From positions 3,647-67,646 of IMG/VR virus record IMGVR_UViG_3300025109_000007: 64,000 nucleotides of DNA, one strand, 5' to 3'. A program made the translations under genes and the position numbers. Every line of letters starts with the position of its first letter. Positions within the stretch are counted from its first letter, which is position 1. The notes beneath the pieces were generated by a model, which saw only the letters and a program-made list of their open reading frames with translations, was not told the origin of the DNA and did not search any database. This document shows, in pieces, positions 1-64,000 of this stretch. Source of the DNA: a virus.

Positions 1-213
1 CCGCGCGAGACGGAGGGCGCGCTGCCGTTCCTCGTCGCTCATCTCGGGCACAGGGTCGGGGGAGGGCGACGAGCGGTCAACCCGGCGCCCCCCCGACCCG
101 CGCCGGCCGAGGGCCTCTCGCAGCGCCCGCAGCTCCGCGCGCTGGGCGCGGACTTCCGCGAGCAGCTCGAGGAGCAGCTCGGCGCCGTCGAGGGTCTCGG
201 CCGGATCGCTCAT
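1..213 (-). CDS. Hypothetical protein, runs off the window (MSDPAETLDGAELLLELLAEVRAQ...)
   Basis: ATG at 213 overlaps the stop of the upstream ORF (ATGA); open to base 1. Confidence 0.5.
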   Translation of the reverse strand, partial: MSDPAETLDGAELLLELLAEVRAQRAELRALREALGRRGSGGRRVDRSSPSPDPVPEMSDEERQRALRLAR

Positions 214-653
214 GCGCCTTCCTCCGCCGCGTACCAGTCCCGCACGGCGCTCCGGAGCGCCTCTTCGCGGTCCCAGTCCTCGATTCTCACGGTGCGCGTG
301 CTGCCGTCACGGGACCGGCCGCGCGCCCGCGCTCCCCACCGGCCCGGCGTGCGGCACGGGAAGACGAGGAGCTCGAGCACGGCGCGACTCCCCCACCGCC
401 GGGGCCGCGCCGTCGCGCCGCCGTCCGGCGGCCCCTCGGTTCCCCTTCCGGTCCCGGGGTCGCAGGTCGGGGCCGGTGGAGCGCTCGAGGGCGCGGCGTT
501 CCGAAGTGCTCCAGCGCCGGCCCGCGATGGGGTGTCCACCTTGCGTGGCGAGCACAGACCCGCCCCGGATCTGAAGTTCTGGTGACGATCGGCGGACGGT
601 CGTGAAGTTTCCGAGCCACTCATGCTGGCCGTCGACGCGCTCACGACATCCAC
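210..653 (-). CDS. Hypothetical protein (start uncertain)
   Basis: Protein-like C-terminus (TVRIEDWDREEALRSAVRDWYAAEEGA), coupled to the next gene. Confidence 0.35.
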   Translation of the reverse strand: MDVVSASTASMSGSETSRPSADRHQNFRSGAGLCSPRKVDTPSRAGAGALRNAAPSSAPPAPTCDPGTGRGTEGPPDGGATARPRRWGSRAVLELLVFPCRTPGRWGARARGRSRDGSTRTVRIEDWDREEALRSAVRDWYAAEEGA

Positions 654-852
654 CTCGCGAGCTCCTCGAGCAGCCGGTGGCCGAAGACGTCGAGGTCCTG
701 ATGCTCCGGGAAGACGAGGAGTTCGAGCACGGCCCCTCCGCCTTCGCCGATCGGCGGTGCGGTCGGGCCGCTCCTGCCGTTGGGGGGCTGGCCGGCGGCC
801 GGTGAAGTCTCGCGGCCCTCATCTGAGGGGGTCGAAAGTAAACCGCGGGCGT

Positions 853-1599
853 TCACGCCTGGCTCCCGCGCCGCAGCGGCATCCGAGAGCAGCCGGACCG
901 GTCGAGAATCCGGGCCTCGTGTGCAGCCTCGATCACCCGGAGCGCGAAGTAGTCGAGCGCCCGCGCGTCCACGAGGCGCGCGAGGCACATCGTGAAGTAG
1001 GCCGCCAGGTAGCCCGGGGGGTTGTGCATCGCGCCGCCGACCAGCTCACCGAAGGCGCTGATCGCCAGCTCGATCACCTCGTCCTCGGACTCCTCGTGTT
1101 CCCGAGGTACCGACGCGAGGTCGTCGGCTGCCGCGTCGAGCCCACCGCAGCGGGTGAGGATGTGGAGAGCGATATCGAGGTGACCTGTCGCTGGCGTCCT
1201 CATCGTCGAGCCCGGGATGTCGAGGCGTGCGAGACCCGACGCCAGGGCGGCGGCGACCTCCCGCGCCGAGAACCCCGCGAGCGCGGCTTCGAGGACTGAT
1301 TCCGCTCCGTTGCATCGCGCTCGCGACGCGAGCGCGGACAGGGGCGCCCCGCCGGCCCACGCGCAGTCGTCTTTCGCGCGGACTTCTTCCCGGAAGAAGA
1401 AGAAGCACGAGAGCGGCGTCACCCGGAGCTCGAGCACCTCGTCTTCGAGCCTGGACGGGCGCTCAGTAGACACCCTCGGGGGCGGTGTTACCCTGGCCTC
1501 GTTCGAGTCTTCGCTGATCCGAACACCATTCGACGCCTCGGGAGTTGCCGCTCCCGGGGCGTTTCTCTTTCCGGCATCCGCCGGGGTTTGGTCTTTCAT
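853..1599 (-). CDS. Hypothetical early-left protein
   Basis: GGAGG RBS before ATG 1599; helical, protein-like C-terminal half; directly downstream of the repressor. Confidence 0.5.
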   Translation of the reverse strand: MKDQTPADAGKRNAPGAATPEASNGVRISEDSNEARVTPPPRVSTERPSRLEDEVLELRVTPLSCFFFFREEVRAKDDCAWAGGAPLSALASRARCNGAESVLEAALAGFSAREVAAALASGLARLDIPGSTMRTPATGHLDIALHILTRCGGLDAAADDLASVPREHEESEDEVIELAISAFGELVGGAMHNPPGYLAAYFTMCLARLVDARALDYFALRVIEAAHEARILDRSGCSRMPLRRGSQA

Positions 1600-1644
1600 C
1601 GAGCCTCCTTCGCCGGACCTTCCGGCCCGACGAAGGTTGCCAAA

Positions 1645-1663
1645 ACTTGCGGTCTAGTCAAGT
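1645..1663. promoter_or_regulatory. Putative left operator/promoter of element A
   Basis: ACTTGCGGTCTAGTCAAGT with ACTTG/CAAGT arms, 15/19 identical to 2238-2256; contains TTGACT on the minus strand. Confidence 0.55.
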
Positions 1664-2194
1664 TGGTTCGTCGGAATCCTCGCCGAGAAGCAACTCCTCG
1701 AGCTCGATAGCCATGTGTACCGCAAGCCGCGCTCGCTCCTGATCGGACTTGGCGATGAGAATCTGCCTCGCTGCCTGTGTGGCCGGATGATCGGCCAGGA
1801 GCCTGGCTAGCGTGGTCGCGGCTACAGGGTCGACGTTGCGCCTCTCCATCCACGTGGTGAGCACTTCGCCCGTGAGGCGCACCATGGCTTCTCTGCGCGA
1901 GGCACCCAATTCGAACAGCGTGAAACCCAGCACCTCAGGGGGCGGAAACTCCCTGTAGTGGCCTTCCTGAGAGCTGTAGTACGCCTCGCTGAATTTGTAC
2001 CGTTGCGCGGCGCCAGAGAGAACCCGCTGGCTGACGTCCCGCTCGCCGGCCAGGACGCGCGAGAGATGCGAGGGAGAGATCCCGACCTCCTCGGCCACGG
2101 CCTTCTTCCATCCGTGCGCATGCTGCCGCTCCTCACCGAGCGCTTGGAGTAGCTCCCGAAAACGCCGCTGGGCCAGCTCGCCAGGGTTGTCCAC
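1658..2194 (-). CDS. CI-like XRE-family HTH repressor
   Basis: HTH KKAVAEEVGISPSHLSRVLAGER; divergent from a Cro-like gene. Confidence 0.8.
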   Translation of the reverse strand: MDNPGELAQRRFRELLQALGEERQHAHGWKKAVAEEVGISPSHLSRVLAGERDVSQRVLSGAAQRYKFSEAYYSSQEGHYREFPPPEVLGFTLFELGASRREAMVRLTGEVLTTWMERRNVDPVAATTLARLLADHPATQAARQILIAKSDQERARLAVHMAIELEELLLGEDSDEPT

Positions 2195-2237
2195 CGAGCG
2201 AGCCTAGCAGACGCAGGCTTGCGGGGTGGCTTGCGGT

Positions 2238-2256
2238 AGTTGCGGTCTGAGCAAGT
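2238..2256. promoter_or_regulatory. Putative right operator of element A
   Basis: AGTTGCGGTCTGAGCAAGT in the divergent intergenic gap, preceded by two more TTGCGG half-sites. Confidence 0.55.
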
Positions 2257-2274
2257 GTTGGGTAGGCTGCGCGC

Positions 2275-2544
2275 ATGGCGGAGACACGGGCACACGCCCT
2301 CTACCGGGCCTGGTCGAGCGACGTCGGCGGCGTCTGCTCTGCGGCGCGAATCCTCGGGATCAGCGAAGGCCACTCCAGCCGGATCGCCAAGGGGGTCAGG
2401 ATCCCGAGCCTCGAGCTCGCGGCCGCAATCGAGCGAGTCACCCGCGCGTGGTCTCGGGGGCCGATCCTCGCGGTCGCATGGGTCCCAGTGACTCGACCTC
2501 CGCGTCCGGCGCCTCCGGCCGAGAGCGAGGTCGAGGCCGCGTGA
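2275..2544 (+). CDS. Cro-like HTH protein
   Basis: AARILGISEGHSSRIAKGVRIPSLELAAAIE; aligns by eye with 53110-53382. Confidence 0.8.
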   Translation: MAETRAHALYRAWSSDVGGVCSAARILGISEGHSSRIAKGVRIPSLELAAAIERVTRAWSRGPILAVAWVPVTRPPRPAPPAESEVEAA

Positions 2545-2625
2545 TGACGCCCCCCCAAAGACTGACCCCCCGCGCGGTATGGAGCCGGCGAGGGGTCGAG
2601 ACCGGAGACCACCGGCCGCTGGTAC

Positions 2626-2958
2626 ATGACCCCGCCAGCGTACTGGTCTCCATCGCCGAGCGCAAGCCGCTCGAGGAGACCAACTGTGCAGACCACCACC
2701 ACCACTGACCGGGCCCAGGTGCTCGAGGTCGCGCCGATCGGCGCAGCCGGGGTGCTCGCGATCGTGTCCGAGGCCCTCCGCGCCCTCGGCGAACGGCGAG
2801 ACGCGGGAGCGCCCCCCGAGGCGATCGCGGCGGAGACGGAGGCGGCGCTCGTCTGGGCGCGCGCCGTGCTCGAGCACGAGCGGGGCGCGGCCGCGGCGTA
2901 CGTCCGCGCCCTGGTAGACGCGGCCGGCGCCGCGCTCGGAGAGGAGACGACCCGATGA
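2626..2958 (+). CDS. Hypothetical protein
   Basis: Helical Ala/Glu/Leu-rich ORF, coupled to the next gene. Confidence 0.55.
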   Translation: MTPPAYWSPSPSASRSRRPTVQTTTTTDRAQVLEVAPIGAAGVLAIVSEALRALGERRDAGAPPEAIAAETEAALVWARAVLEHERGAAAAYVRALVDAAGAALGEETTR

Positions 2959-3485
2959 TGATGAGCCCCGGCACGGAGCTCCCGCCGCTGCCCCCGCCGT
3001 GCGCGGCGACCGCCGAGGACGTGGCCACGGTCGCCATGATGGCCGAGCTGCTCGACATAGAGCTCGGCATCCTCGGGGTAGGCGAGGGCATCCGCGCCCT
3101 CGGCGGAGAGGTGGAGGACGACCGCTACGGCGCCTTCGTCGTCCGGCGCGATCACCGCACCCTGCAGCGCTGGCTTGCGCGCGCGATGGCCCTGCGGGCT
3201 CGACCGCGGCCGCGCCCGACGACGACTGCGACGGCGCCCAGCGCGGCGAGACGAGAGACGAGGATGCAGCCCCCGGCGACGGATCCGGGGGGAGGCGCCG
3301 AAGACGGCGACCCTCCACCAGGTGGGCCGCTCGAGGACCAGCGACCGGGCGGGTGCCCGCTGTGCGGGGCAAAGGGTCATTGGCGGCGGCCGGCGCGCAT
3401 CGCTGGACCGCTGCCGTCAGAGTGCCTCGCGGCGCTGTCGCGCGGGCTGGTGATGACGCTCCGGGGGGTCGGAGGGCAGATATGA
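2955..3485 (+). CDS. Hypothetical protein with a CxxCxxxGHW zinc-knuckle-like motif
   Basis: CPLCGAKGHW; ATGA overlaps at both ends. Confidence 0.55.
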   Translation: MMMSPGTELPPLPPPCAATAEDVATVAMMAELLDIELGILGVGEGIRALGGEVEDDRYGAFVVRRDHRTLQRWLARAMALRARPRPRPTTTATAPSAARRETRMQPPATDPGGGAEDGDPPPGGPLEDQRPGGCPLCGAKGHWRRPARIAGPLPSECLAALSRGLVMTLRGVGGQI

Positions 3486-4537
3486 CGACCGGCGAAGGCG
3501 CAGACGCGCCTGACGCGGACCGTGCCTCGGGGGAGGGGCGCGGAGACGAGTACTTCGGCCGCGCGCCAGACTGGCTATTCGACCTGCTCACGCGGCCGAA
3601 GGCGGATCCGTGGAGGCTGACCCAGCTCGATGTCCTCCTGTGGATCCTGCTGAGCAGGTACGCGGGGCTGACGGGCGACGCCTACCCCAGCCATGCCCTG
3701 CTGGCGCAGCGACTCGGCTGCACGGAGAGAGCGGTTCGACGCTCGGCGGAGAAGCTCGCGAAGATGGGCCTGGTCGAGGTGCAACGTCGCGGTCACCGTG
3801 GAAGGTTTAACGTGTACAAGATGAGTAGACCTCGGAGGACCCCAGGGTCCGGTGAGATCCCGCCTGAGAGGACCCCAGGGTCCGGTGAGATCCCGCCTGA
3901 GAGGACCCCAGGGTCCGGTGAGATCCCGCCTGAGAGGACCCCAGGGTCCGGTGACACGCGTGTCACAGGACCCCAGGGTCCATCTGACAGGACCCCAGGG
4001 TCCTGGGGAAGGAGATCAGGAAGCTCTTTTAAAAGCAGTAGGACGCGCGAGACTCCCGAGACGCCGCCGCCGGTCGGCTCCACCGGGCGAGAGAGCGAAC
4101 CGACGACGACTGCTCTCGATCACTCTCGCCTCCGAGCGGACACCGCGTCGCTGCTCCGCCAGCACTGGAGCCGCGAGTGGGGGAGGCACAACGCTGGGCA
4201 GGCGACGGCCGCCCACCTCGCGGAGGTCGAGCGGCTCGCGTGGTGGTTCGACGAACTCTCGCGCGAGCAGGCCAAGCCCGTGGCGGACCTCATCGAGGGC
4301 GCCGTCCGCGCGTTCTTCGTCGCGAAGCGGAAGTACCGGAGGCCGCCGGCGCGGTGGTTCTGCGAGGATCCCGGGAGGTGGCTCGAGGCGGAGGCTCTGG
4401 GCGAGGAGGACACACACGCGCGGCTGCGGAAGGTCCTGGCCGAGATCGACGAAGCCGTGTGCGCCGATCAGGAGACGATCCACGAACTCGAGCGGCAGCG
4501 CGACGCGCTGATCCAGGAAATCCAGGGGGCCGCATGA
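3482..4537 (+). CDS. Phage replication initiator (N-terminal winged HTH, lambda O-like layout)
   Basis: AYPSHALLAQRLGCTERAVRRSAEKLAKMGLV, internal iterons, followed by DnaB. Confidence 0.8.
   Translation: MTTGEGADAPDADRASGEGRGDEYFGRAPDWLFDLLTRPKADPWRLTQLDVLLWILLSRYAGLTGDAYPSHALLAQRLGCTERAVRRSAEKLAKMGLVEVQRRGHRGRFNVYKMSRPRRTPGSGEIPPERTPGSGEIPPERTPGSGEIPPERTPGSGDTRVTGPQGPSDRTPGSWGRRSGSSFKSSRTRETPETPPPVGSTGRESEPTTTALDHSRLRADTASLLRQHWSREWGRHNAGQATAAHLAEVERLAWWFDELSREQAKPVADLIEGAVRAFFVAKRKYRRPPARWFCEDPGRWLEAEALGEEDTHARLRKVLAEIDEAVCADQETIHELERQRDALIQEIQGAA
3835..4036. repeat. Iteron array and putative origin of element A
   Basis: Six AGGACCCCAGGGTCC (3836, 3869, 3902, 3935, 3967, 3989), the first four in a 33-bp tandem repeat, then the AT-rich CTTTTAAAAG. 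Confidence 0.8.
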
Positions 4538-5868
4538 CGGGCCGGGATCCTGAGCTGGCGCTGCTCGCCTGCATCCTCCTCGAGCCGGCGGTTCTGGACG
4601 AGGTGGGCGATGTGGTCTCGCCTGCGGAGTTCGCCGTCCCGCTGCACGCGGCCGCCTTCGAGGCCATGCGGGCCCTGCGCGACCGCGGCGACCACGTGGA
4701 CATCGTGAGCCTTCGCGCGCACTTGCTGGCCAGCGGGGCCGCGGACGGCAACGCGCTGGACCGGTTCGTTCTCGTCATGAGCGACCACATCCCAGACACC
4801 ACGGCGGCCGAGACCTACGCCCGGCTCGTGTCGGGGGCGTCGGCAGTGCGTGCGGTGACGCGCGAGGCCTCCGCGATCGTGGCTCGCTCGCGCGCTCCCC
4901 TCGCCGATGGCGGCGACGTGGACGCCTTCCTGGACGCGGCCGAGGCCGGGATCCTCACCGCGACCGCGGGACGCCGGTCCGACGTGCGGACCGTCGGGAT
5001 GAGCGAGGCCCTCCACGAAGCCAGCCGGGCGCTCGTGGCCCGGGCGGAGTCGAAGGCCGAACTCGACGGCCTCAGCACAGGAATGGCGAACCTCGACCGG
5101 ACCCTCGCCGGGCTGCGCGCGGGCGAGCTCGTGGTGCTCGCTGGACGGCCCGGGATGGGGAAGAGCGCGTTCGCGGGGCACATCGTGCGGACCGCGGCGG
5201 GAGACGGGCACACCTGCGCGGTCTACTCGCTCGAGATGGAGCATCGATCGTGGGCTGAGCGGTGGGCCTGCGCAGAGGGGGGCGTCGATGCCGGTGCGGT
5301 CCGCCGCGGGAAGTTGAGCCGGGACCAGTGGGACCGGTGGTGGGCCGCGAGCGAGAGACTCGCCTCGTTGCCGATCGTGGTCGACGACACACCCTCGCTG
5401 TCGCTGCCGGCGCTCCGCTCGAAAGCTCGGCGGGTCCGCGCCCGCCACGGCCTGGGCCTGATCGTCGTGGACTATCTGCAGCTCATGACCTCGGGCGAGG
5501 GCCACCGGGAACGCAACGACGAGGTGGGGGCCGTGAGTCGCGGCTTGAAGGCTCTGGCGAAGGAACTCTCCGTCCCGGTGCTCGCGCTTGCCCAGCTGAA
5601 CCGCGGCCTCGAAAGCCGAAAGGACAAGCGCCCGAGCCTGTCTGACCTCCGCGAGAGTGGGCAGATCGAGCAAGACGCAGACGTGGTCATGTTCCTGTAC
5701 CGACCCGGCATCTACGCGCCGGAGCTCGCGTCCCCCTCGGCGCTCGAGGTGATCATCGCCAAGCAGCGCGCGGGTCGCACCGGCACGGTGAAGGGCACGT
5801 TCCACGGCGCGACCTACCGATTCGACGGCGCGCCTGACAACGAGAACGGGAGGTACGACGATGCGTGA
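4534..5868 (+). CDS. dnaB: Replicative DNA helicase
   Basis: N-terminal domain, GRPGMGKS, SLEM, IVVDYLQL, LAQLNR, DLRESGQIEQDAD, AKQRAG. Confidence 0.95.
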   Translation: MTGRDPELALLACILLEPAVLDEVGDVVSPAEFAVPLHAAAFEAMRALRDRGDHVDIVSLRAHLLASGAADGNALDRFVLVMSDHIPDTTAAETYARLVSGASAVRAVTREASAIVARSRAPLADGGDVDAFLDAAEAGILTATAGRRSDVRTVGMSEALHEASRALVARAESKAELDGLSTGMANLDRTLAGLRAGELVVLAGRPGMGKSAFAGHIVRTAAGDGHTCAVYSLEMEHRSWAERWACAEGGVDAGAVRRGKLSRDQWDRWWAASERLASLPIVVDDTPSLSLPALRSKARRVRARHGLGLIVVDYLQLMTSGEGHRERNDEVGAVSRGLKALAKELSVPVLALAQLNRGLESRKDKRPSLSDLRESGQIEQDADVVMFLYRPGIYAPELASPSALEVIIAKQRAGRTGTVKGTFHGATYRFDGAPDNENGRYDDA

Positions 5869-6697
5869 TGGCGATGGGTGTCAGGTGCGTCTCGGCTTCG
5901 GCGAGCTCGGCGAAGCCGTTGGCGAGCTCGCTCCGGGAAGCTTGGTGGTGATCGGCGCGCGGCCCTCCACCGGCAAGAGCGCGCTGTGTCTGCGGATCGT
6001 GGCGACGGCCGCGCACGCTGGGACGCGCGCCGAGATCCTCTCGCTCTCGGACCCGCCGGAAACGTGGGCGATCCGCGAGCTGGCGCGTGCGGCAGACGCG
6101 AGCGCCACGAACCTCCGCCTGGGCGGCTCCCTCGGCGAGTCCGAGCTCAGCCGTATCGGCGCGGCGGCGAGCGACGCGCACGACCTCTGGCGCGTGGCTG
6201 ACTGCAGGAGCGCCAGGGACCTCCCGGCGATCATCGCTCACATGCGGCGCGCCGCGGTCCGCCACCGCCCGCGGGTGTTCGTTCTCGATTACATCCAGCT
6301 CGTGCGCGTGCGTGGTGTTCGGGAGCGGCGCCACGAGATCGAGCGCGCGGTCGCGACGCTCAAGAGCACCGCGGCCGAGCTCGACGCGGTGATGGTGATC
6401 GCGTCGCAGCTTCGCCGTCACGACGGCCACCCCACGCTCGAGCTGCTGAAGGAAGCTGGCGCGATCGAGGAGGCGGCCGAGCTCGTGCTGCTCCTTCATC
6501 GGGTGAGAGACACCGAGGCCGGCGATCGCGTCTACGCCGAGATCGCAAAGCACAAGGATGGCGCGGATGGCCACGTGTCGGACGTCTACGAGATCGGGTG
6601 GGATCCGCGGGCTGCGACGTTCCTTGCCTCGCGTCTGATCGGCCCCTGGTGGAAGGTGCCCGGCGTGGAGCGCCGGGGGAGGAGAGCGGCTGGATGA
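5861..6697 (+). CDS. DnaB C-terminal-domain-only paralogue with degenerate motifs
   Basis: GARPSTGKS, VLDYIQL, ASQLRR, LKEAGAIEEAAE, but SLSD and AKHKDG. Confidence 0.8.
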   Translation: MRDGDGCQVRLGFGELGEAVGELAPGSLVVIGARPSTGKSALCLRIVATAAHAGTRAEILSLSDPPETWAIRELARAADASATNLRLGGSLGESELSRIGAAASDAHDLWRVADCRSARDLPAIIAHMRRAAVRHRPRVFVLDYIQLVRVRGVRERRHEIERAVATLKSTAAELDAVMVIASQLRRHDGHPTLELLKEAGAIEEAAELVLLLHRVRDTEAGDRVYAEIAKHKDGADGHVSDVYEIGWDPRAATFLASRLIGPWWKVPGVERRGRRAAG

Positions 6698-7350
6698 CGC
6701 GGCCGTCCGACGACACCAGATGTAGCGGACGTGGCCGATCGGCGCGCGCGGCGCTCCACTGCTCGAGCGATGGGCGGCCGTGCGAGCTGCTCGCCGACGC
6801 GTCGACGGATCCGCCGTGCGCGTACTGCGGCCGGTGGCTCGCTTCGACGGCCACCGAACTGACGGGGCTCCGGCTGGGGCGCCTCGAGCGAGAGATCCTC
6901 CTCGAGGCCTCGCCAGCGCGCGGGGAGCATTCCCCGATGCCCACGACTGCCGCGCGGTCATCGGTGCGGCGCGCGGCGACGAAGCTCGAGCGCGCGGGCC
7001 TGGTTCACCTCCACCCGATCCGGGTGTGTCGGCCCGCTCGCCGGGTCGCGAGCCGGATCCGGAACCCGGAGGGGGCGAACTTCCTGACCTTCACCGTCGA
7101 TCCGCGCGCCCGGGTGTGGGAGCTCGGGGCGCGCCGCACGCTCCTCGGGGAGGGCGCCGTGGCCATCTACGGTCGAGAGCTCGCCGGCGGCGGGCGCATT
7201 CGATGGGACCGCCTCATCGAAAGAGCCCCGGGGCTGGGGGAGACGCCGGCGGAGCTGCGCTCCCGCCAGGCGCCGGGGGGCTCCGTCCGCCCCAGCCTTC
7301 GCGAGGCGTGGGCGGAGTTCTCACGGCTGGCGGCGGGGGCCGAAAAGTGA
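6694..7350 (+). CDS. Hypothetical protein, Cys-rich N-terminus and possible wHTH (late-regulator position)
   Basis: CAYC; SVRRAATKLERAGLV; ATGA coupling. Confidence 0.5.
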   Translation: MTRPSDDTRCSGRGRSARAALHCSSDGRPCELLADASTDPPCAYCGRWLASTATELTGLRLGRLEREILLEASPARGEHSPMPTTAARSSVRRAATKLERAGLVHLHPIRVCRPARRVASRIRNPEGANFLTFTVDPRARVWELGARRTLLGEGAVAIYGRELAGGGRIRWDRLIERAPGLGETPAELRSRQAPGGSVRPSLREAWAEFSRLAAGAEK

Positions 7351-7548
7351 GGCCCGCCGCGCTCTCCGTGACCCTCCGGTGGGGGGGGCTCACTGCCGCG
7401 TCTGCGCGTGCGCTCTCTGAGGCCGCCCCACGCCCGCCCAGCGCTCGCCACGGGTCCGCGCTCGGCCGCCGCATCCTCGGCGCGCGGCGAGCCTCTGACG
7501 ACCCGTGGGGGCCCGGCACGGCGGCCGTGCGAAGCCGCCTGATCGGCG

Positions 7549-7661
7549 CGGGTCCTGTGGGGGACCCCCCCCGTACCGCGGTTAAGTTTCACCACCGCCG
7601 CCCTCGCACGAAGTCCGATGTTCGGCCCGGTGTTCGGGTGTTCGGGCCCCGATTTGTTCGG
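7549..7661 (+). promoter_or_regulatory. Putative cos/packaging site with downstream TGTTCGG repeats
   Basis: GGGTCCT (identical to lambda cosQ) starts a 47-bp block 39/47 identical to 63954-64000; TGTTCGG at 7619, 7631, 7639, 7655; precedes a TerS-like gene. Confidence 0.65.
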
Positions 7662-7779
7662 GTGAGGCTCCGGGGACTCGTGACCCCACTTTCGCCGCCT
7701 CACGCCCGACCGCCGGCCGACTTGGCGTCCGATTCGTCGCGTTCTGACGACGGTGCCCCGACCTAACCCCGGAGGATTC

Positions 7780-8367
7780 ATGACCACGAAACACCTGATC
7801 TCTCGCGCCGAGTTCGCCCGGCGCGCCAACCGAGGGCGCAGCACGATCACGGAGGCGTGCCGCGGCCCGCTCGCTCGAGCCATCGTCCGGAAGCGCATCG
7901 ATGCCGCGCACCCCGACGTCATCGCGTGGGCGCGTGAGCGCGGGATCGACCCGGACGCCCTCACCAGCCAGCGCCGCGCCGCTCGACCGTCCGGCGCAGG
8001 TTCGAGCCCCGCTCCGGCCGCCACCACGGTTCTGGCCGCCCACGGGTTCGGGGGCCCTCTGACGGCAATCCCGGATGACTTGGTCATCCCCGAGTGGGCG
8101 AGCGGCGCGAGTCCCGCGGTGATCCTCGGAGCGCTACAGGCGGGGCTCGACGCGGAGATCGACCGCGCGAAGGAGCAGGGACAGCGACTCCTGCAGTTAG
8201 AGGCCGACCTCTTCGACCTCGACCACCCCACGGTCCGGCGGTTCCTCGAGCAGGAGCACGACGTCACGATGACGCCCGAGCTACTCGCCGAGCTCTGGGA
8301 AGAGCACGAGGAGCACCGCCAGCGCCGCCGTGAGCTCACCGACACCTCGGGGGCCGAAGCCTCGTGA
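7780..8367 (+). CDS. Terminase small subunit-like protein (N-terminal HTH)
   Basis: GGAGG RBS; LISRAEFARRANRGRSTITEACR...RIDAAHP; first gene after the cos-like site. Confidence 0.55.
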   Translation: MTTKHLISRAEFARRANRGRSTITEACRGPLARAIVRKRIDAAHPDVIAWARERGIDPDALTSQRRAARPSGAGSSPAPAATTVLAAHGFGGPLTAIPDDLVIPEWASGASPAVILGALQAGLDAEIDRAKEQGQRLLQLEADLFDLDHPTVRRFLEQEHDVTMTPELLAELWEEHEEHRQRRRELTDTSGAEAS

Positions 8368-8858
8368 CCGCGGCCGAGCTGGCGGAGGCGTCCGACCACC
8401 TCGACGCGGCGGAGCTGCTCGAGGCCGTGCAGGCGATGCTCCGCCGCCGCCGCGGGGGGCGTGGCGGTCCCATGGAGCGAGTCGTCCTCCTGGCGATGGC
8501 GGCCGCCCTCGAGCAACCCCTCTCGGCCGAGCTCGCGAGGCGGGCGGAAGGGCTGGCGGCGGTGGTCCGGGGCGTTCGGACACGGGCGGGCTACGCAGAC
8601 GCCGCGCCCGCCCTGCGCGAGCTCGCGCGCGTCATCGAGGCCGCTCGCGTGCTGCCGTTGGCTGCGCAGGCGCTGCAGGTGCGGCTTGCGCTGGCCGAGG
8701 TAGGGGCCGAGCTCGAGCTCGACCACATCGAGCAGCTGCTCGACGGCGGCAGGACTCTCCGAGCCCAGGTGGCCACGATCGGCGTGGCCGCGCGGCTGCT
8801 CCCCGGTGGAGACCCGCGGCGAGCTCGTGACCATGTTCGGCGCGCCCTCGGAGCCTGA
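8364..8858 (+). CDS. Hypothetical helical protein
   Basis: GTGA coupling; Ala/Leu/Glu-rich. Confidence 0.55.
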   Translation: MTAAELAEASDHLDAAELLEAVQAMLRRRRGGRGGPMERVVLLAMAAALEQPLSAELARRAEGLAAVVRGVRTRAGYADAAPALRELARVIEAARVLPLAAQALQVRLALAEVGAELELDHIEQLLDGGRTLRAQVATIGVAARLLPGGDPRRARDHVRRALGA

Positions 8859-8947
8859 CGGGTGGAGAGTGAAGCTCCACCTCACGCAACGTTCGGAGCG
8901 TGCATCATGCAGGCATGACGCGCGCTACGCAGATGGAGGGCTGAGCC

Positions 8948-9346
8948 GTGCCCAACATGACGATCACGAACATCGACAACGGCACGGTCCTGATCGGCGA
9001 GGGCGAGTTCAGCGACGAACTGCTCACCTTCGCCGGGGCCGACACCCTCGCGGAGGGCACCATCCTCGCCCGCGACAGCGGGACGGGGAAGCTCGTGCCG
9101 TTCGACCCCGACGACATCGGCGGCGTCGACCACGAGATCGCCAAAGCGGTCCTCACCTACGCCGTCACGGCCACCGGCGCCGGCGACGTGGCCATCCGGG
9201 CTCTCATCCGAGGGCGGGTGAACGCGGGGCGCCTCGTCGTGGACGACGGTGCGAGCGTGACGGCCGCCATCCGAGACCAGCTGCGCGCCTACGGCATCAC
9301 TCCGGTGAGCGTCAGCCAGCTTTCGCAGCTCGACACGCAGGACTGA
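8948..9346 (+). CDS. Head decoration protein (lambda gpD-like)
   Basis: TLAEGTILARDSGTGKLVPFDP...AKAVL...IRGRVNAGRL...LRAYGI pattern; GGAGG RBS. Confidence 0.7.
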   Translation: MPNMTITNIDNGTVLIGEGEFSDELLTFAGADTLAEGTILARDSGTGKLVPFDPDDIGGVDHEIAKAVLTYAVTATGAGDVAIRALIRGRVNAGRLVVDDGASVTAAIRDQLRAYGITPVSVSQLSQLDTQD

Positions 9347-9354
9347 GGACCCGC

Positions 9355-9648
9355 ATGAAGCAATCGGTCAACCTCCGCGCCCCGACCTCGCACGCCGCGC
9401 GCAACGCCGGCGACGAGGCCACCCGTGCCCGCCTCGAGCGCGAGGCGGAAGACCTCCGCGCGACGATGACGACGGACTTCGCCGTCGCGCCGCGCGTGAC
9501 GATCACCGCCCCCGACGGGACGGTGCTCGGCCCCGGCGACCCCGTCGACCCCAGCCTGTGGGACGGCGTCGAGGGCGGTGCTGGCTGGCGGCACGTCGAG
9601 AGGTTCGTCCGCGAGGGGCGGGTGCTCGCGCGGGCAGACGGGCGGTGA
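9355..9648 (+). CDS. Hypothetical protein
   Basis: GAGG RBS; in the operon. Confidence 0.55.
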   Translation: MKQSVNLRAPTSHAARNAGDEATRARLEREAEDLRATMTTDFAVAPRVTITAPDGTVLGPGDPVDPSLWDGVEGGAGWRHVERFVREGRVLARADGR

Positions 9649-9893
9649 TGATGACGGCCCGCCCGATCCGGCTGACGGCGCATCAGGCGCGCGAGGTAGC
9701 GGTGGCCGCCTCCGTGGACCCGCGCACCGTGCGGCGAGTCCTGCGAGGTGACCCGGTCCGTAGCTCGACGGGGGCCCGCGTTCGGACCGCCCTGGCTCGA
9801 CTGGGCTTCATCCCGCGGACGGGCCCGCAGGCCGGCGATCCGTCCGTGTGTGCCGGGGCCGCCTGCGTGGGCGACCTCGCGGAGGCCCGCTGA
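9648..9893 (+). CDS. Small HTH protein (LacI-type-like HTH)
   Basis: AREVAVAASVDPRTVRRVLRG...RVRTALARLGF. Confidence 0.6.
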   Translation: MMTARPIRLTAHQAREVAVAASVDPRTVRRVLRGDPVRSSTGARVRTALARLGFIPRTGPQAGDPSVCAGAACVGDLAEAR

Positions 9894-9894
9894 G

Positions 9895-10707
9895 ATGGCC
9901 ATCGACCCGTCCGCCCGCTACGCGGGGCAGCTCGACCTCTCGGACCCCGCGTTCCCCCACGGGAAGCCGCGCAACGTCTCCACCCCCGGAGACGGCACCG
10001 GTACGCCGTTCGAGGCGGGATGGCTCTCGGACTTGTTCGGCTGGCAGCAAGACCTGTTGGACGCCGCGGGGCTGACGCCGTCCGACGTGCCCGATGAGGT
10101 CGGCTCCTCGCAGTACAACGCCGGCATCCGCGCGATCGTTTCCGAGCGCTTCGACGGGGATGGGCGCGTGGAGTTCCCCGCCGCCCTGACTGAGACAGTC
10201 GTCGTGCCCGCCGCGGCGTTCACGGTCAACAACCAGGACCCGACGGAGTTCTCACGGACCACGGGGGCGATCGGCATCGTCGCGAGCGAGCCGGGGATCT
10301 TGCGGACGCTGGGCAGCTCCCCGGACGTCGACGCGTGGCTCGCGCTCAACCGCTACCTGCCCAGCGATGCGGTCCTGACGCGCGTTCGTGCCGCTGCGCT
10401 CTTCGACGACACGGGGATTGGCGCGGCGATTCGGCTCTACCTCGAGACCTACGGGATCGACTGGGCGAACTGGGTTGCCAGCGGAACCAACCACGTCGAC
10501 GCGTCGACGCTCCTGGACGAGAAGACGAAGGCCGCCGCCGACCCGAGCGCCCGCTACATCCTCGACTCCGGGGTGATCTCGTATTCGATGCTCACGAAGG
10601 CGGCGAGCCCCGCATCACGTGCGCTGCGGTTTCAGCTCGTCGGCGAGGGGCAGCACGTCTTCGCCCTCGAGCTCACGTTCACCCACCCTGGGCTCCGGAA
10701 CACCTGA
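9895..10707 (+). CDS. Tail fibre-like protein 1
   Basis: N-terminal ~85 aa paralogous to 18628-19416 (HGKxRNVxTPGDGTGTP...PDEVGxSQY). Confidence 0.65.
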   Translation: MAIDPSARYAGQLDLSDPAFPHGKPRNVSTPGDGTGTPFEAGWLSDLFGWQQDLLDAAGLTPSDVPDEVGSSQYNAGIRAIVSERFDGDGRVEFPAALTETVVVPAAAFTVNNQDPTEFSRTTGAIGIVASEPGILRTLGSSPDVDAWLALNRYLPSDAVLTRVRAAALFDDTGIGAAIRLYLETYGIDWANWVASGTNHVDASTLLDEKTKAAADPSARYILDSGVISYSMLTKAASPASRALRFQLVGEGQHVFALELTFTHPGLRNT

Positions 10708-11363
10708 TGGGCCTCTTCAGCAAGCTCAAGATCAAGCCCCCTGCAGCGTCGCTCGCCGACCTCGAGCACCAGCTCGAGCAGGCCACGGAAGCGCGGGCCG
10801 CCGCGGACGTCCAGGTCAGCGAGGCGGAACGCGAGTTCGACGCGACCGGCGCGGCGGAGGCGCTGTCCGTCCTTCAGGCGGCGAGACTCACGGCCGCGGA
10901 GGCCGCGGAGCACGTCGGCCGCGCCGAACGGCTGCTCTCGGCGGCCCGGGCACGCGAAGAGGATGCGCGGCGCGAGGAGCTCCGCGCGGAGGCGCACCGG
11001 CTCGACGCCGAACTGACTCAGGAGGCGCTCGAGGAGGCTGCGCGGCCCCTGGCGCGGCGTGAAGCCGAGCTCTCCGTGGAGCTCGCCACCGTGCGTCAGG
11101 ACCGGGCGGCCCTCGCCGCGGACGTCGACGCGAAGTGCGAGCGCCGCCGCGCCATCGCCCTCGAGCTCGACGAGGAGGGGGGCCACGGTGGGATCTGGAT
11201 CGACGAAGGCGGGCGAGCGCGGTCCGGCTCACCACACGGGGGCCAGCGCGGAAGCATCGTGCGGAGCGCTGAACGCGTCTGGACCGAGCTGCAGCACCTC
11301 TCGCCGCAGTCGAGTACCGGCCAGCTCGTTCGTAAGATCATCGAGTCCGGCGAGGGACGCTGA
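10707..11363 (+). CDS. Coiled-coil hypothetical protein
   Basis: Long A/E/R/L heptads; TGATG coupling. Confidence 0.6.
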   Translation: MGLFSKLKIKPPAASLADLEHQLEQATEARAAADVQVSEAEREFDATGAAEALSVLQAARLTAAEAAEHVGRAERLLSAARAREEDARREELRAEAHRLDAELTQEALEEAARPLARREAELSVELATVRQDRAALAADVDAKCERRRAIALELDEEGGHGGIWIDEGGRARSGSPHGGQRGSIVRSAERVWTELQHLSPQSSTGQLVRKIIESGEGR

Positions 11364-11695
11364 TGCGACGCCGCCCGGCCAAGAAGCGCGCGCGCCCTGG
11401 CCGCTATGTCTTCGAGGAACGATTCGACGCGCCGGCCGACCTCATCGCCGCGGCGCGCGAGCGCGCGGAGCGGTGGGCGCCCCTGGCGCGCGCGCAGCGC
11501 GTGCGAGGTGACCTCGTGGTCCTCGCTGGCGTGCGAGACGGGAAGGCCATCGTGACGATGGCGCCCCGCGTCGAGGTGGCGGCGTCGACTCCCGATCGGG
11601 ACTTCGAGCGGCAGCTCCGCCAGCCCACGCCAGGTCGGGTGGGCGTCTACGTCGGGGGCGCGCCGTTCTTCTTCGTCGAGGAGTCCTCGACGTGA
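11363..11695 (+). CDS. Hypothetical protein
   Basis: Coupled at both ends. Confidence 0.5.
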   Translation: MRRRPAKKRARPGRYVFEERFDAPADLIAAARERAERWAPLARAQRVRGDLVVLAGVRDGKAIVTMAPRVEVAASTPDRDFERQLRQPTPGRVGVYVGGAPFFFVEESST

Positions 11696-13722
11696 GCACG
11701 CGATTCTCCGTCGAGGCGGCGTTCAAGGTCGTGGACCGGATGACCCGGCCCGTGCGCCGCATGCAGAACACGATCGGTCGCTTCACCCGAGACGTGCGGT
11801 CAGGGTTTCGCGATCTGGGGGCGTGGGGGACCCGTCTGCGGCACGGGATCACGGCCGTGGGGTTTGCGATCGCGGGCGCGATGGCGCTGGCCGCGCAGGA
11901 ACTTCGGAAAGTGATCTCGCTGGGGATGGACTTCGATTCGACGATGGCGAGAGCAGCCGCCAGATTCGGGGTCGCAACAGACTCCGCCGAGGGGCGAGCG
12001 CTGGAAGAGGCGGCGCTCGCCCTCGGTCGCAACACGGAGTTCATGGCCAGCCAGGGGGCGGAGGCGCTGGCGGAGCTCGGCGCCACGGGGCTCACCGCGG
12101 CGCAGTCCATCGCTCAGCTCACCGCGATCGCGAACACCGCGACGTCGGCCGGGATCGAGCTCGGCGAAGCGTCGGAGTGGGTGACCGATCAGATGAGCGC
12201 CTTCGGACTCGTCTCCGACGACCTGGGGGAGGTGACTCGGAACGCGCAGCGAGTCTCCGACGTGATGGCCCTTGGGGCCAACATGGCCGGCCACACGTTC
12301 GGTCAGCTGAACGAGGCCTTGACCAACGTGGCCGCCGGTGCGGCGAGCGCCGGCCTCCCCATCGAGGACGTGACGGCCGCCCTCGCGTCGCTGGCGGGGG
12401 CGGGCGAGAAGGGCGCCCGCGCCGGGACGCGCCTCGACGCGATGCTCCGCGACCTCCGCACGCCCTCAGCCCAGGCGCGACGCGCGCTCCGTGGTCTCGG
12501 CGTCGAGGTTCGGAACGCGGATGGCACCCTTCGCCCCATCACCGACATCGTGCGTCAGTTCGAAGGGGCTCTCGACGGGATGAACGACGGCGCTCGCGAT
12601 CGGGCGCTCAGCCGGATCTTCACCGACCAGGGTCTGCGCCCGATGCAGCTGCTCCTGCAGCAGGGGTCTGAGAAGCTGGACGGATTCCGCAGTCGCCTGG
12701 ACAACGCCAACGGGGCCGCAGAGGCCTTCGCCAACCAGGTTCGCGACAACGCAGCCGGCGATCTCGCCTCGTTCGGGTCCGCTCTCGAGGGGCTCCGGCT
12801 TCAGACCTGGAGTCTGGTACGCGGTCCCTTCCGCGAGATGGTCCAGGCTTCCACGGAGTGGCTCCGAGCGAACCAGGGCGTCATCGCGTCCGGGCTGCGA
12901 GGCTTCGTCGAGTTCCTCACCGCGAACATGCCCACGATCGAAGTCTGGGCTCGCCGCATCGGGATCGCGGTTGCGATCGTGGGCACGCTTCTCCTGCTGA
13001 CGATGGCGGCGTTCGTCGCGGTCATCGTCGCGATCCCGGCTCTGATCGTGGGCGTCGTCAGCCTGCTCGTGGCGGCCTGGGAGTGGGTCGCCGACGCGGC
13101 GAGCTCCGCGGCCGCGTGGATCGGCGAGGCGTTCGGCGGGGTATGGAACGCGGTGCGCGACTTCTTCGGCGCCGCGCTCGAGTTCGTCGTCGGGGTCTTC
13201 GTGCTGCTGCGACGGCAGGCCATGACCCTCCTGCGTCCGGTGATCGACTGGATGGCGAGCGCTGGCGCGTGGATCGCGGAGAGGTGGCGACCGATCGGGG
13301 CGTTCTTCGGTGGCCTCTGGGCGGGGATAGCCTCCGCCTTCTCGGGCGCTTGGGACGGTCTCGTGAAGCAAGCTGTCGCCATCTACAGCCGATTCCTCGC
13401 CATCTGGCGCCCCCTCCGCGGCTTCTTCGCGAGCCTGTGGAGCGGTATCGCACAGCTGTTCCACGGCACCCTCGGCGGAGTGCTCGACCAGGTGGGTCGC
13501 GTTGTCGAGAACGTGCGCGGTGTCGGCCGCGCAGAGCTCGACGGCGACGCGCCGCCGCCTTCGGTCGTCAGCCCGGAGGCTCGGGTGGCTCGATCGATCT
13601 CCGAGAGCACCAGCACCGAGCGGGCGGAGATCACCGTGCGCTCCGGCGACGGCGCGACGGCTGAGGTCACGCGGCGACCGCGCGGCAACACGCTCCTCGT
13701 GCCTGCGTCGGGAGCGACGTGA
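11692..13722 (+). CDS. Phage tail tape measure protein (TP901-type core)
   Basis: GRNTEFMASQGAEAL, GEKGARAGTRL, hydrophobic segment and Trp/Phe-spaced repeats. Confidence 0.92.
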   Translation: MSTRFSVEAAFKVVDRMTRPVRRMQNTIGRFTRDVRSGFRDLGAWGTRLRHGITAVGFAIAGAMALAAQELRKVISLGMDFDSTMARAAARFGVATDSAEGRALEEAALALGRNTEFMASQGAEALAELGATGLTAAQSIAQLTAIANTATSAGIELGEASEWVTDQMSAFGLVSDDLGEVTRNAQRVSDVMALGANMAGHTFGQLNEALTNVAAGAASAGLPIEDVTAALASLAGAGEKGARAGTRLDAMLRDLRTPSAQARRALRGLGVEVRNADGTLRPITDIVRQFEGALDGMNDGARDRALSRIFTDQGLRPMQLLLQQGSEKLDGFRSRLDNANGAAEAFANQVRDNAAGDLASFGSALEGLRLQTWSLVRGPFREMVQASTEWLRANQGVIASGLRGFVEFLTANMPTIEVWARRIGIAVAIVGTLLLLTMAAFVAVIVAIPALIVGVVSLLVAAWEWVADAASSAAAWIGEAFGGVWNAVRDFFGAALEFVVGVFVLLRRQAMTLLRPVIDWMASAGAWIAERWRPIGAFFGGLWAGIASAFSGAWDGLVKQAVAIYSRFLAIWRPLRGFFASLWSGIAQLFHGTLGGVLDQVGRVVENVRGVGRAELDGDAPPPSVVSPEARVARSISESTSTERAEITVRSGDGATAEVTRRPRGNTLLVPASGAT

Positions 13723-15008
13723 GCTGGGAGGACCGAGTCCGGGAGGCGGCCTACACGTCTCCGAGCGGTACGCGTCGCGTCTTCGCCTTCGAGACCGTCT
13801 CGGCCGAGGTCGAGCTCAGGGCGAAGGCGTTCGAGTTCCCCGGCGTCGACGCCACCTACGTGCAGGGAAACGGGCACGGTGGTCGGCGGTTCCCCCTCCG
13901 CTGCTTCTTCTCGGGCGACGACCATGACCTCGAGGCGGAGGCGTTCATCGGAGGGCTGCTCGAGCGCGGGGTCGGGCGCCTCGAGCACCCGTTCTACGGG
14001 ACGCATGACGTCGTGCCGCTCGGCACGATCACCCGTCGCGACGACCTCAAGGACGCGGCCAACCAGACCGTCGTCGAGGTGACGCTGGCCGTCTCCCTGA
14101 CGCGGGTCTACCCGACGCTCCGGCCCAGCCGCTCGGCGGAAGTGTCGGCGTCGCTGCGAGCCCTCGACGAGGCGAGCGCCCTGCAGTTCCAGGACGCGCT
14201 GGACCTGAGCACTGCCGCGGCGCGCGCGAGCGAGGAGAGCGCCGTGCGCGACTCGCTCGCCGCCGCGAGCGCCACGCTCGCCGACATCGCTGCTGGTGTG
14301 GACGCGGTGCGCGACGCGTTCCGAGATGCGCAGGACGCCGTGAACCTCGGTCTCGACGTGCTGATCGGACAGCCGCTGCAGCTCGCGCAGAGCATCGCCA
14401 ACCTCGTCCGCGCGCCAGCTCGATCGGATGTGGCGATCCGCTCACGGCTCGAGGCCTACGGGGACTTCCTCGAGCGAATCGTTACCGCGCCCTCCGCGCG
14501 CCCGGGCGACGCGTTTCTCAGCGGGGTGGTCCTGCCCGGCCGGCGCCGCGTGGTCTCCAACGACTTCCACACCGCCGTGGTCTTCGCCGCGCAGGGAGTC
14601 GCTGGGAGCGTCGAGAGCGTGCTGAACCACCGGTTCCCGGACCGCCCCGCTGCTCTGGCGGCGGCGGAGACGCTCCTCGGGCAGCTCGATCGGGTCGTGC
14701 CGTGGATGGAGGATGGCTTCGGCGATCTCGCCGATGCGGACGCGCCTGCGAGCGTGGACACGGGCGGCACCTACCAGGCGCTGCAGGAGGCGGTCGCCCT
14801 GGCTGCGGGCTTCCTTGTCGAGATCTCCTTCACCTTGCTCCCCCAGCGGCGCGTGGTGCTCGACCGTCCCCGCACGATCATCGACCTCGCCGCCGAATTC
14901 TACGGAGAGGTGGACGGTCGGCTCGACTTCATCCTGCGGACCAACGATCTAAGCGGGTCCGAGATCCTCGAGCTCCCGCGAGGACGGGAGTTCGTCTTCT
15001 ATGCCTGA
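13719..15008 (+). CDS. Mu gpN-like DNA circularisation domain protein
   Basis: MSWEDRVREAAY, FEFPGVD, GRLEHPFYG; follows the tape measure. Confidence 0.85.
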   Translation: MSWEDRVREAAYTSPSGTRRVFAFETVSAEVELRAKAFEFPGVDATYVQGNGHGGRRFPLRCFFSGDDHDLEAEAFIGGLLERGVGRLEHPFYGTHDVVPLGTITRRDDLKDAANQTVVEVTLAVSLTRVYPTLRPSRSAEVSASLRALDEASALQFQDALDLSTAAARASEESAVRDSLAAASATLADIAAGVDAVRDAFRDAQDAVNLGLDVLIGQPLQLAQSIANLVRAPARSDVAIRSRLEAYGDFLERIVTAPSARPGDAFLSGVVLPGRRRVVSNDFHTAVVFAAQGVAGSVESVLNHRFPDRPAALAAAETLLGQLDRVVPWMEDGFGDLADADAPASVDTGGTYQALQEAVALAAGFLVEISFTLLPQRRVVLDRPRTIIDLAAEFYGEVDGRLDFILRTNDLSGSEILELPRGREFVFYA

Positions 15009-16044
15009 GCGCCTCGAGGAGGTCGCTCTCCGGATCGCTGCTCAGCGCTGGCTGGCCTGGGAGGACTTCGAGCTCAACGTCTCCATCGACCGCCCGGCGA
15101 CTGTGGGCTTCGTGGCGCCGTTCGAGCCCGAGCGCCCCGGTTTTCGGGAGGCCTTCGCCCCCCTTGCGTTCACCCCCGTCTCGGTGAGCATCGGGGAGGA
15201 GGTGGTGTTCAACGGAACGCTCATGGACATCACGCCGAGGCGCACCTCGGACGAACGAACCGTGGAGGTCGCGGGCTACTCGTTCCCAGCGGTCCTCGTC
15301 GACTGCACGCCTCCGGCGAACGCGTTCCCGCTCGAGCTCAACGGGCTGAAGCTCAGCCGGATCGCGGAGACGCTCGTCGCTCCCTTCGGGCTCGACGTGG
15401 TCTTGGAGGGAGACGAGGGCGCAGCGTTCCGTCGGGTCGCGGTGAAGCCGGACCAGGCGATCTTCAGCTTTCTGACCGAACTCGCGCAGCAGCGAGGGCT
15501 GGTGATCGCGGACACGCCGTCGGGCGCCCTTCGCTTCCTGACCTCCGCTGCGTCCGGGTCGCCGGTGGCGGCGCTCCGCGAGAACCAACCGCCGCTTCTC
15601 AGCGTGGAGCCTCGTTTCGCACCACAGCAGTACTTCAGCGAGGTGACGGCCATCGCGAAGACGCGCGCCGGCCGGACCGGGCAGAGCTACACGGTCGCCA
15701 ACCCCTTTCTGACCAACGAAGTTCGGCCTCACACCTTCGTCTTGGGCGACACCGACGATCCGGACCTCCCGACGGCGGCGCGCGCGAAGCTCGGCCGGAT
15801 GCTCGGCAACGCGCTCACCGTGACGGTCGAGCTGCCGACCTGGCGCCACCCGGGCGGCGCGCTGTGGTGGCCGAACCAGACGGTCCTGCTCGAGGCGCCC
15901 GGCGCGATGATCTACCGCGAGACCGAGTTCCTGATCCGTGACGTGTCCCTCCGCCAAACCTCGGAGGCCCAGATAGCCAAGCTCGAGGTCGTGCTCCCCG
16001 GCGCGTTCTCCGGCGAGGTGCCGGAGTCGCTCCCATGGGTCTGA
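15001..16044 (+). CDS. Baseplate hub (Mu gpP/gp44-like)
   Basis: LVDCT, LAQQRGLVIADTPSGAL, GALWWPNQTV. Confidence 0.85.
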   Translation: MPERLEEVALRIAAQRWLAWEDFELNVSIDRPATVGFVAPFEPERPGFREAFAPLAFTPVSVSIGEEVVFNGTLMDITPRRTSDERTVEVAGYSFPAVLVDCTPPANAFPLELNGLKLSRIAETLVAPFGLDVVLEGDEGAAFRRVAVKPDQAIFSFLTELAQQRGLVIADTPSGALRFLTSAASGSPVAALRENQPPLLSVEPRFAPQQYFSEVTAIAKTRAGRTGQSYTVANPFLTNEVRPHTFVLGDTDDPDLPTAARAKLGRMLGNALTVTVELPTWRHPGGALWWPNQTVLLEAPGAMIYRETEFLIRDVSLRQTSEAQIAKLEVVLPGAFSGEVPESLPWV

Positions 16045-16559
16045 TCTCTCAGCTGCTCTCGTTCACTCGCGCGCGCGTCGACGACGCGCATGTCTCGGAC
16101 GCGAAGATCGACCCGGGCGGCGGTGCGAACGTCACCGCGCATCACTTTGGGCCCCCGGGCGACGACTCGGTCCCGCTGCCGGGTGACTTCGTCGCGACGT
16201 CGCCCTCGACCGGGACCGGCACGGAGCAGGTCACCGGGTACATCGACCCGGCCAACGAGCCGCAGGCCGAGGCAGGCGAGAAGCGGCTCTACTCGAGGGA
16301 CGGCGACGGCGCCGTCGTTGCCGTCGTGTGGCTGAAGAACGACGGGTCGATCGTGATCGACAACGGCACCGGGGCGATCGAGCTCGAGCCCGGGGGCAAC
16401 GTCACGATCAACGGCGTGACGATCGACACCGACGGGAATGTCAGTGCCCCCGGCGAGGTCAGCGCCATGAGCAGCGCGCCTGCCACGCGCGTGGGCCTGT
16501 CGACCCACCTTCACCCCACGGCGATGGGTCCGAGCGATGCGCCAACCCCAGGCACCTGA
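16035..16559 (+). CDS. Baseplate spike (Mu gp45-like)
   Basis: GDDSVPLPGD, AGEKRLYS, beta-repeat region, C-terminal HLH metal-binding motif. Confidence 0.85.
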   Translation: MGLISQLLSFTRARVDDAHVSDAKIDPGGGANVTAHHFGPPGDDSVPLPGDFVATSPSTGTGTEQVTGYIDPANEPQAEAGEKRLYSRDGDGAVVAVVWLKNDGSIVIDNGTGAIELEPGGNVTINGVTIDTDGNVSAPGEVSAMSSAPATRVGLSTHLHPTAMGPSDAPTPGT

Positions 16560-16996
16560 TGCCCCTCGACCTTCCGGTCCTGACCGCCGAGCTTCAGGCC
16601 GTCGCCGCGGAGCCTCCGTCGACGGTGGCGGAGTGCGCGGCGTCCTGGGCAGCAGCCGCGGGCGACCACGCCCTCGGCGTGGTTCCTGCCTCGTCAACGG
16701 TCGCTGTGGCAGCCTCGGCGCTCGAGACGGCCCTGGTGACGGCGTTCTCGGCGGGGGCCGCCGCGCCGGGCATGGAGACAGCCTTCGCCGCCTTCGCCGT
16801 GACCATCGGCGGCGGCATGGCCGGCTTCGTGCCGACGCCGCCCGCGGGCCCCGTCGGCTTCGCGGCGCAGTTCGCCGGGCCGAAGCCGGCGACGCACGCG
16901 GCTGCGGCGGGCGCCGTCGCGGCGCTGATCGACACTTGGATGCGGACCGGGACCGCGACGCCCTCGGGCGGTGGCGCCCCCGTCTCGTGGAGCTGA
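16559..16996 (+). CDS. Hypothetical baseplate-region protein
   Basis: TGATG coupling; Ala-rich. Confidence 0.6.
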   Translation: MPLDLPVLTAELQAVAAEPPSTVAECAASWAAAAGDHALGVVPASSTVAVAASALETALVTAFSAGAAAPGMETAFAAFAVTIGGGMAGFVPTPPAGPVGFAAQFAGPKPATHAAAAGAVAALIDTWMRTGTATPSGGGAPVSWS

Positions 16997-16998
16997 CC

Positions 16999-17427
16999 GT
17001 GACCGACGTCCTGATGCAGCACACCGCCGATGGCGGCGAGATCACGGTCGAGGGCGGCCGCGTCAGGCTCGACGATGGCGTCCAGACGGCCGTCTACCTC
17101 TCGATGTTCGGCGGGAACGAGCGCGACGCCGGGACGGGCGCTACCGAGAGCGAGCAGTGGTGGGGGAACCTTCTCGAGGAGCAGCCCGCCCGCCGACTCC
17201 GAAGCGAGACACAGCATCTCCTCCGCGCGCTCCCCGCGATCACCGCCAACGTGAGCCGGGTGGAGGACGCCGTCCGGCGTGACCTGTCCTGGCTCGAGGA
17301 GCTCGGCGCCACGGTCTCCGCGACGGCGACGCTCCCCGCGGTCCGACGCATCCGGATCGCGGTCGTCGTCGAGTTCGACGGCGACAGGACCGAGCTGCGC
17401 TTCGACGAGGAGTGGGCACCAGTATGA
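16999..17427 (+). CDS. Baseplate protein, Mu gp46-like
   Basis: GVQTAVYLSMFGG...QWWGN...DLSWL. Confidence 0.85.
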   Translation: MTDVLMQHTADGGEITVEGGRVRLDDGVQTAVYLSMFGGNERDAGTGATESEQWWGNLLEEQPARRLRSETQHLLRALPAITANVSRVEDAVRRDLSWLEELGATVSATATLPAVRRIRIAVVVEFDGDRTELRFDEEWAPV

Positions 17428-18620
17428 GCCTCGAAACACCCACCACCGGCGAGATCGCCGACAACATCCTCGCGCAGATCGAAGCGCAATTCGGTCAGAG
17501 CGTTCCGCTGCTCGCCAAGGCCTTCCTCCGGGTGCTCCCGCGTGCGCTCGCAGGCGTCTTCACGCTGCTCTACAAGTACTCCGGGTTCATCTTCCTGCAG
17601 CTCTTCGTCTCGACCGCGTCCACGCGAGAGACCGTGATCAATGGACAGACCCTGGTTCCGCTGGTGGAGTGGGGGCGCCTGATCGGCGTGGGCGATCCGG
17701 AGCCGGCCACCCGCGCCGAGCTCGTCGTCGTCGTCACCGTGGAGGTCCAGTCGGGCATCCTCGCTGCTGGCTCTCAGCTCCTGTTCCCTTCCACCGGAGT
17801 CGTCTACGTCACCACGGCGTCGGTCGCGCTCGACGCGCCCACGAAGACGGTGAGGATCCGAGCGGTCTCGGATCAGCAGGGCGGCGGCGGGGCCGGGGCG
17901 ATCGGCAACCTCCAGGCCGGCGACGTGGTGAGCTTCGCCAGCCCGCTCGCGAACGTGGCTCGAGACGCCGTGGTCGACTCTCAGGTGGTCACAGGTGCGG
18001 ACGGTGAGTCGTGGGACGCCTACCGCGGCCGCGTGCTCCGAAAGGCAGGGCGCCGACCCCAGGGCGGCGCCTACTCCGACTACCGAGACTGGGGCGAGGA
18101 GGGCGCCGGCATCCTGAACGTCTACCCCTACTCGAGCGCGAGCCCGGGCCAGATCGATGTCTACGTCGAGGCCACGGCCGCGAGCTCGGGGAGCGCAGAC
18201 GGCATCCCCACGGCGGCGCAGCTGACCGAGGTGACCAACCTCATCAACCTCGAGGTCGACGGGCTCGCGAGCAGGCGGCCGGTGAACGCAGCGGTGAACG
18301 TGCTGCCGATCACCCGCAGCCCGTTCGACCTGCGGGTTGGTGGTCTCGCGGCCGACGATGTGCCCGCCGCGCAGGCGGCGATCGAGGCGGCGGTAGACGA
18401 GTACCTGCGCTCGCGGGCTCCGTTCATCGCGGGCCTGTCGGTCCTCCCGCGCAGGAACCGAATCACTGAGGCTGCGCTTGCCGGCGTGGTCGACGAGACG
18501 GCGAGCGCCCTGGGCGGGAGCATCACGACCGTGGTCCTGCGAGAAGGCGGAGCGGATCTAGTCGCTCGAGACCTTGGCGAGGGTGAGACCGCGAAGCTCG
18601 GAGCGATCAGCTGGACGTAG
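17424..18620 (+). CDS. Baseplate J-like wedge protein
   Basis: GAIGNL, GADGESWDAYRGR, PQGGAYSDYRDW. Confidence 0.9.
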   Translation: MSLETPTTGEIADNILAQIEAQFGQSVPLLAKAFLRVLPRALAGVFTLLYKYSGFIFLQLFVSTASTRETVINGQTLVPLVEWGRLIGVGDPEPATRAELVVVVTVEVQSGILAAGSQLLFPSTGVVYVTTASVALDAPTKTVRIRAVSDQQGGGGAGAIGNLQAGDVVSFASPLANVARDAVVDSQVVTGADGESWDAYRGRVLRKAGRRPQGGAYSDYRDWGEEGAGILNVYPYSSASPGQIDVYVEATAASSGSADGIPTAAQLTEVTNLINLEVDGLASRRPVNAAVNVLPITRSPFDLRVGGLAADDVPAAQAAIEAAVDEYLRSRAPFIAGLSVLPRRNRITEAALAGVVDETASALGGSITTVVLREGGADLVARDLGEGETAKLGAISWT

Positions 18621-18627
18621 GAGACCC

Positions 18628-19416
18628 ATGGCCATTTCCCCCCAGACCATCTACGCCGGTCAGATCGACACGAGCGATCCGGCGTACCCCCACGGCAAAG
18701 CCCGGAACGTCACGACTCCGGGCGACGGCACGGGTACCCCGCTCGAGGCGCGCTGGCTGAACGACCTCTACGGCTTCCAGCAGGCACTGCTCGCGGAGGT
18801 CGCCGCAACACCGTCGGGGAGTCCGGACGAAGTCGGGGCCTCGCAGTACCTGGACGCGGTGAAGCTGGTCGGGGCGAGCCAGAGGTTCGATCCGAACGGT
18901 GAGATCGTGCTGGTCGACTCGGCGGGCAGCCCCGTCACCCTCTCGGGGCTCGTGTACGTCGGCGCCAACGGCCTGATGGTCGACGGCCCGACGACCGAGC
19001 TGATCAAGGCACGGGGCGGCGTCACCCTCGCGGCGGCCAACAAGCTGGCGTGGTGGGACCTCACTCCGCGCCTCTCGCGGAACTGGACGCTGGTGCGCGC
19101 GCGCGTCCTCGTCGAGCCAGGCGCCGCCCGTGGAGCGGGAAACCGCATCGACGCCGCGCTCCAACACGACGGCTACGGGATCTCCTTTGCGAAGCCCATC
19201 TCGCTGACGCAGACGGTGGACGCGACGGCGAGCGACGACGGCACGGCCGATCGGCAGTGGATCACTCTGACGCCCGCGGCGCCGGTCGCGGTGAACGCCG
19301 GGGCCACGTGGACCCTCGAAGTGGAGTCCAGCCCGCTGGTCACGGGGGCGGGGGACGCGGATACGATTCGTGCGGCCGTGATCGAGTTCACGACCACGAA
19401 GCTGACGAACATCTAG
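18628..19416 (+). CDS. Tail fibre-like protein 2
   Basis: N-terminus shared with 9895-10707; follows baseplate J; AGGAG RBS. Confidence 0.7.
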   Translation: MAISPQTIYAGQIDTSDPAYPHGKARNVTTPGDGTGTPLEARWLNDLYGFQQALLAEVAATPSGSPDEVGASQYLDAVKLVGASQRFDPNGEIVLVDSAGSPVTLSGLVYVGANGLMVDGPTTELIKARGGVTLAAANKLAWWDLTPRLSRNWTLVRARVLVEPGAARGAGNRIDAALQHDGYGISFAKPISLTQTVDATASDDGTADRQWITLTPAAPVAVNAGATWTLEVESSPLVTGAGDADTIRAAVIEFTTTKLTNI

Positions 19417-20069
19417 CGACAGTGCTGGAACCGCGTCCGGCGGATGCAGCCGATCGGATCTTGGAAATCCGCACTGCCGCCGCATCCTGGTACCGGGCGC
19501 AGCCGTATGCATCCACCGGGCGCTGGCTCCTCGCACACTCGCGTCCAGCCTCCACCGGTGCCGTCTGAGGTTGCGGGTTCACACGTCGCGTGGTCCGGGT
19601 ACTGGAGTTCCTCGACGCCGTCGCAGTTCCAGTCGAAGCTCCCGTCGCCGCGGTCCATCGTGCGCCACCCGGGTGCGTCCGGATAGACGTCTCGGCTGAG
19701 GTCGTAGCAGTCCCCGGCTGCGTCTACGAAGCCGTCCGGCAAGACCCCGCGACAGGAGTAGGGGCGGGTGACGTCCGGGTCGCCGTAGCCGTCGCGGTCC
19801 ATGTCTCGATACGCGATGCAGTCGGGCCCGCCGTCGAGACCCGAGTCGGTTCCCGAGTCGACGCCGGAGTCGGGTGTGCGCTGGCCGCCATCGAGCCCGG
19901 CGTCCCCCCCACCGCCGCCGTCTCGGCCTGCGTCGTCGACAACCGAAGCGTCGCCGTCCGCGCCGCCTGCATCCATCGACGCCGGCCCATCGCACGCGAC
20001 GCACGTCGCGAGGATCAGGACCCAGCTCCATCGCTCCATCGGAACCCCCTTCGTCGCCACGGTAGCCAC
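19413..20069 (-). CDS. Putative lipoprotein with Cys/Asp-rich metal-binding (MopE-related-like) motif, antisense moron
   Basis: Signal peptide ending CVAC, DAG/DGG linker, DMDRDGYGDP...DCYD...DWNCDG. Confidence 0.7.
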   Translation of the reverse strand: MATVATKGVPMERWSWVLILATCVACDGPASMDAGGADGDASVVDDAGRDGGGGGDAGLDGGQRTPDSGVDSGTDSGLDGGPDCIAYRDMDRDGYGDPDVTRPYSCRGVLPDGFVDAAGDCYDLSRDVYPDAPGWRTMDRGDGSFDWNCDGVEELQYPDHATCEPATSDGTGGGWTRVCEEPAPGGCIRLRPVPGCGGSADFQDPIGCIRRTRFQHCR

Positions 20070-20072
20070 GGA

Positions 20073-20837
20073 ATGTTCTTTCGCATCCTACAACACCTCC
20101 TGCCGGATGGCGCGGCGTGGCGCACCACCGTCCAGAAGCAGCTACGGACGCTTCTCGAGGCCCTCGCACAGGAGCCCGAGGCGGCGCGCAGCTTCGTGGA
20201 CAAGGTCTACAGGGACCTGTTCCCGGACAGCACGCGCGAGCTCGCGGCCTGGGAGCGCTTCTTCGTCCTGCCGGGCACTGGGGACGAACCGACCCGCCGG
20301 CAGCGACTCGCCGCAGCCTGGCAGGAGACCGGGGGGCAGGCGCCTCGGTACCTGCAGGACGTCGTCCAGGCCGCCGGCTTCGACCTCTACGTGCACGAGT
20401 GGTGGTCCTCAGGGCCACCGTGGGTCGCGCGCGACCCTCGCGCACACACCGAGGTGCCCCTGATCGGGACCGTGCAGTGCGGTGAGCCCGACGCGCTCTG
20501 CGGTGAAGTCAGCGCGCAGTGCAACGCCTTCCTGGCGAACGAGCCCGGATACTTGGTCAACGTCGACCTCACCCCGACCGCCCCACCGCGCGTTCCGGAC
20601 GACCCCGCCTCCTGGCCGTTCTTCGTCTACTTCGGCGGCGCGACCTTCGGTGATCGCGTCGCGGTCACGGTCGCGCGCCGCCGCGAGCTCGAGGACCTCC
20701 TCCTCAAGCTCTGCCCGGCTCAGCACTGGATCGTGTTGCTCGTCGACTGGGTCGGCGAAGCGACGACCCGCGTGACGCTCGCAGGCGACACGCGCGTGAC
20801 CCTGAGCGGCGACACCCGCTTCACCCTCGGACTCTGA
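20073..20837 (+). CDS. Baseplate wedge partner (YmfQ/Mu gp48-like)
   Basis: LQHLLPDGAAW, ELAAWERFFVL, CPAQ; C-terminal TRVTLxGD repeats. Confidence 0.8.
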   Translation: MFFRILQHLLPDGAAWRTTVQKQLRTLLEALAQEPEAARSFVDKVYRDLFPDSTRELAAWERFFVLPGTGDEPTRRQRLAAAWQETGGQAPRYLQDVVQAAGFDLYVHEWWSSGPPWVARDPRAHTEVPLIGTVQCGEPDALCGEVSAQCNAFLANEPGYLVNVDLTPTAPPRVPDDPASWPFFVYFGGATFGDRVAVTVARRRELEDLLLKLCPAQHWIVLLVDWVGEATTRVTLAGDTRVTLSGDTRFTLGL

Positions 20838-20843
20838 GGAGCC

Positions 20844-22073
20844 ATGCCGACAACGATCAAGGACCTTCCGAACGAGCTCACGGCGGAGGCGATGGACCCC
20901 TCCGCCGATTGGATCGAGGTCGAGGACATCGACGCCAACGAGACGAAGAAGGCGCACCCGGACCAGTTCGTCCAGGGAGCCGGCGCGTTGGTCGACGCAG
21001 ACTTCGCGGGCATGTTCGCGGGCGCGCTGCACCGAGTTGGGCCCGGCGCGTACCGGGCTGTGCGGCACAACCTCTCGGCGACGTCGGTCCCGTCTGTGAA
21101 CGACGACGACACCCTCGGGTATGCGGTCGGGAGCGCCTGGGTGAACGTCCTCACCGACCGCGTGTGGATCCTCGTCGACGCGTCGACGGGCGCGGCGGTG
21201 TGGCTTGAGCTGCGTGGCGGCGACGTGGTGGGCCCTGCGAGCGCCGTCGACGGTGAACTCCCGGTGTTCGACGGGGTCACCGGCCAGCTTCTCAAGGCCG
21301 GCGCGGCAGCCGAGGCGCTCCTCCGGATCGCCGGCCGCGACACGCTTCGGCTCCGTGACTCCCCGGTCGCCAGCCTCCAAGCGCTCTCGCCGGCGTTCCT
21401 CGACCTCGACCTGGACACGAGCGGGGTCACCGGGGCGGCCGAGTGGTACGGCATCCGGCTCGACGCCTCGAACGACGTGCCGGGCGCCTTCCTGCTCTTC
21501 CGCGTCGGTGGGACCCGCGTCGGCGCCGTCGAGGTGCCCAGCGCGGCGCTCGGCGCCATCTTCCGCGGCGGGGACGGCGACGACACGAACCCGACCTTCG
21601 GCTTCGAGTCGGACCTGGACCTCGGCTTCTTCTTCGCGTCGGCCGGCGTGGTCGGACTCAACGGCGCGCTCGAGCCGAACGTCGATGGGAACGGCTCGCT
21701 GGGGACTGCGACGAGGGCCTTCGGCAACGTCTATGCCGACCAGATCAACGGCCGTCCCGTCGCGGCACCGACCCAGGTCGAGACCCTCGCTGGCACCACC
21801 GACACGCTGGCGGAGGCGGACAACGGCAAGGTGGTGCGCTGCACGAACGCCGGCACGGTCACCGTCACGGTCCCCACCGGCCTCACGCCCGGCACGACCG
21901 TGGAGTACGTGCAGGAGGGCGCGGGGCAAGTGCAGGTCGCGGCGGGCGCCGGGATGGCCCTGCGCCACGGTGCCACCTGGAACCCGTACACCGCCGAGCA
22001 GTACAGCTCGGTGGTCGTCACCATCCTCGACACGGACGAGGCCCTCGTCCGCGGCGACCTCGAGGCAGCCTGA
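20844..22073 (+). CDS. Tail fibre/spike protein
   Basis: PSVNDDDTLGYAVGSAWVN, GDVVGPASAVDG, beta-rich C-terminal domain. Confidence 0.75.
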   Translation: MPTTIKDLPNELTAEAMDPSADWIEVEDIDANETKKAHPDQFVQGAGALVDADFAGMFAGALHRVGPGAYRAVRHNLSATSVPSVNDDDTLGYAVGSAWVNVLTDRVWILVDASTGAAVWLELRGGDVVGPASAVDGELPVFDGVTGQLLKAGAAAEALLRIAGRDTLRLRDSPVASLQALSPAFLDLDLDTSGVTGAAEWYGIRLDASNDVPGAFLLFRVGGTRVGAVEVPSAALGAIFRGGDGDDTNPTFGFESDLDLGFFFASAGVVGLNGALEPNVDGNGSLGTATRAFGNVYADQINGRPVAAPTQVETLAGTTDTLAEADNGKVVRCTNAGTVTVTVPTGLTPGTTVEYVQEGAGQVQVAAGAGMALRHGATWNPYTAEQYSSVVVTILDTDEALVRGDLEAA

Positions 22074-22837
22074 TGCCGGCGACAGCCAGAGCGGGGGCGA
22101 CGGCGATGCAGGGCGCGCGGCGGACCCGCGTCTCGAGCTTCGACCCGCTCGGCGCGCAGCTCTACCTCTGGGCGCCGGAGGCCTCGACGGTCGAGCTCGA
22201 CGGCTCGAGCGAGGTCACGGAGTGGCGGAACCTCGGGACGGCGGGCTCCGCCCTCGACGCCTTGCGGGTGAGCGGCGCGGTCACCTACGTGCCCGGCTCG
22301 CACCTCGTCGTCCCGACGGGCAGCGAGTTTCTCAGCCGGCTGGCGGCGACGGCGCTCGACGTCGCGGACGACGGCGCCCTCGACGTGGTCGGCGTGTTCA
22401 GCTCGAGCGCGCCGAACGCCCAGCGCTTCCTCGTCGGAGGCCAGGGGCAGACGCACTTCACGCTGATCCCTCGCTGGTCGGGGCTCAGCGTCTTCCGGGT
22501 GCTCGACGGGGTGACGACGCTGCAGGCGGTCGGCGCGAGCCTCACGAACGACGGCACGATCTACTGCCAACGCGGGCGCTTCACGGGTGCAGCGGCACCG
22601 AGCAACGACTCGAGCAGCCTGAAGACCAACGACGTGGCGGGGTCGACGGCGACCGCGAACCTCGGGGCGGTCAGCTTCGGGGCCGACAAGCTCGCGTTCT
22701 TCTCTGTCGGTGGCTCCGAGTTCATCGGCAACTGCTACGCGCTCATCGCGAAGGTCGGCGGCTTCTCGGCCGGCGAGCTCACCGAGCTCACCACGCGGAT
22801 CAACGCGGCCTTCGGGACCGCACTGGCGGGCGTGTGA
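22073..22837 (+). CDS. Putative receptor-binding / beta-sandwich tail protein
   Basis: FDPLGAQLYLW...VTEWRNL N-terminus; beta-rich; coupled. Confidence 0.55.
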   Translation: MPATARAGATAMQGARRTRVSSFDPLGAQLYLWAPEASTVELDGSSEVTEWRNLGTAGSALDALRVSGAVTYVPGSHLVVPTGSEFLSRLAATALDVADDGALDVVGVFSSSAPNAQRFLVGGQGQTHFTLIPRWSGLSVFRVLDGVTTLQAVGASLTNDGTIYCQRGRFTGAAAPSNDSSSLKTNDVAGSTATANLGAVSFGADKLAFFSVGGSEFIGNCYALIAKVGGFSAGELTELTTRINAAFGTALAGV

Positions 22838-23352
22838 TGGCCGCCGTCACGGACAGCTTCGACCCGGAGGACTACGGCCGGCTCCTGGTCGAGTCGACAC
22901 GGCTTCACCAGGAGTGCCGCGAGGGGCAGCAGCGCGCGGAGGACAAGATCGACGCGCTCACCGCGGCTCAGCGCGAAACGAAGAAGGAGCTCGACGAGAT
23001 GCGCGAGTCGCTGAAGGAGCGCGCGGGCGAGCGAAAGAGCAACGCGCGCTGGTGGGCGGCCGCGTTCGCCATCCTCGGCGGCGTCTCTGCGTACCTCTTC
23101 CCGTCGATGCTCGACGCGCGGTCACGGATCGATCGCGCCGAGGTGGAGCTTGCGGCCACTCGGTCAGCAGCCGCCCGCCATGAGCGCGAGCTCCAGGAGC
23201 ACGAGGACAGCCCAGGGCACGCCGGCAACAGAACGGACATCGGAGCGATCCGCGGCGACATTCGCGAGCTCGGCGCCACGGTCCGCTCCCTCACCGAAGC
23301 CGTGCGCGAGACCCAAGAGGACGTGCGCGAGATCCGACGGAGGGTCCGGTGA
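22837..23352 (+). CDS. Coiled-coil single-TM protein, possible holin/lysis accessory
   Basis: WWAAAFAILGGVSAYLF between two coiled coils; lies after the tail genes. Confidence 0.5.
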   Translation: MAAVTDSFDPEDYGRLLVESTRLHQECREGQQRAEDKIDALTAAQRETKKELDEMRESLKERAGERKSNARWWAAAFAILGGVSAYLFPSMLDARSRIDRAEVELAATRSAAARHERELQEHEDSPGHAGNRTDIGAIRGDIRELGATVRSLTEAVRETQEDVREIRRRVR

Positions 23353-23669
23353 GGCCCCACCTGGTCCGCGCGGTCGAACGCGTCGCCGCCCACCTCCCGC
23401 GCGACGACGAGGAGGTCATGCGCTCGTGGCGCCTGATCGCGGCGGCGCTCCGGCGCGGCGAGCGCGCGAGCTCGCAGACGCTCCCGCGCATCGCCGGACT
23501 CGCTCAGCACGCGGTGCTCGCGCGCGAGCTCCTCGACCAGCTCGTCCCGGCGCTCCCGCCGACCCTCTACGCGGCCGCGGCGGACGCCCGGACGCACATC
23601 GTCGCGATCCTCAGCGCGCTGTCGCCGGGGAGCGACTCGGAGCCGCCCGAGCGCGGCATGGAGACCTGA
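23349..23669 (+). CDS. Hypothetical protein
   Basis: GTGA coupling. Confidence 0.5.
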   Translation: MRPHLVRAVERVAAHLPRDDEEVMRSWRLIAAALRRGERASSQTLPRIAGLAQHAVLARELLDQLVPALPPTLYAAAADARTHIVAILSALSPGSDSEPPERGMET

Positions 23670-23670
23670 T

Positions 23671-24498
23671 ATGACGAAGATCCTCGAACCCTGGCGGTGG
23701 CCGATCGCCGTCGTCCTGAGCGTCGCGCTCGCGTCGCTCGCCGCCCTGTTCCTCCTCGGACCGCAGCTCGGCGTCGACCCGGAGACCCTCGGCGACGTGA
23801 AGCGCTGGCTCGCCGGCGGAGCGGCCGCGCTCGGCGCGCTGCTCCTCCCCGCGCTGAAGGCCTGGCTCACGGCCGACTCCGACGGCGACGGCAAGCCCGA
23901 CTGGATGGACAAGACGCCCACCGGCCCGCGGGACACCCTCGTCGCGCTCCTCGTCGCTGGCGGGGTGGTGCTCGGCGCCGGGACTCTGCAGGGCTGCGGC
24001 GCCGGAGCTCTCGGCGTGCAGGCGGACATGGTGGCGGTCGGTGGCATCCTGGCGGCGGAAGCCGACGCGGCCCTCGTCCGAGCTCGCGCGGCCGACCTCG
24101 AGGAGGTCGTCACCGATGCGCGCGCGGAGTGTGGCTCCGGCGACTGCGACGAAGAGCGGCGCGATCACTGGCGCGGCGAGCTCGCGGCGCGCGAGCGGAG
24201 GTGGGCGCCGGCGATGGCCTGCCGCGAGCAGGTGCCCGAGGTGCTGCGCGGATGGGGCGAGGCGCTCGACACCGCCCGCGTGGCGCAGACGAGCAGCGTC
24301 GGCCTCGAGCTGCTCGCGCGGCACGGGGGGCGCTTCGTCCTCGCCTACGACGCCTTCCGGGGCTGCGTCGAGACGGCCGCCCCCGAGCGCGTCGATCTAC
24401 CCGACCCACCGCCGGAGCTGCTCGTCTACGCGGAGGCCTTCACCCAGCGCTCGCCCGCGGCGTCAGCCACGGCCGGCGGAGAGGCAGGTGCGCGATGA
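23671..24498 (+). CDS. Membrane protein of the lysis region
   Basis: 2-3 hydrophobic segments, DSDGDGKPD motif, internal LQGC lipobox-like motif. Confidence 0.6.
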   Translation: MTKILEPWRWPIAVVLSVALASLAALFLLGPQLGVDPETLGDVKRWLAGGAAALGALLLPALKAWLTADSDGDGKPDWMDKTPTGPRDTLVALLVAGGVVLGAGTLQGCGAGALGVQADMVAVGGILAAEADAALVRARAADLEEVVTDARAECGSGDCDEERRDHWRGELAARERRWAPAMACREQVPEVLRGWGEALDTARVAQTSSVGLELLARHGGRFVLAYDAFRGCVETAAPERVDLPDPPPELLVYAEAFTQRSPAASATAGGEAGAR

Positions 24499-24920
24499 CG
24501 CCAGTGATGACCCCGGAGCAGGTCGCGCTCGAGCTGCTCAAGGTCGCGATCGCCGCCGGCGGCGGGATCGTCGAGCTCGTCACCGAGCAGGAGCGGAAGT
24601 CGCTCGAGGAGCGGATCGAGCGCGCGCTCGCCGCGGTGAAGGACCCGATCGACACCACCGAGGAGGACGCCAGCCGGCGCGCGCGCCTCGAGGCCGTGCT
24701 CCGAGGCGAGGGCGATGACGTCAGCGTGGTCGTCAACGGCCGGCCCACCCGGCTCCCGGCGCGGGCGGCATACGAGCAGCTCGTGGCGGCGGCCGGGATG
24801 TCGGGTCAGCCGACGGTCGTCGTCCGCGGCGCGGGCGCCGGGCGGACCGTCACGCCCGGCCAAGTCGTCGACCTCGCGGCCGGCGCGACCGTCAACGTCG
24901 CCCACACGAGCAACGCGTGA
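24495..24920 (+). CDS. Protein with C-terminal ubiquitin-like (beta-grasp) domain
   Basis: VSVVVNGRP...AYEQLVAAAG...TVTPGQVVDLAAGATVNVAHT. Confidence 0.55.
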   Translation: MTPVMTPEQVALELLKVAIAAGGGIVELVTEQERKSLEERIERALAAVKDPIDTTEEDASRRARLEAVLRGEGDDVSVVVNGRPTRLPARAAYEQLVAAAGMSGQPTVVVRGAGAGRTVTPGQVVDLAAGATVNVAHTSNA

Positions 24921-25114
24921 TGGAGGCCCCCACGCCGTGCGACTGCGGCGAGCTCGTTGAGCTCGACGAGATGGTGCCCGACCCGGGCAACCCGCGCCGC
25001 CTCGTCTGCCGCGAGTGCGCCGACAACTTCGACGGCGAGCCTCTCGTCGAGGCGGAGCGCCCCCTCACGCCGGAGGAGGAGGAGTTCTACGCCGGTTGCG
25101 TGAGGGTTCTGTGA
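24917..25114 (+). CDS. Small zinc-finger protein
   Basis: CDCG...CRECA. Confidence 0.55.
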   Translation: MMEAPTPCDCGELVELDEMVPDPGNPRRLVCRECADNFDGEPLVEAERPLTPEEEEFYAGCVRVL

Positions 25115-25292
25115 AGGCGCTCCGCGCAGGGCAGGGCGAGCACGGAGAACCCCGCCGCCGGCCGATCTGGGTCTCAGGTCCGGCCGAGCCGGCGGGGCAC
25201 CCCCCGCGGCCGCGTGAGCACCTCGGTGGACGTCTGGGCACCCTCGGAGACCTCCTCTGGCTCCGGGCCGAGCAGACGTCAGCGAGGCGCCC

Positions 25293-25604
25293 GTGACGGC
25301 CCTCGTCTCGATTCCGCGCGCGGCGTCGCTCGAGGAGGCGGTGGACCGCGGCCCGCGCTGGCGGCCGATCGCGGACCTGGGCGAGGGGCCCCACGCCTAC
25401 GGCGACGGCCGCCCGATGCGCGTCGTGGTCTCCTGCCCCTCGGGGCAGCTGCTCGGGCTCCCGCACGACGTCGGAGACGACGGCCGCGTCAGCCCGTCGA
25501 TCGTCTGTCGGTGCGGGTGCGGCTGGCACGTCTTCGGCCGGCTCGAGGACTGGGCCTCCGCCCCGCGCGCACCGGAGCGCCTCGAGAGTGGGGATGCTCG
25601 ATGA
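25293..25604 (+). CDS. Small Cys/His protein, DUF6527-like
   Basis: SCPSG...VSPSIVCRCGCGWHVF...W. Confidence 0.5.
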   Translation: MTALVSIPRAASLEEAVDRGPRWRPIADLGEGPHAYGDGRPMRVVVSCPSGQLLGLPHDVGDDGRVSPSIVCRCGCGWHVFGRLEDWASAPRAPERLESGDAR

Positions 25605-26500
25605 GCGTGACTCGAGAGGCCGTGATCGACGCCGTCGCGCACGAGGTCCTCGAGCGCGGGGCCAAGGCGGCCGAGGTCCCCTTCGAGTTCGCCACCGCGG
25701 TGGCCGACCGCCTCGAGCTCGTGGCGGCCGCGCGCGCGCCAGCTCCCGCGGCGGCGCACGTCGCGCCCGAGCGCGGGCTCGTGATAGGCGGGGAGGTGAT
25801 CCCCGGCACCGACTGGGTTCGCCGCGATCCGCGCTACTGGTGGACCAGCGGCCGCGGGACACGCCCCCGCGCGCGCGTCGTCGATCTCCTCGTGGGTCAC
25901 TGGACCGCCGGAGAGGCGGGGACCCGCGACCCGGATGGGGCCGCACCGCTCACCGAGTACGACGACGACGGGCCCCGGGTGGTCCGGGTCATGCGCTCGA
26001 GGAAGCGCAACGGACGGCCGCTCAACGTCGGGATTCACTTCGTCATCGGCGCATGCGACCCGTCGGAGAGCTACGCCCCGATCTGGCAGACCGCGGACCC
26101 GGGCGAGGTGGCGACGGTCCACCTCGGGACCGGCGCCCTCAACGCGCGCTCGATCGGCGTCGAGGTGGTCTCGGCGGGCCTGCCGGGGCCGCTCGACCAT
26201 CGCTCTCGCCCGCGAGTGCGCATCCCCCTGCTCGGGCGGCAGCAAGAGGTGCTCGCGTTCTTCCCCGGGCAGCTGCGGACCTGGGTGGCTCTCGCGGAGG
26301 CCGTCGCTCGGCTTGAGGGCCGCGCGGGGGTCCACGTGCCGCGCCGTGTGCCCTCCTTCGGCGCCGAGCGCCGCTTCAGCGCCGCGGAGGCGCGAGGCTA
26401 CGCGGGAGCGATGGAGCACCTCCACTCGCCGCGAACGCGCAAGATCGACGCCGGTGGACTACTCGTCGCGGCGCTGCGTGACGCGGGGTGGGCAGCGTAG
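25601..26500 (+). CDS. Endolysin, N-acetylmuramoyl-L-alanine amidase (Amidase_2-like)
   Basis: VGHWTAG, GIHFVIG, NARSIGVEV, EH...RKIDAG. Confidence 0.85.
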   Translation: MSVTREAVIDAVAHEVLERGAKAAEVPFEFATAVADRLELVAAARAPAPAAAHVAPERGLVIGGEVIPGTDWVRRDPRYWWTSGRGTRPRARVVDLLVGHWTAGEAGTRDPDGAAPLTEYDDDGPRVVRVMRSRKRNGRPLNVGIHFVIGACDPSESYAPIWQTADPGEVATVHLGTGALNARSIGVEVVSAGLPGPLDHRSRPRVRIPLLGRQQEVLAFFPGQLRTWVALAEAVARLEGRAGVHVPRRVPSFGAERRFSAAEARGYAGAMEHLHSPRTRKIDAGGLLVAALRDAGWAA

Positions 26501-26582
26501 CCTGGATGCTCACGCCGGAGAGATCATCGGGAAGAGGTCCGCGGCGGGGTGCGTGTCGTCTACTGCGCCGGGCGCGTGACTC

Positions 26583-27152
26583 CTAGTGTGCATTCGATAG
26601 TTGTGTGAAATCCCACTGCTGGAGACGGCGCTCTGCGGCCTCCGGAGTCTCGGCAAAAACGGCCTTGCCCAGACCTTTGAGGACAGCAAACGAGATGATC
26701 AACGACGCGAGTGGAAGGAGTGCTCCATGGCCAAAAACGCCTCGGACCAGCATCCAGTTGGAGGACTGCTCGAGCAGCTCGGAGATCTCGAACAGCACGT
26801 CGCGACGTTCGGCACTGTGGAAATGTGTGTCCATGTCGGACTTGTACATGCGCCGGATGACAGCGCTTTCTTCGCGACTCGGCCGCTGACCAGGCTTGCT
26901 CACGCAAGTGACAAAGTCGTCGAACGAGGCGTCGCGCGCCATGTGGATCTTGTGGGCCAGGATGAAGTCTGCGTCGCGAAACAGGAGGCTCTCGCGCAGC
27001 CATTCGTGCCGAGCGGACATCGCGAAGAGTCGGTCTCGGAGCCCATGAAGTGCGTAGACAGTCACACGCTGGGCGAGCCACGGGATGCCCACGAACAGCA
27101 CGAGCGACGTGGTCATGAGAGCGACGAATATGATGAGTAGGTCAGCCAGCAT
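26583..27152 (-). CDS. Membrane protein (cargo)
   Basis: N- and C-terminal hydrophobic helices; more A/T-rich than flanks. Confidence 0.7.
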   Translation of the reverse strand: MLADLLIIFVALMTTSLVLFVGIPWLAQRVTVYALHGLRDRLFAMSARHEWLRESLLFRDADFILAHKIHMARDASFDDFVTCVSKPGQRPSREESAVIRRMYKSDMDTHFHSAERRDVLFEISELLEQSSNWMLVRGVFGHGALLPLASLIISFAVLKGLGKAVFAETPEAAERRLQQWDFTQLSNAH

Positions 27153-27157
27153 GTCGC

Positions 27158-27766
27158 TTACCTTCCCTTCTTAGCCCTGTTTTTGCGCTTGGCACGCTCT
27201 TTATTTGCAGGCGTTCCGGCCTGCGAGTCTCTCCGCTCGTCTACCCTAACGCGCTGCGGCGAGTCGATCTTGTCGCCTGGGTCTTTCAGGCCCCGGGATC
27301 GCTCTACCAAGTTGATACCATATTCCTCGAGCTTTTTGGCATCGGTGCTCGAGATACGTTTGGGGTCGACGAGCTTCCGGAGGAAGGCGTTGTGGGCCCC
27401 CTGCTGACGGATACGGCGGTTCTGAAAGGCGATGAAGATCCCCAAGGCGAGCCACGAGACGCCCGTCAGCAAATAGCCGCCCACCGTGACCAGCTGGCTG
27501 GAAGCGATCTCTGCCATCGCATCGAGCAGCGACTGAGCGAGGGTGAGGGCCGTCAGACGGTCAGTTGGATCGAGGAGCCACGTGAAGCCTAGGACGAGCA
27601 CCACGCCGAGCACACCGAAGCCGAGGAGTACGACTGGACTCAGAACCTGTCTCGTGACAAGGAAAAGGTACTGGACCAGGCTTCGAAAGAGTTCAGGACC
27701 CCAACGGAACTTGGCCTCCTCGTCAGCATCCTCTCGGCCCGGGGTCTGTTCAGGATCGTCTGGCAC
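27158..27766 (-). CDS. Two-TM membrane protein with basic tail (cargo)
   Basis: Two hydrophobic helices; 5 bp from the next gene. Confidence 0.7.
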   Translation of the reverse strand: MPDDPEQTPGREDADEEAKFRWGPELFRSLVQYLFLVTRQVLSPVVLLGFGVLGVVLVLGFTWLLDPTDRLTALTLAQSLLDAMAEIASSQLVTVGGYLLTGVSWLALGIFIAFQNRRIRQQGAHNAFLRKLVDPKRISSTDAKKLEEYGINLVERSRGLKDPGDKIDSPQRVRVDERRDSQAGTPANKERAKRKNRAKKGR

Positions 27767-28026
27767 GCAAGGAGGCTAGATCAGTTCGGCCCTTCGGGGA
27801 AGAATCCTCGAATGGCCTCACCCCTCGGCCGACCGCCCCGCCGCGACCTGCCGCCCCGCGAGGACGGCGTGCCAGAGCGTGCGGCCGGGCCGACGGTAGT
27901 CCTCGTGGAGGGTGAGCCGCAGCGGGCCGACCTGGACGGTCACGAAGTCGAGCCGCGGAGACGTGAGGGCGGGGAGGCTGGCGTCGCGCATGCCCGGGTC
28001 TTCGGCCAGCGCACGCCGCGGTTGCG

Positions 28027-28173
28027 TCACTTCGTGGCGAGACGCCAGCGCGCGACGTCCCCGGGCCGCGCGACGCGCTCGAGCGGCACTCCGGCCCGCC
28101 GCATCACAGCGACGTCCCGGTAGGCCGTGGCGCGGCTGACGCCGATCTCGGCGGCGAGCTCGACGACGCGCCG
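28027..28173 (-). pseudogene. 5'-truncated HTH gene fragment
   Basis: Frame reads stop-RRVVELAAEIGVSRATAYRDVAVMRRAGVPLE...WRLATK-stop, no start codon before the HTH. Confidence 0.45.
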
Positions 28174-28327
28174 CTAGCGACACTCTGCGGCGAGGTTCTC
28201 ACCCGCCAACACAGTCGCCTGGAGAACTCCGTCGAACACGAGTTCGTCGTCACCCGCGGCTGCCTCCGCCAACGAGCTCGCACGCTGGTGGAGGACTCGT
28301 CCTTCGCTGGTTCTTTTCGCGCGTGCA

Positions 28328-36395: not shown

Positions 36396-39300
36396 GGCGG
36401 GCCTCGAAGAGTGACGTCCTCGTCAGCTCGGCCGTGGCTGCCTCCATCGACGGCCACGGCCCGCCCCAAACCGGCCAACGGCGGCGCAGCATCCCGTCGG
36501 CTTCCGTGATGACGAACCCGAGGAACTCTCCGACGTGCCCGATCAGGTGCACGAGGCGGATGGAGTCGTCGCCCGCGATCTCGTCGCAGCCGTCGAAGCC
36601 GATCCCCCCGGTCGACGCGTAGGCCCGTGGCGCGTCCACGAGGCAGCGCAGCGGCGTGAGCTCCGGCCACCCCACCGCGCTGGGCGGCGGGACGCTGACC
36701 GCGCGCTGCTCACCCGTCACCGCGTCCTCGAGCACGAGGAGACGGTCCGAGGCGCGGACGGGCGCGGGGGGCAGGCGAGCGGGGCGCGGCGCGCCCTCGA
36801 TGAGGTTCAGCTGCTCCGACATCACCCCGCCTCGGCCTGGATGCGCTGCATCGTCTCGAGCCAGGTCGTGACGACGCTGCTCTCCGCCACCTCGACGCCG
36901 TTGGCGTAGAGCACCACCCGCAGCGCTGACACACTGCTGGTCTCCGGCACCCGGGGCTTGGTCGGCGCCGCCCGCGACGGCTTCGCCTTCCGCGCGCGCT
37001 TCCGCGCTCCGCCGACGTTCTTCGGCGTGCTCACCGCCGCCTCGGCGCTCATGCGCTTCAGCCGGTAGTAGAGGGTCGACTCGGTGAGCTCGTTCTCCTT
37101 CGCCTCGGGCAGCTCGAGCAGCTCGGCGGCGGTGAGCTCGCGGCCCTTGTACGGGTAGGTCCTTCTCGTCTTCGGCATCCTCGTCTCCTCGCGCCGATCG
37201 GCGCTCTCGTCGGTCTCCGGGGAGGGGCCCGCCTCGGGCTCCTGGGGCTGCTCGGCGGGCTGCTCGGCACCGCCGAGCAGCGTCGAACCGCCGGGGGCGA
37301 ACCCACTGGCGAGCTCCACGAGCTCGACGTCCGGCGTCTCCCCGCGGGCGTGAGCCGCGCCGACCGGGCAGTCGGTGCAGCCGGCGGCGGCGAGGTGCCT
37401 CTGGCCCTTCGCGCCCCGGCCGCCGGCCTCCTTCCGCGCGCGCCGGAAGCGCTGGGTGCAGCTCCTCCTCGTGAGCTTCGTCGCCAACCGCTCGCACTGG
37501 AACAGCTCGAGCTCAGCCATAGTCGCCCCTCCCGTCGTCGACCTGGAGTCGGTCGCGCACGCCTCGCAGCCGCCCGATCCACGACTCAAGGCCGCGCGCC
37601 TGCTGGTAGACCTGGTCGAGCTCCCGCTCGGCGCGCTCGATCGCCTCGTCCACCTCGTCGGCCGAGCGAAAGTAGGTGCTCGCGTCACCCATGGTGCACT
37701 CCCCCGTCGTCGCCCCAGGTGCACGCCGCGCGCCGCACCGCGGTCGAGCCACCGGTCGAGCCGTCGAGGTCGGAGAACTCGTCGCCCGACACGACCCACG
37801 CAGGCTCACCCACGGCGCCCTCCTCTCGGCTGCTCGCTCGCCGCCAGGTGCCGCGCCGCGCCTCGCAGGATCGCCAGCCGCGTGCGGCAGTCGCCGTCGC
37901 GCCATGCCGCGCGGGCGTGCAGGCCGAGGCGCATCGCCTTCCCGAGGAGCGCGCGGAACGGCTCCACCCGCCCGTGCATCGCGCTCTCCAGCGCTGCCGT
38001 CTTGAGGCGGATCGCCTCCTCGAGGTCGCCGCCGCTGGCCTGCAGCCAGGCGCGGCCGACCGCCTTCTCGGCGCTCTCCAGCCGCTCCGCCGCCTCCACG
38101 AGCGCGCGCCCGTGCTTCAAGGCCCACGTCGCGAGCGCGTAGCTCCGCTCGCCGTCGTTGCTCAGGCCCGCCGCCGCGCGCCACTCGTCGAGGATGGAGG
38201 ACCGCTCGTGCGTCACGCCGGCCTCTGGTAGTAGCGCCGCGCGAGCTGTGAGCCGCGATGCTCGCTGGGCGGGACGAGGCGCGACGCGAGCTCGCCGTCG
38301 ACCTCCATGCGCCGGAGGACGTGCCCAACGAAGGTCACCGCCGTGTGCCGGCGCGGGTAGGGGGACTCCGGCCACGCGTCCACGACGTCGCCGGACCAGA
38401 CCTCGGCGTCCTCCTCGAGGAGCTTGAGCGCGATGCCCCGCACGTCCTGGCGGTGGTCCTCACGCATGGTCCGCCTCGTCGGTCTCGCGGCGGCGCCGCT
38501 CGAGGACGCCATCCAGGGCCTCGGCTCGGCGACGCAGGCAGTCGTCGTCGAGGTCGGCGCCGTCCTCGTCGCGGTCCTCTCTCTCTTCGTGGTCGCGGGC
38601 CCAGCGGTCGACCTCGTCGGCAGCGCCGCAGATGCCGTGCTCGGTGGCGGCCGCGAGGGCGTAGAGCCGCTCTCCAACCTCGCGCCCCCAGGCGGCCGGC
38701 TCGCCGCGCGGCGGCTCGTCCGGTCCCCCGCGCAGCTCGGCCGCGAGGGCGCGCAGCTGGTCGGGCAGCGTGTCGGCGAGCGCCTCCAGTGCGGCAGCCG
38801 TCGAGCCGAGACCCGTCCGGTCGTCAGCGCGGATCATGACGCCACCTCGCCCTTGAGTGCCTCGAAGAGCAGCGGGAGGAGCGCGTCTTTCACCACGCCG
38901 AAGCTGTGCGGCTTGCGGTAGACCGCGCTCTCCCAGTAGTCGTCGGCGATGACCCGGTGCAGGTCCTCGTTGGCGAGAGCCTCCTGGAGGAGGAGCTCGG
39001 CCGGCGCCGATGAGTCGAGCTCGTCGAGCGCTCTCCACGCGGCGCGCGCCTCGTCCCGGGTGAGACCACCCCTCCGGCGGCCCTCGAGCACCTCCGCGCG
39101 CCAGTCCTTCACGGTCGCCGGCCCGTCGAACTCGTCCGGCACGCCGACGAAGAGCTTGCGGGCGACGTAGTCCGCGCCGAACCCCCCGAGGAGCGCGTCC
39201 GAGAGGTTCTGCGACTCGCAGAGCCAGGGACCGCGCCCCCACCGGTGCGACCACGTCCCCCAGTCCGAGACGAGCGCGAGGGTGCCGTGGGTGTCGTCCA

Positions 39301-40760
39301 CGTAGAACGCCGCCCAGCCGCGGCCGGCGCCCGGCACCTCGATGCCGTCGAAGCGGTAGGCCCGCGGCGAGTCGGCCGGGGCTGCGTCGACCGCCGCGTT
39401 CTCACCCGCCATGTCGCACCTCGCCGAGGTCGTCGGCCTCTTTCCAGGCTTGGGTGATGATGTGGACGACTCCGGGGGAGACCCCGACCACGCCGGCCGC
39501 GAAGTCCTCGTTGCGCCCGGAGTTGAGCAGCTGCTCGATCTGCGCCCGTTGTTCGGGAGCGAGCTCCTGGAGCTCGGCCTCCAGCGAGGCTCGCAGCTGC
39601 AGCGTCTCCTGAGGCACCCACTTCGCCAGGGCCTTGATGCCGGCGCCGGTGAAGCGGACTGCCCAGCCGTCCCCCTCCCCGACGAACGTCGCGAACCCGC
39701 GCGCGACGAGGTCTCCAAAGTCGGGGAACAGGAACGGGTTCCTGAGCCACCTCATCGAGCTGGCGTGCCTCTTCTCGCTGACCGCGCGGAAGTCCGCGGA
39801 GCCCACCCGCGCCCAGAAGTCCCCTTTGTCTCGGAGCGCCAGCAGCATCCAGCCGGCCGCGGCTTCGACCTCGGCCCGCCCCATCGTCCCGACGAGCGGA
39901 GCGTGGGGCATCAGGACCACGTCCGACGGCCTGAACGGCGGGGCCTCCGTGACACCTTCCCGCGCACCATCTTCATTCGCCATGAACCCCTCCTCGGCGC
40001 CCTCGCTCAGCGCCAGTGATACGACCGGCCGAAATCGGCTGATTCGCACGCAAATCGTGTGCGGCGTTGCATCTCGTCGTGTTGTCCGAGCGGAGCAGGG
40101 TCGAAACCCCGCGATCACGCCGAGAAGACACGCGCGGTCGCGGATTTGAAATCCCGCGACGTCTACACCACATATCACGAAACGTTGCCCCCAAATTCAT
40201 TCCTGATCCGAGCGCGATCTGCGGCCGATCACTCGCTCCGGATTCCGTCAACTTCGCTGATCCGGTCACGCCGACGCCTCCTCGGCGCAGACGGCCAGCG
40301 GCGCGACGACCATCAGCCACCCGTCGCCACGCGCGACGAGGACCCGGAGCGGGTCCATCCCGACGTCCATCGCCCCAGCCGCGACGCTCCGATCACCCGA
40401 GAGCTGTCCGACGACACCGATGTGCGCGGCGAGCCGGGCGTCGACCAGGACGCCGGCCAGGGTCAGCCGTCCATCGCTCCCCGGGCGCTCCGCCGCCTTC
40501 CGGATCAGCGCCCTCGAGCGGAGCCGTCGAGGCAGCTCCGCGGCCGCGGCGCGCTCGAGCAGCGTCGGGAGGTTGGCGGGGACGTCGGAGAGGTGGTCGT
40601 ACCGGCGCGCGCTCGCGAGGACCGGGGCCACGAACGCCTGATCGGCGGCCGCGCGCATCGCCCACTCGCGAGCGCGCCCCCAGAGGTAGGCCGTGTCGCC
40701 TTCGACGCCGATCGCAAACGGCACCGCGACCTCGAGGCCTTTGAGGGGGCTGCTCGTCAT
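36388..40760 (-). other. Run of coupled small early hypothetical genes (36388-36822, 37513-37692, 37806-38216, 38213-38467 wHTH-like, 38460-38837, 38834-39412, 39402-39983, 40266-40760)
   Basis: Mostly overlapping start/stop codons and protein-like translations on the minus strand. Confidence 0.6.
36822..37520 (-). CDS. Cys-rich N-terminus plus HTH protein
   Basis: C..C..CTDCPVG; YKGRELTAAELLE...ESTLYYRLK. Confidence 0.6.
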   Translation of the reverse strand: MAELELFQCERLATKLTRRSCTQRFRRARKEAGGRGAKGQRHLAAAGCTDCPVGAAHARGETPDVELVELASGFAPGGSTLLGGAEQPAEQPQEPEAGPSPETDESADRREETRMPKTRRTYPYKGRELTAAELLELPEAKENELTESTLYYRLKRMSAEAAVSTPKNVGGARKRARKAKPSRAAPTKPRVPETSSVSALRVVLYANGVEVAESSVVTTWLETMQRIQAEAG

Positions 40761-41416
40761 TCGTCGCCCCACTGCTTGGTCATGGCGGCGATGCGCCGAA
40801 CCACGTACTCCGCCTCGCTCTGCTCGGCGGCGGCGAACCGGCGGCCGGCTTCGAACGCGAGCGCCGTCTCGACTTCGTGCCACTGGGGGATGCCCAGCTC
40901 GCGTCCGACCTGGGTGACCGCCATCGTCCGTGCGGCTGCGGCTTCGGCTCCGTGGGTGCCAGCCTCCATCCCGAGCTCCTCAAGCACCCGCGGAAGTACG
41001 TGCTCATAGAAGCGGGCGACGGACCGGGTCGTGACGTTCCGGCCTTCCAAGCACGGCTCGCCGTCCCGGCGTCCGCTGTTGACCACCACGCCGGCGATCA
41101 CGTTGCAGCGCTCAACCAGCCATCGGTCGTCTCGATGCGCCAAGAAGTCCCGGTGGTCGGGTGCGTGCGCGAGGTCCTCCGAGAAGAAGTGAGGGTCGAG
41201 CCCCAGGGCGTCACACGCGCGGTCGATCACGAGGCGGCCCACGTTGGCGCTCGAGCCGCTGAGAATTCGGGAGACGTAGGAGGGGTGCACGGCGAGGCGC
41301 TCGGCGACGCGTCGTTTCCAGCCATGGCAGCGGCCCTCAACGTCTCCGAGCTGCTCGATGAGCGCGCGGTAGCGTCGCGTCGCGTGCGGCACAGGGTCTA
41401 CGGCCTCCGCACTCAC
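40757..41416 (-). CDS. Repressor-like HTH fused to a DUF433-like domain
   Basis: GWKRRVAERLAVHPSYVSRILSG; VVVNSGRRDGEPCLEGRNV...EVETALAFE. Confidence 0.7.
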   Translation of the reverse strand: MSAEAVDPVPHATRRYRALIEQLGDVEGRCHGWKRRVAERLAVHPSYVSRILSGSSANVGRLVIDRACDALGLDPHFFSEDLAHAPDHRDFLAHRDDRWLVERCNVIAGVVVNSGRRDGEPCLEGRNVTTRSVARFYEHVLPRVLEELGMEAGTHGAEAAAARTMAVTQVGRELGIPQWHEVETALAFEAGRRFAAAEQSEAEYVVRRIAAMTKQWGDE

Positions 41417-41862
41417 CGCCGCCCCCTCCCCGCGAAGGCCTCGAGGGCGTCGAGCGCGTCCTTGTACGCCTCCTCTGCGCGGTCGAGCTCGTTGCGCGCC
41501 GCGTCCCTCTCGTCGCGTGCATCATCAACTGCCTGCCGGAGCCTCTGCGCCTGGTGTCGCGCGGCAGGGGGCTCGTCAGCTGCCTTGGCGGAGTTGGGCG
41601 CGCCGGCCGAAAGGTAGTCCCGGTAGCTGACGGAGTCCGAGCGGTCGCCCGAGACGAAGTAGCTCATGTCGAAGCCCAGCGCGTCCGCCGCCCGCTTGGC
41701 CGAGTCCACGCTGACGCCCCGCTGGCCCTTGAGGATCTTAGTCAGGTGCGCCGGAGATAGGCCGAGCTGCTCCGCCACGCGGGTCCTCCATCCGCGCCCG
41801 TGCCCCAGCTCGGCGCCGAGCTCCTCGAGCAGGCGGCGGAAGCGCTCGCTCACGAGCGTCAT
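41413..41862 (-). CDS. Repressor-like XRE HTH with coiled-coil tail
   Basis: GWRTRVAEQLGLSPAHLTKILKGQR. Confidence 0.75.
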   Translation of the reverse strand: MTLVSERFRRLLEELGAELGHGRGWRTRVAEQLGLSPAHLTKILKGQRGVSVDSAKRAADALGFDMSYFVSGDRSDSVSYRDYLSAGAPNSAKAADEPPAARHQAQRLRQAVDDARDERDAARNELDRAEEAYKDALDALEAFAGRGRR

Positions 41863-42485
41863 TCGCCGCTCCCCCGCCGACGAAGCGGCCGCGGCGGCGT
41901 CCGGACCGCGCGCGAGACATCCCATCCCAGCTTGGCCAGGCGTCGCGAGAGCGTGGCTGCGCACACGCCCGCCTCCAGGGCCTCCGGCATCGCGGCGAGC
42001 TGCCCGACCGAGTAGAACTCGCCGTCCTCCCATCGCCAGACGCGCGCCTTGAGGCGCCCCCGCCGCCCCTTGCCGACCGTGCAGATGGACTCCGTGCCCG
42101 CCGGTTCCTCGAGGTCGCGCGCGCTGTAGGTCGCGCGCGGCGCGTGATCGGGGCGCATGGGCCCGCGGCCGGCCAGCCAGGCGCTCACGAGCTCGAGCGC
42201 CGCGCCTTCTGCGTGGCCGAAACGCGCGGCCAGCGCGTCGAGCGCGTCCGGGCCCACCGCCACCCGGAGCCGCCGCGCGAACGTGCGGATCGCCTCGGTC
42301 TCGATCTGCCGGATCCTCTCGCGAGTCACGCCGAAGGCGCTCGCGACCTCCTCGAGGCTGGCTCCGTCGGGCCAGTTCGACCGGAGCATCTGGCAGCGAC
42401 GGTCCTCGGCGTACGGGGTCTCGAAGTCGAGGAACGGCTCGTCGGCCGGCGCCATGCGCGCGGCGGCCCGGGATCGGGAGCTCAT
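41859..42485 (-). CDS. Protein with sigma-70 region 4 domain and a second HTH-like segment
   Basis: SLEEVASAFGVTRERIRQIETEAI. Confidence 0.75.
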   Translation of the reverse strand: MSSRSRAAARMAPADEPFLDFETPYAEDRRCQMLRSNWPDGASLEEVASAFGVTRERIRQIETEAIRTFARRLRVAVGPDALDALAARFGHAEGAALELVSAWLAGRGPMRPDHAPRATYSARDLEEPAGTESICTVGKGRRGRLKARVWRWEDGEFYSVGQLAAMPEALEAGVCAATLSRRLAKLGWDVSRAVRTPPRPLRRRGSGE

Positions 42486-43750
42486 GAGGTCACCTCCGAC
42501 AGCTCGGGGATGGCGCGGTCCATGTCGGCCAGGTCGCCGAGGCCGAGCTCGGCGACGAGCCTGGCGGCGCGCCGGTAGCGGTTGATCATCGCGCTCGAGC
42601 GGTGGCCCGTGCGGTCGGCGACCCAGGTCTCGGTCTTCCCGTTCGCCAGCGAGATCGTGATGAAGGTGGCGCGGAGATCGTGGAGCCGGATCGGGTGCCG
42701 CGTCTCGCTCCGCTCGTAGAGCTCGGGTCGGTCGATCCCGGCGCTCCGAAGCTGCTCGCGGAAGCGCGGAGTCGCTCGGCCGTCGCCGCGGGTGATGAGC
42801 GGCTCGCCCGCCTCGTCGACGAAGACGCGGCCAGCGCCACCGCGGCGCGCGCGCCAGGCGCACAGCGCGCGGGCGCAGTCGGGGCGCAGCGCCCACGCGC
42901 GCGGCTCGCGGGTCTTGTTCTCGACCAGGGCGACGGCGCCGCGCTCGAGGTCCACGTCCGCCCAGACCAGGTCGGAGGCCTCGCTCCGCCGCATGCCCTC
43001 CCGCGCCATGAACCCGTACAGCAGCCGGAAGTGCAGCGGGATCGAGCGGCAGCCGAGGAGCGCGCGGTCCTCGTCGGGGTAGAGGAAGGTGTAGGCCTTC
43101 TCGTCGATCAGCTTCGGCAGGAACCCCTTCGGCAGCGGGTTCGCCGTGATCACGCGCGCGGGGAAGTGCGCCAGGGTCAGGACGCGCGACATCACCTGCG
43201 CGACGTGCCGACGCGAGGCGGGCTTGAGGTGGGCGGGCAGGCGCTCCATGACGGCGAGCGCGTGGTCCAGCGTGATCTCCTCGAGAGGGATCGTCCCGAT
43301 GACCGGATAGACGTGGTTCTCGAGGCGCCGCGCGTCCTGCGATGCGGTCTTCTTCTTCTTGATATGGTCCGGGTACCGGCTCCGCAGCTCGCCGCTCGTC
43401 CACGCGTAGCCGAACTCCGCGAAGGTCATCGACGCGACGGGCGGCGGCGCCGCCTCGCCGGTGCTGAGACGGCGGATCGCCTCGAGCGGGCGCTCGTGCC
43501 GGTCATCGCTCCCGCCGAGCAGCTGGAGCAGCGTCCTCGCGAGCTCCGCGCCCACGGGCTTCTCCGCGGCGCGGAGGAGGCAGGCCTGTTCGGCCAGCAG
43601 TCGCGCCCGGGCGCGGGCCTTCTCCTCGTCCTCGACCTCCCGCGGGCACGTCCTGAGCTGGACCGTGCACCGCGTGCTCCCGCGGAGGGTCACGATCGCG
43701 CGCCAGCATCCGCCGTAGTAGCGGATCGAGCCCGTCGCCTGCCGGCTCAC
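42482..43750 (-). CDS. Second tyrosine recombinase/integrase
   Basis: GMRRSE, KT, LHDLR, TGHRSSAMINRY. Confidence 0.92.
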   Translation of the reverse strand: MSRQATGSIRYYGGCWRAIVTLRGSTRCTVQLRTCPREVEDEEKARARARLLAEQACLLRAAEKPVGAELARTLLQLLGGSDDRHERPLEAIRRLSTGEAAPPPVASMTFAEFGYAWTSGELRSRYPDHIKKKKTASQDARRLENHVYPVIGTIPLEEITLDHALAVMERLPAHLKPASRRHVAQVMSRVLTLAHFPARVITANPLPKGFLPKLIDEKAYTFLYPDEDRALLGCRSIPLHFRLLYGFMAREGMRRSEASDLVWADVDLERGAVALVENKTREPRAWALRPDCARALCAWRARRGGAGRVFVDEAGEPLITRGDGRATPRFREQLRSAGIDRPELYERSETRHPIRLHDLRATFITISLANGKTETWVADRTGHRSSAMINRYRRAARLVAELGLGDLADMDRAIPELSEVTS

Positions 43751-44091
43751 TTCCCCACGCTCCCGGGCACACAGCCCTGCTCGAGGAGGAGGCGGTCGAC
43801 GTCATCGAGCTCCTCGGCGTTCGGAACGCGGTGCGCCCGCCGCGCCGCCCCGGACTCCTCGCCCAGCCGGGCGAGGTAGGCCATCAGCGCCGAGCGCTCG
43901 ACCATGCGGGTCTTGCCGAGCTTCGACACGTGGGGCGCCCCATCCCGGCGGAGGAGCTCGAGGAACTTCCGCTTCGAGAGTCCGAGGAGGTGGCAGTTGT
44001 CCTGTGTGTAGTAGTCGGGGTGCGCCTCGGGCAGGTCTGAGCGGCGGATCTGGACGCGGGCATCCGCCTCGATGAAGCCGTCGTCAGGCAT
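43747..44091 (-). CDS. Xis-like small DNA-binding protein
   Basis: LLGLSKRKFLELLRR...KLGKTRMVER; directly upstream of the recombinase. Confidence 0.55.
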   Translation of the reverse strand: MPDDGFIEADARVQIRRSDLPEAHPDYYTQDNCHLLGLSKRKFLELLRRDGAPHVSKLGKTRMVERSALMAYLARLGEESGAARRAHRVPNAEELDDVDRLLLEQGCVPGSVGK

Positions 44092-45829
44092 GCAGCCACT
44101 CCTCCGCGGGCTCCACCCAGACCGAACCCCCGCCGCTGAGTGCGAACGTCTCGAGCGCGCCCTGGGTGAGGCACACGAGCATCTGCTCGGCGATGGCGCG
44201 CGCGGTGGGGACGGGGACGGCGTTGCCGATCCTCTCGCGCCACCGCGAGACGGCGCCGCCCGCGAGCTCGATCGCCTTGCCCCCGAGCTCCATGGGCAGG
44301 CCCTGCAGCGCGGCGAGCTCCAGCGTCGTCATCGGCCGGTGCCACGTCCCGTCGGCCGCGAGGATCACCGGGATGAAGGGAGGCGCCTTTCGGGGGGCGG
44401 CCGCGGCCGCGGCGAGCTCCTCCTCGGTGACCGCCCGAAGCCCAGGGACCAACCCGTCGACGCGCGGGTCGGCGACAGCGTAGGCGCCGCAGCCGACGGC
44501 GCTCGTCCCCGCGATCGTGCGCGCGGCCTGCTCCCAGTGGAGCACTGCGTACCCGGCGTCGAAGGCGCGCCGAACCCTGGGATCGGCGACCGAGTAGCGC
44601 CCCGTCGACGGCGACGAGCGCCCGGTCACGGTCGGGGCGGCGGCCTCCCAGGGCAGGACACCGTAGGTCCCGCGGAACCAGTCGCCCGGGCGCGGGTCGG
44701 CGACCGCAGGCGCGCCAGAGCCGGGGCGCGTCGCGCCGATCACCGTGCCGCTCGCGTCTGCCCAGCCGTGGACGCGGTACTTGTTGTGGTGCCTGCTCGG
44801 CTTGCAGGAGGGCAGAGCGAACGGGCGCGGGTCGGCGATGCTCGCGCGCGCGTTGTCCACTCGCTGGCTGCCGACGACCGCGCCGGCCGGCGTGGCGGCG
44901 TCGAGCACGCCGTAGGCGCCCGCGCGGGGCGCGCAGCCGAGGCGCGGGTCGGCGACGTTGGCGGTGCCGTTGCTCCCGCTCCCGGCCACCGTTCCCGTCG
45001 GCGCATCCCATGCGGCGACGCCGTGGCGGGCCCACTTCTCGCGGCGCTTCTCTCCCCGCTCGAGCACGCCGGGCAGGTCGCGCCAGTCGCCCCCGGCGGG
45101 GATGAGCGCGAGCCGAACCCAGTTCAGCCAAGAGATCCGCGGGAGCTGGTGCAGGGGCCCGGCCGCGGGATCCTCCGGCAGCGGGAGCTCACCGAGCACG
45201 TCGCCGCAGCCGCGGACCCGCTTGGTCGGCGGCTGGTAGAGCAGCGGCGGGAGGGTCTTCGCGTGCCGCGCGACGAGCAGGTAGCGGCGTCGGTGCTGGG
45301 CAAGACCTCCGACCTCGCCGCAGTCGTGGTAGCCGTCGTGGAAGACGTAGCCGGCGCGGCGGAGCATCGCGCGGAGCTTCCGCAGCATGGGCTTCGCCCG
45401 CGACGTGATCCGCGGGACGTTCTCCAGGAGCACGAGCGGCGGCGGGGTCGGCCACGCCTCCAGCATCCTGCGGGTCCACGTGAGCGCGAGGCCGTTCATC
45501 CGACGGTACTTCTTCGAGCGCGCCTTCTCGGCGGAGAGGAGTCCCGAGCTCCCCTTGCAAGGCGGCGACATGAAGACGACGTCAGGGGCGCGGTCGCCGT
45601 AGCGCTCGCGCAGCTCGGCCGCCGTCACGTCGCCGATGTCCGTGCACCAGGCGGGCGCGCCCGTGAGGCGCTCGAAGTCCTCGCACCCCTCGGCGTCGAA
45701 GTCGATGCCGCCGAGCGCGCGGAAGCGCGCGCGCTGCCCGAGCAGCCTGACTTCCGCGTCCACGAACCCGCGCGCGCCGGCGCCGAGGCCGCAGAAGGGG
45801 AAGAGGGCGGTGAACTCCAGGCCGCTCAT
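44084..45829 (-). CDS. DNA (cytosine-5) methyltransferase with repeated variable region
   Basis: FCGLG, SPPCKG, LLENVP, QHRRR, IGNAVP. Confidence 0.92.
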   Translation of the reverse strand: MSGLEFTALFPFCGLGAGARGFVDAEVRLLGQRARFRALGGIDFDAEGCEDFERLTGAPAWCTDIGDVTAAELRERYGDRAPDVVFMSPPCKGSSGLLSAEKARSKKYRRMNGLALTWTRRMLEAWPTPPPLVLLENVPRITSRAKPMLRKLRAMLRRAGYVFHDGYHDCGEVGGLAQHRRRYLLVARHAKTLPPLLYQPPTKRVRGCGDVLGELPLPEDPAAGPLHQLPRISWLNWVRLALIPAGGDWRDLPGVLERGEKRREKWARHGVAAWDAPTGTVAGSGSNGTANVADPRLGCAPRAGAYGVLDAATPAGAVVGSQRVDNARASIADPRPFALPSCKPSRHHNKYRVHGWADASGTVIGATRPGSGAPAVADPRPGDWFRGTYGVLPWEAAAPTVTGRSSPSTGRYSVADPRVRRAFDAGYAVLHWEQAARTIAGTSAVGCGAYAVADPRVDGLVPGLRAVTEEELAAAAAAPRKAPPFIPVILAADGTWHRPMTTLELAALQGLPMELGGKAIELAGGAVSRWRERIGNAVPVPTARAIAEQMLVCLTQGALETFALSGGGSVWVEPAEEWLHA

Positions 45830-46553
45830 GAGAGCTCCGGAAGCGAGGCGAGGAGCCGCTCTCGGGCCTCGCGGTAGCGGAGAGTCGCCCTGTCCCGCTC
45901 CTTCGCGGCGGTCCCGCGCTCGCTCCGCGCGCGCTGCAGGTGGTCTTCGGCCTCCGCTTCGAGCTCGGCGATTCGCGCGGCGAGCCGCTGGTCGAGCGCC
46001 TCGAGCTCGGCGTCTCGCTCCGCGCGCGCCGCGTCTCGCGCCTCGTCGAGCAGCTTTTTGAGTTCCTCCTCCGTGCGCTCGGCCTCGTCGCAGCGGCGCG
46101 TCGCTGCGTCGATCGCGGAGTACGCCTCGTTGACATCGGCGACGCGCGCGGCGCGCCGCTTCGCCTCCCGGTCGATGTCGTGCCCGGCCCCCATCAGCCC
46201 AGCGCCTTTCGGAGGGTGCTGCGCAGCTCATCGAGCTCCTTCTTGAGGCGCATGCGGTCCCCGATCAGCTGCAAGACCTCCGAGGCGATGTCGGCGTGCG
46301 ACTCGACGGCGAGCAGCTCGGCGACGACGTCCAGCGTCGAGGCCTCGCCCTCGGCCGCGTCGTCCTCGCCCGCTTCGAGCGGGCTAGCCGAGCCGACCTG
46401 GACGCCCGGAGGTACCTGCCAGACGACGCGCGCGCGGCCCTCCTCGTCCTGCTCCACGTGGAGCGTGAGGCATCGGCCGCGGCCGACCTCCTTGACGATG
46501 GCTCGGGCCTTCCGCTCGCTCTCGCTTCGGTAGATGTCTCGTGCTTCCATCAC
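45826..46553 (-). other. Two small hypothetical genes (45826-46194 coiled coil; 46194-46553)
   Basis: Coupled ORFs. Confidence 0.6.
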
Positions 46554-47242
46554 TTCCGTGCCTCCCGGCCGCCGAGCTGGCGGGCCTCCTCTTCACGCAG
46601 GCGCGCCAGCTCGGCGGCCATCTCCTGCTCGACCTCCGCGCGCGCGATGGCGGCTGCGCTCATCCGGTGGCGGGCGCCGGTGCGCATCGCGCGAGCCACG
46701 AGCTCGCTCTCGTCGAGCCGCTCGAGGTCCGACTGGCGCTCCGCGACGCGCACGCGGCGCGGACGCGCGTCGACGGAGCCGAAGAAGACGAGCTTCGCGC
46801 GGAACCGAACCCGCCGGGCGAGCTCCTCCGGTACGGTCCAGAGCCCCTGGCGCCCGCGGCAGTCGACGGCTGGGATCGGGACCACGTTCGCGAGCACCCA
46901 GCCGATGCAGCCCGGCACGTACCACCCAGACTCGACCGCAGCGCGGGCGCCCGCGGCGGTCAGGGCCCAGGTCCCCTCGTATTCGATCGCGCCGTAGCTG
47001 TCGGCCGTCCGGACCCATCCGATCAAGCGCGCGACCCCCACGATCCCGGTCGGGCTGTCCTCGGGCACCCGCGGGCGGTCGCCTTCGGGCCAGAGCGAGT
47101 CGGCGGCCCACGTCTTCCCGGCGTGGATGGCGATCATCGTGCCGAGGTCTGCGCAGGGCGGGCGCCACGTGCGGTTCTCGACCCGCTTCGTCCCGTGCAC
47201 GATCGCGTCAGACCATGGGCGGTGAAGTGTGAGCGCCTTCAC
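46550..47242 (-). CDS. ASCH-domain protein
   Basis: KALTLHRPW...GTKRVENRTW...IAIHAG...RGRQGLW. Confidence 0.85.
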   Translation of the reverse strand: MKALTLHRPWSDAIVHGTKRVENRTWRPPCADLGTMIAIHAGKTWAADSLWPEGDRPRVPEDSPTGIVGVARLIGWVRTADSYGAIEYEGTWALTAAGARAAVESGWYVPGCIGWVLANVVPIPAVDCRGRQGLWTVPEELARRVRFRAKLVFFGSVDARPRRVRVAERQSDLERLDESELVARAMRTGARHRMSAAAIARAEVEQEMAAELARLREEEARQLGGREARK

Positions 47243-48324
47243 GCCTGACCTCCTGCGCACGGGAACTCGCGGACTCGAAGCTCCTCCGGCCACTCGGACG
47301 GGTCGCCGCCCTTGGGGTGCGTCAGGCGGACGCGCACGGGCGCACCCTGATAGCCGCCGTGCGGGAGCTCCTGCACGCGCCCTGCCTCTCCGAGCCAGCC
47401 GGGCCACCAGTCTGGCTCGCCAACGATCGTGAAGTTGTCGTCGTTCCGGGTGAGGACGTGGGCGCCGAGTTGCTTCACGAACACCGGCACGCCAGCGCGC
47501 CGCGCCTGCTCGATCGTGTCGCGTGCCCACTGCACGTCGAACGGGCGGGCGCCGTGGCCGCTCTCGCCGCCCACGATGATCCAGTCGAGGCCGGCGCCGA
47601 AGGTGGGAGCCAACGCGTCGAACGTGTGCTCCCGCGTCCCATCGCGAAACGAGTGCCGAATCCGTCGCCAGTCCACGCCTCCAAGGGCGGGCTCGTAGCT
47701 CGCACACCGGACCGCAGCGGGGAGCCGGCGCAGGATCGGGAGGCGCGCGGCCGCGGTGGGTTGGTCTTCCACCGAGACGCCGAGCCAGAACGGAAACGGG
47801 TCTTCGACGCCCATCACCGCGCTCACCGCGCGCTTCCAGACATCCGACTGCACGCGTAGTTGCTCGGGGGCCCCGCCGACGAACCACCCCATGCAGAGCT
47901 GCATCACCGCACGCGGATCGGGGTACTCGGCATCGAGCCAGTCGAAGAAGGCCTTCGCTCGCTCGACGCGCTTGGTGAGGATCTGGGCGGTGTGCCCGTG
48001 CCACGCGTGGGCGACGGCGATCATCCCGAGGAGCGCGGCGATCGTCTCGAAGGGGACCGGCTCGAAGAACAGGTCGCTGAGCGAGTTGATGAACCAGCGC
48101 TGCGGCTTGCGCGCGCGGAGCATCTCGTCGAAGCGGTGGGGCGCGTAGTTCACCTCTCCGTTCCACCGCACGCCCTGCTTGCCCACGACGGTCAGGCCGC
48201 GGTGCTGGGGCGAGAGCTTCCGGTGCACCTGTCCCTCGGCGTAGCAGTGGCGACATCCCTGGCTGACCCGGCGGCACCCGACGAAGCAGTTCAGGGTGCG
48301 GTCCGTCCACTCGATCTTACTCAT
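47239..48324 (-). CDS. DUF5131 (gp37/gp68) family protein
   Basis: MSKIEWTD, GCRRVSQGCRHCYA, NSLSDLF, QILTKR, GVSVEDQ, WIIVGGESG, FVKQLG. Confidence 0.9.
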   Translation of the reverse strand: MSKIEWTDRTLNCFVGCRRVSQGCRHCYAEGQVHRKLSPQHRGLTVVGKQGVRWNGEVNYAPHRFDEMLRARKPQRWFINSLSDLFFEPVPFETIAALLGMIAVAHAWHGHTAQILTKRVERAKAFFDWLDAEYPDPRAVMQLCMGWFVGGAPEQLRVQSDVWKRAVSAVMGVEDPFPFWLGVSVEDQPTAAARLPILRRLPAAVRCASYEPALGGVDWRRIRHSFRDGTREHTFDALAPTFGAGLDWIIVGGESGHGARPFDVQWARDTIEQARRAGVPVFVKQLGAHVLTRNDDNFTIVGEPDWWPGWLGEAGRVQELPHGGYQGAPVRVRLTHPKGGDPSEWPEELRVREFPCAGGQA

Positions 48325-48884
48325 CGGGACCTCCGTTCAGGACGAGGGCGTCCGGCATCGCGGCGGGCGGCGGCGAAGATCTCGCGGTGCAGCCGGAGGC
48401 GACGCCGCTCGTGCCCGGGTGTGCGTGGGTCCTCGAGGCGAGCGTCGATCGCGCGCACCACGATCTCGCGTCCTCGCCGAACCCACTGGTAGAGCGCGTC
48501 CAGGCTGGGGGCCTCGACGCCGTACTCGTCGGTGAGCTGCGCCGCGAGCTCGGGCGATGGGAGTCGGAGGATGCGGCGCCTCATCGCGGCGCGCGCGCGC
48601 CGGCGAGCGCGCAGCCGCCGCCCCGCGTCGGCGCGCGCGTAGAGGAAGAACACGAGCTGGTCGAGGTAGTGCATCTCCGGGTTGGCGCGGAAGCGCGTCT
48701 TCGAGATGTCGGCGAGGAACTCGCGCGCTTCGTCCGATTCGGGGAGCGGCGTCGAGATCGGCGGGCGCGCGCTGGTCGAGGCGCTCGAGGAGTCCCCCGC
48801 GCCCACGCGCCGTGGGGGGGAGCGCCGCTCGGGCGCAGGGGACTCCTCCAGGGCCGCGGCCGCGGCGTGGTCGTGGCGGCTCAC
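48321..48884 (-). CDS. Hypothetical protein
   Basis: Coupled ORF; helical C-terminus. Confidence 0.5.
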   Translation of the reverse strand: MSRHDHAAAAALEESPAPERRSPPRRVGAGDSSSASTSARPPISTPLPESDEAREFLADISKTRFRANPEMHYLDQLVFFLYARADAGRRLRARRRARAAMRRRILRLPSPELAAQLTDEYGVEAPSLDALYQWVRRGREIVVRAIDARLEDPRTPGHERRRLRLHREIFAAARRDAGRPRPERRSR

Positions 48885-49426
48885 CGGGACACCTCGCGGG
48901 CGCCGCCGGTCCGGAACCACTCGACGACGAGCTCCACCTGGCGGTCTGAGAAGAAGGCTCGTGTCTGCCCCGGCGAGAGACCGGGGAGGTGACCGTGGTC
49001 GTGGAAGTGGTCGTGGTGCTCGCGGCAGAGCGGGACGGTCCGGTAGTCGTGGACCTTCTGCGAGACCCCGCGCCGCGGCGCCCAGTGGTGCGCCTCGATC
49101 CCTGAGCGCGCCCCGCAGTGGCAGCACGGGAGGGAGGCGACCCATCGAAGGTAGGCGGCGTCGCGCGCGGGACCCTTTGGCCTCGGCTGCGGGCGGAGCG
49201 CGGGGCGCTCGAGCTGCGGCGGCGAGGACAGCGCGCCTGGGGAGGGTGCTGCTCGCTCGAGCGGGGAGACGCTGGCGAGCGCGACCCGCCGCGGCTTGGC
49301 CTTTCCATCCGGGACGACGAAGGCTTCCCCGGCGCCCTCCGCGACATGCGTGAGCTCTCCCTGGTACAGCTTCCGGCCGCCCATGCCGCGGACCTGGACG
49401 CGGTCCCCTGCTCGGAGCCGCTTCAC
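48881..49426 (-). CDS. DUF968-like HNH/zinc nuclease-fold protein
   Basis: YLRWVASLPCCHCG...EAHH...TVPLCREHHDHFH. Confidence 0.8.
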   Translation of the reverse strand: MKRLRAGDRVQVRGMGGRKLYQGELTHVAEGAGEAFVVPDGKAKPRRVALASVSPLERAAPSPGALSSPPQLERPALRPQPRPKGPARDAAYLRWVASLPCCHCGARSGIEAHHWAPRRGVSQKVHDYRTVPLCREHHDHFHDHGHLPGLSPGQTRAFFSDRQVELVVEWFRTGGAREVSR

Positions 49427-49601
49427 GCTGCCCGCCTCGCCCGACGGTTGCGTCGGCTGACCTCGGCCGCGCGGCGCGCGCGGAGAGCGCACGCCTCACA
49501 GACGAACGCCCACGGACCGCCGGGCCAGAGGGGGCGGTCCTCGACCGCGGCGCGCTCGAGGCCCTTGCTCGCGCAGGGCTCACAGACCTGGTCGGCGCCG
49601 A

Positions 49602-49988
49602 TCATCCGCAGTGCTCCTGCTGGAGGTGGACGGCCCCTGCTCGGTGGAGGAGCCAGCGCGCTCCGCCACCCCAGTCGGTCCCCGCCCACCGGCGCGCCGC
49701 CGTGTCGGTCCAGTCGGCCGGCGCGTCCCCGCCGCTGATCACGACCACGTGGAGGCGTCGTCGCTGAGCCCAGGCTACGACCTCGCTCCCGCAACGGGAC
49801 CCGAGGTGCCAGTCGGTGACCACCGCGTCGAAGCCCCCCTCCGCCGTGTCGGGGAGGAACCGAGGGCTGGCGCGGTGATCGAACACCAGCGTCAGGCCCA
49901 GCCTGCGGGCCTCTGCCTGGATGATGCGCTGTACGCAGCGGGCCTTCCAGAGCTCGTCTTCGACGTGGAGGATGCGCAGGGTGTTCAC
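49602..49988 (-). CDS. Stand-alone response regulator receiver domain
   Basis: RILHVEDE, DAVVTDWHL, GSEVV, VVVISG. Confidence 0.75.
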   Translation of the reverse strand: MNTLRILHVEDELWKARCVQRIIQAEARRLGLTLVFDHRASPRFLPDTAEGGFDAVVTDWHLGSRCGSEVVAWAQRRRLHVVVISGGDAPADWTDTAARRWAGTDWGGGARWLLHRAGAVHLQQEHCG

Positions 49989-50566
49989 GGCGCCTCCGCG
50001 TTGAGCTTCTCGACGATGGCCCTCGCGACGCTCTCGTCGCACTCCAGCGCGCCCACGCGTACCCCGTCCGCGAGCAGCTCGAGGTCACCGCCTCGGACCG
50101 CGTGGAGGCTGTATCGACTCGGACGCTCGTCGCAGTCGGGGCAGATCGTGACGCCCTCGTCGTCGCTCCAGGCCTCCTGTCCGGGCGCGATCCACGCCTC
50201 GCACCCCTCGCAGCGCAACGCCCCGGCCTCGCGGGCATGATCGGAGCAGAGCGGCTCGTCCTCGAGCTCCACGACCGCTGCGACCAGCAGGCGCCCGTCG
50301 TCGTCGTGGCACAGCGCGCAGCGCCGCACGACCGCCGCGTCGGAGCGGGCGCAGCAGCGCTCCCGGATCTCGGCCTCGACGACGAGGGGCGCTCCGATGC
50401 CGGCCGCGAGACGTACCGCATCGATGTACCCGTCTTCGTCGATCGGCCCCGTGTGGCGGAAGAAGGGCCCGTCGCTCGTCTCGAGCGCGACGACGGCGTC
50501 CTCGCAGCCCTCCGCCCCGTACTCGCGTGCGTACCAGACGCGCGTGACTCGAAGAGAGCCGCTCAC
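49985..50566 (-). CDS. Zinc-finger-containing hypothetical protein
   Basis: Several CxxC/CxxH pairs. Confidence 0.6.
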   Translation of the reverse strand: MSGSLRVTRVWYAREYGAEGCEDAVVALETSDGPFFRHTGPIDEDGYIDAVRLAAGIGAPLVVEAEIRERCCARSDAAVVRRCALCHDDDGRLLVAAVVELEDEPLCSDHAREAGALRCEGCEAWIAPGQEAWSDDEGVTICPDCDERPSRYSLHAVRGGDLELLADGVRVGALECDESVARAIVEKLNAEAP

Positions 50567-51348
50567 GACGCGCTCCTCTCGGTCCAGCCAAAGAGCTCAC
50601 GGGCGACGCGCTTCGCCGCGGCGACGCCGTTGGCGGTGAGCTGGCGTTGCCAGGCCTGGTGCGTGCGCGAGAACCGAAAGCCGGCGCGGCGCATGGCGCG
50701 GCACGTCTCGCGGTCCGGCCGCCGATCGAAGTGGACGCGCACGCGCACCTCTTCGACGTCTTCCTCGATGCGGAAGCCGTCGCCGACGATGTCCTCGGCG
50801 GGCTCGTAGCTCGCGAGCGACTCCAGCTCGGCGATGCGCTTCTTCAGCCTCCGGATGTTCGCGCTGCCGTTCTTCGTCACGCACGGGGCCGAGAGCCACG
50901 GCGCCCGGCACATCGTCTCCTCGGCCGCCTTGACCAGCGCGTCGGAGATGCCACTCGCGCGGAGGGCCTCGACGCCGCCCCGACGCCAGAGGCGGTTGAT
51001 CCGCTTCTCCAGGTCGCGCCGTTCCTCGGCCCTCGTCAGCTGCGCGCGGAGGGCGTCGAGCGCCTCCGGGTCGTCCGACATGACGGCGCGCCCAGCGCCG
51101 GCCGCACGGTGAGACGCGCTCTTCGCCGCGTCGAGCAGCTCGACCGCCTTGCGGGCCTTTGCATCGTGCCGCTTCAGCGCGCCGCGGTGCTTCGCCTCCG
51201 AGTGGTGCCCAGCGAGGATCGGCTGGCCTTCTGGGATGCCGTTGAGCTCGGCTCGAGCGGCGGTGTAGGCCGCCTCGCCCTTGCCCCGAAGCTTCGCGGC
51301 TCGCTCCGCCGCGCGGTCGCGGCGCTCCTGTTGCTGCGCGGTGATCAC
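50563..51348 (-). CDS. DUF3560-domain protein
   Basis: IPEGQPILAGHHSE, SDDPEAL, GFRFSRTHQAWQR. Confidence 0.85.
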   Translation of the reverse strand: MITAQQQERRDRAAERAAKLRGKGEAAYTAARAELNGIPEGQPILAGHHSEAKHRGALKRHDAKARKAVELLDAAKSASHRAAGAGRAVMSDDPEALDALRAQLTRAEERRDLEKRINRLWRRGGVEALRASGISDALVKAAEETMCRAPWLSAPCVTKNGSANIRRLKKRIAELESLASYEPAEDIVGDGFRIEEDVEEVRVRVHFDRRPDRETCRAMRRAGFRFSRTHQAWQRQLTANGVAAAKRVARELFGWTERSAS

Positions 51349-51713
51349 GCGGCGCTCCGCGCGGCCTGCCGGAGGATGTCCATGCGGGCGTGGATGCGCT
51401 CCGCCATGACCCCGACGGCGCTGACCAGGTCACGGCCGGCGCCGCTCTCCACCGCGGTCCAGTGGATGCCGAAGGCGAGGTCGCGCTCACCGGCGACGTA
51501 GAGCCGGACCGTCCACTCGATGCCCATGGAGGCGGCGGCGGGGCGGCGGAGGACGACGTAGCGGACCTCGCCGTCCTCGCTGTCGCCGGCCCACGCCTCG
51601 GCACCGGGCCCGTGTCCTTGAGCGAGCACCGGGGCGGGGCGCAGCTGCACCCGATCCACCACCAGGCTCGTCCCATCTCGTTGCGTCTCGTCGTGTACCA
51701 GCTCGGTTTGCAT
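51345..51713 (-). CDS. First gene of the leftward early operon, hypothetical
   Basis: GGAGGT RBS before ATG 51713. Confidence 0.6.
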   Translation of the reverse strand: MQTELVHDETQRDGTSLVVDRVQLRPAPVLAQGHGPGAEAWAGDSEDGEVRYVVLRRPAAASMGIEWTVRLYVAGERDLAFGIHWTAVESGAGRDLVSAVGVMAERIHARMDILRQAARSAA

Positions 51714-51729
51714 CGTCGTGACCTCCAAT

Positions 51730-51779
51730 GCGTACAGATGTACGCGTAGGCGCCGGCGATGTCAAATACAAAAGTACGC
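51730..51779 (-). promoter_or_regulatory. PL/OL-like promoter with two operators
   Basis: TTGACA-N17-TACATC on the minus strand; GCGTACAGATGTACGC (51730) and AAATACAAAAGTACGC (51764). Confidence 0.7.
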
Positions 51780-51790
51780 GTTACGAGCGA

Positions 51791-52462
51791 TCACGAGCAG
51801 TCCGCGAAGACGTCGATGCTCGCCAGCGAGATGACGCGAGCGAACCCGTGCTCGAACACGGGCCAAGCGCGCACCCCGCCGCATGACTCCGCGGGGGCGC
51901 GCGTTTCGATCGCCGCGTCGATCGCGTCGAGCTCGTCACGAGTCGGGCGCCGGTAGGGCCAGCGCTGCCCGGGAGTCACGATGGAGTAGGGACGGCGCGA
52001 CCCGCTGGGGGTCTCGCAGTCCCACACCCAGGCAACGCCCGGCATGATGCTGACGAGACGTCGGACGAGGGCCTCGTGAGAGGCCCACGGGTGCAAGGCC
52101 TTCAGCGCGAAGAGGCAGCCCCCCGTTCGGCGCATGTCCCGCGTGAAGTCGATCCGTGGGAGGAGCAGGCACGAGGCGATCGCGTCACACATGCGTTCTG
52201 TCTGCGAAGCGTGGGGAATCCCCTCCAGGTCGCACAGGTGGTGTGCGCACTCATGAGCGACGGTGAAGCCTTGGCGCTCGAGGCGGTCGCGAGGGTTCAC
52301 GAAGATCCGGTCGCCGATCAGGCAGCCCGCCTTGAGCGAGTCTGGACCGGTGCGGACCTCGAGGCTCAGCGCCCACGCGATCATCCACGGGTCGACCGGG
52401 ACTGGTATCCCGCAGGAATCTAGGAGTTCGTTGGCCAGTCCTTCGCAGTCTTCCCAGTCCAC
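51791..52462 (-). CDS. ImmA/IrrE-family metallopeptidase (start approximate)
   Basis: PVDP, RQGFTVAHECAH, ERMCDAIASCLLLP; downstream of the repressor. Confidence 0.85.
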   Translation of the reverse strand: MDWEDCEGLANELLDSCGIPVPVDPWMIAWALSLEVRTGPDSLKAGCLIGDRIFVNPRDRLERQGFTVAHECAHHLCDLEGIPHASQTERMCDAIASCLLLPRIDFTRDMRRTGGCLFALKALHPWASHEALVRRLVSIMPGVAWVWDCETPSGSRRPYSIVTPGQRWPYRRPTRDELDAIDAAIETRAPAESCGGVRAWPVFEHGFARVISLASIDVFADCS

Positions 52463-52508
52463 GGGGACCCGGACGGAAGGTGCCTGGCTGAACTGACGCT
52501 CCTTGCGA

Positions 52509-53024
52509 TCATTCTGAACTCTCTTTGCGGAATCGGCGCACGCCCTGCGTGGCGGCCTCGTCCGAGACGTCCCGCACGACCTCGCCACCGTCGTCCAGGA
52601 GACGACGAGCGATGTCGAAGTACACGCCTGGCTCACTCGGAGGGCCGCCCCGGAACTTGAGGTTCGCGAGCTGCTCGATCTGGCCATCGGTGAGCTCATC
52701 GAAGCGGGCGAAGTCGCGCTGGAACGCCTCGAAGGCCGCCGGCCTGGTCTTCGCCCGGCCGCGTACGTGGTTCGTGTAGTGCGGCTCTCCAAGGCTCTCG
52801 TCGTGGAAGAACCTGGCCTCGAGGTGCATCCGGTCCCGGACCTTCTTCAGCGTCGCCGCGCTCACCCCGGTTCGTGACCCGTCGACGAACTTCCGCACCG
52901 ACGACAACGACAGCCCCGTGCGCTCGGCGACTCGTCCGGGCCATCCGCGTGCCCGATCGCACTCGTCCGCAAGCTGTTCGATGAGGAGGAGAAGTCGTCT
53001 GACTTCAATGGGTTGCGCCGCCAT
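52509..53024 (-). CDS. CI-like XRE repressor of element B
   Basis: GWPGRVAERTGLSLSSVRKFVDGSR; divergent from the Cro-like gene. Confidence 0.8.
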   Translation of the reverse strand: MAAQPIEVRRLLLLIEQLADECDRARGWPGRVAERTGLSLSSVRKFVDGSRTGVSAATLKKVRDRMHLEARFFHDESLGEPHYTNHVRGRAKTRPAAFEAFQRDFARFDELTDGQIEQLANLKFRGGPPSEPGVYFDIARRLLDDGGEVVRDVSDEAATQGVRRFRKESSE

Positions 53025-53107
53025 GCGGACAAATGTGTCACGCGGAACGCGTACATTGGTACGGATTCCCTTTGCGTCTGAAGTGCCGTTCGCGTACATC
53101 TGTGTCA
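53025..53107. promoter_or_regulatory. OR-like region: three operators and a PR-like promoter
   Basis: GCGGACAAATGTGTCA (53025), GCGTACATTGGTACGG (53049), GCGTACATCTGTGTCA (53092); TTGCGT-N17-TACATC. Confidence 0.7.
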
Positions 53108-53109
53108 CC

Positions 53110-53382
53110 ATGTCTGCGACGCCCCCCACCGCGGTCGAGCGCTTCAATGCGTGGCTCTCCGACAAGGAGCTGTCCTCTGCGAGGGCTGCGGAAGTCCTCG
53201 GATGCTCCGTCTCGATGGTGCAAAAGGTCCGGCAAGGGGACCGTGTGCCTGGTCTCGCGCTGGCGCTTGCGATCAAGCGCGAGTCGGGCGCCTGGGGCCC
53301 AGGACCGATTCAGCCGTCGGAGTGGGTGGTTCCGGCGAAGTCGGCGGTTCTCGCCCCGACCGGCTCGGACTCACCCCGATGA
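53110..53382 (+). CDS. Cro-like HTH protein
   Basis: AAEVLGCSVSMVQKVRQGDRVPGLALALAIK. Confidence 0.8.
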   Translation: MSATPPTAVERFNAWLSDKELSSARAAEVLGCSVSMVQKVRQGDRVPGLALALAIKRESGAWGPGPIQPSEWVVPAKSAVLAPTGSDSPR

Positions 53383-53459
53383 CCACCACGGTAACCAGTC
53401 GAACCGACGGCGAAACTGATCCGCCGTTCAGCGCTCTGCACAGCGCTTCTGACGTGCCC

Positions 53460-54026
53460 CTACTGTCGGAGCGCGTCTCGCACGAGAGTGCTGTTGGGCG
53501 GCTGCGCCCACCACACTCCGGAGCACGCGCGTCGCGCTCCGGACTCCAGCACGGCGGCGGCGTCGAGATGGGTGATCTCGAGTCGCCGCTCGACGACGGT
53601 CCCGTCGTCCAGCACGCGCTCTTCGTTCGTGACGCACTGAGCGAGGGCGCGCGCGCCGAAGCGCTCGTCGCAGGGCTCATCGATGGCGGTCGTCCCCTGG
53701 GGCGAGTCGAGACTCGGTGCCTGCCAGTCGACGGGGAAGGCCGCGGGTGGGACGAAGGTCGCCTCGATCGCGATGCACTCGACCACCCGTCCGGCGCGGC
53801 TGCGAGTGACGTAGAGATCGCGCGTCACTTCCTGGGGAGCGGGCACCGGGGCCGTCGGCGGCGCGGTCTCGGGCGCGGTCTCGGGCTCGGGCTCGGGCTG
53901 CACGGGCTGAGGCTGCGCAGGCGAAGCGGACGGGGCAGGCGGCGGTGGTGCAGCCCAGTCCCCACCGCAAGCCAGGGTCAGCGCAAGCAGGAGCGCCGAG
54001 GCGCTGCTGAGTCGAGTTGCGCGCAT
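53460..54026 (-). CDS. Putative lipoprotein, antisense moron
   Basis: LLALTLAC lipobox, Pro-rich linker, Cys-containing domain. Confidence 0.65.
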   Translation of the reverse strand: MRATRLSSASALLLALTLACGGDWAAPPPPAPSASPAQPQPVQPEPEPETAPETAPPTAPVPAPQEVTRDLYVTRSRAGRVVECIAIEATFVPPAAFPVDWQAPSLDSPQGTTAIDEPCDERFGARALAQCVTNEERVLDDGTVVERRLEITHLDAAAVLESGARRACSGVWWAQPPNSTLVRDALRQ

Positions 54027-54076
54027 CTGTCGATTCTACACGCGAGCGGCGCGGGGCGAAGCGGGAGGACCAACTG

Positions 54077-54445
54077 ATGCAGACGCTCGTCTTCGACCCG
54101 AAACCGGGGAGCCCCAAGGCGGTCGCTGCGGGCTGCACCTGTCCTCGAGCGGACAACGCGCACGGCGCTGGCGTCGGCTCGCCGCCCCGGTTTTTCATGT
54201 CCGGCGCGTGCCCGGTTCACGCCGTTCGGGAGCGAGAGCCCGATGACTGGGCCACGCGGACGGCCGTGGCCTACGTGAGCGACCTGCGCCCGCCGCCGTC
54301 GGACGTCGACGTCGCGGTCGCCCGGCTCGCAACGGTCCTGCGCGAGGTCGCGTGCGACTGCCCGTGGGCGTCGCCGCTCGTGCGCCCGGAGCTCGTCGAG
54401 CCGACGCCTCGAGCGGGCAGCGAGGGCCGTACGGCGCACCGGTGA
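54077..54445 (+). CDS. Small Cys/His phage protein
   Basis: PGSPKA...GCTCP..DN...CPVH; GGAGG RBS. Confidence 0.6.
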   Translation: MQTLVFDPKPGSPKAVAAGCTCPRADNAHGAGVGSPPRFFMSGACPVHAVREREPDDWATRTAVAYVSDLRPPPSDVDVAVARLATVLREVACDCPWASPLVRPELVEPTPRAGSEGRTAHR

Positions 54446-54478
54446 ACCCCCGGCGCGTCGCCGGGGTGAGGAGGGATC

Positions 54479-54874
54479 ATGGACGAGGACTACGAGGACG
54501 AGGGTGCGCGCAGCTTCACGCGCGCACTGGAGATGATCGCGGACGGTGACCTGGTCATCGACGCGAGCGCCGAGCTCTACGAGCTGAACCAGGCGCTCCG
54601 CCGCGAGGCTCGGATCCGGCGCGGCGCGGTCAAGGGGACGTTCACGCTCAAGCTCCAGGTGGTGGTCGAGCCGAACGGCCCCGTGGAGATCCACCCGTCG
54701 ATCACGACCAAGCGAGCCGATCGCAAAACGGCGCGCGGGCTCCTTTGGATGACGCCGGGGGGCAACCTGACCGCGGAGAACCCGCGTCAACAGAACCTGC
54801 CGCTGCGCGAGGTGGCGATGGGAGACGACGAGCCCCGCGACGTGGGCTCCGACCGCAACGTGAGGGAGGTCTGA
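54479..54874 (+). CDS. Conserved phage protein preceding DUF2303 (YfdP-like)
   Basis: KGTFTLKL...TPGGNLTAENPRQQNLPL. Confidence 0.7.
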   Translation: MDEDYEDEGARSFTRALEMIADGDLVIDASAELYELNQALRREARIRRGAVKGTFTLKLQVVVEPNGPVEIHPSITTKRADRKTARGLLWMTPGGNLTAENPRQQNLPLREVAMGDDEPRDVGSDRNVREV

Positions 54875-54875
54875 G

Positions 54876-55778
54876 ATGGAGCATGAGGACGAGAGACGCG
54901 GCGACGCCGCCGCCATCATCGATGAGGTTCGCCGTCACGCGGAGCCGCGGATCATGCAGGCCCAGGACGGCACGAGCTTCCTGGTCCTCCCCGACAGCCT
55001 CACCGCGGAGAGCCTGAAGCGGTTCGAGGACGAGCGACGCTCGCACCCCGAGCGACGTCGAGGCACGGCGACGCTGACCACCCTGCAGAGCTTCGCCGAC
55101 CACGTCACGCGCTTCGCCGCCGAGCACTCTGCCATCTTCGCCAACGACGACCGCTCGAGCCCCGAGCTCCTCGCGGTGCTCGACTACCACCAGCGGGGCG
55201 CCGAGGGCCTGCCGCAGTTCGGCGAGCACCGGTCTCTCTACCGCTTCCCGCTCTCCGACGAGTGGAAGGCGTGGAACGCGCTGGCGAACAAGCAGCTCGA
55301 CCAGGCGACCCTGGCGAACCACCTCGAGGATCACCTGGACGACGTGCTCTCGCCGGACTCCGTCGGCGACACGGTGCGGGAGTTCGCGGACCGGCACGGC
55401 ATCGCCCTGGCGGGACCGGTGCGGCTCCAGGAGCTCGCGCGCGGCCTCAGCGTGCGCGTCGATCGGAAGGTCACGAACCTCCAGAACCCGTCGACTGGCG
55501 AGGCGCGGATCCACTTCGAGGAGACGCACGCGGGCGAGGACGGCAGCGAGCTGAAGGTGCCCGGTGGCTTCGCCCTGGGGATCCCGGTGTTCCGCGGCGG
55601 GGATCTGTACCAGGTGCCCGTCCGGCTCCGCTACCGGGTCTCGAAGGGCGCGATCCTGTGGTCCATCGCGCTGCACCGGACCGACCGCGTGTTCGACCAC
55701 GCGTTCGAGCAGGCCTGCCGCCTCGTCGAGGAAGCGACCGGGCTGCCCATCTACCAGGGCAGGCCCGAGCGCAGCTGA
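54876..55778 (+). CDS. DUF2303 (YfdQ-like) protein
   Basis: AVLDYH, SDEWKAW, LGIPVFRG, VRLRYR. Confidence 0.85.
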   Translation: MEHEDERRGDAAAIIDEVRRHAEPRIMQAQDGTSFLVLPDSLTAESLKRFEDERRSHPERRRGTATLTTLQSFADHVTRFAAEHSAIFANDDRSSPELLAVLDYHQRGAEGLPQFGEHRSLYRFPLSDEWKAWNALANKQLDQATLANHLEDHLDDVLSPDSVGDTVREFADRHGIALAGPVRLQELARGLSVRVDRKVTNLQNPSTGEARIHFEETHAGEDGSELKVPGGFALGIPVFRGGDLYQVPVRLRYRVSKGAILWSIALHRTDRVFDHAFEQACRLVEEATGLPIYQGRPERS

Positions 55779-55837
55779 CCACCGGGCGCGGCGGCGTCCG
55801 GCGCCGCCGCGCCATTTCGATCGAGAGGAGGGACGAG

Positions 55838-56338
55838 ATGCTGGTTTGGATACTTGGAGGCGTTGCTGTGATCGCGGCGTTGCCGTTCGTGCTGCTCGCG
55901 CGCAGCACACATCTCGGCGACGACGAGCTGCTCGTGGGCACGCGCGCGCCGCGGGTAGAGCCGCTACCTCCGCCTCCTCCTCGGACGCCGCCGCTGGTGC
56001 CGCCTCAGGACGGTGAGTCGTGGCCGAGCGCCATCGACGCCATCCTGCGCACGGAGGGTTGGCGCGGTCCTCGAGACGAGGAAGAACGCCGTCCGACGAC
56101 GCACTACGCGCTCGCGTTCTGCCGCACGAACCCGTCCTCCGATCCCGACGACGCGCAGCACGTCGTGACGGCGACGAGGTGCGCCGCTGTCGAGGACTTC
56201 GACTCGTTCGCGTACGACCTCGCGCACGAGGGGATCGACTGTAAGGAGTGCCGAGCCGCGCTCGGCCGGAACGACCTCGCCACCATCCGGGTCTGGCACC
56301 TCCGCGCGGGCCGCGTGATCGGAGGCGGTGATGCGTAG
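55838..56338 (+). CDS. Hypothetical protein, N-terminal TM and C-terminal Cys cluster
   Basis: Hydrophobic N-terminus; CKEC. Confidence 0.55.
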   Translation: MLVWILGGVAVIAALPFVLLARSTHLGDDELLVGTRAPRVEPLPPPPPRTPPLVPPQDGESWPSAIDAILRTEGWRGPRDEEERRPTTHYALAFCRTNPSSDPDDAQHVVTATRCAAVEDFDSFAYDLAHEGIDCKECRAALGRNDLATIRVWHLRAGRVIGGGDA

Positions 56339-56912
56339 GCTCGCAGGCCCCGCCTTCCGCGGCCTGGTGCTGGTCGGGCTGCTCGCGCTCTACGCGGGGA
56401 TCCTGTCGGGCAGGGTCAGCGCGTCCGGTGGGCCGCGCCCCGCGGACGCCGAGGCGTGCGCACGCGTCGCGGTTGGCGAGGCGGGCTGGGATCCGGCGAC
56501 CGGGGACGCGGCCGCGATCACCCACGTGCTGCGTCGCCGTGCTGAGCGCCGGGACGTCTCGATCTCGCGGATGGCGCGCCTCTACTCGACCGGGCACTTC
56601 GACGGGTCGCGCAGCCGGCGCCGTTGGATCGTGGGCCTCACGCTCGCCGCGTCTCGCCCCTCCGGGTGGCCGGCGCAGCTCGCCTGGCGCGGCGACTACC
56701 GCGCGCGCTGGCTGGCGATGGTCGAGCACGTGCGCTCCGTGCTCCGGGGCGAGGTCGAGGACCCCTGCTCGGGCGAGGCAGACCACTGGGGCTCGAGGAG
56801 CGAGCAGCTCCCGGACATCCATCGCGCGCGTGCGGCGGGCTGGGAGCAGCTCGACTGCGGAGCGACGGCGAACGCGTTCTGGCGCGTCCCGCGGAGGGGA
56901 GACGCGACATGA
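56328..56912 (+). CDS. SleB-like cell wall hydrolase
   Basis: N-terminal TM, ARVAVGEAG, AITHVLRRR, DPCSGEADHW. Confidence 0.65.
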   Translation: MMRRLAGPAFRGLVLVGLLALYAGILSGRVSASGGPRPADAEACARVAVGEAGWDPATGDAAAITHVLRRRAERRDVSISRMARLYSTGHFDGSRSRRRWIVGLTLAASRPSGWPAQLAWRGDYRARWLAMVEHVRSVLRGEVEDPCSGEADHWGSRSEQLPDIHRARAAGWEQLDCGATANAFWRVPRRGDAT

Positions 56913-57039
56913 ACGACCTCCGCCGTCGCCGGCGCCGCGTGCGCCGTCATCACCGCGCGCGCGCTCGCCGAGCGCATCGCAGTCGCGTGGCTCAGAGCGC
57001 CCTCGGCGCCCTCGTCGGCCTCCTGCTCTGGGGGGCTCG

Positions 57040-58290
57040 ATGAAGGTCGGAGGCTACGAGACCCACCCGGCCGCCGACCTCTTCCCGATGATGGAGGAGG
57101 CGGGCCTCCGCGAGCTCGCGGCCGACATCAAGCGAACCGGCCAGCGGCACGCCGTAGTCGTGATCGGCTCGAAGATCCTCGACGGGCGTAACCGCGTGCG
57201 CGCGTGCGAGATGATCGGCGTCGAGCCGCGATTCAGTCAGTACGAGGGCCCGAAGGATGTCGCGTCGCTGCTCGACTACGTCGTCTCGCTGAACCTCTCG
57301 CGACGGCATCTCTCACCGAGCCAGCGTGCCTGGCTCGGCGCGTTGCTCGAGGAGAAGTACGCGGAGGCGGGGACCGAGAAGAAGCGCGAGGGGGGCCGCA
57401 GAGGCGGGCAGGCGGTCAAGCATGGGGCCGACCGGCCCCATGCTTCCGAGTCAGATCGCGCCCCCCGTGCGCGCGACCGCGCCGCCGCCGCCGTCGGGTC
57501 GAGCGGCCGGTCAGTGCAGAAGGCCAAGACGGTGCGGGAGAGGACCGCAGACGAGGTCCAGCGCGCCGTCGTGTCCGGCGAGCTGACCGTCGATGCGGCG
57601 AGCGAGCTGGCGAAGATCGACGACCACGACACGCAGCGCGCGATTCTCGAGCGAAGCAACGGGAAGCCCGGGAACATCCGCGCCCACATCCGTCAGCACC
57701 AGCAGCGCGAGATCGCGAAGGAGCTCGAGAAGGCGCCGCCTCCGCCTCCGAGCGGACCGTACCGCGTGATCGTCGCCGACCCGCCGTGGAAGTACGACCT
57801 CCGTGCCACAGACGCGACGCACCGAGGGAACCTCCCGTATCCGCCGATGACCACCGACGCGATCTGCGCGCTGCCGGTAGGTGACCTCGCCGAGGAGGGC
57901 TCGGTGCTCTGGATGTGGGTGACGAACGGTCACCTCCTGGGCTCGCGCGGCGTCAGCGACGGGCTCCGCGTGGTGCACGCGTGGGGGTTCGAGCCGAAGG
58001 CGCTCCTGACGTGGGTGAAGCCGAAGCTCGGCCTCGGGCACTACCTGAGGAACGTCACGGAGCACTGCATCCTCGCCGTGCGGGGCAAGCCGACCATCGT
58101 CCTCGACAACGAGCGGACGCTGCTCGAGGCGACGGTTCGCGAGCACTCACGGAAGCCCGACGAGTTCTTCGCGCTGGTCGAGAAGCTCACGCCCGGCTCG
58201 AAGATCGAGCTGTTCGCACGCGAGCCTCGGGAGGGCTGGGCGGCCTGGGGCGCCGAGGTCGACAAGTTCGCGGGGGTGACGTCGCGATGA
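57040..58290 (+). CDS. ParB-like domain fused to MT-A70-family adenine methyltransferase
   Basis: LAADIKRTG...ILDGRNR...SLNLSRRHL; ADPPW, HSRKP, ELFAR. Confidence 0.9.
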   Translation: MKVGGYETHPAADLFPMMEEAGLRELAADIKRTGQRHAVVVIGSKILDGRNRVRACEMIGVEPRFSQYEGPKDVASLLDYVVSLNLSRRHLSPSQRAWLGALLEEKYAEAGTEKKREGGRRGGQAVKHGADRPHASESDRAPRARDRAAAAVGSSGRSVQKAKTVRERTADEVQRAVVSGELTVDAASELAKIDDHDTQRAILERSNGKPGNIRAHIRQHQQREIAKELEKAPPPPPSGPYRVIVADPPWKYDLRATDATHRGNLPYPPMTTDAICALPVGDLAEEGSVLWMWVTNGHLLGSRGVSDGLRVVHAWGFEPKALLTWVKPKLGLGHYLRNVTEHCILAVRGKPTIVLDNERTLLEATVREHSRKPDEFFALVEKLTPGSKIELFAREPREGWAAWGAEVDKFAGVTSR

Positions 58291-58477
58291 ACGACCGCGA
58301 GGGTGAGATCAGGCGTGAGCTCGAGCGTGTGCGCTCGCAGATCGACGAAGCGTACTGGCTGTTCACGCGCACCGCGCGCGGCGTCCCGCCGTCGATGGCG
58401 CGGCCGGACCTGTACGCGCGTCGTCGGGAGCTGCAGCGAGAGCTGCATGCGCTCCGCGCGAGCCGGAGGGCCTCGTC

Positions 58478-59521
58478 GTGAAGCGGCTCCGCATCATGGT
58501 GGGCGACGTGCTCGAGCAGCTGGCGCGCCTCGACGACGAGTCCGTGCACTGCGTGGTGACGAGCCCCCCGTACTGGAACCTCCGCGACTACGGCGCGCCC
58601 GGTCAGATCGGTCTCGAGGAAACGCCGCAGGAGTACGTCGACGTCATCGTCAGAGTCTTCCGCGAGGTCCGCCGGGTGCTGAGCGCAGACGGAACGCTCT
58701 GGCTGAACCTCGGCGACACCTACGTCGGCGGCCGAACCGGGGGAATCGGGAAGTCGAGCAAGGTCTCGTCCCGCAATCACGTGCAGTCCACTCGAGCCGC
58801 GCTCGCGGCGGGCCACCGTCGCCACCGGCGGGCACCCGGCCTGAAAGCCAAAGACCTGGTGGGCATCCCGTGGCGAGTCGCGCTCGCGCTCCAGGCGGAC
58901 GGGTGGTGGCTCCGCAGCGACGTGGTCTGGCACAAGCCGAGCCCGCTACCGGAGTCGGTGAGGGATCGCCCCTCGCGGTCGCACGAGTACCTGTTCCTCC
59001 TCTCGAAGAGTCGGCGCTACTACTACGACGCCGACGCGATTCGGACCCCGCTCGCGGAGAAGACGCTCACGGCCTACGGGACCAAGCGTCGGAGCAAGGG
59101 AACCGACGGTCTGGGCCGCGTGGCCGCCCACAACCTCTCGCGGGACATCCCCGACCGGCGACCACGCACGGACGCCGCGGGACAGCCCGTCGGGGCGAAC
59201 AAGCGCTCGGTGTGGACCCTCGACGAGCTCGAGGCACCGGACGTCTGGACTATCGCGCAGGAGCCGTATCCGCACTCGCACTTCGCCACCTTTCCGAGCG
59301 CGCTCGTCGAGCCCTGCGTCCTCGCAGGGGCGCCTCCGATGGGAGTCGTGCTCGACCCCTTCGCCGGCTCGGGCACGACGGCTGAGGTGGCGCTGCGCCT
59401 CGGGCGCCGCGCCCTGATGGTGGAGATCAACCCCGAGTACATCGCCCTCATCGAGAAGCGGTGCGAGGCGCTTCAGTTCCCGCTGATCGCGGAAGGTGGG
59501 CTTGAGGAGGGTGTCGGGTGA
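58478..59521 (+). CDS. DNA N4-cytosine/N6-adenine methyltransferase (beta class)
   Basis: TSPPY, HFATFP, DPFAGSGTT. Confidence 0.93.
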   Translation: MKRLRIMVGDVLEQLARLDDESVHCVVTSPPYWNLRDYGAPGQIGLEETPQEYVDVIVRVFREVRRVLSADGTLWLNLGDTYVGGRTGGIGKSSKVSSRNHVQSTRAALAAGHRRHRRAPGLKAKDLVGIPWRVALALQADGWWLRSDVVWHKPSPLPESVRDRPSRSHEYLFLLSKSRRYYYDADAIRTPLAEKTLTAYGTKRRSKGTDGLGRVAAHNLSRDIPDRRPRTDAAGQPVGANKRSVWTLDELEAPDVWTIAQEPYPHSHFATFPSALVEPCVLAGAPPMGVVLDPFAGSGTTAEVALRLGRRALMVEINPEYIALIEKRCEALQFPLIAEGGLEEGVG

Positions 59522-60507
59522 GGCTGACCATCCCCAGCTGGCTCGCTGCGATGCGTGGCCCCGGGCTCGGCTCCAAGGTGGTCTTCGGCTCCACCTCGGG
59601 CGCCTCGGGGCACCTCAGCTGCGCGGCGCTCGCGCGAGACCTCGGGACGTCCGAGCGCAGTGTCCGTCGATGGGCGGAGGAGCTCGCCGACCGCGGGATC
59701 TGGGAGCTGACCCAGGCTGGTCGACAGGGTTTCGAGTTTGCGTTGCTCGTTGACAGGAAATCCGGACAGCCTGTCCGGACGAGCGAGGCCGGTCGACCGG
59801 ACAGGCTGTCCGGACGAGGTCTCCCTGCTACCCGGACAGATTGTCCGGATGAGTCGACCGGACAACCTGTCCGGACAAGCGCCGCCGAAATCCGGACAGG
59901 CTGTCCGGACGAACAACCACCGGCGACGTCTCGACCGGACAGCCTGTCCGGATATCCACCCGGCGGCGCCGGGGTCGGCGTCGCGCCCACCTTTTCCCTA
60001 GATCAGGATCCTTCGGATCCTCCCCCCCCTATAGTCCCCCCCCTCCCCACCGAGGCCGCTCCGGAGCCGCGTCGTGGTGGTCGTGGTGGCGAGGTCGATT
60101 TTGAGGCTGCGGCGGCCGAACGCGACCGGCTCGCTCTCGCTTCGAGGTCGGCGATGAAGCGGGTCATCGAGGCTCGGGGCGGCGAGTACCAGCGCGACGA
60201 CCGCGAGAAGCACCTCGAGGTGGGCACGACCGCGGCGACCTACGCGGCGAAGCACGGCATCGCTCTGCGCGAGGTCCTCGACGTCTGGGCGAAGCGCTGG
60301 ATCGAGACCGTCAAGGTCCGTAGCGCGAGGTCGTGGGCCACGTTCGTGGCCGCCGAGGTGAGCGGGGCTCCATGGCGCAAGGGCGGAGCGAAGGGCGACG
60401 CGTACCAACGCGCCCGGATGACTCCCGATCTGCTCGAGGGGCCCGACTTCAACGACGGGGACATCCCGACCGACGAGCGAGACCAGAAGGTGATCAAGTA
60501 TGGCTGA
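59518..60507 (+). CDS. Phage replication initiator
   Basis: HTH ALARDLGTSERSVRRWAEELADRG; internal iterons; followed by a loader ATPase. Confidence 0.75.
   Translation: MRLTIPSWLAAMRGPGLGSKVVFGSTSGASGHLSCAALARDLGTSERSVRRWAEELADRGIWELTQAGRQGFEFALLVDRKSGQPVRTSEAGRPDRLSGRGLPATRTDCPDESTGQPVRTSAAEIRTGCPDEQPPATSRPDSLSGYPPGGAGVGVAPTFSLDQDPSDPPPPIVPPLPTEAAPEPRRGGRGGEVDFEAAAAERDRLALASRSAMKRVIEARGGEYQRDDREKHLEVGTTAATYAAKHGIALREVLDVWAKRWIETVKVRSARSWATFVAAEVSGAPWRKGGAKGDAYQRARMTPDLLEGPDFNDGDIPTDERDQKVIKYG
59762..59952. repeat. Iteron array, putative origin of element B
   Basis: Six palindromes CCGGACA-N3-TGTCCGG at 59762, 59797, 59832, 59858, 59892, 59935. Confidence 0.85.
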
Positions 60508-61171
60508 GCCGGGAACGATCGAGGACGCGCTGGCGTGCGTGATCCAGCGGGGGCTCCGCTCCCTCGCGAGCGAGGAAGAGATCCAGGCGTGGGAGGGCGA
60601 GCAGGACGTGCGCAACCGTCGCGAGCGCCTCGCGTCCTCAGGCATCGACGAGCGGCTCGACGCGGAGGGGGCGGAAGCCATCATCCGCGACCGCGCCCTC
60701 GACACGCGCGCCCTCCAGCTCGTGCGGGCCTGGGTGGCGAGCTCGCGCCCCGCGCTCGTGCTGCTCGGCGACAGAGGGCAGGGGAAGACCGTCGCCGCGG
60801 CGTGGGCGCTCGCTCGATGTGCCGGCCGCTACGTGCGCGCCTCTGACCTCTCTGAGATGCGAGAGGCGGGGTGGCGGCAGCGCGAGGCATATCAGCGCCA
60901 CCTGCGAACGGAGCTCCTCGTGGTCGACGAGCTCGGCACCGAGGCGGACGTCACCGCGGCAGCGCGCACCCTGCAGGACGTCGTCGACGCACGGCAGCGC
61001 CTCCCGCGCCGAACCCTCATGCTGGGCAACCAGATGATGCGCGAGGAGTTGGCGGAGCGATACGACCCCCGCACGCTCGACCGCCTCGGCACGTCCGGCG
61101 ACGAGCACGGCATCGCGCTCTTCCGCCTCCTCCGCGGCCGTTCACTTCGGGCAGGCGCCAGTGCCCGCTGA
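60500..61171 (+). CDS. DnaC/IstB-like AAA+ helicase loader
   Basis: GDRGQGKT, LLVVDELG, RTLDRL. Confidence 0.85.
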   Translation: MAEPGTIEDALACVIQRGLRSLASEEEIQAWEGEQDVRNRRERLASSGIDERLDAEGAEAIIRDRALDTRALQLVRAWVASSRPALVLLGDRGQGKTVAAAWALARCAGRYVRASDLSEMREAGWRQREAYQRHLRTELLVVDELGTEADVTAAARTLQDVVDARQRLPRRTLMLGNQMMREELAERYDPRTLDRLGTSGDEHGIALFRLLRGRSLRAGASAR

Positions 61172-62987
61172 CTTCCCCTACGAGCGCCAGGTGGACGCTC
61201 GGGCCCAGGAGCGTCACCGACGGTGCCAGGCGTCGACCGGACCTCACGAGCGCCTCAGGGAGCTCCTGGCGCGCGGCAGCCAGCTCGCCGAGGGCAGGGA
61301 GACCAGCCCGGGGCGGCGGGACGCTTCCGCGCTCGACCGTCGCCACCTCTCCGAAGGCCACGAGCGTCTTTCGCCGTGGGTGCTGGCCAACGAGCGAGAG
61401 CTGAAGTCGGGCGCACAGCTCGGCGAGGTGACGGGCGGGTGGGTCTGCCTGGCGCGCAACCTCGAGACCGGGCGCACCGAGCTCGTGCTCGCCCTCGAGT
61501 ACGCGGCGAGAGAGGAGGGCGCGTGAACACGGACACGATCACGCGTGCGCTCATGCGGCGCCTGATGGCCCTGGAGTTCCGCGCCAGCGTGGAGACCAGC
61601 CGCGGCGTCGAGGTAGTAGCCGTCCGACACCCGCAGACCCAGGTCCACGGCCAGCCGTGGCTCGTCGGGCTCGTGTCGACCGTGGACTGGTCGGTGTCCT
61701 ACGCGGTGCCGGTCTACCGAAGCACCATCGAGACGGCAGTCGCTGAGGTGCTGGCCGAGGGAGGGCGCGCACGATGATCGTCGTGAGCCTCGAGCGCGGC
61801 CAGGTCGTGATCCGGATCGGCCTGTACACGGTGCGAATGTGCCCGGTCAGGGCCATCCAGGTGGCTCACTCCATCGCGCAGATTGCGGAGGGGGGCCTCG
61901 CGGAGGTCGAGGAGCGAGCGAAGATGGCGAAGGAGATCAGCGATCGCGCCCTGGAGGAAGCACGGCTAGGCCTCAACCGGGAGGGGGAGTAGGTGATCTC
62001 CCTGACGGCAGTCCAGGAGCTCGAGGCGTGCCTCTCGGGCGAGCTCGAGGGATGGATGGGCGCCCGGTCGTGGCTGGGCGCGTACGTCGACTACGGAGCC
62101 GGTGGCGCCCCTTCGGGAGGCGACCAGGCCGTCGAACCGACCGCCGGCGCCCTCCACGCCGCCCGCGTCATGGCTGTCGTGGAGAGGACGCTGAGGTCGC
62201 TCCCGAGAAGGCAAACGGAGCTTCTGGTCGAGCGGTACCGGCCGCGTGGGCCCTACGCACCGCTCGGCCTGCGTCAGCACTTTGGCGAGCTCGCGCCCGT
62301 CGTTGTGGTGCTCGCGGTGCGAGCCGAGCTGACAGATGCCCTGCTCGCACACGTCGACCAGGCCGAACTCCTGCGGTGGTCCCGGACGAGGCCAGCCACG
62401 ACCGCGCGAGACGCCCTCGCGTCGCTCGAGGCGGCCGAGCTTCTGCGGTTCGTAGTACGTGGATCGTCGACCTCGCGCGACCTCCGACGGCTCCTCAAGG
62501 CTGTCCATGGCCGGGCGGGTGCCGCCCTCCAGGACGCACTCGTCGCCTACCGCGCCGAGCATGAGCGCCAGCGGCGCCAGGCCGGGGGCGAGAGAAAGTC
62601 GCGGGCTGCGCGGTTGCGCATGGCCTTGGGGGTGGAGTGAAGTCGGACAGGGTGCCTGTGGCGGACGCGGTAGAGATGCTCGGCGCGCCCGATGCTCGGT
62701 GGCTGCGGAGGTTCCTGCGCCGCCGCGAGCGCGCGTGCGGCGCGAGGCTGCTGATCAACGAGACTCCGGAGGCAGCCCGGCCGACCTATGCCGTCGACAT
62801 GGACGAGGTCGGACGGCACTGCCCGGAGCTCATCAGCCTCGAGTTCAGAGTCGCCCGCGTGCTGCGCTCCGAAGCGCTCTCGAGTCGGGCGGCGCTGGTC
62901 GCAGTTGAGGCGCGTCTGGAGGCAACGGAGGAGCAGCTCACGATCCTGACCGAGTGCGTGCGCCAGCTGCGGGATGGCCGCCGGTGA
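61161..62987 (+). other. Five coupled hypothetical genes (61161-61526, 61523-61777, 61774-61992, 61993-62640, 62637-62987)
   Basis: Overlapping or abutting start/stop codons; late-regulator position. Confidence 0.55.
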
Positions 62988-63115
62988 AACGGCCACGTGA
63001 GATTTTCTGCATTTTCGTTCAAGATCTCGCAATCGCTACGCTTTTGCCATGTCTCGGCGTCGGCTGAACGACCACTTTGGTCGTTGTTTGGCCCATCGCT
63101 GCACCATAGAGGTAG

Positions 63116-63838
63116 ATGCGCTTCACCGTGGACACGAGCGAGCTCGCGCAGCTCGAGGCGTCGCTCGGCCGTCTGTCTCGGAGGGCCATCCCCTACGCGG
63201 CGCGCAACACGCTCAACGCGGCTGCCTTCGAGGGTCGCCGTGAGTGGGTGGATCAGATCGAGAAGACGTTCACGCTGCGAAACAAGTGGACGACTCGGTC
63301 TCTCCGCGTCGTGAAGGCGCGCGGCACCAGCATGCGCGGCATGCAGGCGACGCTGGGGAGCGTGGCTCCGTACATGGCGACTCAGGAGGAGGGCGGTGTG
63401 CTTCGCCGCACGGGGAAGCACGGCGTCGCGATCCCCACCTCCGTGGCTTCGGGCGAGGGTCGCGGTGCACGGCCACGCCGTCGCATGGTTCGCCGACCCA
63501 ACCGACTGCCCAGCATCCAGCTTGGTGCACGAGGCCTGAGTTCGATGTCGAAGCGTCAGCGGAACGCCGTGGCGATCTCCCTCGCTCAGCGCGCGGGGCG
63601 AAAGTTCGTGTTCCTCGAGCTCGAGCGAAGGAAGGGGATCTTCCGCCTCTCGGGTGGCAAGCGGCGTCCTCGCCTCGACCTCGTCTGGGATCTGTCCCGC
63701 CCCGCGGTGAGGATTCCCCAGAGCGGCACGCTCGAGAGGTCCCTGCGTTTGATCCTCCCCACCCTTCCGCGAATCCAGGAGAGGGCCCTGGTCGACCAGA
63801 TCGACTTCGTGATGAAGATGCGCGCGGGGCGCAGGTAG
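63116..63838 (+). CDS. Basic phage protein, lambda gpZ/tail-completion-like
   Basis: IPYAARNTLNAAAF...YMATQEEGG; immediately before the cos-like site. Confidence 0.6.
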   Translation: MRFTVDTSELAQLEASLGRLSRRAIPYAARNTLNAAAFEGRREWVDQIEKTFTLRNKWTTRSLRVVKARGTSMRGMQATLGSVAPYMATQEEGGVLRRTGKHGVAIPTSVASGEGRGARPRRRMVRRPNRLPSIQLGARGLSSMSKRQRNAVAISLAQRAGRKFVFLELERRKGIFRLSGGKRRPRLDLVWDLSRPAVRIPQSGTLERSLRLILPTLPRIQERALVDQIDFVMKMRAGRR

Positions 63839-63953
63839 ATTTCTGCGCGCCTCGTGCGCCCGCCACCTCCGCCGGAAACTCGCCAGGCCGCTGCGCTGTC
63901 GGCGCCGCCCCGCCCCCCGGGGGGCAACACCGTCGGGTCGCGGCAGATGACAA

Positions 63954-64000
63954 CGGGTCCTGTGGGATACCCCTCCCCCACCGCGGTTTATTTTCATCAC
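63954..64000 (+). promoter_or_regulatory. Putative cos/packaging site of element B
   Basis: GGGTCCT-led block 39/47 identical to 7549-7595. Confidence 0.65.

What the first reader, a model, noticed from the sequence alone, without database searches (positions are those of the whole stretch)
7549..26500. Headless phage-like element: own tape measure, baseplate, fibres and lysis, but no TerL, portal, capsid, sheath or tube
Seen: between the cos-like site and the tape measure there are only ~4 kb of small, tightly packed ORFs (TerS-like, gpD-like decoration, HTH, fibre paralogue, coiled coil). None is large enough or motif-bearing enough to be TerL, portal, major capsid or sheath. The tail-tip block downstream is intact. 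Known: a Mu-like contractile baseplate needs sheath and tube; P4 and PICIs borrow helper structural proteins, and cf-PICIs make capsids and borrow tails. Inference: this may be the converse, a satellite that borrows head, sheath and tube from a helper (plausibly B) but sets its own tail length and host range. Intact frames and substitute genes argue against simple decay, but a deletion remnant is not excluded.
Basis: partly seen in the sequence, partly recalled or inferred. Interest (0 to 1): 0.85.

Follow-up and report, generated by a model that had tools for sequence, protein, structure and literature searches.

The report
Headless satellite–phage hybrid in Myxococcota
This stretch really does carry a phage tape measure, baseplate and fibre genes with no head, sheath or tube genes. 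It looks like a small helper-dependent element joined, inside the tape-measure gene, to the far tail half of an ordinary temperate phage.

Summary
Between a conserved 71-nt cos-like site (7549-7619) and the tape measure (11692) lie only small ORFs. No TerL, portal, capsid, sheath or tube gene was found in the 67.6-kb record.

A Myxococcota MAG (G001, contig C57) holds a complete relative. Its baseplate proteins are 81-96% identical and it has every missing gene. The left part (integrase, replication genes, cos-like site, o8364, coiled-coil gene) instead matches a ~13-kb element on another contig of that MAG (C283, 73-93% aa). That element has no structural genes. Likeness to C57 resumes inside the tape-measure gene, at about 12742.

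So the 'headless phage' is a natural joint between a satellite-like element and the distal tail and lysis half of a lambda-head/Mu-tail phage. Independent contigs carry the same order at about 98% identity, so it is not an assembly chimera. Element-specific genes are under purifying selection. Distant small elements repeat the gene set without heads.

The baseplate block is not shown to be the satellite's 'own'. What lies left of the record is unknown. Precedents include helper-embedded and elongated PICIs, and tape-measure-bearing EPIPs.

The parts
1..76 (-). 5' end of the element's tyrosine integrase gene. The gene runs from contig base 2025 to 3722, mostly left of the window.
   Evidence: PF00589 1.7e-22 on L004:2025-3722. 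36% aa identity to the C283 integrase.
1658..2194 (-). cI-like HTH_3 repressor
   Evidence: PF01381 4.6e-7 (given as L004:5304-5840).
2275..7350 (+). Early and replication module: small ORFs, an HTH_36 initiator-like protein (about 3500-4537), a DnaB helicase (about 4531-5868), a DnaB_C-like protein (5861-6697) and o6694 (6694-7350).
   Evidence: Pfam. 88% nt identity over 5.15 kb to G001:C283 37709-42825. dN/dS 0.14-0.29 for the five ORFs from the HTH_36 protein to o6694.
7549..7619 (+). Conserved 71-nt cos-like (or late-control) site
   Evidence: 86% identical to the site 50 nt upstream of TerS in the complete phage C57, and in L020 and L021. Present in C283. Its first 47 nt are the last bases of the record, in phage B.
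7780..8367 (+). TerS-like protein: an N-terminal HTH like that of phage small terminases, with an unrelated C-terminal half.
   Evidence: Residues 6-69 are 41% identical to C57 TerS. Spp_04 residues 2-62 match at 43%. No Pfam or PHROG hit.
8364..8858 (+). o8364, a helical protein specific to the small-element family
   Evidence: 73% aa identity to C283 c164, dN/dS 0.23. No family or fold lead.
8948..9346 (+). Lambda gpD-like head decoration protein, an island of phage-type DNA (8903-9358)
   Evidence: PF02924 and phrog_49. 92% aa and 87.6% nt identity to C57. Homology stops at the gene borders.
9355..9648 (+). o9355, a small alpha/beta protein that travels with the coiled-coil gene in distant elements
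   Evidence: 40 representatives at E<=1e-3. Homologues sit next to cc in G524 and G649. Model pLDDT 84.5, no fold match.
9895..10707 (+). Paralogue of the short baseplate-attached fibre protein
   Evidence: 40.7% identical over 216 aa to the ORF at 18574-19416. The N-terminus matches the fibre N-terminus of SppYZU01 and tail-fibre PHROGs. 12 of 15 listed variant substitutions fall on third codon positions.
10707..11363 (+). cc, the coiled-coil protein that marks the family
   Evidence: 81% aa identity to C283, dN/dS 0.24. 4 clusters among 5.8 billion proteins. HMM hits in 6 of 401 genomes of the order. Three long helices, pLDDT 80.8.
11363..11695 (+). o11363, a small ORF overlapping the tape-measure start, in the position of a chaperone
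   Evidence: 3 clusters at 78-99% identity. No PDB, Pfam or PHROG hit.
11692..13722 (+). Tape measure protein, a mosaic. The N-terminal ~350 aa are about 43% identical to C57 (a figure I derived, no call output). From about 12742 on it is 84% aa and 86% nt identical.
   Evidence: PF10145 4e-37. blastn breakpoint at 12742. 676 vs 678 aa. Its last 308 nt are repeated at 93.6% at the start of the record, 17,024 nt upstream.
13719..20837 (+). Mu-like baseplate: gp43 DNA-circulation (13719-15008), gp44 hub (15001-16044), gp45 (16035-16559), gp46 (about 17005-17427), gp47/J (17412-18620), short fibre protein (18574-19416), gp48 (19590-20837).
   Evidence: Pfam. Full-length matches at 81-96% aa to C57, except the gp46 ORF (residues 6-295 at 76%). 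dN/dS 0.05-0.12, gp48 value unusable.
20844..24498 (+). Distal tail-region ORFs (20844-22073, about 22070-23352, 23349-23669, 23671-24498). A fibre role is not shown.
   Evidence: No Pfam hit. 91%, 75% and 90% aa identity to C57 for the first three.
25214..26500 (+). Possible amidase endolysin (weak)
   Evidence: Amidase_2 4.9e-5, 24.1 bits, under the cut-off of 26. No tblastn hit in 50,697 phage records. Not homologous to C57 here.
27817..31591 (+). Post-late cargo shared with C57, partly: 27817-28027 and the MBL-fold gene at 30399-31591. An HATPase_c protein lies at 28328-29281.
   Evidence: blastn to C57 64156-64365 (91%) and 65526-66709 (83%). Pfam.
34047..64000 (.). Phage B. Its integrase and early region are collinear with the complete phage C57. 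It ends at the cos-like site, which is the end of the record. It is a candidate helper, but its late genes cannot be seen.
   Evidence: 75-95% nt identity to C57 12900-36422. Pfam.

Best explanation
The region is a natural joint between two different mobile elements.

The left part runs from the integrase just left of the window through 7549 to about 12742. It is a small satellite-like integrative element. It has its own integrase, repressor and DnaB-type replication module. After a cos-like site it shares with complete phages, it has a short operon. That operon holds family-specific genes (o8364, o9355, coiled-coil cc) and spare copies of helper-type parts: a TerS DNA-binding domain, gpD, a fibre paralogue and a tape measure.

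The right part runs from about 12742 to 26500 and on to about 31.6 kb. It is the distal half of the late region of a temperate lambda-head/Mu-tail myophage of the type seen complete in G001:C57.

The two are joined by a crossover inside the homologous tape-measure genes. Two routes fit: insertion of a 17.0-kb circular element into a phage's tape-measure gene, or a deletion between a satellite and a phage lying in tandem.

Shown: the gene content, the two ancestries, the breakpoint, the persistence of the arrangement, and purifying selection.

Inferred: the element cannot form particles alone. It would be packaged from its cos-like site by the GpA-type terminase, into heads and onto sheath and tube, of a C57-type phage. 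That phage could be B next door, or the phage it may be embedded in.
For: 1. Two ancestries.
- Early region, o8364 and cc match G001:C283 at 73-93% aa; the early region is 88% nt identical over 5.15 kb.
- gpD and everything from 12742 on match G001:C57 at 86-88% nt.
- C57's early region is unrelated to A's.

2. C57 is complete: GpA terminase 2e-43, lambda portal 1e-58, capsid E 2e-24, sheath 5e-81, tube 1.5e-41.

3. C283 is about 13 kb, lies between host genes (SufB, MshEN), and matches no tape-measure, baseplate or SppYZU01 late protein.

4. Shared cis site. The 71-nt motif lies upstream of TerS in C57, L020 and L021. It also lies in A, in C283 and at B's end, with unrelated sequence around it. 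A diverged copy sits in G649.

5. Repeat geometry. Record bases 1-308 equal the tape-measure 3' end at 93.6%, 17,024 nt upstream. They are followed by a gp44 remnant and then the right end typical of C283 (85% nt), which abuts A's integrase.

6. Common breakpoint. A/C283 homology stops at 11382. Contigs of runs X13 and X18 leave the window's sequence at 11375 and 11370 and run on unlike it.

7. Not an assembly artefact. X3 record 20 covers 8699-11124 with 0 differences. X7 record 23 covers 6752-11885 with 85 substitutions and 13 gaps.

8. Selection.
- dN/dS is 0.23 for o8364 and 0.24 for cc.
- 24 of 33 listed variant substitutions inside ORFs are third-position, p=4e-6. Only 40 of 173 differences were listed.
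- Indels are in frame (+9 nt at 8020) or intergenic.

9. Recurrence. The cc HMM hit 6 of 401 genomes of the order.
- G524:C32 has integrase, D5-type primase-helicase, cc, o9355-like, TerS-like, a 300-aa ORF and a tape measure within 11.7 kb, next to a host ABC1 kinase.
- G665:C111 has integrase, TerS, cc-like and a tape measure.
- Neither matches SppYZU01's TerL, portal, MCP, sheath or tube.
Against: - No function was tested. Excision, replication, packaging and helper dependence are all inferences.
- The motif could be a late promoter rather than cos.
- No att repeats were found.
- What lies left of the record's first base is unknown. Embedded-in-a-phage and fused-by-deletion cannot be told apart, and a sibling remnant is possible.
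- The neighbouring remnant A0 shows that tail genes are being deleted here, as plain decay would predict.
- The family is rare: cc was found in 1 of 401 genomes sampled from the phylum and 6 of 401 from the order, and in no IMG/VR contig.
- The TerS-like protein lacks the C-terminal part that is like the phage TerS.
- Folds of cc and o9355 gave no functional lead.
- Homologues of o11363 (78%) and cc (63%) were each seen on a longest contig of 86,055 nt. If that is one contig, the cc-o11363 junction may be older than I assume.
Confidence: 0.55

Rival explanations
1. Ordinary decaying prophage. A complete phage lost TerL-to-protease and MCP-to-chaperone by deletion or replacement. The small relatives (A0, C283 and others) are later stages of the same decay. 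Nothing here is mobile or helper-dependent.
For: - A0 shows two clear deletions of tail genes.
- The retained genes are near-identical to those of a complete phage.
- No att sites were found.
- The family is rare.
- Low dN/dS of the baseplate genes could date from before the loss.
Against: - o8364 and cc sit where the head and sheath genes would be. They are absent from the complete phage C57 and are kept under dN/dS of about 0.23 over dS 0.5-0.8 in two head-less elements.
- The same gene set recurs without heads in G524 and G665, with other integrases and another replicase.
- All frames are intact, and indels are in frame or intergenic.
- The cos-like site is conserved in elements with unrelated flanks.
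Confidence: 0.25
2. One reading: a stable 'tail-tip-forming' satellite that keeps its own tape measure, baseplate, fibres and lysis as selected equipment. It borrows only head, sheath and tube, so that it sets its own host range.
For: - All baseplate frames are intact.
- The cc-o11363-tape measure junction is present in two laid runs of two studies, X3 and X7. X3 is identical to the window and may be the same campaign.
- There is an extra fibre paralogue under purifying selection.
- The lysis region differs from C57's.
Against: - C283 lacks the block, and contigs of two close variants (X13, X18) leave the window's sequence just after cc.
- A0 has lost it.
- The block is collinear with, and 86-88% nt identical to, a complete phage as far as shared cargo genes, as expected for a recent recombination.
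- The tape measure is of equal length to the phage's.
Confidence: 0.12
3. Assembly chimera between co-occurring phages at 7.4-11.7 kb.
For: - The source is a metagenome.
- Several related elements share repeats.
- The record ends inside repeats, the tape-measure 3' end and the motif.
Against: Independent contigs from other runs bridge every junction. X3 record 20 covers 8699-11124 and record 21 covers 11307-12322. X7 record 23 covers 6752-11885 at about 98% identity. X18 record 9 covers 6752-10924.
Confidence: 0.03

Closest known systems
Helper-embedded PICIs and 'elongated' PICIs with captured late-gene clusters (Tommasini, Mageeney & Williams 2023, PMC10111431; abstract and passages read)
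   Same: [quoted passage not shown] The paper proposes that PICIs capture clusters of helper late genes in their late zone. Composites of helper and satellite exist.
   Different: - Here the junctions lie in two homologous tape-measure copies, and the element's own c116-integrase (attP-type) junction is intact. The join therefore looks like homologous recombination, not integrase-mediated insertion.
- The host is Myxococcota, not Enterobacteriaceae.
- 'Tape measure' occurs 0 times in that paper's main text.
- Embedding is unproven here because the left flank is missing.
EPIPs of Mycolicibacterium (Qian et al. 2025 preprint, PMC12822802; abstract and introduction read)
   Same: Small satellites that lack capsid and tail genes but carry a tape measure protein. 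The authors suggest it re-tools the helper's tails.
   Different: No sequence comparison was made. EPIPs were isolated as particles from an actinobacterial host. In the abstract they have no baseplate block and no holin, and nothing is said about a shared cos site.
Satellite P4 with helper P2 (recalled, no call)
   Same: An integrase-plus-replicon element with a cos site like its helper's, helical hijack proteins, and total dependence on helper head and tail genes.
   Different: - P4 carries no tape measure, gpD or fibre copies.
- The Atlas lead from cc to P4 Psu (score 0.88) was not borne out by the fold search.
- There is no sequence relation.
Capsid-forming PICIs (bioRxiv 10.1101/2022.09.08.507074; search listing and start of abstract only)
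   Same: Satellites that make one half of the virion and steal the other half.
   Different: cf-PICIs make capsids and steal tails. Here no capsid genes are present, and the tail-tip block is probably phage-derived rather than the satellite's own.
Complete phages of the SppYZU01 / G001:C57 type
   Same: gpD, tape measure, gp43-gp48 baseplate and fibre N-terminal domain are orthologous: 51-61% aa to SppYZU01 for gpD, gp43 and J (34-46% for the tape measure, gp44-46 and gp48), and 81-96% to C57 for gpD and the baseplate genes, with the gp46 ORF at 76% and the tape measure at 62%.
   Different: 16 of 26 late proteins are missing, and the early region is unrelated.

Membership tests
Phage satellite (P4/PICI-like in the broad sense) | Own integrase and own replication module | tested here: met
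   PF00589 integrase. HTH_36 initiator-like protein, DnaB and DnaB_C.
Phage satellite (P4/PICI-like in the broad sense) | Lacks the genes needed to build a virion | tested here: met
   No TerL, portal, protease, MCP, connectors, sheath or tube. C283 matches no tape-measure, baseplate or SppYZU01 late protein.
Phage satellite (P4/PICI-like in the broad sense) | Carries the packaging signal used by the helper's terminase | tested here: inconclusive
   A 71-nt motif is shared with the site upstream of TerS in complete GpA-terminase phages. Whether it is cos or a promoter was not tested.
Phage satellite (P4/PICI-like in the broad sense) | Small unit size compared with the helper | tested here: met
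   The repeat offset gives a unit of 17,024 nt. C283 is about 13 kb. The C57 prophage is about 54 kb.
Phage satellite (P4/PICI-like in the broad sense) | Helper-dependent induction, packaging and transfer | not testable with these tools
   Needs induction and virion DNA sequencing.
Helper-embedded PICI | [quoted passage not shown] | tested here: inconclusive
   Co-oriented tape-measure halves flank the unit. The helper's proximal half would lie left of the record's first base.
Helper-embedded PICI | Integrase-mediated insertion, with attL and attR in the split late gene | tested here: not met
   The c116-to-integrase junction is contiguous as in a circular form, whereas in C283 these are the two ends. 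The junctions with phage DNA are two full or partial homologous tape-measure copies.
Contractile-tail phage or R-type tailocin | Sheath and tube genes next to the baseplate | tested here: not met
   phrog_165 and phrog_4699 gave 0 hits in the record (the tube search had no ringing control). tblastn with Spp_16 and Spp_17 found nothing. The same models hit C57 at 5e-81 and 1.5e-41.
Complete temperate phage of the C57 type | GpA terminase, lambda-type portal, gpC protease and gpE capsid between cos and gpD/tail | tested here: not met
   Only gpD is present.
EPIP-type satellite | Tape measure present while capsid and other tail genes are absent | tested here: inconclusive
   This holds for the inferred 17-kb unit and for G524:C32 and G665:C111. 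It does not hold for the region as found, which has a baseplate. No sequence comparison with EPIPs was made.

The most novel reading that the evidence does not exclude
Marine Myxococcota carry a satellite family that re-tools its helper's tail rather than only its head. The family carries its own tape measure, a fibre paralogue, a gpD copy and a TerS DNA-binding domain behind a shared cos site. It can lodge by homologous recombination inside the helper's tape-measure gene. The result would be a two-cos cointegrate. In it the helper's head-sheath-tube half and its baseplate-fibre-lysis half are separated by the satellite, and the distal tail genes come under the satellite's late control.
Probability: 0.2. 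Interest if true: 0.8.

Novelty: new variant of a known kind. Interest (0 to 1): 0.6.

Why it matters
If the reading holds, it extends satellite biology to Myxococcota and to lambda-head/Mu-tail myophages. It adds a second, independent case of satellites that carry a tape measure. It also shows a route other than site-specific integration by which a satellite and its helper become one composite and exchange late genes: recombination in a shared structural gene.

There is a practical lesson too. CheckV rated this record 96% complete although it has no head, sheath or tube gene. Such hybrids will therefore be miscounted as complete viruses.

Tried and rejected
- Psu lead. The Atlas put cc nearest to P4 Psu among named clusters (0.88). 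The AlphaFold model (pLDDT 80.8) gave only generic coiled-coil hits in the PDB, none at E<=1e-3 and no Psu. Dropped.
- o9355 fold. The model is good (pLDDT 84.5). Foldseek on the PDB gave no hit at E<=1e-3. BFVD's best hit was 2.3e-3 to an unnamed protein. VIA-wide's best was Z 3.6, with lambda gpFI C-domain at Z 2.5, too weak to use.
- o8364. The Atlas gave nothing useful.
- PDB sequence searches for TerS-like, the fibre paralogue and o11363 found nothing at E<0.4.
- att sites. Exact repeats of 13 nt or more between the left flank and 25.8-43.8 kb were only chance-level. No tRNA and no Rfam family was found.
- IMG/VR scans.
  - The tape-measure N-half gave one distant locus, L005 (25-29% identity, GC 47%).
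  - The fibre paralogue, o6694, o8364 and P0004 gave none.
  - The A0 junction 28-mer gave none.
- DNA search of 101 relatives of G001. 71 had some match at E<=0.001. Only G001 had long ones (E 1e-53 to 1e-186). I treat the rest as chance: short GC-rich stretches, nearly all of 25-140 nt (one of 234 nt).
- gp48 dN/dS of 1.9 is a misalignment artefact and is not used.
- The first tblastx was too noisy to use.
- Depth. In X13 and X18 depth over 11361-12800 is low or nil. I use this only here, as absence of cover. The evidence I do use is that their contigs run on unlike the window.
- The amidase ORF has no tblastn hit in the phage collection.
- Supplements of PMC10111431 (site lists) were closed. 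They may bear on whether tape-measure sites are known.

Full report
**What the record is.** The window is bases 3647-67646 of a single 67,646-bp IMG/VR virus record. The record is classed as linear, and CheckV estimates it 96% complete. GC is about 71%, so I called genes by third-position GC and frame plots.

**The observation.** From left to right the element has:
- a tyrosine integrase, mostly left of the window (contig 2025-3722, PF00589 1.7e-22);
- an HTH_3 repressor (1658-2194);
- a replication module: an HTH_36 protein, DnaB and DnaB_C;
- o6694;
- a 430-nt gap without a called gene;
- overlapping small ORFs: TerS-like (7780-8367), o8364, gpD-like (PF02924 2.4e-13), o9355, a fibre paralogue (9895-10707), a coiled-coil protein cc (10707-11363) and o11363;
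- the tape measure (11692-13722, PF10145 4e-37);
- Mu-type gp43, gp44, gp45, gp46, gp47/J and gp48;
- several unknown ORFs and a weak Amidase_2 ORF (24.1 bits, under the cut-off of 26).

The J protein is 60.7% identical to that of Shewanella phage SppYZU01. That is a complete 43.6-kb phage ordered TerS, TerL, portal, protease, gpD, MCP, connectors, sheath, tube, chaperone, tape measure, baseplate. Of its 26 late proteins, 10 find a match in the record and 16 do not. The 16 include TerL, portal, protease, MCP, sheath, tube and chaperone. Six-frame searches of the record for PF05876, PF05136, PF03864, phrog_165 and phrog_4699 gave 0 hits.

**A complete close relative.** A scan of genome contigs with the tape measure found one locus, in a Myxococcota MAG (G001 contig C57).
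- It holds the full module: GpA-type terminase, lambda-family portal, capsid E, sheath (phrog_165 5e-81) and tube (phrog_4699 1.5e-41).
- The window's gp43, gp44, gp45, J, short fibre, gp48 and o20844 are 81-96% identical to it, and gpD is 92% identical. The tape measure is only 62% identical.
- At DNA level the likeness covers 8903-9358, which is gpD alone with breaks at the gene borders. It resumes at 12742 inside the tape-measure gene and runs to about 24.0 kb, then continues in two cargo stretches to 31591.
- C57's early region is unrelated to this element's.

**A second, small relative.** A DNA search of 101 relatives of G001 found long matches only in G001, on a different contig, C283. 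That element lies between host genes (SufB and a MopE-repeat protein on one side, MshEN on the other). It has an integrase (36% identical) and the same early and replication genes (77-93% aa, 88% nt over 5.15 kb). It has the same non-coding stretch, an o8364 homologue (73%) and cc (81%). It ends with a small ORF pair, ORF132 and c116. It matches no tape measure, baseplate or SppYZU01 late protein, and it is about 13 kb long.

The region under study therefore has two ancestries: a C283-type backbone and a C57-type distal tail.

**The shared site.**
- It is 86% identical to the sequence 50 nt upstream of TerS in C57, and to the same place in two further complete-type contigs (L020, L021).
- It is also present in C283.
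- Its first 47 nt are the very last bases of the record, at the end of phage B's early region.
- B (34-64 kb) is collinear with C57's integrase and early region at 75-95% nt. B is therefore of the complete type, but its late genes lie beyond the record.

The terminase family is lambda's GpA and the site lies directly before TerS, so I read the site as cos. That step is inferred; a late promoter would fit the position as well.

**The left end.**
- Record bases 1-308 are 93.6% identical to the tape-measure 3' end, 17,024 nt downstream.
- Bases 371-459 match the last codons of gp44.
- Bases 487-1344 match C283's right end (ORF132 and c116, 85% nt), which runs straight into this element's integrase.
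- In C283 the integrase and c116 are the two ends of the integrated element. Their contiguity here is an attP-type junction.

The simplest single event that gives this picture is a crossover, within the homologous tape-measure genes, between a circular 17.0-kb element and a C57-type phage. That element would carry integrase, early genes, cos, TerS-like, o8364, gpD, o9355, the fibre paralogue, cc, o11363, a tape measure, a gp44 remnant, ORF132 and c116. A deletion between a satellite and a phage lying in tandem gives the same right-hand joint. I cannot choose between the two, because the record starts inside the left tape-measure copy.

**Is it real and maintained?** Twenty runs from 13 studies hold the stretch 6600-12800 or part of it. 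I laid four runs from four studies.
- X3 has contigs identical to the window across 8699-11124 and 11307-12322.
- X7 has one contig across 6752-11885 with 85 substitutions and 13 gaps.
- X18 has one contig across 6752-10924. It then has 358 replaced letters inside cc and leaves the window's sequence at 11370.
- X13 contigs tile most of 6752-11375, with a gap in the listed pieces at 9383-9560, and leave at 11375.

An assembly chimera is thus excluded. Close variants also exist in which cc is followed by something other than o11363 and the tape measure. The break falls at the same place as the end of A/C283 homology (11382).

Indels in the variants are in frame (+9 nt at 8020), compensated (+1/-1 at 7280/7290) or intergenic (9350, 9892). 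Of the 33 listed substitutions that fall in ORFs, 24 are at third positions (p=4e-6). In the fibre paralogue the count is 12 of 15. Only 40 of 173 differences were listed.

Between A and C283, dN/dS is 0.23 for o8364 and 0.24 for cc at dS 0.5-0.8. That is like the replication genes at 0.14-0.29. Baseplate genes against C57 give 0.05-0.12, but this may reflect time spent in complete phages.

**A wider family.**
- cc has only four clusters among 5.8 billion proteins (100, 89, 66 and 63% identity). Its N-terminal 80 residues are almost invariant.
- Its HMM hits 6 of 401 genomes sampled from the order. The single protein hit 1 of 401 sampled from the phylum.
- G524:C32 has a host ABC1 kinase, then integrase, a D5/DUF5906 primase-helicase, cc, o9355-like, TerS-like, a 300-aa ORF and a tape measure (PF10145 6e-46) within 11.7 kb.
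- G665:C111 has integrase, TerS, cc-like and a tape measure (3.8e-35).
- G524:C45 has a DnaB_C-like ATPase, cc, o9355-like and TerS.
- G058:C350 has cc, a gpC-like protease and TerS.
- G649:C132 has cc, o9355-like and a diverged copy of the motif.
- In these loci tblastn found none of SppYZU01's TerL, portal, MCP, sheath or tube; the only head-gene match was the gpC-like protease in G058:C350.

The recurrence of TerS-like, cc, o9355 and often a tape measure, with different integrases and replicases and no head genes, is what I weigh most against plain decay.

**What the unknown genes are.**
- cc models as three long helices (pLDDT 80.8). It gives only generic coiled-coil hits, and the Atlas lead to P4 Psu was not confirmed.
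- o9355 belongs to a family of about 100-aa proteins (40 representatives at E<=1e-3). It models well (pLDDT 84.5) but has no convincing fold match.
- The TerS-like protein shares only the N-terminal HTH with phage TerS, at 41% over 64 residues.
- The fibre paralogue is 40.7% identical over 216 residues to the short fibre protein at 18574-19416.

**Comparison with what is known.**
- Helper-embedded PICIs sit inside late genes of lambdoid helper prophages. Some 'elongated' PICIs have captured helper late-gene clusters (PMC10111431; abstract and passages). This is the closest described configuration. There, however, insertion is integrase-mediated and the split gene is not restored.
- EPIPs are satellites with a tape measure and no capsid or tail genes (PMC12822802; abstract and introduction).
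- P4 shares its helper's cos (recalled, no call).
- cf-PICIs are the converse case (start of abstract in the search listing).
- Searches of the paper library for 'phage satellite' with 'tape measure', and with 'tail', 'helper phage' and 'baseplate', listed no satellite with a baseplate block. I saw only listings for most of those papers.

**Verdict.** There is a satellite-like element here, and it needs a helper for head, sheath and tube. But the baseplate, fibre and lysis block is best read as a phage's distal late region joined on by recombination in the tape-measure gene. It is not the satellite's own long-held equipment.

Noticed in passing
window 63954-64000 (end of record): The record ends 47 nt into the conserved cos-like motif of phage B. 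The break could be a physical cos end or an assembly break at a repeat.
   Followed up: partly
L004 (record bases 1-1400, left of the window): A remnant I call A0. It has a tape-measure 3' end, about 30 codons of the gp44 3' end, a SHOCT-like 132-aa ORF and an HTH ORF (c116). c116 is 90% identical to the last gene of the C283 element.
   Followed up: yes
window 3835-3985: Direct and inverted repeats of about 50-80 nt (85-91% identity), apparently upstream of the HTH_36 domain in the initiator-like gene. They look like iterons of an origin.
   Followed up: no
window 44084-46231, 56428-58290, 58478-59521: Phage B's early region encodes three DNA methyltransferases: C5 (PF00145), MT-A70 and N6_N4. 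It also encodes DUF5131, DUF968, DUF3560 and DUF2303 proteins.
   Followed up: no
window 59756-59956: A cluster of short inverted and direct repeats (81-87% identity) in phage B.
   Followed up: no
window 31600-34050: A low-GC stretch (62.6%) with two ORFs of unknown function (32097-32879, 32821-34005). It lies between the shared MBL gene and B's integrase and is absent from C57. It may be cargo next to an att site.
   Followed up: partly
L003 15736-16673 (G001:C57 53812-54750): The complete phage has about 940 nt between gp46 and J that the window lacks.
   Followed up: no
window 10924-11334: In run X18 a contig replaces these 409 nt, the variable C-terminal third of cc, with 358 other letters. 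The cc homologues at 63-66% identity have a 17-residue (14+3) deletion there.
   Followed up: partly
L036 (G058:C350 699-3594): A cc homologue lies directly beside a full-length gpC-like head protease (46% to SppYZU01) and a TerS. That is an odd order and may be another helper-part capture.
   Followed up: no
whole record: CheckV's estimate for this record is 96% complete, although it has no terminase, portal, capsid, sheath or tube gene.
   Followed up: yes
window 34047-35594 and 42482-43750: There are two tyrosine integrase genes within the B region. Both stretches are also syntenic in C57, so the complete-type phage carries two, or a small nested element is conserved in both.
   Followed up: no
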